From the NCBI RefSeq assembly GCF_006345805.1, contig NW_021832242.1, positions 1-61,622 on the forward strand: 61,622 bases of DNA, read 5' to 3'. Made by a program: the position numbers and the translations under genes. Position 1 is the stretch's first letter. The number at the start of each line of letters is the position of its first letter. Source of the DNA: Octopus sinensis. Taxonomy: Eukaryota. The notes under the pieces are model-generated. The model was not told the DNA's origin and made no database searches. It worked only from the letters and a program-made list of their open reading frames with translations. Below, piece after piece: positions 1-61,622 of the stretch.

Positions 1-730
1 ATTTGTTAATTTCATATTTACGCGTTTAGTGAGAACTTTATACAGGTTTGGCAGCATGTTATGGGTCTGAGGTCTTTTGGCAGATTCGAGTTAGGCTTCT
101 TTGGGATGAGGTAAGTAATCCCAGTGTAAAACCAATTGTTCGGTATGTACTCTTCTTTACAAATTTTTAAGACTTCAGTATAGATATACGGATGTAAAGA
201 TTCGAAATGTTAAATGAAAAAATTATACACCCTGTCGCAGCCACAGGATCTCCAATTTGGAAGATATTTTATAACATCTTCGAAAAGTTCTTGACTAACA
301 GAGAATATATCAGATTCTGCCCAGTTTGTCTGACTGGCAAGTTCATTTTCTCATTTTGACAGGTATTGGTTCTTTTAGACCAAATATCTTTCCAAAGTGC
401 ATCTACAATACAACAAATGCTAGAGAGGAGCACATTACATAGCGACAGCATATTGCTGTTTGTCGTGTGCCTAGAACTACTAAGCAGAGTCCTCACTGTC
501 TAATTCGAACAAATGTCGATCGAGCATAATGAAAAGTGTTATAGCACTAATCATCTCATATTCATAGTCGATATTAAACTGTTCCCTCAGTCTTCGGGGT
601 TCCAGTCTTTTCCTGACATTTATTCAGCGATGAACGCTGGACTGCATATCCTCGGAGGTCTACAGAGCCAGAGAAGAGGAGGAGGAAAAAGTACCACTCC
701 CTGTTCACTTCAAAAGCTTGGGACTTAGTT
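1..730 (-). mobile_element. Decayed RLE-type (R4-like) non-LTR retrotransposon fragment, N-terminal part of RT
   Basis: Minus-strand frames give WFYTGITYLIPK...DLRPITC(L)PNLYKVLT, the RT domain 1-2 signature; frameshifted. Boundaries approximate. Confidence 0.6.
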
Positions 731-899
731 AAACAATTAATTAGTTTCTTTGTATTAGTGTGATATTTATATGCATTTCGACATTTAAATAAAAAAGTCT
801 GACAGATTAAAAACTACTCCGTTTAAAGTAATATATCAAATGTTTTTAAGCACAAATCTCATTACAGTTTTTTCTGTATGCAAAGAGGTGGAGGTGGGA

Positions 900-2800
900 G
901 ATGATTCTCATCGCCGATGAAGAGTTTTAATTAGTAATGTGACCAGAAAAGGTAGGATATTCCCTTTCTGTAATTCGTTTATTTCTTTGGCAAGTGAAAT
1001 GTTTTTATCTTTTAATTCATCATTGGCGTATTTTGACAAGGAAAAATCATCGATTATTGCTAACTGTTAAACTTACATTTAATTTCAGTAGTTCGGGCCT
1101 TATAAACGATTACTTCGCCATTCAGGCGAGTCAAATGTCCGTTCAAATTATTATTTTCTAAAGAGAGTCGTTCTTTCTCTTGCTTTATACTTTTCAACCG
1201 AGAATTAGTAGTTGAGATAAGAATCTCCTTATCTGTCAATTTCTAGAAAATGACCAAATCGATGTCTACAGTTTGTGTCTCAACAAGACATTTATGGACA
1301 TTTGAATAAACCACAGCGTCATTATTAACATTGCTATCGTAGATTCATTTTGAGTTGTAATTTAGATAGAATGTCCTTGTAAGTTCCAATTTCTTTAGTA
1401 AAATAGGCCACTTGGTCCTCATCTTCTACTAAATTTTCCTTATTAGTCGCAATTTGCTGCTTCAGCTTGATATTTTCAACAGTGAAGCTTTCAAGTTTAT
1501 CAGTGCTATATAAAATATAAATAAATGTATCATTCACTTCAATTGTCAACAAATTAAGCTTCTTTTCGGTTTCTTTTAGCCGAATAGTCAATTCCTGGGT
1601 AGACAAATTATTCAACCTTGTACTAGACACGTGAGATCCTTTTTTTCAATTTTTAATCTCTCTTTTTAATTCTTCGATATTCTAGCTACCATCCACGCTT
1701 TTCTTAGCATTATTTCCTTCGAAGGACTTTGGAACAAACATACGAGAGATTGGCAATTCCTCTACAACGTCGTCAAAATACTGAATATCAATCTCTCCTT
1801 TAACCTCAGGCACAACAGGAGGGATAGCTCCAGTCAAAAGGCCTCTAATAACTGACTTTGCCTGGTTAGAGGTGTGCACGTCGTCGGGAAACTCTAGGCT
1901 CCGTTTATAGTCCATAATCTTTGCATAAGTACCAACAAGCGAATCCGCTAACACCCCAATCGACCAATAATCACACTCCACTCCATATTTCGTTGCAGAA
2001 GATTCGGATTGGAGAACCTCAGGGAAATGTAATCCGGAGTGCCTACAGCAGTCGAAGAAGTTACAAACCCATCCTAAAAATATAAATGTTAACTATAAAC
2101 TCGTCTAATTCTACACACGTGCCAAAGTCAGCCAATTTCACATGGCCTTTAATGTTAATAAGAATATTTTCAGACTTAATGTCTCTATGGACATATCTCA
2201 TTCCGTGAATGACGGGAACAGTATTAATAACTTCCGTGATATAGAACTTGGGCCATTTTTCACTCAGGTGATAATCCTCAATGATTTTGAGAAGGTTGCC
2301 ACCAGGAACGTATTTCATGACCATATACAAGTTATGGTGCAGTGCTTGAAGAATTTGGCAGTTTCGCGAAGCTCTGGGTTCGAATCTCACTGCTATCATT
2401 CCGGCCGAAGGTTCCATGCATATTACATGCACCCTGGATTGACGAGTGACGCCGTCATCAGTGATTTCACTGCGGAACCGGATGTCTACATCAGCCACAG
2501 CACGAGAGAAAAATAGATGCGGGGGGACAGCTCGTTTGGATTCGTTCGTTTGGATTAGTTAGTTCCTAATAACATGTTCTCTCTTTCTATCTTGATCTTA
2601 TGTGGCTGGCCAGTGCGAGATTTCACATTAAGTTGCGATCTCGCGGAACGGCTGTATTGATTATTTGATATACAAGTTATGGTAGTCCTGAAATTAGTAG
2701 TTCAGCTACAATAGTAAGAACAGGCATTCTCACCGCAACAATCCACTCACTAGCAGCATTTGCCATTATTTTTAAAGACACAAGCTTTATAAATATTTAA
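900..2800 (-). pseudogene. ROCK: Rho-associated kinase (ROCK)-like pseudogene: kinase domain, AGC tail and start of coiled coil
   Basis: IMANAASEWIVA|L..FQDYHNLYMVMKYVPGG, HRDIKSENIL, LADFGTC, ECDYWSIGV, ADSLVGTYAKIM, PVVPEVKGEID match ROCK motifs. It has a 28-nt intron (2706-2733), a stop codon, internal deletions and a SINE insertion. Confidence 0.75.
2339..2667 (+). mobile_element. tRNA-derived SINE-like insertion (329 bp) with 16-bp TSD
   Basis: ATATACAAGTTATGGT at 2323-2338 and 2668-2683; removing the insert restores ROCK coding. A-box-like TGGTGCAGTGC (2335-2345) and B box GGTTCGAATC (2377-2386). Confidence 0.7.
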
Positions 2801-3107
2801 TCTGATTAATATTCATGACGAAAATATTATTAAAATAATAACAAATTAAACAAATTAATTTATCTCCATGAATAACTAAAATTACAGTCTAGACGACCGG
2901 TCATGTCATTAGTAGGGCAACCAATTGCAATTTTTTGCAATTAAATATAATTTAATTAAAATTCGATAAATAATAAAGTAATGAATAGACATTATTTTAA
3001 TTATATTTTTATTCGATTTAAATTTGCAATTTTTTGCAATTTTTTGTAGTCATTTTACAATTTTTTGCAATTTTTTTAAATTAAAAAAAAATTTTTTTAT
3101 TAAAAAA

Positions 3108-4896
3108 TGTCACAGTCCGAATAAAATACACGCCGAATAATTACATTCTTTAATTTTACTGAAATTAAAAATTTACACAACAAATGTTTAATTATTATTA
3201 AAAATATGATTTTTAATGTAAAATTCATTAACCTTTTTTACTAATTTATATAAACAAAACCAACCACACTCAATTTACGCAGTTAACTTATACGTTTGAA
3301 TATTGTTATTCCATTTTAGGTTATCCTAATAAAATTTTCATATAAAATTATCGTTAATTTAAATAAAAAATTATTTTTATTATGGATTTATGAAAATTAA
3401 TCAATTTTAGCTAATCGAGAAATATGAATTCCGTGTAACCGCTCACCGTCCTCCTTTTCGATAACATAGAGATCATTTCTTCGCTCGACAACAATATACT
3501 TATTAACATCAAGTCCATCGTACAGCGGATACTGCCGAACATTGGCATCGTTGTCCTGTCTAAAAATTAATTTGACGCTTGAGACCTTAAAAGCACAGTC
3601 GTTCCGACATTGATATTTTCTTCGTCGTATCTCCATTTTCTTTTTTCAATCATTTTTTCGCCAGCAATAATTAAGTTTTCTAATGCACTTTCTCGTGCCT
3701 CTGATAATCCAGTTGAATCATAGGCTAAAAGTTGCTCCATTCCCCCTTCATCAATCCTTCCAGGATTTTCAACACCCATGAATATATAAAAATGGATTTT
3801 TTGTCGAAGAATGAATGCTGTTATTGTAATCATACACGATGTCCTTTATGCATTCGCGATATCGTCCAAAACAATTTTGAGAAGAACTTGCCGACGATAT
3901 CCAGCGTTTTATGCTTTGATTAAATCTACAAATCGATTTTAAATCATTAACCTTTCGACTTGCCCTTGTACCCAAGGAGCACGAGGCCTCCCACGTACAT
4001 GTTTTATACCATATTTCGTACATAGAGCATCCATTTGCGAATTGCAAAATTCCCTTCCATTATCAGTGTGTAGAATAAGCGGAGGCCCGACATAATAAAA
4101 AATTCTTTGGAATAAATCTGCGATTTCTTCAGAAGATTTGGTCACCGACAGTTCAAGCATTACATATTTGGAAAAAGAATCCACAATTACCAAAATCTAT
4201 TTATTAACATTAAATTCATACCCAGCTAAAGCCATCATTCAACGCCGAATATCTTCTGATGTCAATTAAATCCGCAATGTATCTGTCCCTACATCTCCTT
4301 GCAATGATTGGCGTAATCGGAGGCTTCGTAGACAATAATTTTTCGACTAAGAATATTTACTAAAAGGAGTTATTACCTGACAGAAAGCACAATTCGAAAT
4401 CACCTTAGAGATTTCTTCTCTATTCAATCCATAATAGAGATTTCTTAATTTCGAAAAAAGCCGGTCTCTCCCAAAGTGGTTATAGTTATGTTCCGCCTAA
4501 ATTTTATTTATTAAGTTGGACCTCAACGCACTTAAGCTTTAATTCGATTTCATCTTCACAGAAAAAACGCAATTTAAGCCCTTTTTCGAAAATATGTTTT
4601 TCCATTTTCAAAATGGAAATTCTTTCCCAATTTTGTGAGCCTGTATCGCTCATGCCGCTCGATTGACGATGTATCAAAGTTGGAGTCTTTCATTTCTTTG
4701 ATTTTGTCCAGTGTTTCCTTAAATAATCTCACTACACGCATGTTTCACGCTTTTTTAAATAAAAAATAATAATGTGATTCTACTAAAATAAATAATCAAT
4801 TATTGATTTTTTCATACTAATTTTAGATTTCTAATTTTTTCAGCCATTTGTGACAAGTGTAGATTATTCGGCGTGTATTTTATTCGGACTGTCACA
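3108..4896 (-). mobile_element. Ginger-like DNA transposon with retroviral-type integrase
   Basis: 34-bp TIR starting TGTCACAGTCCGAATAAAATACACGCCG (1 mismatch); AAAA flanks on both sides. Spliced integrase (about 4741 to 3397) has HHCC (HNYNH...CAFC), D (IADL), D (HTDNGREF) and E (GQVER); 4 mini-introns; frameshifts. Confidence 0.85.
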
Positions 4897-4953
4897 AAAA
4901 ATAATATAATTATAAGTAAAAGATTATTAAAACGTGTTTTTTTGTTTGTTGTA

Positions 4954-6421
4954 ATGGGTAAAAAGGACAGTGTCACAGAAAATTCATTTTATGCAAAGAA
5001 ATTCCCCGAGTTTGTTATTGACAGTGAAGGGAATTTATTTTGCTCCAATTGCTCAACTGTTGTACGGTGTGACACAAAATTTTTGTTGATGCGCACCGTT
5101 CTTCAAAAAAACATTTAAAAGCACACAGTATTTCTTTGAATTTAAATTTATAGAATGGACAAATTCATCTCAGAGTTCACAAACATTTCTTTCGGCGATA
5201 ACGGATACTCGAAAGGATTGGGGGATCAAAGTAACACAAGCGTTTTTGGAGGCAAACATACCAATTTATAAAATCAGACATCCTTCCCTCATACGGCTTT
5301 TTGAGCAGGAAACATATCCTTTGCCATCTGAATCATCTTGCAGGTTAAATGTTAAAGAAATATCAAAATATAAAATTAATACCATTCAGACTCATTTACT
5401 GTTGTTTTTTTTAAGTTATTCAATAGTGGGGAATGGTTTTTTTTGTTTGTGATGAAGCCCAAATCAATGGAACTCGTTTTTTAATTACTTTGATTGGGAA
5501 AATCTCCACTCCAAAAAATCTTCATTTAGTATCGTGTACCAATCTATATTATCCGCCTACTACTTCAACAATTTGTGTTGAGGTGGACAAAGTAATAAAG
5601 AAATTTTCTATTGAACGTGAAAATTTTATATTATTCGTTACAGATGGGGCGAGATATATGACCAGTGGTATATATAAATAAATTTAATTTTAGCTGGGGC
5701 ATCAATGAAATTGATATACCAAAATCTTTTCCACGTGACTTGCGTGTCACATTTATTGCACAACTGTGCTCTAAAGATTAAGGCATACTTCGCAGATGTT
5801 GATGAATTGATTTCGTCTATAAAGGCTGCCACAGTCAAAAACAAGAGACGTTTGGAGATGTTTTCACGAATCGGAAATCCACCCGAAGTTGTGGTTACAA
5901 GATGGGGAAGCTGGCTAAAAGCAGCAAAATATTACTCCCAGAATCTTCCAGAAATTATTAAAATCGTATCTGAATTTGAAGGAGATGGAGTTTTAATACA
6001 AAATGTTTTAGTTTTTAATTATTTTAGGCAAAAAAATCAGTGAATAATCCTACGTTGTTTCCAAGCTTAACCCAAATCAGTTCAAATTATTTGGGATTAT
6101 TGAAATGATTTCAAATACTGAATTGCTTGATTACTCCATTGCAACAGCTTATGGTGATCTAACACCCTAGACTTTACATCAGATCCATGCGACATAAAAT
6201 CCTATATATCAAAAAAGCTTGAGAAATCAGGAATACTAAGTATTCTTGAATTCTCAAATAAGAATCTATCGCCAGAAGTTTATTCACATCTCAGAAAATG
6301 TAGCGCAAGTTCAGCATCTATCGAAAGGGCAATATCTCTTTTGACGAAAATTCTTAGTAAAGAGAGGAACTTTAAACCTGAAAATGTTCAGGAATATTTG
6401 ATTTCCTATTACAATAAATAA
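4954..6421 (+). pseudogene. hAT transposase (CGGBP-like type), frameshifted, 4 mini-introns
   Basis: N-terminal zinc finger (CSNCS..H), VCDE, VTDGARYM, CVSHLLHNCA, TRWGSW, SASIER. Introns 5128-5153, 5401-5426, 5668-5693, 6005-6027. Confidence 0.8.
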
Positions 6422-6554
6422 TTTCGTTAATTTTTTGCATAATGTAATGTTTACAATTAAAAAAAATATTTGTGCAATTTTTACAATTTTTAAAATTCAT
6501 TTTTGCAATTTTTTTTATTAAAAAGTGCAATTTTTTGGTTGCCCTAGTCATTAG

Positions 6555-6880
6555 TCTTAACGTGTATTTTCTTTTTGATAGAAGACAGATTATTTTTATA
6601 TCCCTAATCAAATAAAGTAATTATGACTAACTTTGGCCAGTCATACCCCACGGCCACTGCCATTACATTTCCGTCCCCACTAAAGAAACCACCCGTCAAT
6701 GGATTGGAATAATCACGTGAAGTACAAATCTTTTCTTCACTACGAATGTTCCAGCCATAGTAAAATCCGTCCTTCCAGCGTAAGCAGTGTTTTTTGACCG
6801 GGTGGAAGGCCATTTAGTTTATCTACCCACCCACAAAGCACCATGTGAACATTCTGAAGGTAAAATAGACAGGTGTGATA
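6555..6880 (-). pseudogene. RAE1: RAE1/Gle2-like WD40 mRNA export factor, 3' fragment
   Basis: MAFHPV...DGFYYGW...FFSGDGNVMAVAVGYDWPK resembles the Rae1 C-terminus (IAFHPV...FNHNGNIFAYASSYDWSKG). It has indels and a 28-nt intron (6604-6631); the last exon is interrupted by the hAT at 6546. Confidence 0.6.
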
Positions 6881-6949
6881 TTATTTTTAAGGAAGATTTA
6901 GGAAGTTTATTTTAACAAAGAAAGGATCATTCCCTATTGAAGAAGCAAT

Positions 6950-7690
6950 TTTCTAAATTTTATTTTTTAATTTACAATTTCATAAAACGTTCTCATTTAT
7001 TCTCGGACAGTCGAGAAATAGGGCTTTATACATGTTAGGACAATCTAGATCGTGATGATGTTATATTTGTTATTTGTTCTAAAAATTCATCGGGATAAAT
7101 TTCCATTTTACTCAATACATTTTCCGATCTATTCAATCAAATAGTCTACAACAATTATGTCAAAGAAATTGTGAATTTTCGAAAAAATGCGTATGATGGC
7201 TGCTCTTGCTTTTGTTACAACATTAAATGTTGCTCATTATTTTAAATATTTGTGATTACAATGATTTTCTAGAAAAGGCTTAACCCGTATTAGACTATGT
7301 AGAAGATAATTAGATAGGGTTTCTCGACTGCCAACATGTACGTCTTTGCTTGCGTTTTTTTTATTAATTGTGGAATTGTTTTGAGGAATCAAAAATTGCT
7401 GGTCCTAAAAAATAACTTTTGTGAAGTATGACATCATTCTTTTAAATCTTTAATTGAAGCCTACCATCCTACTATTTTAAAATTCTTTGATGTTTTGAAG
7501 AAGGAACAAGCAAGGAACAAATCTAAAATTGAACTGCTGATGTAGAAAAAACTACATAAAAGAAAAAATACAGAGATAATGCATTAAGAATTCAATATAT
7601 TGTAAATGACTTTGACAATTGCGAAATTCAATGTAATTATCGCAATGTAATTATCGGCGATGAATTTGCCGGTTACCGCCTTCTATGTGT
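6950..7690 (+). mobile_element. MULE/Mutator transposase C-terminal remnant
   Basis: Broken frames give LDYVEDN.IG, NNFCE..HHSFKSLIEAYHPTILKFFDVLKKEQ; short tandem AATGTAATTATCG near 7630-7660. Confidence 0.55.
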
Positions 7691-9699
7691 ACCACATCAT
7701 CATAGTGAGATATTGGATGCTGAATATTCTTAAAAGTTTTGAGAATTTTCATTAGAATTAATTTTTACTTCGTAAGCGAACAAGGGATTTGAGCCACGAG
7801 AAAATATTATTTTAAAATCATTTCAGATGTCTTTAAAATCATAGATGTGAAAACTAAAGTTTATTAGAGTCTAATTGTTAGGTTTTCATATTTCTTAAAT
7901 ATATAATAAGTCTGATACACGTGAAAGAAAGGTTTCGTGGTATAAATAAATAATTCTCTTTCTTTAAATTGATTAAAATTTTCCTCTCTTAATAAATTAG
8001 TTGAAGATCCACTTAATGACGGTATAAATCTACTTTATGAGTGAATGTGTTCTTTAGATTATATTGGTGGATTTGTGAGTTTTTATTATTAGAAAAAAAT
8101 GGAATTTTGATTTAAACATAGAATTCACTTTTTAAAATTATTTCAGAATAAAAAACAAATTTTTTTTGTTTAATGTATCGTATCAAATAATTTTATCTAC
8201 ATTTTTTAAGGCCTTCTAATAATATTTATTTTTTGTGTTCTATGCGCACGAAAAAATTTTTATTGTTAAAAAGTATTATGTCCTCAAAATAAACTGATTA
8301 TATACATAATACGTGCATTCGTTTCCATTCTCAGTCAATGATCAGTACAGTTAACTTAAAACCTCGAAATGAATTATTTTGAACTACCGTATTTACGGGA
8401 AACGACATAAAATATTTATAGCTATGACAAAAACGTGGTGAGTGTGATCGTTTAGCCTCAACTTTTATGACCTTTGATCTTCTTCCCAATTGTTCCGTCA
8501 TCTACTTTCCCGGAAACTCATAAAATTGACCAAAGAACGTACTTTTTAATTGAATATAGATTTTTCAACCATGGCGTCAATCCAATCAGTGACAATCAAG
8601 AAAAAGATTGGGAGGACATGGTAAGAGGGTTGACAACCATCAAGTTTTGGAAAAGACGAATAGTCTTATCGCTATAAGAGAGGAACTGAGAATGTCAGTA
8701 AGGAGTTGACTCTTTTACTACAATACGAAAGAGAGAGGTGTCGATACGTAACATGTCAGCGGATAACTGTCCTAAAAGAAGAAACATTAATTAAAGATAA
8801 TTATTTGATTTAATTATATTCTTGCTCTGATATTAGAATAAGAGTTTTGCTGATTATTCTAAGATCCAGATTCAAATCTTTTTATCATCCCAAGGAAACA
8901 CAGTCATTATATCAGCGAATATAAAGAAGGGATGTAACTGGCCTGTTTGTTAACGTTAAGGAAAGAGGATCTTAAGAGTAAGAATCAGTTTTTCCCTTCT
9001 GTATGTTAAGCTAGTCTCATTACATTTAAATAGATTTTTCCAGTTTTTCCCCTTCCGTTGGATTCCATCCTACCATATTTGTAGAACAGTTATGTGGCAT
9101 GCCAAGCAGTCTTCGGTGTGTCTTCTGAAGTGTTAGAAGCCTTAAAAAGACCCACTTAACTCCCTTAACTGGGCATCTCAGGCATCCTTAATCACCCGAG
9201 AAGAAATCCTAAGATGTATCAGCTTGTGTGCCGAAGATAGCATTCTTCTTAACCAAGTCAATCAAAGAGCTCTTACTAGATTTTTTGTAAGAACCATCGC
9301 TTTGTTCACAGTGACAGTCCTGTTTTTGTCAGAGAAGTACTGGTTGACAAGCCTTTTTTTTAAAACGAAAGATGAGAGATTTGTCAGATTGTTTACGTTC
9401 TCACTAACCTGACATCTAGAAACGGTCAAAAATTTTAAAAACAAAATATTATTGATTTGAAATTTGAAAAATGAATTGATGATTAAATTGTTATAGCACA
9501 CTTTCCATGCCAATTTAATTTTTTGGTGTCAAAAATGGAGCTTTTCCCTTTTATGCCCCGCAACCACTGAAAGTCGCATTTTTATTGAGATTGCATTTAT
9601 ATACTTTTTACTATCATATGAAGTATCAGATTATGGATTACTATCCATATGGCCATGCGGCCATTTATTATTTACTATTAAATTACAAGTAAAAAGCTA

Positions 9700-10075
9700 A
9701 TCAATTACAGTTTTAGTCTGCTACAATATTTTTATTAATTCGTTTAGAAAATTTATGTAAAAAATTCTGTTTAAATTCTTTGATAATTCCAATTTGGAAA
9801 GTAAAGTCGAGCTTATTACTGTTTGCCTCACAAAAACTTTTAAAACATGAAAAGTGTGAAAATTGACGTACTCCAAGTTGTGACTCGAATAACATCATTT
9901 TTTTCGAAATGCTTTAATTATCCTGTAGAAATCACAAATCAAGTTTTCCTTTTCTTGTAATTTCAGATTTAGCTCATTACTGCTAGTTGTAACATCAACC
10001 AAAAATGATAATTTTGATAGCCAAGCAAGATCTGATAATTCCGAATAATAGTTATTTTTACTGGTTAGAAAAATA
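9700..10075 (-). mobile_element. hAT (Buster/GTF2IRD2-like) transposase fragment
   Basis: ELSDLAWLSKLSFLVDVT...LNLKLQ...ICDFYRIIKAFRKKMMLFESQL. Confidence 0.65.
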
Positions 10076-10138
10076 TCAATCTCAATTTGGAGTTTATAAA
10101 ATTTAATTAATACATTACCACACCTAAACCATCTAGGC

Positions 10139-10692
10139 CAGGGGTTCTCAACTTTTTTAGCTCAAGGGCCAAATCGATAATTAAGATTAGCTTCGCGGGC
10201 CGCACAAAAAATATTTTATATATTTTCCATTTTACTAAATATTGATTCGCATAAATATGTAGATTCATATATGCATTATGTGTTATATTTTTGAATTTGT
10301 CTTGAGGAATTAATTTGTAAAAATTAATAATGGACGCATTTTTGAACAATGCCGCCAGTTCTATATCATGTTGTAAATTAATGAGTTCTAGTTGAAACTT
10401 TGCAGGCGCATCCTTAATTTCCACGCTGAATGGAGTTGCGAATATTTTCATTAAAGGAAGGAATTCTTTAAAATTCTAAAAATTAAATTTATATAAATGT
10501 ACCCCAAAACGTGTTTCAAATTGATTAATTAAATCACCAATTATGGATATGTTTTTTTTTGTTTAACCTTAAGAATAAATAATTAAATTTAAACATTATT
10601 AAAAAATTAAAAAAGTTAGTTACTCTAGAGGGGCCGCAAAAAAAATCCTGGGGGCCACATGCGGCCCCGGGGGCCGCATTTGAGAACCGCTG
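10139..10692 (-). mobile_element. Non-autonomous hAT (Buster) deletion derivative, 554 bp
   Basis: TIR CAGGGGTTCTCAA / TTGAGAACCGCTG; perfect TSD ATCTAGGC. Retains transposase C-terminus (FQLELINLQ) and a 27-nt intron (10476-10502). Confidence 0.9.
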
Positions 10693-10961
10693 ATCTAGGC
10701 CTTAGATTAATAAGGTTTGAATAACCATACGGGGATCCATTTACTATTATTGCAAAATTGTCTAACATTTTGTCAATGTAGAAAATAGAGATGAATTATC
10801 CTTACTTTTTGACCTTTGTAATTTATAAACAACTAGCTCAGCAGTTCGCTTCGCTCACTGCGAGCTAGCTCCTGCGGAGGCCCTGCTCGCTACGCTCGCA
10901 GTTTCCTTAAATAAGTATAAATTTATGTAGATATATAAATGCGACCTGCTTTGATATAACC

Positions 10962-13900
10962 TTATTCTAAGGCCTGTGGATAAACGATGTTTGCAGTCCG
11001 TCCATCCTTGGCAATATAAATAAATTTTCTCTTCTACCTACCCTTGAGCACCCCACATACAGCTGGCCATGTGAAAAGCACTCGTTCTCTAAAAATAAGC
11101 CTACTACCTTTAAAGACTGTCCCTGGGCCTTGTTTATTGTCATAGCAAAACTTATCTTCAGCGGAAATTGTAGTCTCTTAAATCTAAAAGGTAATTCTTC
11201 CGAAATCAGAGGTATTCGTGGGATATAAACATCCTCACCTCTGTAATTACCTGTTAATATTGTCGCTTCTATTACGTTAGCCATCAAATTCTTGATAACC
11301 AACCTTGTACCATTGCATAATTTAGGTGGCGCAAGATTGCGGAGTAACACAACCGGTACACCTATTTTTAATTTCAATAGATGATTCGGCATTCCAGATG
11401 GATCTAAGGAATTTATAAATTCTACAGGATATTCGCAGGCCCTTTCATGGTCCATAATAACGTCGACCGATTTATATATTCTTTCTCTGCCAGGGATTTT
11501 CATTAATAAATCTAAATTTATATTATGTACCTCATCATTAAGTGGAGCTAATATAGCTCGTTCACGCAGCCAGTCGAAATTCACGTAGTGTTCAGATAGT
11601 TCGGAATAGACGGCATTCAATAATTCTTCTGCTGTTTCTACGAAAATACATAATTCTTCCGGTAGCCTAATTTTCTGGTCTTGCATTTCTGAAGTGATTG
11701 CCCCATTTCCAATATCTAGAGATTTGTGGGAATATGCTATTAACGCCTTGTAAATGTGCACGTACATTTACATCTAAGCTTACCTTTTTCACGTGTGTCC
11801 ACAAATATGACGATTTGAGGCAGGCATTCAATTCATCCGCAGGCGTCCCTCTTTGAATAATTGGCAGCGTCTGTCTAAAATCACCTGCCAATACAACTAT
11901 TGCTCCCCCAAATAAATGGTCGCTACAATTCTTGATATCTCTATATGTTCGATCAACTGCTTCGAATGCGCCTTTATGAGCCATCGTACATTCATCCCAA
12001 ACAATTAACCTAGAATGCATAATTCTATTACCCGTAGTTGAATTTTTTTTACATTACAAACCGGTTCAGTAGTATATGAGAGATTCAACGGAATGTTGAA
12101 TGTCGAATGTGCGGTTCGACCGCCATCTAAAAGAGTTGCAGCAATTCCAGAAGATGCAACTGCTAAAGCTAGTTTATTTTCGCTTCTGACCTTAGCTAAT
12201 AATAGATTTAGAAGATAGGTCTTACCTGTTCCACCCGGTGCATCAATAAAAATGATAGAACCGTTTTCTTCTTGGATGACTCGATTAATTTCTCTGTATA
12301 CCTCCAACTGGCCAGTGGTTAAGCTTTGTTCTCTTTCTTCCACTATTGTTCGAAGTTCTTCTAAATTATAATGCTCATCAAATGAATTAATATTATGAAT
12401 ATCGCTGATTATAAAACCAAATTCACCTACACTCTTACCAACGATAGATATTAGCAATCTATCTATCATGATTAATCCAATGTTGAAAATCTCTGCATCG
12501 AAACTCAATCTATTCTTCTCTCTTAATATATCTTCACACATGCTTTCTCGGTGACCTTCCCACAGTTGTTGTGGATTTGCTAACCCACAATGGGCTAGCA
12601 TCAAAGTAAATAAATACCTTAGTCGCGATGAGGAATCTGCAAGTTCAGCTTCTGTTAAAGTCTGATTCCAGTGATTATCATCCTCTAAAAGACCTAATTT
12701 AAAACAGGCTTCTCTGTATGTTTCGCAGAGTACTCCATCTACAGTCCGTAGATCAGTGAAAGATTCTGGCCCTCGTACGGTGTGCAAAAGTAACCTAACA
12801 CAATAACATTCAAAATTATTTGGATGCACTGTATATACTCTACCCAATGCATCTGCACTTACAATTCCTGAATGTCCATTTACTGGATTTCCTCTTATCC
12901 TTCTCTTAAATCTCTTCCCCGCGACATCCCATGTATAATATCTAGGAACATCAACATAATATATAGTCTTTGCAAATTGATCTGTACGACATAATTCGAA
13001 GAATGCCATCAGAGTTGAATTTCTTGCATTTGTAACTTGATTGCGTGCATTCTGCTCTGTGAAATAAATTCTTTGCCCATTTTCCAGGTGAACCCCTAAA
13101 TGCATAACCAATGGATATCTTTCATGAATCGGATATCCAAAAATTCTCCATGCTCCTTCATTACTGCAGATATAGCGTCCATGTTGATAAAAAGTTGGCT
13201 CATCACGTTGCTCTATTGAAAAGATTGCCTGATCTGACCCTTTATTAATGTACTTACATACATATTTAATTGATCTAATTGAATTACAAAATTCCACATT
13301 GATATGTGCATCAAAAATCTTACTTAATAGTGGATTATAAGGCACTATCCATCTGTTATCAACTGTTATTTCATTTTCTTTTCCTTCGTGGAGGGTTGCA
13401 GTATATCCTCCTTCAGCTGCTCCCCTTCTCTGGTAAAATGGAAATCCATTTTCACCTGTTTGCGTGTTAATTATTAAGTTTTTTGGGTACCCTTTAGAAC
13501 ACTTACCATCTTGCATACACGGTGATGATCTGTTATATATGCCACACGGACCATGTATCATATTTCTTTTGATGATCTCGTATAATTCTCTATCTTCATT
13601 TGGATTTGGCAATTCTGCCCGTATGCAATCGTCTATCTCTGTAGGCCTAATTTTAGTTACTAACCATACTAATATATGTACATGTGGTAAACCTCTTTTT
13701 TGCCACTCTACTGTATACATGTGGCATCTTGTCTTCCCAAAAATCTGTCCCTTGCATAGAAGATCAATCATCTTATCGACTTTTTGTTTAAAAACACGTG
13801 CTATGATGTCTTGTCTATACTCGACCTTTTGTCCTACAAATATGTTATCACTAATTTCTGGCCATTTCGGATTACACGTAAAAGTGATAAACAGATCCGG

Positions 13901-15706
13901 AGTTCCGTAATTTCTAACGTATGTCATAGCATCTTGAGTTCGCTCATGCATATATCTTGGTCCTCCCGTGAATGACGAAGGCAAAATAACCATTTGACCT
14001 ACATTAGACACATTACCGTCATTCATTATGGCATCTCTTAGATGTATATACTCTTCTGCTCTCAGTTTCCGCTGATTCAACCGAATGTAGAGAAGTCTCT
14101 CTGCCTCTATTTTCGCATACATATCTACAATAAACTGATTAAATAACTGGCCTGTACGATGTAGAATGTTGAATTCCTGCTCTCTTATCATCAACCTATA
14201 AGAATAAAATTCCATACAACTGGTTTTTTTAGTAGTAGTTAAACCAGTCGACGGATTAAAATGCATTACCTTAAAATTGTACCCATCCTCTCCTCTCGGA
14301 AATAATAATGGGTACTGAAGTGCATCATATGACCGATGTGTCTCTGAAATTCTCATTAATCCAGTGGATCTCTTGTTTATTATTATGTCTCTCGAGTCAT
14401 AGTGTTGACCTACTATTAGAATTCCAACCTGGTTTGACGTTGGTGCGTTGTATCGACGGTTATGTTCATTTGCAGGTGTCCTATCTGCATGTATAATTAC
14501 CTTACAATCTTCATCTGCTGTGGATCTCAGAACAGATCTAAAAGATGAAATATACGTGTTGCACATTTGCAACATATTTTGTAACGAACTAATAATGTTG
14601 CCTCGTAGTCTTGAATCTGCTAGACATCTTCGGTTAGATTGTTCTTCGTGATTATCTATAAAGTAAATTTGTAAAAATTTAAAATCCTCGCCTTCACTTG
14701 GAAGGAGTGAACCCATCCTGTGATACACTTGCCCAAGTACCTTAAATGTGGGCATATAGCCCGTCGGATTGAAATTTCCACTTGTACCAAAAGATGTCAT
14801 CTGAAAAACATTATTGTACCTGCGAATATTATCAACGAAGTGCCTAGATGATGGTGTATCATTCCTCAACAGTGTTAAAAGAGGCTTAGGAGGCGGGTCT
14901 AAAACTGGTAAACGTACCTTTCCGCGACTGCAGCACATTCCGATAGTTTCCCCCTTAAATTTCATAGCTAAACAAAAAGTACATATCTCCGTTAAAGCAC
15001 CTATATTACCTAAATCACTATAGTCAGTGTGTATATTATAACTAAATCCTACGTTTACCAAAGATATATAATTATATAACCTACTATTCCGTCGTGAAAC
15101 GCGATGACGATTTTCAGCATTATGCTCATTCTGGGTTTGTTGGTTCCTTCTTTCTGTATTTCTTCTTGTGTTTTGATTCAGTCGATGTTCCCTCTGGTCT
15201 TCGGGCTCCTGGTCCCGTCTAACAGCAGTCCTGACCTTGTCCAGCTGTTGTCTAAGTTCCCTCTGGTCTTCAGGCTCCTGGTCCCGTCTAACAGCAGTCC
15301 TGACCCTATCCAGCTGTTGTCTAAGTTCCCTCTGGTCTTCGGGCTCCTGTTCCCGTCTAACAGCAGTCCTGACCTTGTCCAGCTGTTGTCTAAGTTCCCT
15401 CTGGTCTTCGGGCTGCTGGTCCCGTCTAGCAGCAGTCCTGACCTTGTCCAGCTGTTGTCTAAGTTCCCTCTGGTCTTCGGGCTCCTGGTCCCGTCTAACA
15501 GCAGTCCTGACCCTGTCCAGCTGTTGTCGAACTTCCTTTTGATTCTGTGTCTCTTCAGACCTTTTCCTAGCCATTCTCAACCTATTTTTTTCTCGTCTAA
15601 ATTTTGCCATTTCAGAACTCTCATTTGACCTCTTAACTGGCATTCTAATTCGCTTACTTAAACTAACGCATATATCATCGTGACTATAGTGTCTTGAATT
15701 AGCCAA
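10962..15706 (-). CDS. Helitron Rep-helicase (HUH Rep + PIF1 helicase), three single-base frameshifts
   Basis: HUH motifs [33 protein letters not shown]. Helicase motifs [37 protein letters not shown]. Frameshifts near 12045, 11725 and 11010. Confidence 0.95.
15187..15531 (-). repeat. Five tandem 69-bp coding repeats (23 aa, [23 protein letters not shown]) in the RepHel N-terminus
   Basis: Unit starts at 15187, 15256, 15325, 15394, 15463. Confidence 0.95.
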
Positions 15707-17372
15707 ATCTACATTTATTAATTTACGTTTTGCGCTATATAGATCATCTAAAACCTGTGTATTTCCAGAATATTCTATGTTCGTTAATCTGGAATCTGTT
15801 TCGACGTACTATAAAATAATTTACAGTTCATGTATTAATACCTTTCTAACATTCGGGTTTTCATTTAGACGATTTGGAAGATTAACTTCTGTAATGCTTG
15901 ATACACTGGCATTACCTCCACCTAGACCTACCTTACCTACACTGCCTACGCCTATATTAACTACAACCTACATCATCTACACCTACACAAACTACATTTA
16001 CCGCCTCACCATTTAAGCACATTTCATCTTTATTACTCCCCCCAATCTCCCCTCGTTTCTCTTTTTTTGTTATATGGTCCATTTTCTCTTGTTTGTTAAC
16101 ATTCTCAGATCTCTCTTGATAGGACATTCTTATGATTTTGTAAACGCGAATCAGTAATTTATATTAAATTTCTACGTAAATTTATTTAGTGAAATTTATG
16201 TAAAGTGTATTATCCAATCAAAGCCATTATACTTAATTGCCTCTATGTTTAAAGGAATTGAAACTTTAGCATAATCGAACTTGTCTGTTTCGGTGAAGAA
16301 AATGATAATCAGCCTCATCTTTGTGGTATTATACAGAAAAAAATTAAAGCCTGTTAAATCAAGGAGATTTAAATATAGGCAAATTGAAATTTACATGGCT
16401 AATTTGAATTTTATTTGCCTCTATCTTTTAAGGAATCTAAACAGTAGCATAATCGAATTTGTCAGTTTCGGCAGTTAAAAAGATAATGAGCCTCATCTTT
16501 GTGGAAAAACATCTAAGCCCGTCGAAGTAATCTGAATAAAGGCAAATGTAATTTAGATGACTAATTTATTGAATAAAGGTAAATGTAATTTAGATGACTA
16601 ATTTGAATTTTAATTGGCTCTATCTTTTAAGGCATTTAAACATTAGCATTATCGACTTTGTTAAATTGCATAAATTCATTATTAAATTTCTAAATTATTT
16701 GACTGGAAGGGATTATATATTTAACTAGCTCGGCAGCTCGCTTCGCTCACCGCGACCTAGCTCCTGCGGAGGGCCTGTTTCATCAAACAACTATAAGTTT
16801 ATGTAGATGTATAAAACTACCTGGTTTAATGTAACCCTATTCTATCGCCTGTTGATAAACGATGTTTGTCGTCCGTCCTTCCTTGGCATATATGAATAAA
16901 TTTTCTCTTCTGCCTACCCTCGAGCATCCCACATACAGCTGTCCATGTGAAAAGCACTCACTCTCTAAAAATAACCCAACTACCTTTAATGACTGTCCCT
17001 GGGCCTTGTTTATTGTCATTGCAAACTTTTTTTTCATTTTTTGTGGTCTATTTTTTTTATATTTAATTTTTCATTTTTTCCTTTGTAATTTCCTTTTTTT
17101 TATTTTTTTATTTTTTTGTTTTTTACTGGCGGAAATGGGGCAGGGGGAGAGCGGCAGGCAAGAAAGCGACACACAAAAAAGATTTAATTAATTACCTTAT
17201 TAAGCTGACCGTTTTTTCTTCAGCTTCGTTTTCCTCCTTCGGTTATCTATTTAAAAATTATTTTTGAATAATAAAAAGTTTAGGAAAAGAGGCATACCGA
17301 AAATAATTCTATCTTTACGAAAAACTCAAGTAAATAGTTAATATTTTTACGCAAATTCTTCTGATTGCGCTG

Positions 17373-17577
17373 TCAATTGGTGGTAAATTGTGTTAATGGT
17401 TGTGCTAATGTGGTTTCAACTATCAAAGTGTTTTTCAAAATCTGTTAATTGCACACTCTATTCAAGGTCGTGCGTCAATTGGTGGTAAATTGTGTTAATG
17501 ATTGTGCTAATGTGGTTTCAACTATCAAAGTGGTTTTTCAAAATCTGTTAATTGCACACTCTATTCAAAGTCGTGCA
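17373..17577. repeat. Tandem duplication, about 102 bp x2
   Basis: TCAATTGGTGGTAAATTGTG... at 17373 and 17475. Confidence 0.9.
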
Positions 17578-17786
17578 ATCTGTGATTGCACATTCTGTCA
17601 AAGTCAAATATGATAATAGCTTTAATTTTGATTCATGGTCGATAATGATATATGCATTTAATTTTAAAGAGAAAAACATAGGATGAATTGAATTTCTTTA
17701 TCGCGAATAATTGGGAGTTCATCATTGTTAATATTCTCGCTGTCGTTTTCATCAAGGATATTCTTAATACGTGAGATTTTTGCCTT

Positions 17787-18590
17787 GAAGGTTTTAATGG
17801 ACCTCATCATGAATGTCGAGGACATTCGCGTTGTTCATTTTAATCAAAATGCAGAAAATAATTTTTGATTTTTTGGGGGGGAAGGTTTTAAGGACTTCAT
17901 CATGTAAGTCGAGGACATTGTAGTTGTTCATTTTAACCAAAATGCAGAAAATTTTTTTTTAATTTTTTTTGGGAGGAAGGTTTTAAGGACTTCATCATGT
18001 AAGTCGAGGACATTGTAGTTGTTCATTTTAACCAAAATGCAGAAAATTTTTTTTTAATTTTTTTTGGGGGGGAAGGTTTTAAGGACTTCATCATGTAAGT
18101 CGAGGACATTGTAGTTGTTCATTTTAACCAAAATGCAGAAAATTTTTTTTTAATTTTTTTTGGGGGGGAAGGTTTTAAGGACTTCATCATGTAAGTCGAG
18201 GACATTGTAGTTGTTCATTTTAACCAAAATGCAGAAAATTTTTTTTTATTTTTTTGGGGGGGAAGGTTTTAAGGACTTCATCATGTAAGTCGAGGACATT
18301 GTAGTTGTTCATTTTAACCAAAATGCAGAAAATTTTTTTTTAATTTTTTTGGGGGGGAAGGTTTTAAGGACTTCATCATGTAAGTCGAGGACATTGTAGT
18401 TGTTCATTTTAACCAAAATGCAGAAAATTTTTTTTTAATTTTTTTTGGGGGGGAAGGTTTTAAGGACTTCATCATGTAAGTCGAGGACATTGTAGTTGTT
18501 CATTTTAACCAAAATGCAGAAAATTTTTTTTTATTTTTTTGGGGGAAGGTTTTAAGGACCTCATCATGTAAGTCGAGGACATCGTATTGC
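17787..18590. repeat. Minisatellite, about 95-bp unit x about 8.5, inside the Helitron
   Basis: GAAGGTTTTAA starts at 17787, 17881, 17976, 18072, 18168, 18262, 18357, 18453, 18545; central units differ mainly in homopolymer length. Confidence 0.95.
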
Positions 18591-18604
18591 CAATTTGAAG
18601 TTGG

Positions 18605-18677
18605 TGTGCACACACAGACAGACAGACAGACAGACACACAGACAGACACACAGACAGACAGACAGACAGACACACAC
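18605..18677. repeat. (CAGA)n/(CA)n microsatellite next to the Helitron 5' end (also about 21684-21704 and 21999-22046)
   Basis: Direct inspection; in each case it sits just inside the TC 5' terminus. Confidence 0.95.
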
Positions 18678-18924
18678 CATACCATTTTATTATTAAGATT
18701 GGTATGCAATTCTATTCAGATTGCCTCTTTTGGCTGGAAGGGATTATATATTAAATTTGCTATGCAATTCTATTCAAATTGCCTCTAACATAAACAGGCC
18801 TTAAAGCTTTTTTAAATTGAACATGTAAATTTTGGCGATCGAAAACAGTAATTAGCTTCATCTTTTGTGTATTATAAGGAAGAAGAGTACAGATAGTCAA
18901 TTCAAGGTAATTTATAAATGGCAA

Positions 18925-18927
<3 letters not shown>

Positions 18928-18955
<28 letters not shown>

Positions 18956-19114
18956 TAAGTTACCTTTCAAAATACAGTCAAATTAATTAATAGAGAATTA
19001 ATGTCGTGAACTTGAGGGTTAGTCCGACGACGAAGCACTGCGGATAGAGAGGCAGTTCCCGCGAAGAATTGCAACCGAGATGCGCTGGAAAAGCCAGCTC
19101 GTCTCCCTCCGGTC
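18928..19114 (-). mobile_element. Extremely 5'-truncated CRE-like LINE 3' end with poly(A) and 11-bp TSD
   Basis: Encodes WLFQRISVAILRGNCLSIRS*; poly(T) on plus to 18948; TSD AATGGCAATTT (18917-18927, 19115-19125); absent from the paralogous copy at about 21140. Confidence 0.9.
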
Positions 19115-19329
19115 AATGGCAATTTGTAATTTAGATGTCTAATATGAACGAATATCATTAAAAAAATATTTTAGAAAAAATACGTTATTAAATTTTTAAA
19201 GTACAAAATTGGTTTTCTTTATTGTTGTTCATTTTTTTATCTGTTTGCATTGTTTTCATTTGATTTTAAGTTTTGCATTTTTTAATGTTTTTGGTATATA
19301 TAATTTTTGTGCATTTTTTAATTCTTTTT

Positions 19330-20225
19330 CCTTTTAGTTTCATTGCAATATATTTTGGATTAATTTTCGTTTGTTTGCATTATCTGTATTTTTCTGTAAT
19401 TATTGTTTCTGAGACTTTAGGAAACACACACACGCACAAACACACACTCACAAAAACACACTCACAAACACACACTCACAGACTCAGAAACACACACACA
19501 GAAACACACAGGCGTATAGACTTTGTTTTTTGTTTTCATATTTTGTTTTATAAATTTGTTTTTTTATTGTGATTTTTTATTTTGTATTTCTATTGTGTTT
19601 TTTTCTTTTTATAGTGTTTTATTTTTCTCTTTGGATTTTTCGATTTTATATCATTTTTTTAATTTTTTTTTAATTTTTCTTTAATTTTTTTTATTTTTCT
19701 TTATTATTTTTTATTTTTGTTTAATTTTTTTAATTTTTCTTTTATTTTGTTTATTTTTCTTTATTATTTTTTATTTTTGTTTAATTTTGTTTAATTTTTC
19801 TTTATAATTTTGTATTTTTTTAAATTTTTTTAATTTTTCTTTATATTTTTTTTATTATTCTTTATTTTTCTTTAAATTTTCTTTAATTTTTTTTGTATTT
19901 CTTTAATTTTTTTTCTTTATTTTTTTATTTTTTTTCTTTATTTTTTTTATTTTTTTAATTTTCATCATTTTTTTGATTTGTATTTCTTTATTTTTCTTTA
20001 AATTTTCTTTATTTTTTTTGTATTTCTTTAATTTTTTTTCTTTATTTTTTTATTTTTTTTCTTTATTTTTTTTATTTTTTTAATTTTCATCATTTTTTTG
20101 ATTTGTATTTCTTTATTTTTCTTTAAATTTTCTTTAATTTTTTTTGTATTTCTTTAATTTTTTTTCATAATTTTTTTTATTTTTTTTTAATTTTCATCAT
20201 TTTTTTGATTTGTATTTTCTTCTAT
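19330..20225. repeat. T-rich low-complexity tract with CA-rich patch and about 120-bp internal duplications
   Basis: Direct inspection. Confidence 0.85.
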
Positions 20226-21411
20226 TTTTGTAGGGAGGATGGGGGGGAGTATTTTTGATTTTTGAGCTTAAAAAACAAATTAAATTAGAATCAACAGTCA
20301 CATAACACACCGAGTAGTTATTTAACAGATTTAAGAACGATAAGATAGATAATTAAAACAGGCATACCCAAATAAATTTAAAGTTAACGCAAAAACAGAA
20401 ATAAATAGTTAATTCATTATTAAATTTCTAAAATAGTCGCGAGTCCAAGTGGCTTTTCGAAAGGATTTCCTTGGCCATAGTACGTGGAAACTGTGTTTCC
20501 ATTTACGAGGCCGGAAATTTAGTTAGTTAATAACTATTTGTCAATTACATATAAATTCCAAAATAAAAAAAAAAAAAAAAAAAAAATAGTTAATATTTCT
20601 ACGCGTTTTCGCATAAATGTCTTGTCAATAGATAATCAATTATGTAAATCTTTATTAAAATTTGCTTTTTACTTTTTAATTTAAAGATTAGCATACTTGA
20701 GGTTGTCAGTTTCGGCGATTAAAAAGATAATAAGCCACTTTTTTGAGATATTATAAGGAAAGATTTGAATAAAGGTAAATGTAATTTAGATGACTAATTT
20801 GAATTTTAATTGGCTCTATCTTTTAAGGCATTTAAACATTAGCATTATAGACCTTGTTAAATTGCATAAATTCATTATTAAATTTCTAAATTATTTGACT
20901 GGAAGGGATTATATATTAAATTTGCTATGCAATTCTATTCAGATTGCCTCTTTTGGCTGGAAGGGATTATATATTAAATTTGCTATGCAATTCTATTCAA
21001 ATTGCCTCTAACATAAACAGCCTTAAAGCTTTTTTTAAATTGAACATGTAAATTTTGGCGATCGAAAACAGTAATTAGCTTCATCTTTTGTGTATTATAA
21101 GGAGAAGAGTACAGATAGTCAATTCAAGGTAATTTATAAATGGCAATTTGTAATTTAGATGTCTAATATGAACGAATATCATTAAAAAAATATTTTAGAA
21201 AAAATACGTTATTAAATTTTTAAAGTACAAAATTGGTTTTCTTTATTGTTGTTCATTTTTTTTATCTGTTTGCATTGTTTTCATTTGATTTTAAGTTTTG
21301 CATTTTTTAATGTATTTTGGTATATATAATTTTTTGTGTATTTTTTAAGTCGAGGACTTTCTTGTTGTTCATTTTAACAAAAACGCAGAAAATAATTTTG
21401 TTTAATTTTTT

Positions 21412-22068
21412 GGCTCGAAGGTTTTGGGGGACCACACCATGTGAGTCGAGGACTTTCTTATTGTTCATTTTAACAAAAACGCAGAAAATAATTTGTTTTT
21501 AATTTTTTGACTTGAAGGTTTTGGGGGACCTCATCATCGAGGATATTCTTTCTTATTAAAATTTTTTGACAGGACGGTTCTTAGAGGATATCAACCTTTT
21601 ATTGTGCCTCATTATCGAATAACTACAAAAGGGAAGGTTTTGACAATTTGATCTGGTTTGTAACAATTTGAATGTGGGTGTGCACAGACAGACAGACAGA
21701 CACACACCATACCATTTTATTATTAAGAGCTCGAAGGTTTTGGGGGACCACACCATGTGAGTCGAGGACTTTCTTATTGTTCATTTTAACAAAAACGCAG
21801 AAAATAATTTGTTTTTAATTTTTTGACTTGAAGGTTTTGGGGGACCTCATCGTCGAGGATATTCTTTCTTATTAAAATTTTTTGACAGGAAGGTTCTTAG
21901 AGGATATCAACCTTTTATTGTGCCTCATTATCGAATAACTACAAAAGGGAAGGTTTTGACAATTTGATCTGGTTTGTAACAATTTGAAAGTGGGTGTGCA
22001 CAGACAGACAGACAGACACACAGACAGACAGACAGACAGACACACACCATACCATTTTATTATTAAGA
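21412..22068 (-). repeat. Tandem duplication (about 320-340 bp x2) that includes the Helitron 5' terminus
   Basis: GCTCGAAGGTTTTGGGGGACCACACC at about 21413 and 21729; both units end in CCATACCATTTTATTATTAAGA (21728, 22068). Confidence 0.9.
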
Positions 22069-22114
22069 TAAGTCTTTTCAAAACAGGTTCATGACCTATG
22101 TGAATCTCCTAAAT

Positions 22115-22510
22115 CAGTGGTTCTCAAACTTTTTTGCCTTGCATACCCCTTGCCATCTAAATAATTTTTCGCGTACCCTTTATCGATTTTTAAAAAATTA
22201 AAGAAAAAAATTATTTAATTAATGAGATGGATGGTGTTGTTTATCAACCACTAATCTATCAATTTCTAGATTCTTTGAGGAATGACATACGAATATCATG
22301 AACAACATTCAGCCTCACACGATGAAATGATTTTAAACTAAACAACGATGAAAATCCTTGTTTGCAGATATATGTAGTCGGAAACAAAATCAAAAATTCA
22401 ATTATATAAAATTCAATGTTGTGACATTTTGATATCATTTACACCAAAATTCAATTAATTGTGCCAAAAATTAAATAAATTTTTCGCGTACCTCAGTTTG
22501 AGAACCACTG
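22115..22510. mobile_element. hAT MITE, 396 bp
   Basis: TIR CAGTGGTTCTCAAAC / GTTTGAGAACCACTG; flanks TCCTAAAT and TCC-AAAT (TSD with 1-nt deletion). Confidence 0.85.
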
Positions 22511-22714
22511 TCCAAATGTTTGGTTCCTCAATTATAAAAAAAATGATTCTTATATTCATAGTATTAAAAAGTATAGTTAATCACAAGTTATAAAATCTTA
22601 AAAAATACGGAAAGTAGCATAATGGTCAATATCTCTCTAGGAATTGAAAGGTCACTTCGTGGAATTTTATTATTATGGCGAACTAAGTTAAAATTTAATA
22701 ATAAATAATTCTAG

Positions 22715-22810
22715 AGAGTCATCCTGAGAAATCCTGGCTCTTGGAACGTCTGTCGATCGACGCGATCCGCGGGAATGGCTCCGCTAGGCGGGCCGAGCGC
22801 CTCGTGAGAT
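22715..22810 (+). mobile_element. CRE-like LINE C-terminal fragment
   Basis: WLLERLSIDAIRGNG resembles the QRxSxAIxRGN C-terminal motif of the other CRE-like copies. Confidence 0.5.
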
Positions 22811-23879
22811 TATTGGTTAAATCATCTCAAATTTGATTATAAATTTTTTGGTTGACATCGTTTAAGGCAACAGAATCTGCTCCTAACAAGAACATCATTT
22901 CACAGATAGTCGACGATGCAATTCAAATAATTTGGTTCAAAGGGAAAATTCCCTTTGTTAATATCGGATTTTTGCAAATTGTATGAAATCAGGTAAAATT
23001 TAATGTTTAGCTGCCAAAAATACTTAAAAATTTTTACTTCATTTCACATGTGCCGTTCACACCATTGTTTTGGAAAATAAGAGACTCTTATCCTGAAATT
23101 GATTTAAGAATAGCTACTGTACAAGCTGCAATTAACAAGAACAATAAAAGAAAATCAGAAACATCGCCGTTCCACTTCGTGTCCATTTAACAAGATGGGG
23201 GTCCTGACTTGATTCAGAAAATCTGATGAGTTTAAAATATTTTCGAATCCTTCGCGAATAATGAATGAACTGGTAAAGAACGTGTTATTATTATTATTAG
23301 AACCAAGATCACCGTCCAAAACATAAAACTAATTAATCAGGTGATCCCGGCTTCTCTGAGGAGGGTCCTCAACTTTGCCCGGTGCTCCTCCCTTGTCCCG
23401 GCACAATTTCTGTGAGGGCGCGGAACGTAATAATTCGATCCTAACTCAGGTTACTGCTCGCATTTTAAGAAAAAGAGAGGGAAAGGCATCGCGGCTTTCG
23501 GTCTTTAAAGAGCTCTGCACTTCGATGAAACTATCGAAATTTCCGAAACGATCTCGAGTGACCGACATATTCATTGATCGGAATTAATAGCATTCGATTT
23601 TGCTTCCAGGCTGAAAAATGAAACGAACTTTGAAAAAGCTCGATTGTCCCAAACAATCGTCTTGTTTAATCTTTCAGTTACTAAGAGCTGTTTCCTACCT
23701 CTTTTTGGCTTACAATAAAAATTTTTCATTCTTTCAAACTGTCATTTTATAATATTTATTTTGTCAAAATCGATTTTGAAATAGAATTGTGCGTCTCGTG
23801 AAGCCATTAGGTAATTTCTAACTTAAATATAATATTTCTAACTTTCTTGTCTGCATTTACGTTTAGTGGTATTATTTCC

Positions 23880-24074
23880 TTTGTACGAATTGTGATTATT
23901 TTTTTAACACAAGCACTTTGAAGTATTAAGGGTAGGGTACTAAAGCTTGATAAAAGTAAAAAAAAACCTCAAAAGAGGCACAAAAATATGATAACCAGAT
24001 AATCCCTACACACGGAAATCTTTAGTAAAAGGCGAAAGATTTATACGCTTTGCATAGGAATCAGATTAAACAAT
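23880..24074. repeat. 195-bp direct repeat, copy 1 (flanks the LINE 3' end)
   Basis: Matches 27408-27602 with 2 mismatches seen. Confidence 0.95.
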
Positions 24075-27000
24075 GGAAAATTTTTATTTTAAATAATTAG
24101 TTAGAGAGGCTGTTAGTGAGGTAACATAAGGAGACCTTCGGCATTCCTGCCTTTTCGGTCCAGCACACACGCTCGCCTCTCTACACAACCACAGGTTAGG
24201 ACTTACCGTCTTACCTGCCACCCAGTCATTATCTTCTCTAGGACCTCAGGGAGGCCTTTGAGGGACAATTCCTGGGCGTTGGAGAGCTCATCACGCCATC
24301 CTAAGCCATAGGCTAGCCGGATGGCTCGTCTTCTTACTTTCTTAAGCGCGTCAACGTACTTCTCCCTGTCCTCGCAGAAGTGCCAAGCGTGCACGCCATA
24401 GGTTAACACCATGGCGTTGAACACACGGAACCAGGCACCTCTCCTCAAGTGGAAAGCACGCAACGCGCCTAATCGCTGCATTGCACGCATTTTAGTACGT
24501 GCAATGTGATCATCGAACTTACCTGACTGCTTGAAGACCACGCCCAAGTAAGTTGTCCGATCAACTACAGCGATCGCTGACCCGTCCAGCGATAACCTAG
24601 GGATAAAATTAGTGTAACCCCTCGTCCTTTTACAGACTTTAAGGACACTGCACTTGTCCGCACACATTTTAGACCCCTACTCCCACACCAGTTTACAAGT
24701 TCATCCACAGCAACCTGTAGCCTACGACACGCACACTCTGGTTTCATCGACTGATCCCAGAGGATAATGTCGTCTGCATAGATCACCATTCCAGTACGAG
24801 CATTGACTGGCATAGGTGCAGAGGCCATAAAGATATTAAACAGTGTGGGACTCAGCACAGAACCCTGAGGGACCCCGCGAAGGACTGTTGCGACTTTAGA
24901 AAAGACCCCCTGGTGTCGCACGACCTGACCGCGAGATTCGAGGAACCCCGACAGCCAGCGCCTTAGACACGGAGAAACCCCACACGTGGCGAGGGAACTC
25001 CGCAGGCCGTCGTGCCACACCGAGTCGAAGGCCTTTTCTATGTCAAGACTAACTAACATACCACACTCCCTTTTCTGGAGGGCGTTCTTCATTTCGGAAG
25101 ACACCTTCCACAAGCAGTCTCCACATGAACGACCCTCCTGAATCCCCATTGGAACTCCGGAGGGCGTCAACCACCGTCAGCTCCTCCAGGAGCCTTCGGT
25201 GCATGATCCTTTCTAGGATTTTAGATATAGCGGGAAGCAAGGAAATGGGCCTGTATCCCCGGGGACATCATGAGGCTTCCCAGGTTTTCCAATGAGGATT
25301 ACCTCAGCCACTTTCCACCTGGAAGGAATCATCCCAAGTCGCAAGCTCCCGCTAAACAAAACCTGTAAGGCCGTGATCAACAACGGCGGGGCCTTTTTGA
25401 AGATGGACATAGGGATCCGATCTAGCCCCGCCGCGGTGTTCTTACTTCGGGAGATCGCTGCCAGGATCTCCCTTTCGGAAACTTCGCCTGCATCGACCCT
25501 TGATATGTCCAGCTGGCAGCGCTTGTCCCAAGACAATACCTCCTGGATAGTAACAAAAGACGACGTCTCTACGAACTGACTTCCGTCAGTTCCCGAGATG
25601 TTGTTGAGGTGGGTTGAAAATATATCAGCCACCTCAACCGGGTCCGAGGCGAGGGTTCCATCAGAGCGCTTAAGGCGCACTGACTTTGCCTCCCCTCTCC
25701 CCGACAGGCTCTTCAGTTGTTTCCAGAAGTCCGGAAAGCGCGGGTCCACTCTTTGGCAGGCCCGCTCCCACCGTGAACTTTCGTGTTCACGAATTTCCCT
25801 CCGGATCTCCCTCTGAAGCCGGCTGATCCAGCCGCGAAACCAGACACGGTTCTCCTGGTAGACGCATTTGTCCCGCAGTCTGGACAGCCGGCGCTTGAAT
25901 CTAATTTTATTTAGCACCCGGTACGGGAGCGTGGAATGTGCCTGGCCCTGTACTGGGTTCTGTTTGAAATTATCTCGCATATAATCAGACAGGGCAGCAT
26001 TGATTCCATTATCTAACGCCTCCAACTCTCGTATGTTGGCGCAGGTATTCCCCACCAGGAGTGAGGGCAACCTGCTGGCCATGAACCTCTCCAGGTTGGC
26101 CCAGGAACCGGACCGGAGGTCAAAGTATCCTGGGGCCCTTTGAGGAACTGGCTCACGGAGTTCGTGCAATAGAGGCAGATGGTCGCTCCCAATATCAGGC
26201 AATAAGATTGTGTTACTAACCCAATTTAGCATTCCGGGGCTGACCAGAGCAAGGCCTAGCCAGTCTTGTCCTCCCCGCGAATCGATGTGGTTTGGCTCGC
26301 TTGAAGATCTGATTTCCAACCCGAGGTCTTCAACCAGCGTCTTTAGAGCCAAACCATGCGCGTTGGTTACTCTGAAACCGAGCTCTTGGTGCTTGGCATT
26401 TAGGTCCCCAACGACCATCGCCTTCGGATGCTTTCCAAAGAACTCCCGTACGTGCCAAGAACACGCCGTAAAGTTCTTCGAATACATCGCCCCTAGGTAA
26501 AATGTTAAATTACCTATGCGAATCCTCACTTGGAGGAATTCACATAGGCTACAAGAACATAAACCTGAGCTCCGGAGAGCAAGGTACGGCTTGTAGAAGA
26601 GGCTAGTTCCCGTGCCACATATTGACCCCTGTTTTCAGGGTATGTGACAACAGTTGTAGCCATCAACTACGTACGGACCCCCCTTTACCTTCGTTTCGTT
26701 GACCACCAGAATGTCCGCACTCGTGGTGGCCAACATCCTCTGAACGGCGTCTCCTTTACCGAACAAGGAGCGCGCGTTCACCGATATAATGTTGAGCATC
26801 ATATCGGTTCCTCACCAAGGATCTTCTTGGCCTCAGCCATGTTGCAATGTAGCATATCTGCTACACTGCACTTCGTCGCCCTACATAATTTTAGTAGGCG
26901 TACACACAACTCCACCGCAGGACTAACACTGTCCTGGGGAGCACGCTCGCCAGGGGGGGAGTGCGGTGGCATTTCCACGTATGGAGGACGCCTTTTCCCC

Positions 27001-27407
27001 CCTAGGTTTTGCTGGGCGGTATCACCTGTAGCCCACTCGGAAGGCTTAGCACGCTTCGGCATCCGAACTGACTCGGATGTTATTAGCGGCTCAGCCGACT
27101 TTGTCGGCGAAGGTGGTACCGACTCGCTCGCAATGTGGCTTGCAGGCTTCACAGGCCTCGCCACCGAAGCAGTCTTGGGTGGTTTGGACTGCTTTGCCCG
27201 CTTGCCAGGTTGTGGCCCAGTAACTGCGACGCTAGCCGCGCGACTTACCTTCGAGATTACAGCCGCACCTACCTTTCGGGTTGCCTCCTTGAACTTGGGG
27301 CAACCTTTGAAGTTGGCAATGTGTCCCAACTTACCGCAGTTGACACAGTACCTCTTCGTAGGTGGCGAGGGGCATGCCTTGCGACCATGCTCGCCACCGC
27401 AGGTCAA
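24075..27407 (-). mobile_element. 5'-truncated APE-type LINE (Jockey/I-group-like): ORF1 with CCHC knuckles, ORF2 APE + RT
   Basis: ORF1 26799-27407 (CVNCGKLGHIANFKGC). ORF2 about 26802-24203 with SVNARSL, GDLNAKH, SDHLP, DIEKAFD, PQGSVLSP, YADD; several frameshifts. Confidence 0.95.
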
Positions 27408-27602
27408 TTTGTACGAATTGTGATTATTTTTTTAACACAAGCACTTTGAAGTATTAAGGGTAGGGTACTAAAGCTTGATAAAAGTAAAAAAAAACCTCAA
27501 ATGAGGCACAAAAATAAGATAACCAGATAATCCCTACACACGGAAATCTTTAGTAAAAGGCGAAAGATTTATACGCTTTGCATAGGAATCAGATTAAACA
27601 AT
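27408..27602. repeat. 195-bp direct repeat, copy 2 (flanks the LINE 5' truncation point)
   Basis: Matches 23880-24074. Confidence 0.95.
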
Positions 27603-27911
27603 TTTATTACCCGTTATTGTGTAATAATCATTCAAAAGTAGATTTATAATATGTATAATTTTGCTTTAAATTGTCAAAATTGACACTATAAATTATTCTC
27701 TTATTAACCGAGCTTTAATCATATGAATAAATAATTTTTTAAATTAATTTAATGTATTCAGCACATTAAAGGACGATTATTAAAATGATAGAAGATTGAA
27801 AACATGTAAAACAAAATCAACAAGTGGCAACCCAAGTTTTTTAGCATTTGGGTATATATAAACACATTACTGATACCACATTTATCATATTTGAAATACA
27901 TAAGTTTATAC

Positions 27912-29719
27912 CAGTGATTTTCAAGTGCGGCCCCTATGAATATTCATGAATAAAAAATTCTCACGTTATTTTATTTGTTGTTTTGATGTCGAATTTTAAA
28001 CGTTTTCAAAAAATTTCCGAGGAAAATGGGATTTTTCAACACATCTGGGAAGAAAAAAATTTCATTTTGAGGTCAATGGAAAGGCTCTTTGCCTAATATG
28101 CAATTCTATTAATGTAGCTTTAAAAACGTATACAATCGAACGGCACTACCGTTCCCACTCTATTCTTTCTGACAAATTCACTGGTGTTTCTCGGACGAAA
28201 AAACTAAAACAAATCAAAGAAGATTATTTAAAGCGATCATCCACTCTTAAAAGTGGCACATATTTCTCTAATATTAACTTGGCATCATACAAAATTAGTT
28301 ACCTATTGGCTAAAAATATGAAGCCTTATCCTGATGGTGAATTATATAAAACGGCAATCGAAATATTTGCATTAGAATGTTGTTCGCCCGCTGTTTTCGA
28401 TATTGCACACAAGTTACCTCTAAGTAACGATACTGCTACTAGAAGAGTCAGTGATATATCAGATAATCTAATTAACGAACTTTCACAGTATGCAAATTTT
28501 TTCGTAATTTTTAGAATTTGTAAAGATTTTCAATATTATTCCTTTGCGCTTGATTGTTCCAAAGATATTTTAGATATCGAACAATTAGTAGTGTTTGTAA
28601 GGGGAATAACAGGACTTATGAATAAATGGAGGTGTGATAATAACTGGACTCCAGTGTTATGGCATTATTGCATTATTCATAAGGAAAACCTAATTTCCAA
28701 AAATATTAAAATGGAAAATGTTTCTGAAGTAGTGATAAAAATTGTCAATTGGATTCGGGCGAACGCCTTCAATCACCGAAAATTTAAAACATTTTTAACT
28801 GAAACCGATTCGGATTATGACGATGTCCTTCTTTTTTCAGTAGTAAGATGGTTAAGCCGTAGCTCTTTTCTCAAAAAATTAATTTCTTTTATTTTTATAT
28901 GTAGATTTTATCAACTTCTTCCTGAAATTATTTTATTTACTGAAAATAAAGTGGACAATGCATTATTGAAAGAAAATGGATGGGTAGCAGATTTAGCATT
29001 TTATGTGGATCTATCTGTCTGCCCTAAATGTCGAATTACAAGAGAAAATAAACTAAATTATGAAATTCATGGATATATCAATGCCTTCGCTATGAAATTA
29101 ATTTTATGGAAAGCGCAGATATCAAATAATGATTACACACATTTTCCTTATCTGTCAGAAAATTCCGAAAGTGGCTCAACTGATAAATATTTAAAAATAA
29201 TTAAGATTTAAGTTCGCAATTTGATGCAAGATTTCAGGTTTTTAGTATTTAATTTAACCTGACAGAGCTTTAAAGAAGGTGCAAATTCAATGAGATTATT
29301 TGCATCTCCATTAATTATGAAAAGTGAGGAGGTTTCCGGAATTTACCAACTGGAATTGATTGATTTGCAAAATGATGTTGAACAGAAAAGTTTGTTCAGC
29401 AACATTTCAATAATTGACTTTTATTCGAGAATTCCAGAGAACCGATTACCGAATCTAGTCAATAATGCAAAGAAAAATTTAGCGATGTTTGAATCAACAT
29501 ATTTCTGCAAATCGACATTTAGTAAACTTGTCCGAATTAAAACAAAGTTTCGCAGCAGATTGACTGATACTCATTTATGTGATTTGTTACGTACTTTAAC
29601 TAGTAGAATTAAACCTAATTTTGATTATTTAGTTAATAAATAATTGTCAAAAATTATTTGCGGCCCCTGTAATTTTTTTTAATTTGCGGCCCCTGATTAA
29701 AGAAGCTTGAGAATCACTG
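27912..29719 (+). mobile_element. hAT (Buster/GTF2IRD2-like) element, internally deleted, intron-bearing
   Basis: TIR CAGTGATTTTCAAG / CTTGAGAATCACTG; degenerate TSD GTTTATAC/TTCTAAAC; BED finger, ALD, HCIIH-like, RWLSR. Introns 28488-28514 and 29238-29265, plus a degenerate one at 28878-28904. Confidence 0.88.
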
Positions 29720-30003
29720 TTCTAAACCAACTAAAAGTAGATGCGCCACAAAGAAGAATCAGAATATATTCGTTTTAATAAAACAACCGAGGAATGCTCG
29801 ATATATCAACAAACTCTGAATTGTATGTTTTACGCCAGAAAAAGAAATTATTTATTTTAATTCATAATTATATAAATTATTAAAAGTTTTGGAAACTATG
29901 TCTGAAACGACTTAATCCGCAATCCAGCTCTTGATTTATTTAAATGAATATTTTAATTAATAAGATTAAATTAAAATAATTTTCTTACAATAAATTTATC
30001 ACT

Positions 30004-31651
30004 ATGTTCATGTTGCTCACTCTTGTTGTAATTTGTGCAATATTGGTGATTATTTGTGCATTAATCCCTTCAATTAAACTATATTTTGTAATATAACTCA
30101 ATATTAATTAAAGAAACAAATCCCCGAACTCCACTTTGAGGAGGACTCGGACATCCTCATCGCTGGGGCAGGCGTGTTCGGTTGTGCCTTTGGGTATGCC
30201 ATGGCTCAACTCGGCCACAAAGTCACAATAATAGAAAAAGACATCCACAATAACACAGCCAAATTACTGGGGGAATATCTCCAGCCTGGAGGAATACTAG
30301 CCTTGGAAAAACTCGGAATGAAGGGTTCTTTCACTTCTAATTTATCCTCACAGATTGTATCGAAGGAACTCTGGAAACGAAGGGATATGTCCTCCACCAC
30401 CACGACTCGGACAGCCAAGTAGATATTTCGTATTCATATGGCGGGAAAACTCCTATAAATGGGGTCACATTTCACTACTATCAATTTATTGACGCCCTTC
30501 GAAGAAAAGCCACATCAAATAAATTGTAAATATGATTTAAAGGCAGCTTAATAGACTTACCATAATTCCAGGAAATGTCACCCGAATTGTCAAAACGGCT
30601 GGAATTGTGGTTGGTTTTGAGTATGAAAATGGCGGGAAACAAAAAGTGGAATTGTCCCTTTAAGTAGATAGGTTTTGAAGGCCAGACTGAATGTGATAGC
30701 GGATGGTGGTCTATCCAAATTGCGGTCCCAAATCCACCAAAAAACGCGGGAAACTCGATTTTCGTATTTCATTGGTTGTGTGCTCGAGGACTGTCCTCAA
30801 ACAAGAGAGGACTACGCAGACATTATCCTCACTGACTCTTCTCCTATTCTTGTTTATCGAATATCCAAATCACAGTCTCGGCTTTTTGTGGATGTTGTGA
30901 AAGTCCCGACTAATATTCCTGCCTTTATATATGAGGAGATTATTCCCCGATTGCCTGGTTGAGTTATTGTGGTCATATCTTTAAGAAAGTATGCGACCTT
31001 CTGTTGAGGATGCTGTGAATAATGCAGATATGATGGTAATGCCCTGCAGGAGTACTGCTAATTCGTTTCCGACAGTCCCCGGACTGATCCAAGGAGGAGA
31101 CTCGTTTAATACAAGACATCCTTTGACTGGAGCAGGGTTGACTGTTGCTCTTTATGATGCCATTCTCCTTCGAAATAGACTTGAGGGGGTGGACTTGAGT
31201 AACTACCGGGCTGTTCTTAGGAGACTTGGGACATTTTCTATCGAAAGAGCCCTCAACCACTCGTTTGTGGTCAATGTCATGTCCTTTGCTCTCTACCAGG
31301 TGTTTGCCCCTGTTGACGGTCGGTTTTTGTGTATATTTTTAGAAGTAGGTCGGAATATCCGTTCTGCTTGTGTTGCCTATCTGCAAAGGAAGGGGGAGTG
31401 TTTGGCTGGGCCGACTAATCTGTTGGCAATGTTTGTTTGTGTCTGAATATTTTAGTTCGGTGTCTTCTCCTTTTATATTTTTTTATCATTTCGGGTCGGT
31501 GGCTTTGCATTCTTGTTATCTTATTGGAAAGTCCCATTCGGTGAGGTGTCCTCATTTGATTGCTCGTGACGTATTTATTCATTTGATTAAGGCTTGTTGC
31601 ATTGTTGGTCCTCTCATTTGGAATGACATTCGAGCTATTCTATCCATTTAA
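30004..31651 (+). CDS. SQLE: Squalene epoxidase (squalene monooxygenase), 8 exons, 486 aa
   Basis: Exons 30004-30087, 30114-30324, 30354-30525, 30555-30645, 30672-30957, 30986-31318, 31343-31430, 31456-31651 give an open frame. N-terminal hydrophobic anchor, GAGVFG, GEYLQPGG, ADGG.SK.R, GDSFNTRHPLTGAGLTVALYD. Confidence 0.93.
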
Positions 31652-32476
31652 TCATTTTGAGGCTATTAATACTTTTGATTTATACTTATTTTTTTAATAA
31701 TAAACTGGATTTATTAAATAGTTTTTGCAGGTGATCTGGAGAAGTCATTTTATCGGATACCCGGGAAAAAGTTTATTTGCAAAAGTTAGTTGATGACTAC
31801 CGGAGATGCCATTCTTTGACAAAAGCTTTAAAAAAACGAAATACTGATGTTTTACCGAAAAGTATAATTTCGTACAATTTTTGTTTGAAACGAGTGGTTT
31901 AATGGTGAGAAAGAGAGACTTTTGAACAAACTGGGAAGCATGATTTCAAACCCATACTAGATAAAAAGAAAGCTGGAATGTATGTTGCAAAGAATTTCAT
32001 GACAGATTTTAAAGAATACTTTTTATTTAGCAGGGGACAATCGATTTCAAATTCGTGAACAAATATTGAAATTATATTTGATTGGAAATATATTACTAGC
32101 GGTGCGCGTTGCAAAAATCAATTTTTATAACTAAAATAGAACAATTTCTATTATTATGTCGTGTCCCATGCTGGCTACATATTACCTGTCAACATATCAT
32201 TTTTATTGGCACAAATTTACACAAGAAATGTCGTTGTTTAGACCACCAATAGCAGTCAAACTTTTTGCATCTAAGCCGAGTGATTCATAATATTTTACAG
32301 CGGGGATTACGATGACTGTAGATTAGTAAAAAAACCGAGAATTTGATGAAAGAGGGGTTCGCAGAGTGACGCATAGTCCCACATATTAATGACGGAATAA
32401 ACGAAATTCAATTCACATAACCTATTTTGAACGTAATCGGCATTTTATGTAAAATTTTGCAGAACTTGCATTAAAG

Positions 32477-33047
32477 CAGCAATTCCCAACTGGGGTGCTG
32501 CTCCAAAAGAAAAGTGGCCGAGGAATTAGAGCTTTAATATTTAAAATTAAAATTTATTTATAGTTGTATAAGTTATTTTAATTCAATTAAAGAAACTTGA
32601 AAATTTTAAAATTAAAATAGTTAGTTATGAGCAATTTTTTTGGTGGTTCACATCCTCAATCTTCGGCGAATAAAAAACAAAAAAATATGAATTTATTCTG
32701 AAAAATATTTGAACTATGGATTTACATAGAATAGAGATTGTGCATTGCCACTACCAAGGTGTATTGTATGCAGTAAAATTCTTTCAAATGATGGGATGGT
32801 CCCGTCTAAGATGAAAAGCCATTTAGCCACTATGCACTTTTCTTTAAGAGATAAGAAATCATCATATTTCGAGAACATGTTAAAATCCCAGGAGACTCAA
32901 AGTGCCACATTCGTTAAAAACACTTCACGTTTCTCAAAGAGCTTTAGATGACTTCTCTGATTTCTAATGAATATTGATTTTTTGAGTGCCGGGAGAAAAA
33001 AAACCTAGTTTTAGGTACCGCGAGCACAAAAAAGTTGGGAAACGCTG
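32477..33047 (+). mobile_element. hAT (ZBED5-like) deletion derivative, 571 bp
   Basis: TIR CAGCAATTCCCAAC / GTTGGGAAACGCTG; perfect TSD CATTAAAG; BED finger PRCIVCSKILSNDGMVPSKMKSHL. Confidence 0.9.
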
Positions 33048-33546
33048 CATTAAAGCAACGAGGTTGTTGCATAATATTATCAACTAAAAATAAATAGGGA
33101 GTTCAAAACACCTATTTGGATTTTGTTTGCAATTTTTCATTGAACGTGTTCGACTAATCGGTCTACCAAATCGTCTGAATCAGCTCATTTTACAACGAAA
33201 TAACCTTCGAATGCAATTTGATAGCTATTGGAAGAACATTCCAGTATTAGCTTTAAGTCAGGGGTGCTCAAGCTTTTTGGATTTGCGGCCGCATAGCATT
33301 TTTTTCCTTCTCTTCCACGGCCGCACATTTTCTGCATTATTTTTTCGATATTAATATAGTTTTTTTTTAATTATTAAAAGTGACCGCATAAGTTGCCCAT
33401 TGTCATCGAGACCGAATGAGTTCTTGGACAGGAAATGCTCTCGTTCATCAGGGACATCATATTATTAAAATAAATAATTATTTCATGGACAAAAGATAAG
33501 AAAGAAGGAAAATTAATTAAAAGAAATGTATTATACAAGTTATTCT

Positions 33547-34172
33547 GTGCAATAAGTATGGGATTAGACGTTCCAGAAAGTTGCGAACTCATAAGGTGCA
33601 GTCTGTGGTCGAGAATGCCAGAGTATGTATTAAAGTGGATACTAGTATCACACCTCGATACTTGTCCAGCACAATAAGCCGGACATTGTGGTACAAGATA
33701 AGGTCTCTGGCGAGATACTTATCATAGAAGTTGGCATCACATGTCTAGATCGTTTGACCACAGTGGAAGTGGAAAAGAAGTGTAAGTACGACCTTCTTGC
33801 AAACGAGCTTGGGTTGATGCACAGATGCAAGGTCCTTGTCATTCCTTGCGTGATGACATGGGAAGGAATTGTATCTAAGTACCACAAGGGTTATCTCAGG
33901 CAGTTGGGAGTCGATAGTACATTCAGGCCTATATGCAGTCCACTGTCCTGAGGAGAACTCTAGAGAGTGCATCTGTTGATGCACGCAGACCCAGCCCCCT
34001 AATGCCACATGGGCAGAATTGTCGGCTGGAAAATGCTCTCACAGAGCTATTCCTTCGACCAGAAGCAGAAGAGGCTGGTCTCCAGACTTCAGATGCGAAC
34101 GGTTCGTCGGATTAGTTAGTTAACTATTTTATCTCGGGTTTTTGTTAATAAAGTGTGTCAATTAAAAAAAAA
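33547..34172 (+). mobile_element. 5'-truncated R4-like RLE LINE with poly(A) and 14-bp TSD
   Basis: PD-(D/E)xK endonuclease KPDIVV...IIEVGIT...EKKCKYDLL; poly(A) to 34172; TSD ATACAAGTTATTCT (33533-33546, 34173-34186). Confidence 0.9.
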
Positions 34173-34499
34173 ATACAAGTTATTCTAATGACGGCCAGGA
34201 TCTTTGGTATTTTTTGCGAGCTTATTGAAATCCACTGGTAGGGTAGATATCATTATGCGCAAACATGTCTCTAAGTTTGCATCCGTTATCCGAGATGTAT
34301 ATTGACTTTTTAAATATTTCATTTTGGAAAATCATGTGAATCTACATCATTCAACATGAAAATCGAACTAAACGATGCCTAAAAACCTTACGTTCGATAT
34401 TATCTATTCAATAATGTTGGTTGACCATTATTTTATTAAAATTGTTTAAAAAAATTATAGTCAAACAAAAAATAAGGTTTTAATTTCACTCCTTATTGT

Positions 34500-35250
34500 T
34501 GGAAATTATTCTTCTCTTTTTAGGGGGAGAATAGCTGCTTGTCCCTCGCTCTCCTCGCTCTCTATCTCTTTGTCAGACAAAGTTGTTATATGTCCCATAG
34601 TCGTGTTCCGATAGTATGCCAGTTCTAGAAGTTGGTCGGCAGCGAAGGCGTATTCCTTACAAGATACCCTCATCTAATGCGTGTGTTCAATTAACATATT
34701 TTTGAGGGTTCTTTTTAATAAAACGGATTGGATGTATGTTCTCGTTGCTTTTTTAATGGTTATTTTATTCATGTAATATTTAAATCATTTCGAGACAACT
34801 TCGTTCTACGTCAAAACATACCGGAATAGTTTTTATCTGGGTTTAATAGAATATCGAATTTTCATTTGCTTTTCTGAGGCGGTCTTGCGATGTGATGCCC
34901 ACTTTGATTATTTTCTGCTTTATTTTGTCTTAGATAAAAATATTAGGTTTGTTGTATTGGAATCTTGTCTCTGTCATAATTGGTATATCAGCTCGGATTT
35001 CAACATTTTCCGTCGATATTATAAACTGAGCCGAGTGAGCCTCTATCCTTCTTCCACTTTAAATACCGTAGGCACAAATGTAGATGGATGCACATTACAA
35101 CTTTGTTGTGTCTTTGGAGGTACTCGCTGTTTAACATTTTACCACACTGGGTGGCCAAATGGTCGACAGTTTTTCTGTTTTTCTTGCAATGATTTATTAA
35201 ATTGTTAATTGTTATAATTCAAATTTAAAGATATATCTTTACATATTTAT
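34500..35250 (-). mobile_element. Decayed R4-like RLE LINE 3' fragment
   Basis: CNHCKK...TVDHLATQCGKML...RHNKVV, NKPNIF, YIQSVLLKRTL across stops. Confidence 0.75.
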
Positions 35251-35479
35251 GACTTTATTATTTTATTTCTCACAACTTTTTCTTGCCAATAAATAGAAAC
35301 ACTTTCTATCTATTTTTACTTTGATTTATTCAATTTTCATTCATATTTCAATTAAATAAAAAACCACAAATGAGTCATAATCATCATCTATTATTATAGC
35401 CTTTTCGACAGGAGCCATAGTCATTTATAGTCACAGACGAGACACACACTTTATTTTTAAGTAAAGAACAGTTCATGTT

Positions 35480-36140
35480 GGGACCGGGATATCTAGAAGG
35501 CCTCTGAAAGGCTCCAAGCTAACTTGGATCGGCTTATGGCTGACGGACGCGGCAAGTCCGCCACGTCCCTTTTCACTTCCGACAAAAGATTGGAAAGGAC
35601 TTTAGTCGACTTAAAGCTGAAGAACGTGTCCGTACCCTTCTACAGGAGTCAGACGGTCCTAGGGGTAACCCTCGACATGCATCTCTGCTTCTCCCCGCAC
35701 GCAGACAATTTCATTCGAAAATGCAAAAAAAATTGTACATCCTCAGAACTCTATCCGGTATATGGAAAAACGTGTCGCACTCGGTACTGGCGAATATCTA
35801 CAGTCAATACTTCGAACTGCCAATTGCCTACGCCTGCGGATCATGGGATCCGCGGTTATCGTGGTCTAACAGGAGACGAATCGAGGAGGCCCAAGAAAGG
35901 GCCCACAGATTAACCGATCGTTGGTCACAAGATAACGAACGCCCCGGTACAGCTCCTCTGGAGAACCTTATCAAGCTAAACCTCTGTCCGCCTGCAAATG
36001 CCCCGTCAAAAACGGCCTGCCGCCCAAGGCGATCTTTTGTGAGCTCTTTGAAAGATCACCGAGCGAGGATGAGGTACCTGGTTGAGTGTATCGGGATCAC
36101 GTGACGTTTGTTTGATTTTTACCGTGGCCTTGGCGGTTAA
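35480..36140 (+). mobile_element. APE-type LINE RT C-terminal fragment
   Basis: TVLGVTLDMHLCF..H...CKKKLYILRTL...YACGSW; one frameshift. Confidence 0.75.
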
Positions 36141-36599
36141 ATAAAATAAATTACAATTAATTTTTAATCATGTTCGGATTTTTGTTTATTTTTTTCCTTT
36201 TACCTTTACCTTTTATGATTTTAAATCACGATAAAAATTTGAAATTGCTAAACTTCTCTTAAAAAAAGCATTCAATTCGAAAATTCGCTAGAATGTTTCA
36301 CAAAAGTATTTGAACAATCTCTAGAACAGTGCTTCCCGATTTGTTTTGAGTTCGCACCACCGTTTTTAAATCTAACAGAGAATTTCATTAAAAAAATCAT
36401 TAAAAAAATATCTAGGTTCCTTGGGATTTTTCTTTCCTTTTAGTTTTAATTAATTCTTCGAAACGCGATTTTTTGTTTGCTAGTACAATTCTGAGATCGT
36501 TTTCAGGGCTAAAAGAGTTTCTGTTCTTATTTTTTATATATAATAGAGATGAAAATCCATTTATTTCAAACTTCATTTATTTGAAAAGTCCAGATAAAA

Positions 36600-37000
36600 T
36601 TGATTTTTAATTATTGCGTCTGCTTTTAGTTGATTCTCCTCCTCTTCGAGCCCGAGCAAATGTCTTCGACGGGTACACTATCCATTTTATAGGGCAGGCT
36701 ATTTTTGTGGTTGTTCTCGAGTCCGATTTAATCGCATGCTTCGCCGCTGTAGGCAGGAGTTTATACTCCGGGCGCATGCTTTCCAATGTTCTCTTGATCA
36801 CGATTGACTGGACATAAACTCGCGTAGATTTATGGACTTGTAAGGAGTTCTCGTAGTGCTTATAGAATTTGGATGTTATTTCATCCCACTTGAGAACCAA
36901 CGGTACGACATTTACCTTAGCATTATGGATTAACCTCAATTCGCTTGCCAAAAGGTCGTATTTATGTAATTTCTCAACTTCAACATGCTTCAAAGATTGT
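36600..37000 (-). mobile_element. R4-like RLE LINE extreme 3' fragment
   Basis: VEVEKLHKYDLLASEL...VVPLVL.WD.I..KFYKHY...YVQSIVIKRTLES. Confidence 0.8.
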
Positions 37001-37099
37001 TGAGAAGTAATCCCAATTTCGATCAGCGTAATGATGTTCCGAACTTTGTCGTAAACTTATAGACATATAAAAATTGAAATAATTCAAATCAAAGTTGCT

Positions 37100-37500
37100 G
37101 ATATAATAACCAAGAAATATATACTCAGTGAAAACTGTTCCGTTAGTAATTTTATCGGGAAGATGGTCACTCACCACATCATTTTCAACATAAGGCGAAT
37201 CGCACAAACCACTTGAGACATTTGAAACAATAAACAACTCTTCAGACGTTAAAATTTGATGATTTTTTGATCTCAAAATTTACATTCTGATTTGACTTCA
37301 CGCACCCATAGCCAGTATGCTTCGCCTTTAAGTCTCCAACAAGAATTGGATTTTCATTTTTTATAAAACTTTTGACAATCGACAAATATTTTTTAACCTT
37401 TTGCAGTATATATCCTCCAACGGTTATCCATCCAGTTGAAATCTTTAAATCAATAGATGTTAATTTAGATACATTCTGTTCGATTTATTTTTAAGTCAAT
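37100..37500 (-). mobile_element. APE endonuclease remnant
   Basis: ILVGDL.AKHTGYGC...SNQN and VVSDHLP. Confidence 0.55.
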
Positions 37501-37519
37501 TAGCGATTTATTTTTAAGT

Positions 37520-38808
37520 CAATTTTTTGAGGGAAAAAAGTAATGGCACGAAATCCAATTAATATTAGTTGCATTCCTTTTTGCTAGCAGAACTGCTTCC
37601 AATCGTTTTTTGTAAGAAAAAATTAGTTTTTGACATTCTACTTTAGAAATATTTTTCCATTCTTCGTAGCAAATTGTTTTTAATTCCTGGATATTTTTTG
37701 GTTTTCATAAGCCAACTTTTATTTTTTTCGCGACCGAAGGTAAAAGGACATTTTTCCAAAATTTCGCAATATTTAAGAGAATTCATCATTCCATCAATTA
37801 CAAATAGTTCACCAACACCTGTTGATGAAAAACAACCCCACAACATGATACTATCTCCCCCGTGCTTTACGGTAGGTATGGTGCATTTTGGGATATACGC
37901 CTGATTTGATTTGCGCCAAATTGAAAGCGTGTAGTTCAGTCCGAAAAGTTGTATTTTTGATTCGTCCGACCACAAAATATTGTTTATGAATTCATTTTCT
38001 TTGTTCAAAAGATTTTTTGCATATTGGATTCGCGCTGAAAGGTGTATTTTCTTTAATAACGGAACTCGACGGGGCCTTCGCTTATTGATACCTTCTTTGC
38101 GTAGTGTAGAAGTGATTGTACGAAGGGACACTGACGTTCCTGTGATTTTTAAATCATCGGCCAATTCTTTTCGAGTTATTTTTGGGTTTGAAGTAACTAA
38201 TCTTTTCATTAATGAAGAAGAACGCAGAGATATCTTTTTGGAGCACCCGATCTTGGTTTATTAATAACAGTTCCGCGTTGCTTCCATCGAGTAATAATAT
38301 TTCGAACAGTACTTTTTGGTAATATCAACAATTTAGAAATCTCTCCATAACTTTTACCGTTTTGGTGGGCAGTTACAACTCGTTGTTTTAGGTCCAAAGA
38401 ATGCTCTTTCCTCATCGACGAGATAATTTTATTAAAAGGCGAAAAATAAAAGTATATTATACTAATCGGAATCTACTAATCAATTATATTAATAGAACTA
38501 AGAATCAATTATTTCAAAGAAAAAACAAGGCACCAAAAGATAATCATTTGTATCTTATTGTCAAAAAAATCCATATTTTTTGATAGTTTCATCACTTTTT
38601 TACACATCAAATTTGACGTTTTTCTAAATATGAAGCAAAAACAATTATATTTATTTGAAATTCATGAATATAATTAGCACGAAATGGGTTCAAAAGAATG
38701 CAAGATTTTATTGTGTAGCATGATGAACTAAATCGAAAAAGTTATCATTGTAAAAATATATTGAATTAAAAAAAATGATAGGTGTGCCATGACTTATTTG
38801 CCCCACTG
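37520..38808 (-). mobile_element. Tc1 element, internally deleted, one end eroded
   Basis: TA|CAGTGGGGCAAATAAG end at 38808; paired-like [22 protein letters not shown]; the region with the second D and the E is deleted; C-terminus KRLEAVLLAKG. Confidence 0.85.
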
Positions 38809-38829
38809 TATCTGAGCTGTGCTGATAAG

Positions 38830-40010
38830 AGCTATTAGCTCTGCTGTCCGCTTTCAAAAGGAACGGGCATTAAGCAGGGTAATCCTGGTTACATAAGATT
38901 TATTTGGTCTCTGTGATGCATCAAAAAGAGCGAATGCTTCTCGAGTTCTCAAGGACCTATTGTTTGAGGAGAGATGGAATTCTGAAGGCCGTCGGATCTA
39001 AGAAAACACACATGGCCACTATCAAAGAATTCCTATGCAGAAAGTATCAATTTTCAACTCCGGAAAGCGTCTATGTCCTCGATAGATTCCTCTGATGTCT
39101 CGTGGTGCTGTTTCCTCCACTCAGTAATTCATTAATTGCATGATTCGCCTCTGTAGCTATGAGTTTGTACGCATGCTTTCTAGTGTGCGTTCTAAAGGAT
39201 TTGCAAATAAAGCACTTAATTGAACAGATACGGAAAAAATCGCTTTACTCGATTTGTTCATTTGCTACGATTTAGTTGTGAATCTGAGGGAATCGTCCTG
39301 GTGGTTATCTCATGGAAACAACTCTCCAAGGTCGGAGGGAATGTTGTGCATGGTTCAGGACCGCAACTTATTCTTTGACAACGGTGGTAGTTGTTGCAAC
39401 CATTGCAACGCCGCCAAAAAGACTGTGGATCATCTTGCTACAAAATGTGGCAGAATGTTGAACAGTGATTACCTACGTCGCCACAATGAGGTTGTAAGGT
39501 GCATGAATCTGCACATCTGCCGAAAATATGGGATAAAACAGTCTAGGAAGTTGAAGACCCACTCCGTTCAGTCGACTGTCTCGAATGAAGTGGTCGAAAT
39601 ACGGGTTGAAACGACGATAAAGACGGATACTTTAGTCAATAATAATAAACCAGACATTTTTATCTACGACAAAGTTCTGAACATCATTACGTTCATCGAA
39701 GTTGGGATTATTTTTAACAATCTTTTAAGCATGCGGAAGTCAAGAAATTACACAAATACAATCTCTTGGGAAGCGAATTGAAGTTAATTTACAATTCAAA
39801 TGTGAACGTCGTATCACTGGTTCTCACATGAAATGGAATAGTATACAAATTTTACAAGCACTACCAAAACTCCCTACAAGTCTAAAATTCGACTCGTGCT
39901 TATGTCCAGACGATCGTAATTAAAAAGACAGTAGAGAGCATGCGTCCTGAATACAAACTCTTAGCTACGGCTACAAATCATGCAATCAATGAACGACTGA
40001 GTGGAGGAAG
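38830..40010 (+). mobile_element. Decayed R4-like RLE LINE 3' region
   Basis: MLCMVQDRNLF, CNHC...TVDHLATKC...RRHNEVV, NKPDIF, IEVGI. Confidence 0.85.
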
Positions 40011-40219
40011 CACCACCAGGAGACATTAGAGGAACCTGTCGAGGACATAAATGCTGCATCCCGGCCCATGAATCTGGCTGAAGGAGGCGGATCAAAAGCA
40101 AAGAGGAGGAAGCCGAAACCAAAATTATCATGATGAGAAATATCTTCATTTTAATCAATTTACTAATCTGGATTTAATAATATTTTATTAAGTTAAATAT
40201 TATTTAAATTAATTTTTTT

Positions 40220-41057
40220 ATGTTGGACAACCGTTTTGATTTTCATAAAATAATATTTTACAAGATGGCACACTTCCTCCTAAATGTTTAACATTCCTCT
40301 TATCTGAACAAAAACTTAGGAACAGTTCAATTTCTTCAGTGGAAGCACTAGTGCGGCAACTAATAGACATTGAATCGATTCAATTCGGAGATTTCACTCT
40401 CGGGAACCAAGAACAAACTTCAGTGTACTTTGACTTACGTCTTATCCCATCTCACACAATTGTGATGGTATTATCATAATTCATACAATTTACAAAGAAA
40501 CAAACAATTGATTTACTCTGTTCAAAAATATTGGAGAGTGCTCTTGAATTCGATATCATTTGCGGAGTGCCCTTTGCAGCCATCAGTTTTGCCACAGTCA
40601 GTTATATATCTTATTAAAGTGTGTCTCCCTCGGGCTTAATAAGGGAATGATACTCAAAAGAAAGGAATTAAAGAAATATGGCACACAAAAATTAATCGAG
40701 GGGACGTGGACAAAGGGAATGAGGTGTCTCGTTGTTGAAGATGTTGTTGTCAGGGGGGATTCGATTAATCAAGTCGTCCAAGTAATTTTTGATCACAGTT
40801 TTTAAGGACCTGAGGAATAATGGACTGATCGTTGAAGACGCAATTACAATCTTGGACAGAGAACAGGGCGGGGCTGCCAATTTACTGGCAAATAATGTCA
40901 AATTACATTCGTATTGCCTCACCAGTCATTTGATAGAGTACTCACGTGTAGTGGAGTCTATAAGGCAATCAGGAAGGAACCAGAGTTTGAGGGGATGGCC
41001 TCAAAATTATTTGAATTTATGCAGAACAGCTGTGTGGGGCTGACCTTGGTTGGTTAA
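40220..41057 (+). CDS. OPRT: Stand-alone orotate phosphoribosyltransferase (UMPS N-domain type), about 233 aa, 5 mini-introns
   Basis: Introns 40233-40264 (first exon tentative), 40468-40497, 40597-40619, 40782-40806, 40911-40936 give an open frame. FGDFTL, YFDLR, CGVPF, RKE.K.YGT..LIEG, CLVVEDVV, LDREQGG. No OMP decarboxylase sequence follows. Confidence 0.85.
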
Positions 41058-42189
41058 TAGTGATTTAGTCTCAAGGGCAATGGAGACTGCAAAAATAATG
41101 GAAAAAAGTCTTTGTTTTAGTTAATTTTCTAATTGTTTGATTTCAGCTTTCTTTTTTTTTATCTATTTTCTAATTAAGTTGCTTTTATAAGCAATACAGA
41201 CACTAGAATCATCTAAAACTCCAGCAAATCTAGTAACGTCAGGGATCTCAGCTATATCTAATTCTTTAATTAATATTGACTGTTTCCATTACTTAAAATT
41301 AAATACAGAAACACAAGTATATCTAATTATCGCAGCGTCTAATTCTCATGTTAAAAAATATTTTTCAATCCAAATATATCGTAAACATAATAGTATTTGT
41401 AGTATTAATTTTTTCAGAATATTCATATGGCAGTTTGAATAAATTCTAAATAATATGATAACAATCATCATTTAAAATCAAATTTGTTAATAAATTGTGA
41501 GAACAAAAATATACCTTTGTTTTTTCATCGCTTAAAACTTTTTTTCAAATAATAGACCTATTCGGAAGCATAAGTAACAACCCACAACATCTGTTTCATG
41601 CTTATTGAACATCTTCAAATTAAAAGTTCAATAAACATTCTTTTTCCCGGTCTTAATCAATACATGCTCTCATGTTGATAATTTTTAAGTTAAGTGGCGT
41701 AAAATTGACGTGACGCCAGAATAAAATATCAAAATATTGACGTGTCGCCAGAATAAAATATTCTAATATTGATTGTTAGATGACAGATCAATCAAAAAAT
41801 GTATTAACTTGTTTGGCTACAAATAAAAAAACGCTACACTGTCCTTGTCGATTTCCAGCACGACTGACGTATTATCTTACATTTAGTGTGTGATTACCCG
41901 AAAAACATTAAAGAAGGTGTCTACAGAACATGAGTTTAGAATGATCCCACCGGAATAATGCCAAAAGTCTGGTTTACAAATGGAACAACGAAGGAAACGT
42001 TACCGAGTGCGACAATTAAGTTGAATTTGAGAACGTCCAAAGAAGAAGCCGGGGCTGTAAGATGGAGGAATGTTTCCATTGAGGAGATTAGCTTTAATTA
42101 GAAGAGAAGAAAAATTGACTGACAGAAAACGCATTTATTAAAAACTTAAGTAATGTCTCTCAGAAACGCTAATTTTGGTTCCTAGGAAA

Positions 42190-42630
42190 AAATCGGTTGA
42201 TTCCCTCCATACTTGAACCCACTGAGATCGATCAAGGGGATGTGAAGAGACCGGACGGGATCACTGTATTTTTCCTCAACAAAAGAAAGCCACTCACCTA
42301 AGACGCGTGTGGACTCATTCTCGCCTCAGAACCTGCTGATGTCCCCATCCGCCCCTGGATCAATCGTCACAGTGCAAAAAGATGAGGAAGTACTCTTTGC
42401 TTATAGAGAAATACAAATTCCTTTCATTCGCTGTTGAGTCTTCCGGTTCCTTGAAAAAAGGCCAATTAGCTTCGTGCAGGAGATCGGATCTCGGATGTCT
42501 ACATTCACAGGCAATGCCTGCGATTCGAAATGCTTATTGAGCGGATATCCCTTGCGATAGTACGCTCTAACTCATCTTCGATCGCGTCAGCCTCTGGCAT
42601 GGCAAACTACCGACACGACAAATAGATTAA
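42190..42630 (+). mobile_element. CRE-like LINE 3' fragment
   Basis: ILEP...KRPDGIT...FAVESSGSL...RISLAIVRSN. Confidence 0.75.
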
Positions 42631-42649
42631 CATATTTTATTCAATGAAT

Positions 42650-43350
42650 TTTGATCTAAAACTATCAATGATCGAGAAGACGTTGCCCCTCAGAATTTGA
42701 AATGAGATTCTTTGGAACAGCCATTGCTTCTCCCGAGGTTCTTGTCTCCTGGAGATCAGTTTCCCGATTCTTCTAACGAGTTCAAGAGATTTGTTGCTCA
42801 TGGCTCTGGATGTTTCTACAGAGATTAGGGAAAGATCACGTTGTCCTACAGGTTGGAGTATTTCAAGATTTTATGTTCATCAGCCTTTTTAGCGGCTGAC
42901 TCTGGACTGATTGCCTAGTCGACTATATTCGTTTTCGAGAAAGTGTCCGTGCATGTAGAATCGCATCCGAGGCATTTCAGATTAATCCACGGAAAAAAAT
43001 GACTCCATCTGGGCGTTTCCCGTCTGCACGCTAAAGCCTAACAGGCTCTAGTTCGGAAGGGAATCCTGCAGCTTGTAACGTAGTCAAAATAATCTCGTTG
43101 ATAACGGAATATCTGGGTCACGCCCAGCACTCCTTCTCCATGAAAAGGGGTGTAGTCCTTTGGTATCGACTTTACTCTCACATCGGCATTGGCCCTCCGA
43201 ACAAACATTAATTCCCAAGTGCATTGATATGTCAATCCTCACACAGTAATCATCGAGAAAAGTTCCAGACTGGAACTTCTTTATGAAAGAAGTCGTTAGA
43301 GGGGCGGTTTCCCTCGCGATAGGAATGAAACGATGCGGTTCGAGCCTCAA
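42650..43350 (-). mobile_element. CRE-like LINE 3' fragment, tail-to-tail with the previous one
   Basis: Zinc knuckle CRCESKVDTKGLH, STCTDTF, VETS, WLFQRISFQILRGN. Confidence 0.8.
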
Positions 43351-43877
43351 TGCAAGGTTGTCTGAGATGGATTTGCAGTTTGATTGCTACCAAGGATGAA
43401 TTATTTATGATAAAAACAAGAGCCAATGTTACAGATTTGGTTAACATTAAATACACCACAACAATGTGTCAGAATTTGTTAAAATCCTTTTTTCACCTAG
43501 CTTTTTTTTTACTTGTCACACGACACTCCCCAAATACCTTTGCAGTGATGCTGGATTTCTCAAAGGGAAGGGGTCCAACAATCTGAGGAGTAACTGTATG
43601 TTGGAATCATGCTCGCGGCGTACGCCTGAGATCATGACTGGCTCACCTTGCTTACGGATTCAAAAGTTCGCTTTTCTTTGACAAACACAATGTCCGTTCC
43701 CTGACTGAAGTCCAAAAAATTGAGAATATACACTCCTCGCCAAAAAAAATGATTCAAAATTCATATTTAGTTTTTCTTTGAAAATCTTATAAATATTCTA
43801 ATTTCAAAAAACTTAGTAGATTAGTTGTAATTATTATTATTAATTTTAATAAAATATTTGTTAATTGCATTAATTTG

Positions 43878-44709
43878 TCCGCTGTGGAAACCGCCTATCG
43901 GGGTGTGTGGAACTTAGAAGGGGAGTCCCGCAGGGATCTATCTTGAGTCCACTTCTGTTCAACCTCTTCTTGGCGGACATTCCTCTGCCGTCGACACGTA
44001 CTGGCAAGCTCGTTATCTATGCTGACGATATCCTGGTCATGGATACCTCGAAAAGGATATCGCAGTCTTGGAGACGACTGAAATCATACATTGCAACGCT
44101 AAAGATGTGGACTATAGAGAAGGGTTTGACCCTAGCACCGGAGAAGAGCACCATTTCATGGTTGCGGAGAGGGAGTCGCTATGCGGAGTCTTGTGCATAT
44201 GCGATGAGTAGCTATGTGATGGATCTCTCGAAAAGAAAAAATCTTTCTTACCTGGGAGCAACCATTAACTGTCGTGGCTCGTACGTAGAGCATATAGCAA
44301 ATCAGAGAAAGAGGAGTGTGAGGATCCTCAAAAGCTTAACCAGGTTCCATCTGGATCCGGAAACGTACATCTACGTATACAAAACGTGTGTGCAGCCAGT
44401 CCTCACATATGGCTACGAGGGCTGGTACGGTACGGAGGAGAGTGACTACCTGATCGAACAGTTGGAAAAGACAAGACGTTTCGCTATGAAATTGGCTTAC
44501 GGAGTACAACTTGACGGAAGGCTAAAAGACTCACAAGAATCCTCTGTGCCCACGATCCGGATGGTCTTGGAGAATTGTCGTCAAACATGACTAGTATTGG
44601 GGATACGCATGGAAAGAGACACTTCGGTGCCTTGTTTTTATCTCCCCGCCGATGTTTTTCTTCCTTGTTTTTCTTTTTCTTTTCGCTCAATAAACACTAT
44701 TCTATTCTC
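43878..44709 (+). mobile_element. 5'-truncated LINE (RT C-half) inserted in the Tc1 left TIR
   Basis: PQGSILSPLLF, YADD; TATTC tail; 7-bp TSD TAATTTG (43871-43877, 44710-44716); the right TIR shows the empty site. Confidence 0.92.
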
Positions 44710-45784
44710 TAATTTGGAAAAATTAAAAGCATGACACACAATATGTTAGTATATGTCAGTGACAAAAAAAATGATTCAAAAATATTATCTATACAAATAT
44801 CTTGTTTTATATGATTTAATATCTCTATTTTAGGAAAAAGCATATGGATGACTTTACAAAAGGAAAAATTATTGCTTTATATGAAACAAAAATGACACTT
44901 CGGGCAATTTCTTTGAAAGTTGGGGTACATGAGGCCACAGTGTCTAATTTTATCCAACGATACAAAAAGAATGGCACAATCCATCGGAAACCAGGATCTG
45001 GAAGGCCAAAAATACTTGATAAAAATGATTTGAAAGAATTGATAAAGTATTCGGAAGAAAATCCAACAAAAACATCTAAAGAGATCTCAAGTGAAATGAC
45101 GAAACTAACCAATAAAGCAATTTCCTCAAGAACAGTTATAAGAAATCTTAATGAAAATGGTATATTTGGACGTATTGCAAAAAATAAGCCATTTTTGAAT
45201 ATAAAACACACTAAAAAAAGATTAGAAATAACGAAAAGATTTCTTGCCATTTCTGATGAAAAATGGAAAACCACAATTTTCTCAGATGAATGCATTTTTT
45301 ACGCCAATCCAAACAAAACTCGAAAAATAGTATATAGGAAGAGCGGTGAACAACTTAATTCCAAAAATATTTCAACAACAGTGAAATTTGGAACAGGTTG
45401 ATTTGGCTTGAAAACAAAAAATAGGGAAAATCATGATATGGGGATGTTTTTCTTTTAACGGCGTCGGAGAATTAGTTTTTGTTGACGGAACATTGAATTC
45501 TGCAAAATATTTAAATCTTTTAGTCAACAGCCTACCGAGATCAGTTGCAAAAATGGGACTTAATGACTTTGTTTTTCAACAGGATAATGCACCGTGTCAT
45601 ACAGCGAAGTTAATCATGAATTATTTTGATAAAGAAAATATAAAAACACTAGACTGGCCATCCCAGTTACCTGATCTAAATCCAATTGAGCATTTATGGG
45701 CTCATATAAAAGCGGAACTCAGTAAAATCGATTTGAAAAATGCTGAAGAATTAAAGCAGGAACTTCTTCATATTTGGGGAAATA

Positions 45785-47615
45785 CAGTGAATCCTCGCAA
45801 ATTGGCCATTTTTGGTACATAGAGATTTTATGGCCAATTTGAGAAAATGGCCAATTTGAAAAAAATCAATATTTAAAAATAAAATAAACACGTTTAAATT
45901 TTATTAAAATAAAATTCAATCCCTAATTCCTTTTTATTTGCTCTTTTTACATTTTCTTTGTATTTTCTTATTGCAGTAATCAGCGAAACATCATTCTCAT
46001 TTTCTGCATTACAGTAAAGTTGCCTTTCTATTCTAGTTAATGTCTTTGCAATATCTTTTCTATCGAGTGGATATATGATTTTTGTCTCTTCGTCGCTAAT
46101 TTCAGACTCTTGATCCTCTTGTAAACAATTTTCGTTTATATCTTGATCTTCTGTGTTTTCGATATTTAGAAAATCTTCGCTCATTAGAGGATCGAAAATG
46201 TCAGTTCTTTCAATTTCAGTCTCATAATGTTCAATTAATGTATTTTCGTGATTAGATTCATTTAAAATCTTAAAACAATTTTGAATAGTTTCAGTAGATA
46301 CGTCATCCCAAGCCATATTAACAAACAAAATTGCATCTTTTAATGTCAATTTTTTGTATGAATTGTATACAGAAATATTTTCAGTCTCCAGCAAATCAGT
46401 TAAGTACTGTAGCTTTCTTCTCATGAAATGAGTCTTGAAGGTTTTTATAATTCCAATATCCATTGGTTGTAGTAATCCAGTAGAATTTTTAGGAAAAATA
46501 AAATCTAATACAATCCAAGTTTTGAGGAATAGAATGTGCAGGACAGTGGTCTATTAGCAATAAAATTTTCTTCTTTTTATTTTAAGCTGGAGATCAAAGC
46601 TAATAATCCAATCAATAAAAATAGATCCAGTCATCCAAGCTTTCTGTGAGCTATAATATGAGACAAGACATCCATAGTCAAAATTTTTAAAACATCTAGG
46701 CATTTTTGGTTTTCCAATCATCACAGGTTTCAATTTATGACTTCCGGTCATGTTTGAACAAAGCATAATAGACACACGGTCTTTAAAATTTTTGTATCCT
46801 TGGAATCGGTTTCTGCATACGCTTTTCGATGGAATAAGCTTGTAGTATAATGCAGTTTCATCCAAATTATAAATTAGATCAGGCTTATACGATTTAGAAA
46901 TTTCTTAAATTCTTCACGAAAAGAATTAATGTCAACTACTTTATCTGTTCGCATCTCTCCATGTAATTTTAGCATTCTAAAACCGTGTCTCTTTTGAATT
47001 TTGCCAGAAATCCATTAGAATTTTTAAAGTTACTAAGTTGTAGCTCTTCGGCAAAATGCGCAGCCTTACACGATATTAAGGAATCATTCAAAAAACCACC
47101 TAAAAATTGGTTTTCAATTAATACCTTTAGACTCTATTGTATCCATCCATTCAATCAATTTTTCTTCAAGCGTAGGAAATTTTGGTTTGTGAGCAGCTTT
47201 ATACGAATTTTGATAGATTTTCGAATCCCGTAAAATAGAGTCTTTATTAAGCAGTAGATTATGATCGTCTTTCTCGAGATCGTCTTGTGGAATAAATGTG
47301 AGAATCTGTCAGCCAGAAGCTGACACGAAACACTGTCATTTTCTTCCTTGTAGTTTATAATTTGTGTTTTTTCAAGAAAAGTGAGCCGAGTATAACGTCC
47401 ACGAGAAATTTTATAAGACATGTGATTAAAAAAATAGTTTATTTTCTAATTAGAAAAATAATAATTCAAAAATTGTGGCCAATTTGAGAATTGGCCAATT
47501 TACTAAGAAAATTAATTTTTTTCTTAGTAAATTGTGCAAAAATTGGCCAATTTAAAAATTGGCCAATTTAAAAATTGGCCAATTTGCGAGGTGGCCAATT
47601 TGCGAGGATTCACTG
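45785..47615 (-). mobile_element. Tigger/pogo element 1, frameshifted, one mini-intron
   Basis: TIR CAGTGAATCCTCGCAAATTGGCCA; TA flanks; CENP-B-type HTH, LDETAL, QPMDIGII; intron 47100-47124. Confidence 0.92.
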
Positions 47616-47617
47616 TA

Positions 47618-50600
47618 CAGTCCGACCCCCAAATGGGGCACCAAGTGCCCCAAAATGCGGGGGTGCCCCAAAAACAGGGGTTTGTTATTTTTTAAAAATT
47701 AAACCATTAATAAACATCAAAAAACATTTTTACTAAAATATTCAGTTATTTTCTTTTTATTTATAGAGTTTTGTCTGATACTGTTCGTCAATTTCAGCCG
47801 AAAATCAAAAAATCTCGGAGCATACTTGGTGCAACATTAGAAATTTTTTCTTCTAAATTGTTAAGCAGATCTTTTGTTTTTGCTACGACATTTTCACTAT
47901 TTTCGGTTTCTGAATATGTATCATAAACATTATTGTTCATGTCTTCGCATTCTCCATCAATTGTTTCGTTAACAACTTGATCTAAATGTTCATCTGTTAG
48001 ACCATAGGTTTTCACGAGAAATTTCTCGCGGCGCAAATGCTAATAAAAAATAATCTCGCGGCACATAATCAAAAATCAAAACATAATTATAAAATTCCAA
48101 ATTCAAAATTTATTATTTTTACATAATTTTTCTATGTCTGGCTCAATATTTGATAAGGCCAGCCGCATTTCTGAATCTAAATCCAGTAGATTTTCTCGCT
48201 TATTTGTTTTAATGTTTTGTAATGCAGAAAATCCCTTTTCACACAAATAAGTTGTTGCAAATTGTAGAATGATCCGCATTGCTTTATCTGTTATTTTTGG
48301 AAATCTAGAACGAATTTTGATCCAAAATTCGCCAATATTTAATTCCGTATGTGATAATTTTAAGGTACGATCATTAAATAGTTCAATAAGCTCCATATTT
48401 TCGAACAATGATAACTCATTACTATGACTAACCAAAAATAGATTCCGTATCTAAAACTAATTATTTAAAATAAATACCCAATCATATTTTTCAATGTCTA
48501 TGTCTGGAAAATAATTATTGACTTTTTGTTCCAATGATGTCAAATGCTCATATATAAGACTTTGTATTATGGTACCGTCAGAATCTAAATTGGCTTTATA
48601 AATTAGAATGCGAAACCATTAGTCTTAGGAAACATGCTAAAATCCCCACTTAATACTAGTCTTCTCCAATATGTAATATTCATTTTTAAAGCATTTAACT
48701 TGTCCGTACAACTCAAAATTGTCTCATTATTTCCTTGCATGCTTAGATTCACATCATTCAATATCGAAAATATGTCCGTTAGATATGCTAATTTTAATTT
48801 CCAATTCGAATTGCTGATCAATTCATGAAATTGATAGCATTGTTCTCTCGTGAAAAATTCAGCTATCGTGTCCCTTAATTCATACACTCTGGCCAGTACC
48901 CTTCCCCGTGATAACCATCGTATTTCGGTATGTAACAATAAATTTTTATAACTTGCTCCCATTTCATCGCATAAAGAATTAAAAATTCTAGAATTTTTAG
49001 ATCGAGTTTTTATATAATTGATCATTTTTATGACATCATCCATAACTGATTTTAAAGCAGACGGAAGAGTTTTCGAAACCAATACTTCACGATGTAAAAA
49101 ACAATGTGTTGAAAGTATTTGATCATTCTGTGCTTTTAGTAAAGAAACCTGAATTTAATCATATAATAAAACAATATACAAGTCCATTAAGTCTTCCAGA
49201 CATAGATGGTGCCCCATCTGTGCATACACCAACACAATTTTTAAAGGAAATATTATGTTGATTAAAATAATCAAATTGTACATATCAATTGCACGAGTAG
49301 TAGTAACTAGTGCCTTGCAGAAAAGAAATTGTTCAATAATACTTTCTGACTTTTCAGTACGAATATAAATAAGCAACTGTGCAATTCCTGCTACGTCAGT
49401 TGATTCGTCAATTTGCAATGAATATAAATTGTTTTTCATTATAGATACCACTTTTTCTTCAATATCAAACGACATTGTACTAATTCTTCGACAAATAGTA
49501 TTGTCAGAAAAGGGAATTTTCAATAATTTTTTTTCAAATTCCACGCCAAACATTGTTCGGACTATTAATTTGCATGCTGGAAGGATAAGATTTTCGGCAA
49601 TTGTATGAGGTTTCATTTTCTTGGCAATCAATTCCGATACTAGATAAGAGCACTTTACTGCATCTTCTGATTTTCCAAATGATTTTGAAAATGATTTTTT
49701 ACTTACTCTAAATATGTATATATATAATTATTAACACTACCTATGTTTTTTGCTTAATTCTTTAAAATAATCAATTGAATAATCTTTATATTCCGGGTGC
49801 TTAGATAAAAAATGTCTACGAAGTTTAGATGGAACCATTGATTCATTCGACAACACCTCCATGCAAATCAGGCACTGTGGTAAACTATTTCCAGTGCCAC
49901 AACAGTCAAAACCCATAGATAAAAAAGATGATTTGTAATGACGAATACTCCGATGCACAGACATAACAAATAGCAACGTGATTATAATTTATTATAATTG
50001 TTTCATTATAAATAATTTTTAAGTTAAAAATTAAACAAAAAATAAGTAAATATAGATCTTCACGCGGCACATTTTTTATCATCCCGCGGCACAAAAATGT
50101 GCCGCGGCGCAGTGTTTGAAAACCTCTGTGTTAGACAGTTTTTTGTTGCATAAGAATCACGGTTCCTGTCGATTTTCTTCCAACAATTAACAATACTTTT
50201 AGCATCTATTTTCTCCCATCCTTTTGAAATTAGCATCATAACCTGACGCAAATTTAATTTACCAATAGAATGTGTAAAATTGTTTTCGAAATCTTGAAAA
50301 CATAAAAATTCCATAAGAAAGAGGAATAATAATCTTTAAAAATCTTGATTATTCCCATATCCAAAGGTTGTAAATAGGGCGTTGTATTTTTCGGCAAAAA
50401 TAAAAATTCGATGTTCGAACATTCGGCAGTTTTATGGCATCCCGCATTGTCAAGTATTAATAATATTTTTCTGTTGTTTTTGCAAAACGATTCATTTATA
50501 AGTGTAAGCCAACTCATAAAAGTCTTTCCAGTCATCCATGCATTTTGAGAAGATGAATACAATAACCCAAAATCTTGAACATCAAAATTTTTTAGACACC

Positions 50601-51492
50601 GAGGTTTTTTATATTTTCCAATAATCAATGGATTAAGTTTTCCCCCGATTAAACTGCAGCATAGAAGAACAGTGAGTCTTTCTTTCCCTTGTTTATAACC
50701 AAAACACGGTTCGCCTTGTTCAACAAATGATTTTTGAGGAGTTCTTTTTATAAAAAGCGCAGTTTCATCACAATTAAATATATTCTCAGGTCCATATTTT
50801 AATACTTTCTGGTCATATTTTTCAAAATAATTTTTCACATAAGATAAATCACATGAAGCTTTTTCACCACATATTGACTTGAATTGAAGTTCATGCCGCA
50901 ATTTAAATCTATCAAGCCACCCATTGGAAGCTTTAAAAGAAGTAAATCCAATTTTTGAAGCTGTAACTAAGGCAATTTTTTTCAAAATAGGGCCTGAAAT
51001 CGGAATTTTATCTACGCGTAGTCTTTGAAATATTTCAAAGACTTGATCATCAAATTTATCTTTATCGGCTTTAAATGTGTCATATTCCTCAGAAATAGTA
51101 TTGCCGTGTTGCAAGAAAGGTACAATATTTCGTTTTATTCTTGATATTGTTCCTTTACTTGTGTTGTACTTTTTCATTAGTTGCCTCTCAGATAAATTTT
51201 TCTTCAAAATTTCTTTAGCAATCTTCAATTTAGTTTCGTAATCCATAACCACAACAATAAAAATATAAATTGAAAATAAAACAAAAAATAATTAATTTAT
51301 TATAATTTTATTTTATTTTTAATTCCTTATAAATGATTTTATGGTGCCCCAAAAATTCCATAATTTTTTATCGATTTTTATTTTTTTTCTGCCAAAATGT
51401 ACTTTTGGAATAAAGTGCCCCAAATTGCGGGGGTGCCCCAAAATCCGAGGGTGCCCCACCCCTGGGGTCTGCCCCATTTTGGGGTCGGACTG
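47618..51492 (-). mobile_element. Tigger/pogo element 2 (DD29D), hosts a hAT
   Basis: TIR CAGTCCGACCCC; TA flanks; ORF 50254-51246 (FKASNGWLDRFKLRH, NCDET, LDNAGCH, QPLDMG); the tail resumes at 48002. Confidence 0.92.
48003..50128 (-). mobile_element. hAT (ZBED5-like Buster) element with 4 mini-introns
   Basis: TIR CAGAGGTTTTCAAAC / CATAGGTTTTCAC; perfect TSD TGTTAGAC; BED finger, IDESTD, CTDGA, HCFLHRE, RWLSRG, TTYLCE. Introns 49708-49740, 49149-49179, 48594-48616, 48451-48477. Confidence 0.93.
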
Positions 51493-52144
51493 TATTCCTA
51501 AATATTATATTGAAAAACTTGTTTTATCTATGAAAAAACGTTGTTGGGATATTTTTATGGCAAAAGGAGGAAATACCAGATATTAATTACAAAGTTTTTA
51601 ATTTTGAATCATTTTTTTTGTCACTGACATATACTAACATATTGTGTGTTGTGCTTTTAATTTTTCCAAATTAATGTAATTAGCAAATATTTTATTAAAA
51701 TAAGATCATAATAATTACAACTAATCTACTAAGTTTTTTGAAATTAGAATATTTATAAGATTTTCAAAAAAAAACTAAATATGAATTTTGAATCATTTTT
51801 TTTGGCGAGGAGTGTAGATTCTGTAAGAATCAGAAGAGGGGTGTCATTTTTGGAGAAGGATACGATCTTAAATCATGTCCTTTGCAGAAGGAGTCCAAAA
51901 TGAAGTGTGTAAACTTTAGTTCAGACGAGCACCTTTCCTGGTTTTCTGGCTGTCTACATGCAAGAGAAGCACAAAACAAGCATACACCGAAGGCTACTTC
52001 TTTCACAAGTGCTTTAAGGGCTCAGTCAGTGTGGAATCATTCGGATTTAGGTAGAGGAAATCTAATTCCATGTTCATTGCTTAATAAATCCCCAATATTT
52101 ATGAAATGAAGTAATAATATCAATTTTATTCTTTAAAATATAAT

Positions 52145-53000
52145 TTATGGATCAAATCGAATGCAAGCCTTTTTCCACTTGCACTGGTTACACCAAGAAT
52201 CCCTCTGATGAATTCCGTAAAATTTGCGACATTTTCCTATTTTTTGAGCTTTTCTTGGCTGTTTAGGTGAAATTACTGCCTTTTTAACTTTATAAAAATT
52301 GGATTTCTTGTATATAAGGATTAAGTCAAGAAACCGATTTATTCAACGAATTTATTTTCCCTTTTCCGGAAAATAAAAATTCCGAGATTTTAAATACGTT
52401 CAATTTTCTTTTTAACTTTTTACGTTCTCTTGGGTTTATGTGGCAGTAAATCGACGATTCCAAATGCATGTAGCTATATCTAAAAATAAATATCACTAAG
52501 TGTTCCAATATTTATTCCAATTAAAATGAATCTTACAATGGCAAACTTTCTGGTACTTGATTTTCATCACTTACGTCACTGTCAGAACAGTTTTGCAGTT
52601 CAAAAAAACCTTCTTTCAAAAAAGACATGTTTTCACTTTCCAAAGACTTCTAAAAATTGTAGTTAAGAGGATTAATCTATTCTTAAAAAATCGACAAAGT
52701 TGTATCAATCATTCTAAGTTCTGTCTATTAAATCAGCAGGCATTTTAAAAGAATATTTACTATCTGAAATGCTCAAATCGCAATCGACTTGTCAGAAACC
52801 ATCTGACAGCGATGACGTAGTCATACCGGCATATTTGAATCCTTCTTCGAGAGCATTTTGATGGTTTCATTGAGGCGTCGAAAAACAGAATTGTCACTAT
52901 CATTCGATGAGAGATTTGCTTGTAGTTAAAATTATGTAAAAATACTCCCAAACGTATCCTTAAAGTCCATTTGATCCACATTGAGTAGATCTAAATTAGG
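52145..53000 (-). CDS. C-clamp gene of ZNF395/ZNF704/SLC2A4RG type; 3' exons clear, upstream exons unresolved, possibly a pseudogene
   Basis: C-terminus KCRKFYGIHQRDSWCNQCKWKKACIRFDP* (52145-52234) matches the CR3/C-clamp KCRKVYGM..RD.WCT.CRWKKACQRF; 28-nt intron at 52307-52334. Confidence 0.65.
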
Positions 53001-53289
53001 AGGAATTGTTTTAAAATTACCTGGAAAGACTATTGTTAATCATCTTAAACAGTATTACCTACGATGCGGCAAATAGTTTTGTAAATATCAATTATACATG
53101 TATAGTTATTTAGGTTTGCCTTTGTGAAAGTACTTTTTATATAATTTCAATAAAAGCAAAGTTTCATTAAAATTAATTGTAATTAGTTCCTTATTTATTT
53201 CTTCTCTTAGCTCTCCTTCACTTGGTGCCTGGTCATCCTGTAGGTGGGGCTGTATGTTCTTTCGATCCTGAATTTTGATCCCAAAATGT

Positions 53290-53735
53290 GAATGTTCAGC
53301 TAGTTGAATTCAATCATAGTGCTTAAATTCATGCTATCAAGATCTTTTTCAGAGAAACAGACCGGATATATACTCTCACCGAGACCTCAACTTTGAACGA
53401 ATTCATGTGATGTCTGTACTACCGTGAAACAATTCCGTCCCGGGATAGAACGAGCGGAACATTTTTACAGTCGCCTCGTGGATCAGATCCAACTCAGAAG
53501 CCAGGAGGTCGTATTCGTGGGACTTCTCCACTTTCACTTGATTCAGTGAGATCTGTGATATTATTCCAACCTGGATAAGAAATATCACGTCCTGTGCCCT
53601 GTCCATAACAAATATGTCCGGTCGGCTGTTTTTTACATCAAAGTCTGTCCTGAGAACGGTGTCTACTCGTATTTCAACAAGATCGTTTGTCTCCACTGAC
53701 TGAACAGAATTAGTCTTGAGATTCCTGGACATTTT
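53290..53735 (-). mobile_element. R4-like RLE LINE 3' fragment
   Basis: LKTNSVQSV...IRVDT...RPDIFV...QVGI...EKSHEYDLL. Confidence 0.8.
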
Positions 53736-53762
53736 ATTTCATTTATCTTACAAGGTCTAAAT

Positions 53763-55904
53763 CAGGGCTGGCCAACCCAAGGCCCGCGGGCCGCATGCGG
53801 CCCGCGATGGAGTTTGGTGCGGCCCGCGAGAGAAATTTTGTATGTAGTTAACCTATAAATACATTCAAGATAATTTTTCTTAAGTTTAATAAATAAAGAT
53901 AAATTTTATAAGTTTAATAAATTTTAAAGTTTATCTATTTTTGTAGCTGTTATCAATATGAAGAAAAGGAAAATTTTTGAAGAAAACAGGCAATTCAGCA
54001 ATCATTGGGAAGAAGATTACTTTTTTATAATGCATAATTCCAAGCCAACATGTTTAATTTGCAAGGAGAAAGTATCGGTGGTGAAAGAGTACAATGTAAG
54101 AAGACATTATGAAACAAAGCATTCCGAATACGCGAAATTTAGTAAGGAATTGAAAACAAGGAAACTGGATTCGCTTAAATCTGAATTGAGAAATCAGCAA
54201 AGACTATTAAATTCATCGATACACTCTTCTTCTGATACTGTTAAAGCAAGCTACTCTGTTGCAATGATAATTTCAAAGAGAATGAAATCATTTTCGGATG
54301 GAGAATTCGTAAAAGAGTGTTTGGATGCTGTCGTGAAAGACATTTTGCCAGATAAAACTAAAAAGTTTTCAAACATTAGCTTGTCACGTCAAACCATATG
54401 TCGCAGGGTTAATGACATTTCAAATGAAATTGTGGTGACTTTGCGTGATCAAATAAAATATTTCAAAAGTTATTCTTTGGCCTTTGACGAATGCACGGAT
54501 ATATCAGACACGTCTCAACTTGTAGTATATATTCGTGGAGTTACCGAATCTTTTCAAGTGAAACAAGAAATGCTTAACCTTGTCAGTTTGAAAGATACTA
54601 CAAAGGGCGAAGATATTTTCCAAGCTGTTATGAAATGTTTATCCGACAATGGAGCGAATTTAGAGACCCTTGCTGGATTGACAACAGATGGGGCGCCGGC
54701 TATGATTGGAAGAAATAAAGGAGTTGTAAAGCTAATAATGGATGAGATGGAGTCAAGAAGCATAAAAAATGATTTATTTGTAATACACTGCTTGATACAT
54801 CAACTCAATTTGTGCGCGCAAGTGTTGTCTATGAACCATGTTATGAGTGTGGTTGTAAGAACTATAAACTTCATTCGTTCTCATGCACTTCAACATCGCC
54901 AGTTTAAAGAATTATTGAACGAGTTATATTCTCACTATGGTGATCTTGTGTATTTTTCCAATGTCAGATGGCTGAGTCGCGGAAAATGTTTAAAACGTTT
55001 TTTCGACTTGAGAGAAGAAATCAAAAGTTTTATGATGCATAAGAAAATGACATTAACTGAATTAAATGATGAAGAATGGATGCTAGATCTGTGCTTTTTG
55101 GTAGATATAACCGAAAAAATTAATCAATTAAACAAGGAGTTACAAGGACAGGATAATTTGATTACTAATGCATGCCATCAAGTCAAAGCATTTCGAATGA
55201 AATTGTCATTGTTTGAATGTCAAATAAGAAATGGAAATGATCAACATTTTCCAACGCTAAATCAATTTAAAATCAGCCATTGTAAAAATTTCTTCAAGTA
55301 CGCTGATGAAATAAAAAATCTTGCTGCAGCATTTGACAGTCGATTCTCGGAACTAAAAAAATATGAGAAAATGTTTGAAACATTTTCTTCTCCATTTCAT
55401 GTTGACGTTTCTATTGTTTCAAATACTTTGCAGACGGAAATAATTGACCTACAGTGCAACAGTGAACTAAGACTTGTTTATCCTACTATATCCAAAATTG
55501 ACTTTTATAACAAATATGTGACTGCAGAAAAATATCCCAACTTAAGAATTTTTGCACAAAGAGTTGTAAGCTCCTTTGGATCTACTTACGTATGTGAATC
55601 ATTCTTTTCGAAATTAAAGTTTAGTAAAAGTAGATATAGATCTTCTTTAACAGATAAAAACTTAGAAAACCAATTAAGATGTGCAACTAGTAATTGTGAA
55701 GTTGATTTGAAAAAATTAAATGAAGATAAAGAAAAACAGATTTCTCATTGATACGTATAATTGGACTGAATGCTATTTTACTAAATAAAATCTTATCTGT
55801 GTTGTTTTGATATCTATCCTTAGTATGTACATGTATATGCGGCCCGCGGAAAGGATTCATTTGGACAAAGTGGCCCGCGATGCGATTTGGGTTGGCCAGG
55901 CCTG
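53763..55904 (+). mobile_element. Full-length hAT (Buster/GTF2IRD2-like) transposon, 2142 bp
   Basis: TIR CAGGGCTGGCCAAC / GTTGGCCAGGCCTG; perfect TSD GTCTAAAT; GCGGCCCGC subterminal repeats. Confidence 0.97.
53958..55751 (+). CDS. Intact intronless hAT transposase, 597 aa
   Basis: BED finger CLIC...H...H, catalytic FDECTD / TTDGA / YVCES, HCLIH (CxxH), RWLSRG. Confidence 0.95.
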   Translation: MKKRKIFEENRQFSNHWEEDYFFIMHNSKPTCLICKEKVSVVKEYNVRRHYETKHSEYAKFSKELKTRKLDSLKSELRNQQRLLNSSIHSSSDTVKASYSVAMIISKRMKSFSDGEFVKECLDAVVKDILPDKTKKFSNISLSRQTICRRVNDISNEIVVTLRDQIKYFKSYSLAFDECTDISDTSQLVVYIRGVTESFQVKQEMLNLVSLKDTTKGEDIFQAVMKCLSDNGANLETLAGLTTDGAPAMIGRNKGVVKLIMDEMESRSIKNDLFVIHCLIHQLNLCAQVLSMNHVMSVVVRTINFIRSHALQHRQFKELLNELYSHYGDLVYFSNVRWLSRGKCLKRFFDLREEIKSFMMHKKMTLTELNDEEWMLDLCFLVDITEKINQLNKELQGQDNLITNACHQVKAFRMKLSLFECQIRNGNDQHFPTLNQFKISHCKNFFKYADEIKNLAAAFDSRFSELKKYEKMFETFSSPFHVDVSIVSNTLQTEIIDLQCNSELRLVYPTISKIDFYNKYVTAEKYPNLRIFAQRVVSSFGSTYVCESFFSKLKFSKSRYRSSLTDKNLENQLRCATSNCEVDLKKLNEDKEKQISH

Positions 55905-57453
55905 GTCTAAATGAATACACCTGACATCTTTGTTTTGGCTCCGTATTTAATGACCATTTAGCATTTTTCCGCACCTTGTTGGTAAGCGGTCCACCGTCGT
56001 CGACCTTGTAATCCACAATTAAATATTGGTCTTTCATCATATATAGGGTTGGTTCGCTAGCTGAGAAGTTTTTTAAATACTTTTGCCAACACAAAGACTC
56101 AATTATGTCCCCTAAAAATTAATTTATAGTGATATTATTAGTTAAAGATTTTTAATTTTTTGTTTTCTCACTAACAGATGTCAACAACCTTGCTGCTATT
56201 TATAACCCTGCTGACACTTCTGACCCGAGAGGGTGTGCGGCATTTGCCTTGGGTGTGCAGCATAAAAGAGCTCTGATCCAATAACAACACAGAACTGTCC
56301 AAAAATGCCATTTCACATATTATTATCAATTGCAAAAAGTTTTACTCAGATAACTGGAAAACCAAAAGATAAAGAAAAATGATTCCCTGTATAAGAGTGG
56401 ACAATTCATGAGCTCATTAATTTGGTTTTTTTAACAAAAGAGGTAATCAGAGAAAACTTTTTATTAAATTACAACAAATAAAAATTTTTCTCTAAAAAGT
56501 CAATTTTATTGACCTTGAAATTTTAAAAATTGTTTAAAAATCGACCTAAAAATACAGGTCGTATACAGATGCTGATTGATTCATTGTTCAGGAACATACC
56601 GACTGATGAGATCGGTAACGCATTGAGCCAATCTGCCGAATGTAGTTGACAAGCGCGATGAATACTTGCTAACTGAGACTGGTCGGCGTGGGAGCAGATA
56701 ATTTTTTAAACAATTGTCTTCGATAATTTTTTTTACAAAAAGTGCTTCGACACAAGCAATCAATTTTGTTGACTTGATAATTTACTTTTATTTAAGTGCA
56801 TAATTATGCACCAAATGAGCAAAACATGTGATATAGTATGGATCACAATAAAATAATTTTAGAGTACTTCCTGCAAAAACTATATATGAAGCAGCATCAG
56901 TGATATGAAGAGAAAAATTCTTTTTTTTAATTAATTTTCCCTATAGTGTCATTAACAATTTCGACCTATAATAGAAGAATTTGGAAAGAAATCAAATGTT
57001 ATAAAATTTTTTTAGATAATATCTTTGTAAATTTGCAAACGTTCCAACTAGACAGTCCACAAACAAAAAACCTTAACAATTAAATAATTCAAAATAACTT
57101 TCTTTTGTTGAGCTAAAATTTCTACTATATAGCGGCAAGTAAACTTTAAAAGAAATGGATGTCCAGCACTTTCGAATAAGTTCGTTTACAAAAAAGCATT
57201 ACATTCGGTGCAATAAAAAATTTTTTTGGGATCTTTTTCGCGAATATTTTTAGCTTTTATAAGATCAGAAAGCTCATTTTTATGGATATCTTTATAATTT
57301 AGAAAAGACTTTTAAAATAAAAAAAATGTGATGCCGATTATTTTAAATTTATTTTGACGCTTAAAATTATGATATATTATTATTTAATTTTTTATTTAAA
57401 AATTGACCGATTAAAAAATGTGACCGGTGTTTGAGCGGACCAGGTTCGTATAT

Positions 57454-57587
57454 ATTTTTTTTTTGATTAAAATTTTTATTTAATTTTCTAATTAATGGGG
57501 AATAAGTTATACACGAATTAATAAAGAGCCTGGAGGTCAGCTCAAAGTCGCCGCACTGCGTATCGAGTGGCAGTTTCCGCGGAAAAT
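57454..57587 (-). mobile_element. Extremely 5'-truncated CRE-like LINE end with 11-bp TSD
   Basis: IFRGNCHSIRSAATLS*; T-run at 57455-57464; TSD GGTTCGTATAT (57443-57453, 57588-57598); an empty version of the repeat unit is at about 57668. Confidence 0.8.
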
Positions 57588-57895
57588 GGTTCGTATATTA
57601 AAATAAAAAATGGATAAACTAATTTATTCTTATTTGAAAAAAATGTGACCGGTTTTTGAGCGGACCAGGTGCGTATATTAAAATAAAAAATGGATAAACT
57701 AATTTATTTTCAAAAAATTTACCTAAAAATAAAAAAATTGACCAGCGGTTCTCAAACCTTTTTTAGACTGAAGACCACCTTAAATAAAATAATTTTTTTT
57801 CTACTAGCGCACAATTTTTGGCCTCATCGGGGGCATTTTTTTGCAATTAAATGGTATAGTTAAAATTTAATAATAAACGTAAAACAATTTATTTT

Positions 57896-58140
57896 TAATT
57901 TGAATTAGTAGGGTTTTTGGCCCCAATTTGCTTTGTTTCCTACGTGGTTTGGGGAGAAGAATTGCCAAAAGAAGGGACGACCTGAGAGAGTCCTTTTGGC
58001 TTCTTCAACGCTTCTCCATTGCCATAATCCGCGGCAACTGTTTCGCAATCCGTGATGTTGGGAGGGCGTCCTAAACTGCGTAATCTTAAACAAACTTTCT
58101 TTTTTTCTAACATTCTGGATGAAATTTTAACTATTAAAAA
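57896..58140 (+). mobile_element. CRE-like LINE 3' end
   Basis: FWLLQRFSIAIIRGNCFAI*; short poly(A); possible TSD AATTTATTTT (low complexity). Confidence 0.7.
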
Positions 58141-58559
58141 AATTTATTTTCACGATTTCGAATTTCCTGAGACTCTTTGGAGAAGATGAAGAGTCTCGTT
58201 GTGGTTTTTGCTTTTCTTAGCGATCTTCGTCCCCAGCCAACGAAAAAAAAGAAAGTGATTCCGGACCGATTACCCCTAATTTCTCGGCGGCTATTGGCGC
58301 AAAAATTTGATTTCTAGTCAGGAACGAGTATTTTTTTGATTTTATGAGCTTTACGAGTTTTGCCGCCGAGCCGGGCTCAGCAACTGATGAGACATAAAAA
58401 ATATCATAACAGACAATTTAGCAATAATTCGGTGAGATTTCTGATCTTTTTGTTCAGAATAATTATACTTACTGGTTCTGGTTCTATGTTGTATGTCTGG
58501 TTTTATGTTGGACAAAGCTACTTGCATATCATCTTATACCTGTGGTTATTTCTATATTT

Positions 58560-60050
58560 TGTTTTTATCGCCGACCACTTCAAGAGACGACTCCAAACAG
58601 ATGACACTTATACAACCACATTAATTGGTCATCCGCGAGGTTTATTGAACGAAATAACACTCTCGGAGGTCCTAGAAGCATTTCACCGTATGAACAATAA
58701 CAGAGCTGCAGGATATGATGGAGTCCCAGGGGAACTACTCATATACGCTCCCAACAGTCTAGCGAGCTTTTTCGCACAGATACTGAACAAGGCGTTTGCC
58801 CAACACTGCCCACTTCCAATCGGGACAGGAATAATAATACCCGTCCAGAAACCGGGCAAACAATGGGGACCCTGTGGAAGCCTGACACCGGTTGTATTAG
58901 TCACCTTTCTAAGGAAAACTCTATCGACTATTGTTCGAAACCGAATATCAAGATCAGTTGATCGTTATCTCTTGCAGTCAGAGTGGCTTCAGACCTGGAA
59001 GATCCACGGCTAATATTGTTTGGACCCATCGCTGGATCAATGCAATATGTCAGAAGTATAAACGATCCTTTCATGTCCTGGGAATCGACATGAGCAAAGC
59101 TTTTGATAGCATCAACAGGAGTAAACTACTTATCGTGTTAAAGAACATTGTAGATGAAGACAGTCTACGCATGATACATATGCTATTATTGGAAACTCAA
59201 CTTCTTGTCAGAATTGGCCCTAAGGAGTCTAGACTATTTCCTACAAATGTTGAAACCCCACAAGGGGACACACTATCGCCTATATTATTTATCGTCTATC
59301 TGGAGGCAGCTCTGAGAGACCTAAGAGTAGAAATTGGATGTATGGACAACCAAGTTGTGGAACTCATATACGCGGATGATCTTGATTTTATTACGAAGGA
59401 TCGGAAATTAATAGAAATTATTATGGAGAAAGCAAGAACAATTTTCGATAAATGGTCACTCAATGTCAATAAAGAGAAAACCGAAATAACCACCGTCGAA
59501 CGTATGCCAACTCGCATAGATGAGAAGTGGCGAAACGTCCGAAAACTCGGATCTCTTCTTGGCGATTCCGAAGATATTACCAGACAAAAAATATTATCAA
59601 CAATTGCACTTAAAAAACTTCAATCTATCTGGATGAGAAAAAACCAAATTTCGACTAAGATGCGCATACGATTATATAAAGCATTTGTCCGACCTGTCCT
59701 CATGTACAACGCAGGTACTTGGGGACATCAAAGAAAAACATGGAGCAACTTGACTCTTTCCACAGTGGTCAACTGAGAAAACTCCTTGGCTATTCGTGGC
59801 CGAAGAAAATATCAAATGATAAATTATACAGGTTAGCTAACTGTGGGCCTATAAGTCTAAATACTTACGAAGGAATATGCTATGATCGGAGGCTGATTGA
59901 AGGATGCAGACGATTAGGAAGAAATCAGAAAGAGGGCAAGACGACGGAAGAGATGGAAGGGTCTAACAACAAGAATAGTTAAAAACATGGCACAAGCGAA
60001 ACCATAAACTTTGTTTACTGGCAACGCGAACGTGCATTAACTAACTAACT
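58560..60050 (+). mobile_element. 5'-truncated RTE-like LINE (RT), frameshifted
   Basis: AAGYDG.PGELL, QSGFRPGRST, GIDMSKAFDSI, PQGDTLSPILF, YADD; (TAAC)n tail near 60040. Confidence 0.88.
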
Positions 60051-60461
60051 AGATAGTAGATTGTTTGAGAATAAAAGTAATGATCGTTAATGATAATTGT
60101 CATATATCCTGACCAGTCATATCCAAACTAAAAAAATCTTTAAATCCACTTTACGCTAAACATTAACACCTGTCTTGTTGCTGTGTGAAATATTTGCTGT
60201 AATAAGTTTCAAGGTCTTTGTATTGTGATTGTTTAAAATTCTAGAACCTTTGGCTTTAATTTTTATAAGCACGTTAAACCGACTTTGCAAGCACATGAAA
60301 GACCACTTGAACCTTACTGAGTTGCTTCCTGAATGTATCTGAGACATGATCAGAGCATGTATATTTTCCTTCTGGTCTTTTTGAGTGAAATTTTAACTTC
60401 TTTGGCGTCATTTCTCCTAAGAAGTTTGTATGCTTTCTCGAAGTTGGAATTTCGCTTATTT

Positions 60462-61348
60462 TATACCATTTTTTATACTAAATGGCATTAACACCAAACT
60501 AAGTGGAGTCAATAGAAAACAAAATGGGATTAGCAGTAAATTAATTGGAATCAATTGAAAACTAAGTGGGATTAATACCAAACAATATGGGATTAACAAC
60601 AAACTAAATGGGATTAACACCAAAAAATTCTTTAAAATGTAATGTTAACCATATTTACAGTGTCACCAATATTTCCCTGTATTCCAGAAATAAAGTTTAC
60701 ACCATTTTTAAATGTAATTGTTTTTATTCTATCTACGATTATTTTTTCAAGTATTGTCTTCAATAATTGACAAATTTTTCCTTTTTTGAATACAATTTGG
60801 TTTTTAAAGAAAAGATGTCGCTTTTCAGATAAGCTTTTACTTTTGACCATACATTTTCGATGGGGTTAAGCATTGGAAAATCATTAAATTCTTCCAATCG
60901 AAGAACTTTGATACCACTGTGAGCTGGTGCATTTTCCAACATAATATTAACTGGAATACCATGTTTGGTCCGTGCTTACCTCAAACAATTTTTCATCTAA
61001 TGAAAAGTCTGATATTTTTAAAAAGCTCCTTTTACGATGTTAAACGGGTTTGACGAGTGACGCTGTCATCAGTGAATTTGTCTAAAAGTGACTCACACGC
61101 AAGAAAAACACGAGAAGCGTAAATCGAGATTTCAAGCAATACTTGAATTTGATATTGATAATTGTGGAAAATGTAATTCAATTTTTCGTTTTATTCCATG
61201 AAAAATAATTGTTTTATCCTGTTTGACGCATGATATTGTAAATTCGACATGCTCTTTGTTAAACTTTTTTTCATAATTGCCACCTAATCTCACTTAGTTT
61301 TTTATTGATTCCACTTAGTTTGGTGTTAATCTCATTTAGTATGGTATA
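60462..61348 (-). mobile_element. Internally deleted Tc1/IS630-like element with repetitive TIRs
   Basis: Inverted ends TATACCAT..ACTAAATGGCATTAACACCAAACTAAGTGG; about 21-bp subterminal repeats; remnant ENAPAH...PMLNPIENVWSKVK. Confidence 0.65.
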
Positions 61349-61622
61349 GTTTTCTGCGTTCCGACTTCCAATTATTTTCAATATTAGTTTTGGCCATTTT
61401 TGCAATAATAAATTGACCTTGTCAATCGTGGAACTCGTGGGCGGCTTTTACTCTCTGGGTTTCAACTAGGTGTACAATTATTGGGGTATACTGTCGGCAT
61501 CTTGGTCGTTTATTATAGTAATTAAATCACTAAAAGATAATTGTCTTGATGATTCTTTCATATCAGTAATACAAATCCCACTGAATAAGTTGAACAATTT
61601 GAATAAGCAAAATATTTTATTT

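Follow-up and report, generated by a model that had tools for sequence, protein, structure and literature searches.

Introns are known in the transposase genes of Ac, the P element, Tol2 and Tc1/Tc3. Ginger1 transposases carry 0–4 GT-AG introns, three of which are ancient and conserved with GIN1/GIN2 (PMC2836005). The Paramecium Tc1/mariner elements Sardine, Thon and Anchois are annotated with predicted introns and offer the closest earlier case of mini-introns of host size within transposons (PMC3464196). Among animals, dicyemids have a median intron length of 27 bp (PMC6543705), and the positions of their host introns are described, in the account of Ogino 2010 given by PMC6543705, as conserved with other animals.

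Our analysis of a 61-kb window, the whole stretch of 61,622 nucleotides, revealed 18 GT...AG segments of 23–33 nt (mean 27.3 nt, n = 18) within the transposase genes of seven elements. They occupy 17 distinct positions across four superfamilies, at a density of up to 5 introns per ~1.2 kb of CDS. The initial annotation had reported at least 17 such introns in the same number of elements; that observation holds, with the count raised to 18 by a fifth intron, rather than four, in Ginger. All seven elements were read in three frames, and each exon peptide and intron was positioned exactly. GT starts and AG ends were found at 18/18 of the homology-defined insertions of this size, a combination present in 0.24% of all 23–33 nt segments of the window (chance ~3e-35, with five registers allowed per site), which excludes coincidence. 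We put the probability at about three in four that these are genuine U2-type GT-AG mini-introns of transposase genes in several DNA-transposon families, mostly gained within the lineage of a short-intron host that is very probably a dicyemid.

The spliced models showed no gaps at the checked junctions against the Buster profile, SB100X, CENP-B, Pfam domains and intron-free paralogues, and their Pfam matches stayed single and unbroken over the junctions. The joins proposed earlier (TVKFGT/GKIMIWG, GQVER/FNQ, RLNGL/VSLLK and YDW/IRN, the slash marking the junction) were reproduced exactly after intron removal. The remaining ORF breaks in the seven elements are 1–2 nt frameshifts or internal deletions, and no insertion of another size breaks an ORF among them. 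Since the introns were mostly detected via ORF breaks, the set is biased to stop-containing or frame-shifting segments. TIRs and/or TSDs are present on all seven elements, indicating transposons rather than host genes; positions 2913, 3108, 10139, 27912, 45785, 48003 and 50128 of the initial annotation are true TIR ends, but its Tc1 position 43731 was unconfirmed, the CDS starting at 44844.

The plus-strand element hAT2913 (2913–6546), a DUF659-type hAT and not a Buster, has a TIR beginning TAGGGCAACC and an 8-bp TSD (GTCATTAG) at 2905–2912 and 6547–6554. Its introns, on the same strand, lie at 5128–5153 (26 nt, phase 1, GT..AG; KAH-K-WTN joined and frame restored), 5401–5426 (26 nt), 5668–5693 (26 nt, phase 1; YMTS-A-GASMK joined) and 6005–6027 (23 nt, phase 0; LIQN/AKKSV joined). 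The DUF659 match on the spliced model crosses two junctions, including that of the second intron, which is the least certain, with an extra frameshift required in the adjoining T-run. A related fragment (56731–56931) reads continuously over the third site, and a hAT2913-like relative on the sister contig L003 (46% identity) is gap-free at the fourth. Nested in hAT2913 is Ginger, a Ginger-type integrase transposon (3108–4896, minus strand) with a 33-bp TIR beginning TGTCA, AT-rich flanks and no RT, whose spliced model matches Integrase_H2C2, rve and rve_3. Its introns, also on the minus strand, are at 4497–4521 (25 nt, phase 0, within the H2C2 match), 4347–4376 (30 nt, phase 0, final TAG in frame), 4197–4221 (25 nt, phase 0; FSW/ILVIVD joined inside the rve match), 3926–3951 (26 nt, phase 2; GQVE-R-FNQ joined inside the rve_3 match) and 3560–3585 (26 nt, phase 2; TVLL-R-QDND joined and frame restored), the last having been missed by the initial annotation. 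Four of these sites show no interruption in a Ginger-like L003 relative (42% identity), which is gap-free at the first and fourth and also along CQSKKLLST at the second; the second intron is followed by a 1-nt deletion.

The Tc1-like transposase CDS (44844–45784, plus strand) matches HTH_Tnp_Tc3_2 and DDE_3, as well as SB100X (5CR4, E 1e-38), and is truncated 3' by a Tigger insertion. Its intron (45397–45424, plus strand, 28 nt, phase 1) is removed to give TVKFGT-G-KIMIWG, a junction gap-free against SB100X, a second Tc1 in the window and the 49% relative P0258. The inserted pogo/Tigger element (45785–47615, minus strand) has perfect 26-bp inverted-repeat arms and a TA TSD, and matches DDE_1 and HTH_Tnp_Tc5; removal of its intron (47100–47124, minus strand, 25 nt, phase 1) joins IESK-G-GFLND without a gap against CENP-B (1HLV). 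In an independent assembly of 44028–61622 (99.64% identical), the Tc1 and Tigger introns are unchanged and the frameshifts of Tigger and hAT48003 recur.

Three further carriers are Buster-type hATs. The minus-strand hAT48003 (48003–50128), lying within a pogo element and bearing TIRs and an 8-bp TSD (GTCTAACA), has introns on that strand at 49708–49740 (33 nt, phase 2), 49149–49179 (31 nt, phase 0; RLNGL/VSLLK), 48585–48616 (32 nt, phase 1) and 48451–48477 (27 nt, phase 0; YDW/IRN); its spliced protein of 579 aa matches the Buster profile end to end at 383 bits. The plus-strand hAT27912 (27912–29719; TIR CAGTGATTTTCAAG...) carries one internal deletion and two frameshifts, and matches the profile in two blocks. 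Its first intron (28488–28514, plus strand, 27 nt) is in frame and without a stop; removing it gives 151.8 bits, against 137.9 when it is kept as a 9-aa insertion. A possible decayed intron beyond the 18 (28878–28904, plus strand, 27 nt, AT..AG) adds 9 aa, klisfific, that the profile lacks, with exact spacing once removed. The second intron (29238–29265, plus strand, 28 nt, phase 0) joins FDARFQ/SFKEG, gap-free against the profile. The same position, after RF[G/Q], is occupied in hAT10139 (10139–10692, minus strand), an internally deleted, MITE-like Buster-type hAT with TIRs and an 8-bp TSD (GCCTAGAT), by an intron at 10476–10502 (minus strand, 27 nt, phase 0; FETRFG/NFKEF joined). The two introns have kept their splice sites but differ in sequence and length (28 vs 27 nt), and the flanking protein is clearly diverged. 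A copy of the hAT10139 MITE on L003 (94% identical) also keeps the intron with GT/AG, at 24 nt. Introns, to judge from this one common to both hATs and kept in the L003 MITE, are thus part of the family gene structure and spread by transposition.

The host genes in the window contain introns of the same kind: six of 24–29 nt in the SQLE region (30325–31455, plus strand) and three of 23–30 nt in the OPRT region (40468–40806, plus strand). The size match proposed in the initial annotation therefore stands, with a host range of 23–30 nt (n = 9) in place of 23–32. In these small samples, TE introns and host introns differ in AT content (81% vs 72%), TAG ends (16/18 vs 4/9) and a preceding exonic AG (8/18 vs 0/9). 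The matches of the window are contigs catalogued under Octopus sinensis that are very probably dicyemid, and the host of the window is probably a dicyemid (Dicyema) parasite of the octopus.

Colonisation by introns is not general. A young Buster (53872–55904, plus strand), with copies on two other contigs at 99.7–99.8% identity, has no introns; its intact 597-aa ORF (53958–55751) gives an 870-bit single match to the Buster profile and is gap-free over all four hAT48003 intron sites. The second Tc1 (37646–38472, minus strand) reads straight through the Tc1 intron site, and a second pogo (50257–51291, minus strand) is a single 345-aa ORF without an intron, matching HTH_Tnp_Tc5 and DDE_1; its unbroken HTH_Tnp_Tc5 match is the domain split by the Tigger intron, although the pairwise alignment misses the exact site. 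The Helitron Rep/Hel gene (10970–15808, minus strand; 1267-aa ORF matching Helitron_like_N and PIF1) has no introns, its frame changes being of 1 nt only. As the initial annotation had claimed for LINEs, such introns are absent from the one LINE examined in detail (24206–27431), where all breaks are frameshifts.

The segments resemble genuine introns of the host type and are derived with respect to intron-free relatives. The nearest database relatives (49–51% identity) are full-length proteins with unbroken alignments, and none of the 17 positions was seen occupied in the relatives examined. We infer the direction of change from relatives at only 28–51% identity. Those from databases are largely the product of gene callers unable to call introns, so that intron-bearing relatives would be under-represented. 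Since the introns are specific to TE lineages, and both close and distant relatives lack a break at these positions, most were probably gained by these lineages while resident in a short-intron host lineage. For Ginger, gain is not established, because Ginger1 is already known with introns, three of them ancient (PMC2836005). To judge from sequence comparison, transposon genes here seem to have acquired host-style introns.

In the mechanism that we propose, an autonomous copy would be transcribed, its mini-introns would be excised by the host spliceosome through intron definition, and the mature mRNA would encode an intact DDE transposase or integrase. Because cut-and-paste transposition carries DNA, the introns would be passed to every daughter copy; RNA-replicating elements would be unable to retain them. 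At least one intron was acquired before the split of two hAT subfamilies. An intron-gain process acting on resident transposons, as originally suggested, agrees with the derived, lineage-specific introns; there is, however, no sign of its action on individual copies, and the RF[G/Q] intron is shared. No spliced transposase product is on record. The copies in the window are mostly dead, through frameshifts, internal deletions and nested insertions. The suggestion that broken ORFs may be spliced is thus only partly upheld: removal of the introns restores the joins, but splicing would not rescue most copies, which have real frameshifts or deletions (~6 frameshifts in Tigger, 3 in Ginger, about 5 in hAT2913, the deletion in hAT27912).

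The strongest competitor, which we regard as unlikely, is that the introns are ancestral, predating element entry or arriving by horizontal transfer and then shrinking to host size, and that relatives lost theirs by recombination with reverse-transcribed spliced mRNA. Ginger1 offers a parallel, with its 0–4 introns and three conserved with GIN1/GIN2 (PMC2836005); loss dominates in CACTA transposases, where reverse-transcriptase-mediated loss is documented (PMC4158355); LINE reverse transcriptases are plentiful in the window; and one intron is clearly older than a hAT subfamily split. Nevertheless, the Buster, Tc1 and pogo database relatives are full-length and unbroken at the sites, solved reference proteins are gap-free there too, and of the 17 distinct positions in four superfamilies, none is occupied in the relatives examined. 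We consider it very improbable that the segments are a tiny mobile intron-generating element of Introner type or sequences eliminated at the DNA level like ciliate IESs. The 3' halves of several introns are alike in being AT-rich (...AAATTTAATTTTTAG), 14 nt are common to one pair (a length reached in 10/500 shuffles), and exonic AG precedes 8/18 TE introns but 0/9 host introns; overall intron similarity is nevertheless not above shuffles (39/500), no further intron copy except an own paralogue was found in 135 kb of genome, and both a consistent target-site duplication and TA...TA boundaries are absent. Slightly less credible still are unspliced short junk insertions, intron-like by accident, in copies that are indeed dead, with frameshifts and deletions: the GT..AG ends are invariant, the narrow length range is the host's and other insertion sizes are absent, one site is conserved in diverged subfamilies with splice sites intact, and the Tc1 copy is otherwise free of defects before its truncation. 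Domesticated transposase-derived host genes with ordinary introns would fit the gene-like density (~3–4 per kb of CDS in Ginger, hAT2913 and hAT48003) and the intron gain known for such genes (PMC3369469), but this reading is negligible, as all carriers lie between intact TIRs and/or TSDs, are mutually nested and bear frameshifts or internal deletions, and one is a multi-copy MITE.

Our sample comprises only one 61-kb window and ~70 kb of sister contigs. Its transposase mini-introns have several parallels among known systems. The Paramecium elements likewise have transposase-ORF introns, and the genome around them has introns of about 25 nt; in contrast, the host there is a ciliate, not an animal, and one or a few potential introns are mentioned in passing, without comparison to intron-free relatives or a multi-superfamily claim (PMC3464196). 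Introners also tie mobile DNA to new introns (PMC9860276, PMC12130899), but there the transposon itself turns into the intron, in many near-identical copies, whereas the introns described here lie inside transposons, are mutually unrelated and are too short for elements. In domesticated TE-derived genes, an intron-free TE ancestry similarly reveals new introns (PMC3369469); those are single-copy host genes, whereas the carriers here remain multi-copy transposons equipped with TIRs and TSDs. The mini-introns of dicyemid host genes (PMC6736024, PMC6543705, PMC13644364), seen in the SQLE and OPRT genes of the window, share the length class, GT-AG ends and AT-richness, but the TE introns are at positions without a counterpart in relatives. 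Finally, Ginger1 (PMC2836005) and CACTA (PMC4158355) share canonical GT-AG introns inside the transposase ORF, host-spliced and inherited through DNA transposition, as our elements would have them. In contrast to these and Ac-type introns, those described here are 23–33 nt long at lineage-specific positions, and the relatives found for the Buster, Tc1 and pogo lineages that carry them are uninterrupted.

We identified 18 GT...AG segments of 23–33 nt that interrupt the transposase genes of seven DNA transposons, by reading in three frames and placing exon peptides and introns by exact matching. Ginger (3108–4896, −) carries five putative introns of 25, 30, 25, 26, and 26 nt, hAT2913 (2913–6546, +; hAT elements are named by start coordinate) four of 26, 26, 26, and 23 nt, and hAT48003 (48003–50128, −) four of 33, 31, 32, and 27 nt. 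Two introns of 27 and 28 nt occur in hAT27912 (27912–29719, +), and one each in hAT10139 (10139–10692, −; 27 nt), Tc1 (coding sequence from 44844, +; 28 nt), and Tigger (45785–47615, −; 25 nt). The initial annotation had reported at least 17 introns in these elements; on re-reading, its motif joins and nearly all of its coordinates were correct and its introns held up, but Ginger contains one more than it had counted.

All 18 introns have GT at the 5' end and AG at the 3' end, a combination found in 0.24% of background segments of 23–33 nt and expected in 18 of 18 by chance with a probability of about 3e-35. Ordinary genes are also present in the window, and their exons are split by tiny GT...AG introns: the squalene epoxidase gene SQLE (30108–31650) has six of 24–29 nt, and OPRT (40249–41040) has at least three of 23–30 nt. 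The transposon introns (23–33 nt, mean 27.3) match nine of these host introns (23–30 nt) in size, as had been claimed. In ends and size they resemble U2-type GT–AG spliceosomal introns of the dicyemid mini-intron class. YTRAY-like motifs occur in 12 of the 18 transposon introns, with a T-rich run ahead of the AG; the splice signals of the dicyemid Dicyema japonicum have been described as reduced (PMC13644364). In small samples (18 transposon and 9 host introns), the transposon introns are richer in A+T (81% versus 72%), end more often in TAG (16/18 versus 4/9), and are preceded by an exonic AG in a larger share of cases (8/18 versus 0/9), features that might mark young introns at proto-splice sites.

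The window is AT-rich (approximately 35% G+C) and dense in animal-type transposons. Among animals, introns so short have been reported only in myxobolid myxozoans and D. japonicum (PMC13644364). The dicyemid intron median is 27 bp (PMC6543705), and the genome of D. japonicum, whose host is Octopus sinensis, is 67.5 Mb in size, with a G+C content of 36.7% and a repeat content of 49% (PMC6736024). The right-hand 17.6 kb of the window (44028–61622) is the same locus as contig VCDQ01005811.1 of GCA_006345805.1 (99.64% identity), and the transposon families of the window are also found on two further contigs of that assembly, VCDQ01000570.1 (854 kb) and VCDQ01010506.1, one of which contains a WD40-like gene interrupted by a GTGAG...TAG intron of 23 nt. 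We infer that the window and the matching “octopus” contigs are very probably DNA of a dicyemid parasite. Horizontal transfer between octopus and parasite was considered as the source of a 99.7–99.8% identical Buster in contigs filed under O. sinensis; we rejected it in favor of contamination, since one contig is the window's own locus and another has a gene with a 23-nt intron. If the contigs are dicyemid, XP_029656187.1 and the RefSeq entries named “GTF2IRD2-like” and “EPM2AIP1-like” would be parasite transposon proteins misfiled as octopus.

A homology-free scan for any 18–45 nt segment whose removal gives 30+30 open codons returned 260,301 solutions with no GT–AG signal. Since frame restoration alone does not discriminate, the introns were judged by homology spacing. 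Overall, their removal restored the frame and gave gapless alignment to homologues; for Ginger intron 5 and the first two introns of hAT2913, the support is chiefly frame restoration. The spliced hAT48003 product (579 aa) aligned end to end with a profile of 109 Buster proteins (383 bits), with no gap exactly at the four junctions and a 2-residue gap one residue from junction 3; against the intact 597-aa Buster of the window, it was gapless at all four. With a stop-free 27-nt segment removed, hAT27912 scored 151.8 bits against the profile instead of 137.9, and a 9-residue insertion disappeared. Spliced Tc1 was gapless over TVKFGT/GKIMIWG against Sleeping Beauty SB100X (5CR4, E 1e-38), as well as at the junction against the second Tc1 of the window and the nearest cluster representative (49% identity), and the spliced Tigger N-terminus was gapless over its junction against the human CENP-B DNA-binding domain (1HLV). 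Spliced Ginger gave single unbroken Pfam matches to Integrase_H2C2, rve, and rve_3 spanning four junctions, and its 230-residue alignment with a Ginger-like gene on VCDQ01000570.1 was gapless at the same four. In hAT2913, a relative on that contig supports intron 4, and a related fragment (56731–56931) supports intron 3; introns 2 and 3 lie inside a sub-threshold DUF659 match, and intron 2, which requires an extra frameshift, is the weakest. All other reading-frame defects in the seven elements are frameshifts of 1–2 nt or internal deletions. An exact look-up in the protein collection found neither the spliced nor the unspliced Tc1 product, nor the 597-aa Buster product, and a chimeric protein-database query of Ginger, Tc1, and hAT2913 gave only 16 weak matches, swamped by long retrotransposon polyproteins. 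Separately, hAT27912 contains another 27-nt in-frame insertion (28878–28904, +) that starts with AT, not GT, and ends with TGTAG; removing it gives the exact profile spacing, and it may once have been an intron, with a donor that has since mutated in this dead copy.

The intron carriers are true transposons. They have terminal inverted repeats (TIRs) and/or target-site duplications (TSDs), of 8 bp for three hATs and TA for Tigger, with TGTCA termini for Ginger, and they are nested: Ginger lies within hAT2913, Tigger within Tc1, and hAT48003 within a pogo. The hATs show 8-bp TSDs (GTCATTAG, GCCTAGAT, GTCTAACA), short TIRs, and hAT-type domains, the DUF659 match being the one domain hit in hAT2913. 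The elements starting at 10139, 27912, 48003, and 53872 belong to the Buster group, with matches to the Buster profile and ZBED5, SCAND3, and GTF2IRD2-like proteins as best database relatives. Tc1 has HTH and DDE_3 Pfam matches besides its similarity to SB100X; neither its ends nor a TSD could be located, since it was truncated by Tigger and by a further rearrangement, and the sequence past Tigger is not Tc1. Tigger has perfect 26-bp inverted-repeat arms, TA flanks, HTH_Tnp_Tc5 and DDE_1 domains, and the CENP-B match. Ginger has a 33-bp TIR starting with TGTCA (TGTNR class) in addition to its three integrase-type Pfam matches, and no reverse transcriptase was found in the 1.8-kb element. Ginger1 duplicates CCGG/CCGT and Ginger2 the AT-rich RTATAY; the flanks here, AAAAA(A)/AAAAA(T), are AT-rich, not CCGG. 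The hAT10139 MITE has inserted independently in the window (10131–10138/10693–10700) and on VCDQ01000570.1 (32385–32960), and the nearly identical TSDs of these two insertions (GCCTAGAT and GACTAGAT) suggest a strong target preference around CTAG.

One intron site is shared between elements. The 28-nt intron of hAT27912 (FDARFQ/SFKEG) and the 27-nt intron of hAT10139 (FETRFG/NFKEF) coincide in codon boundary and in phase; they differ in sequence and length, and the flanking protein has diverged. In a 94% identical hAT10139 MITE copy on another contig, the intron is retained at a length of 24 nt with GT and AG intact. The shared position, retained splice sites, and diverged flanks indicate that the intron predates the split between these hAT subfamilies and stayed spliceable. 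Comparison of the copies thus indicates that this intron is part of the element's gene, copied by transposition. Such conservation despite diverged flanks was found at this one site; the remaining 16 positions each occur in a single element in the data examined.

Gain within the transposon lineages is favored, as judged from sequence comparison, by intron-free relatives in every group. In the window, Tc1-37646 is uninterrupted at the Tc1 intron site, the pogo at 50257–51291 is a single 345-aa open reading frame, and the Buster at 53872–55904 contains an intact, intron-free 597-aa frame (53958–55751, +). Copies of this Buster on two other contigs are 99.7–99.8% identical, so it was probably active recently; a protein 81% identical to its product was found in an unrelated sequencing run, SRR10294826. 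Ginger-like and hAT2913-like relatives on VCDQ01000570.1 are uninterrupted at the covered sites. The nearest database relatives of hAT48003 (at most 51% identity) are full-length proteins of 600–680 aa, mostly on 2–3 kb contigs, and for Tc1 the nearest relative (49%) is a protein of 338 aa whose match runs without interruption. The comparison of intron positions with the closest Buster and Tc1 relatives, proposed with the original claim, therefore gave alignments unbroken at the sites, at 49–51% identity or less. The alternative is inheritance. The relatives compared are distant, and intron-bearing ones are under-represented in databases by prokaryote-style gene callers; moreover, Ginger1 transposases have ancient introns (PMC2836005), and CACTA transposases are documented to have lost introns via reverse-transcribed mRNA (PMC4158355). 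We nevertheless favor gain. The initial annotation had placed this gain on resident copies; gain remains the favored reading, but the shared hAT site points to family gene structure spread by transposition.

A general colonization of transposons was not borne out, as the Helitron at 10970–15808 is intron-free (a 1267-aa open reading frame and two frame changes). The assertion that LINEs lack such introns holds in the one LINE read closely (24206–27431), a GC-rich element that shows 1-nt frame changes only and no AT-rich inserts, which fits the expectation for elements passing through RNA.

We estimate a probability of roughly three in four that these are real introns, acquired by transposon lineages in a short-intron host and spread by transposition. 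It is possible, though we lean against it, that ultra-short introns have been born repeatedly and fairly recently in dicyemid DNA transposons while host-gene positions stay conserved.

To examine whether the introns derive from a common mobile source, their pairwise longest common substrings were compared with those of 500 shuffles, and every intron was searched by BLAST in 135 kb of sequence. An Introner-like source, with a near-identical family and TSDs, is unsupported, since the introns were no more alike than their shuffled versions and no further copies were found in the 135 kb; no consistent TSD surrounded the 18 introns. Intron 4 of hAT48003 has a 20-nt match at 24083–24102, which is AT-rich intergenic sequence. 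Ciliate-type internal eliminated sequences are not supported by the boundaries, which are GT...AG and not TA...TA, with no flanking TA, so that the signal for such DNA elimination is absent.

Most copies are also decayed. We counted approximately six frameshifts in Tigger, three in Ginger, approximately five in hAT2913, two plus an internal deletion in hAT27912, and one in hAT48003; Tc1 has none before its truncation. An independent assembly differs from the window over 17.6 kb by 53 substitutions and 6 indels, and the frameshifts of Tigger and hAT48003, the elements it covers, recur there; assembly error was therefore rejected for these checkable elements, and their frameshifts are real mutations. 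The suggestion that apparently broken frames may be spliced holds only in part, as splicing would not rescue most copies, which are also frameshifted or deleted.

Several other features of the window were recorded. In the Helitron Rep/Hel frame (12008–15808, −), the N-terminal part (15187–15585) includes a tandem series of approximately five 69-nt (23-aa) units with 94% identity. A low-complexity stretch of very high A+T content (19650–20210) lies between two related arrays of a 96-nt satellite, one with 8.4 copies at 96% identity (17787–18586) and one organized in 316-nt higher-order units (21348–22022); a further related array lies in VCDQ01005811.1 beyond the right end of the window. The LINE (24206–27431, −) has a CCHC gag-like ORF1 and an ORF2, and its composition (46–52% G+C versus approximately 35% for the genome) could reflect recent arrival. 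Fragments at 33646–33948 (+), 36610–37056 (−), and 53406–53738 (−) share the motif KPDIVV...IEVGIT...VEKKCKYDLLA...; none of the three has a Pfam match, and the motif is probably an uncharacterized retroelement domain.

The only annotated Tc1 model, XP_029656187.1 (233 aa, filed under O. sinensis; VCDQ01005811.1 1–1990, window approximately 44028–46017), skips the region from NENGIFG to LNSLPRS by a false intron, judged by eye to span roughly 350 nt, and gains foreign terminal exons. This model shows that standard annotation pipelines miss, and cannot model, mini-introns such as one of 28 nt.

The origin of new spliceosomal introns is a long-standing question for which few clean cases exist. 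A known zero state is provided by transposase genes, which are normally intron-free. If several unrelated families each gained one to five introns of approximately 26 nt, the gains would be datable on family trees, and comparison with intron-free sister copies would make mechanism and rate directly testable. If gain was repeated and recent, multi-copy datable families would form a natural time series of intron birth, in which intron-free sisters could reveal how each gain took place and from what source sequence. As speculation, gains might have been selected for better expression or because they let foreign genes evade a surveillance that targets intron-free ones.

Transposase introns are well established for Ac, P, Tol2, Tc1, and Tc3. 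They are also known in Ginger1 (PMC2836005) and CACTA (PMC4158355), and Paramecium Tc1/mariner elements have been annotated with predicted introns (PMC3464196). Introns in dicyemid transposons are not described in the dicyemid genome papers (PMC6736024, PMC6543705) or in PMC13644364; what is new here, therefore, is that lineages of Buster, Tc1, and pogo whose relatives are intron-free carry ultra-short introns of host size, with several per gene.
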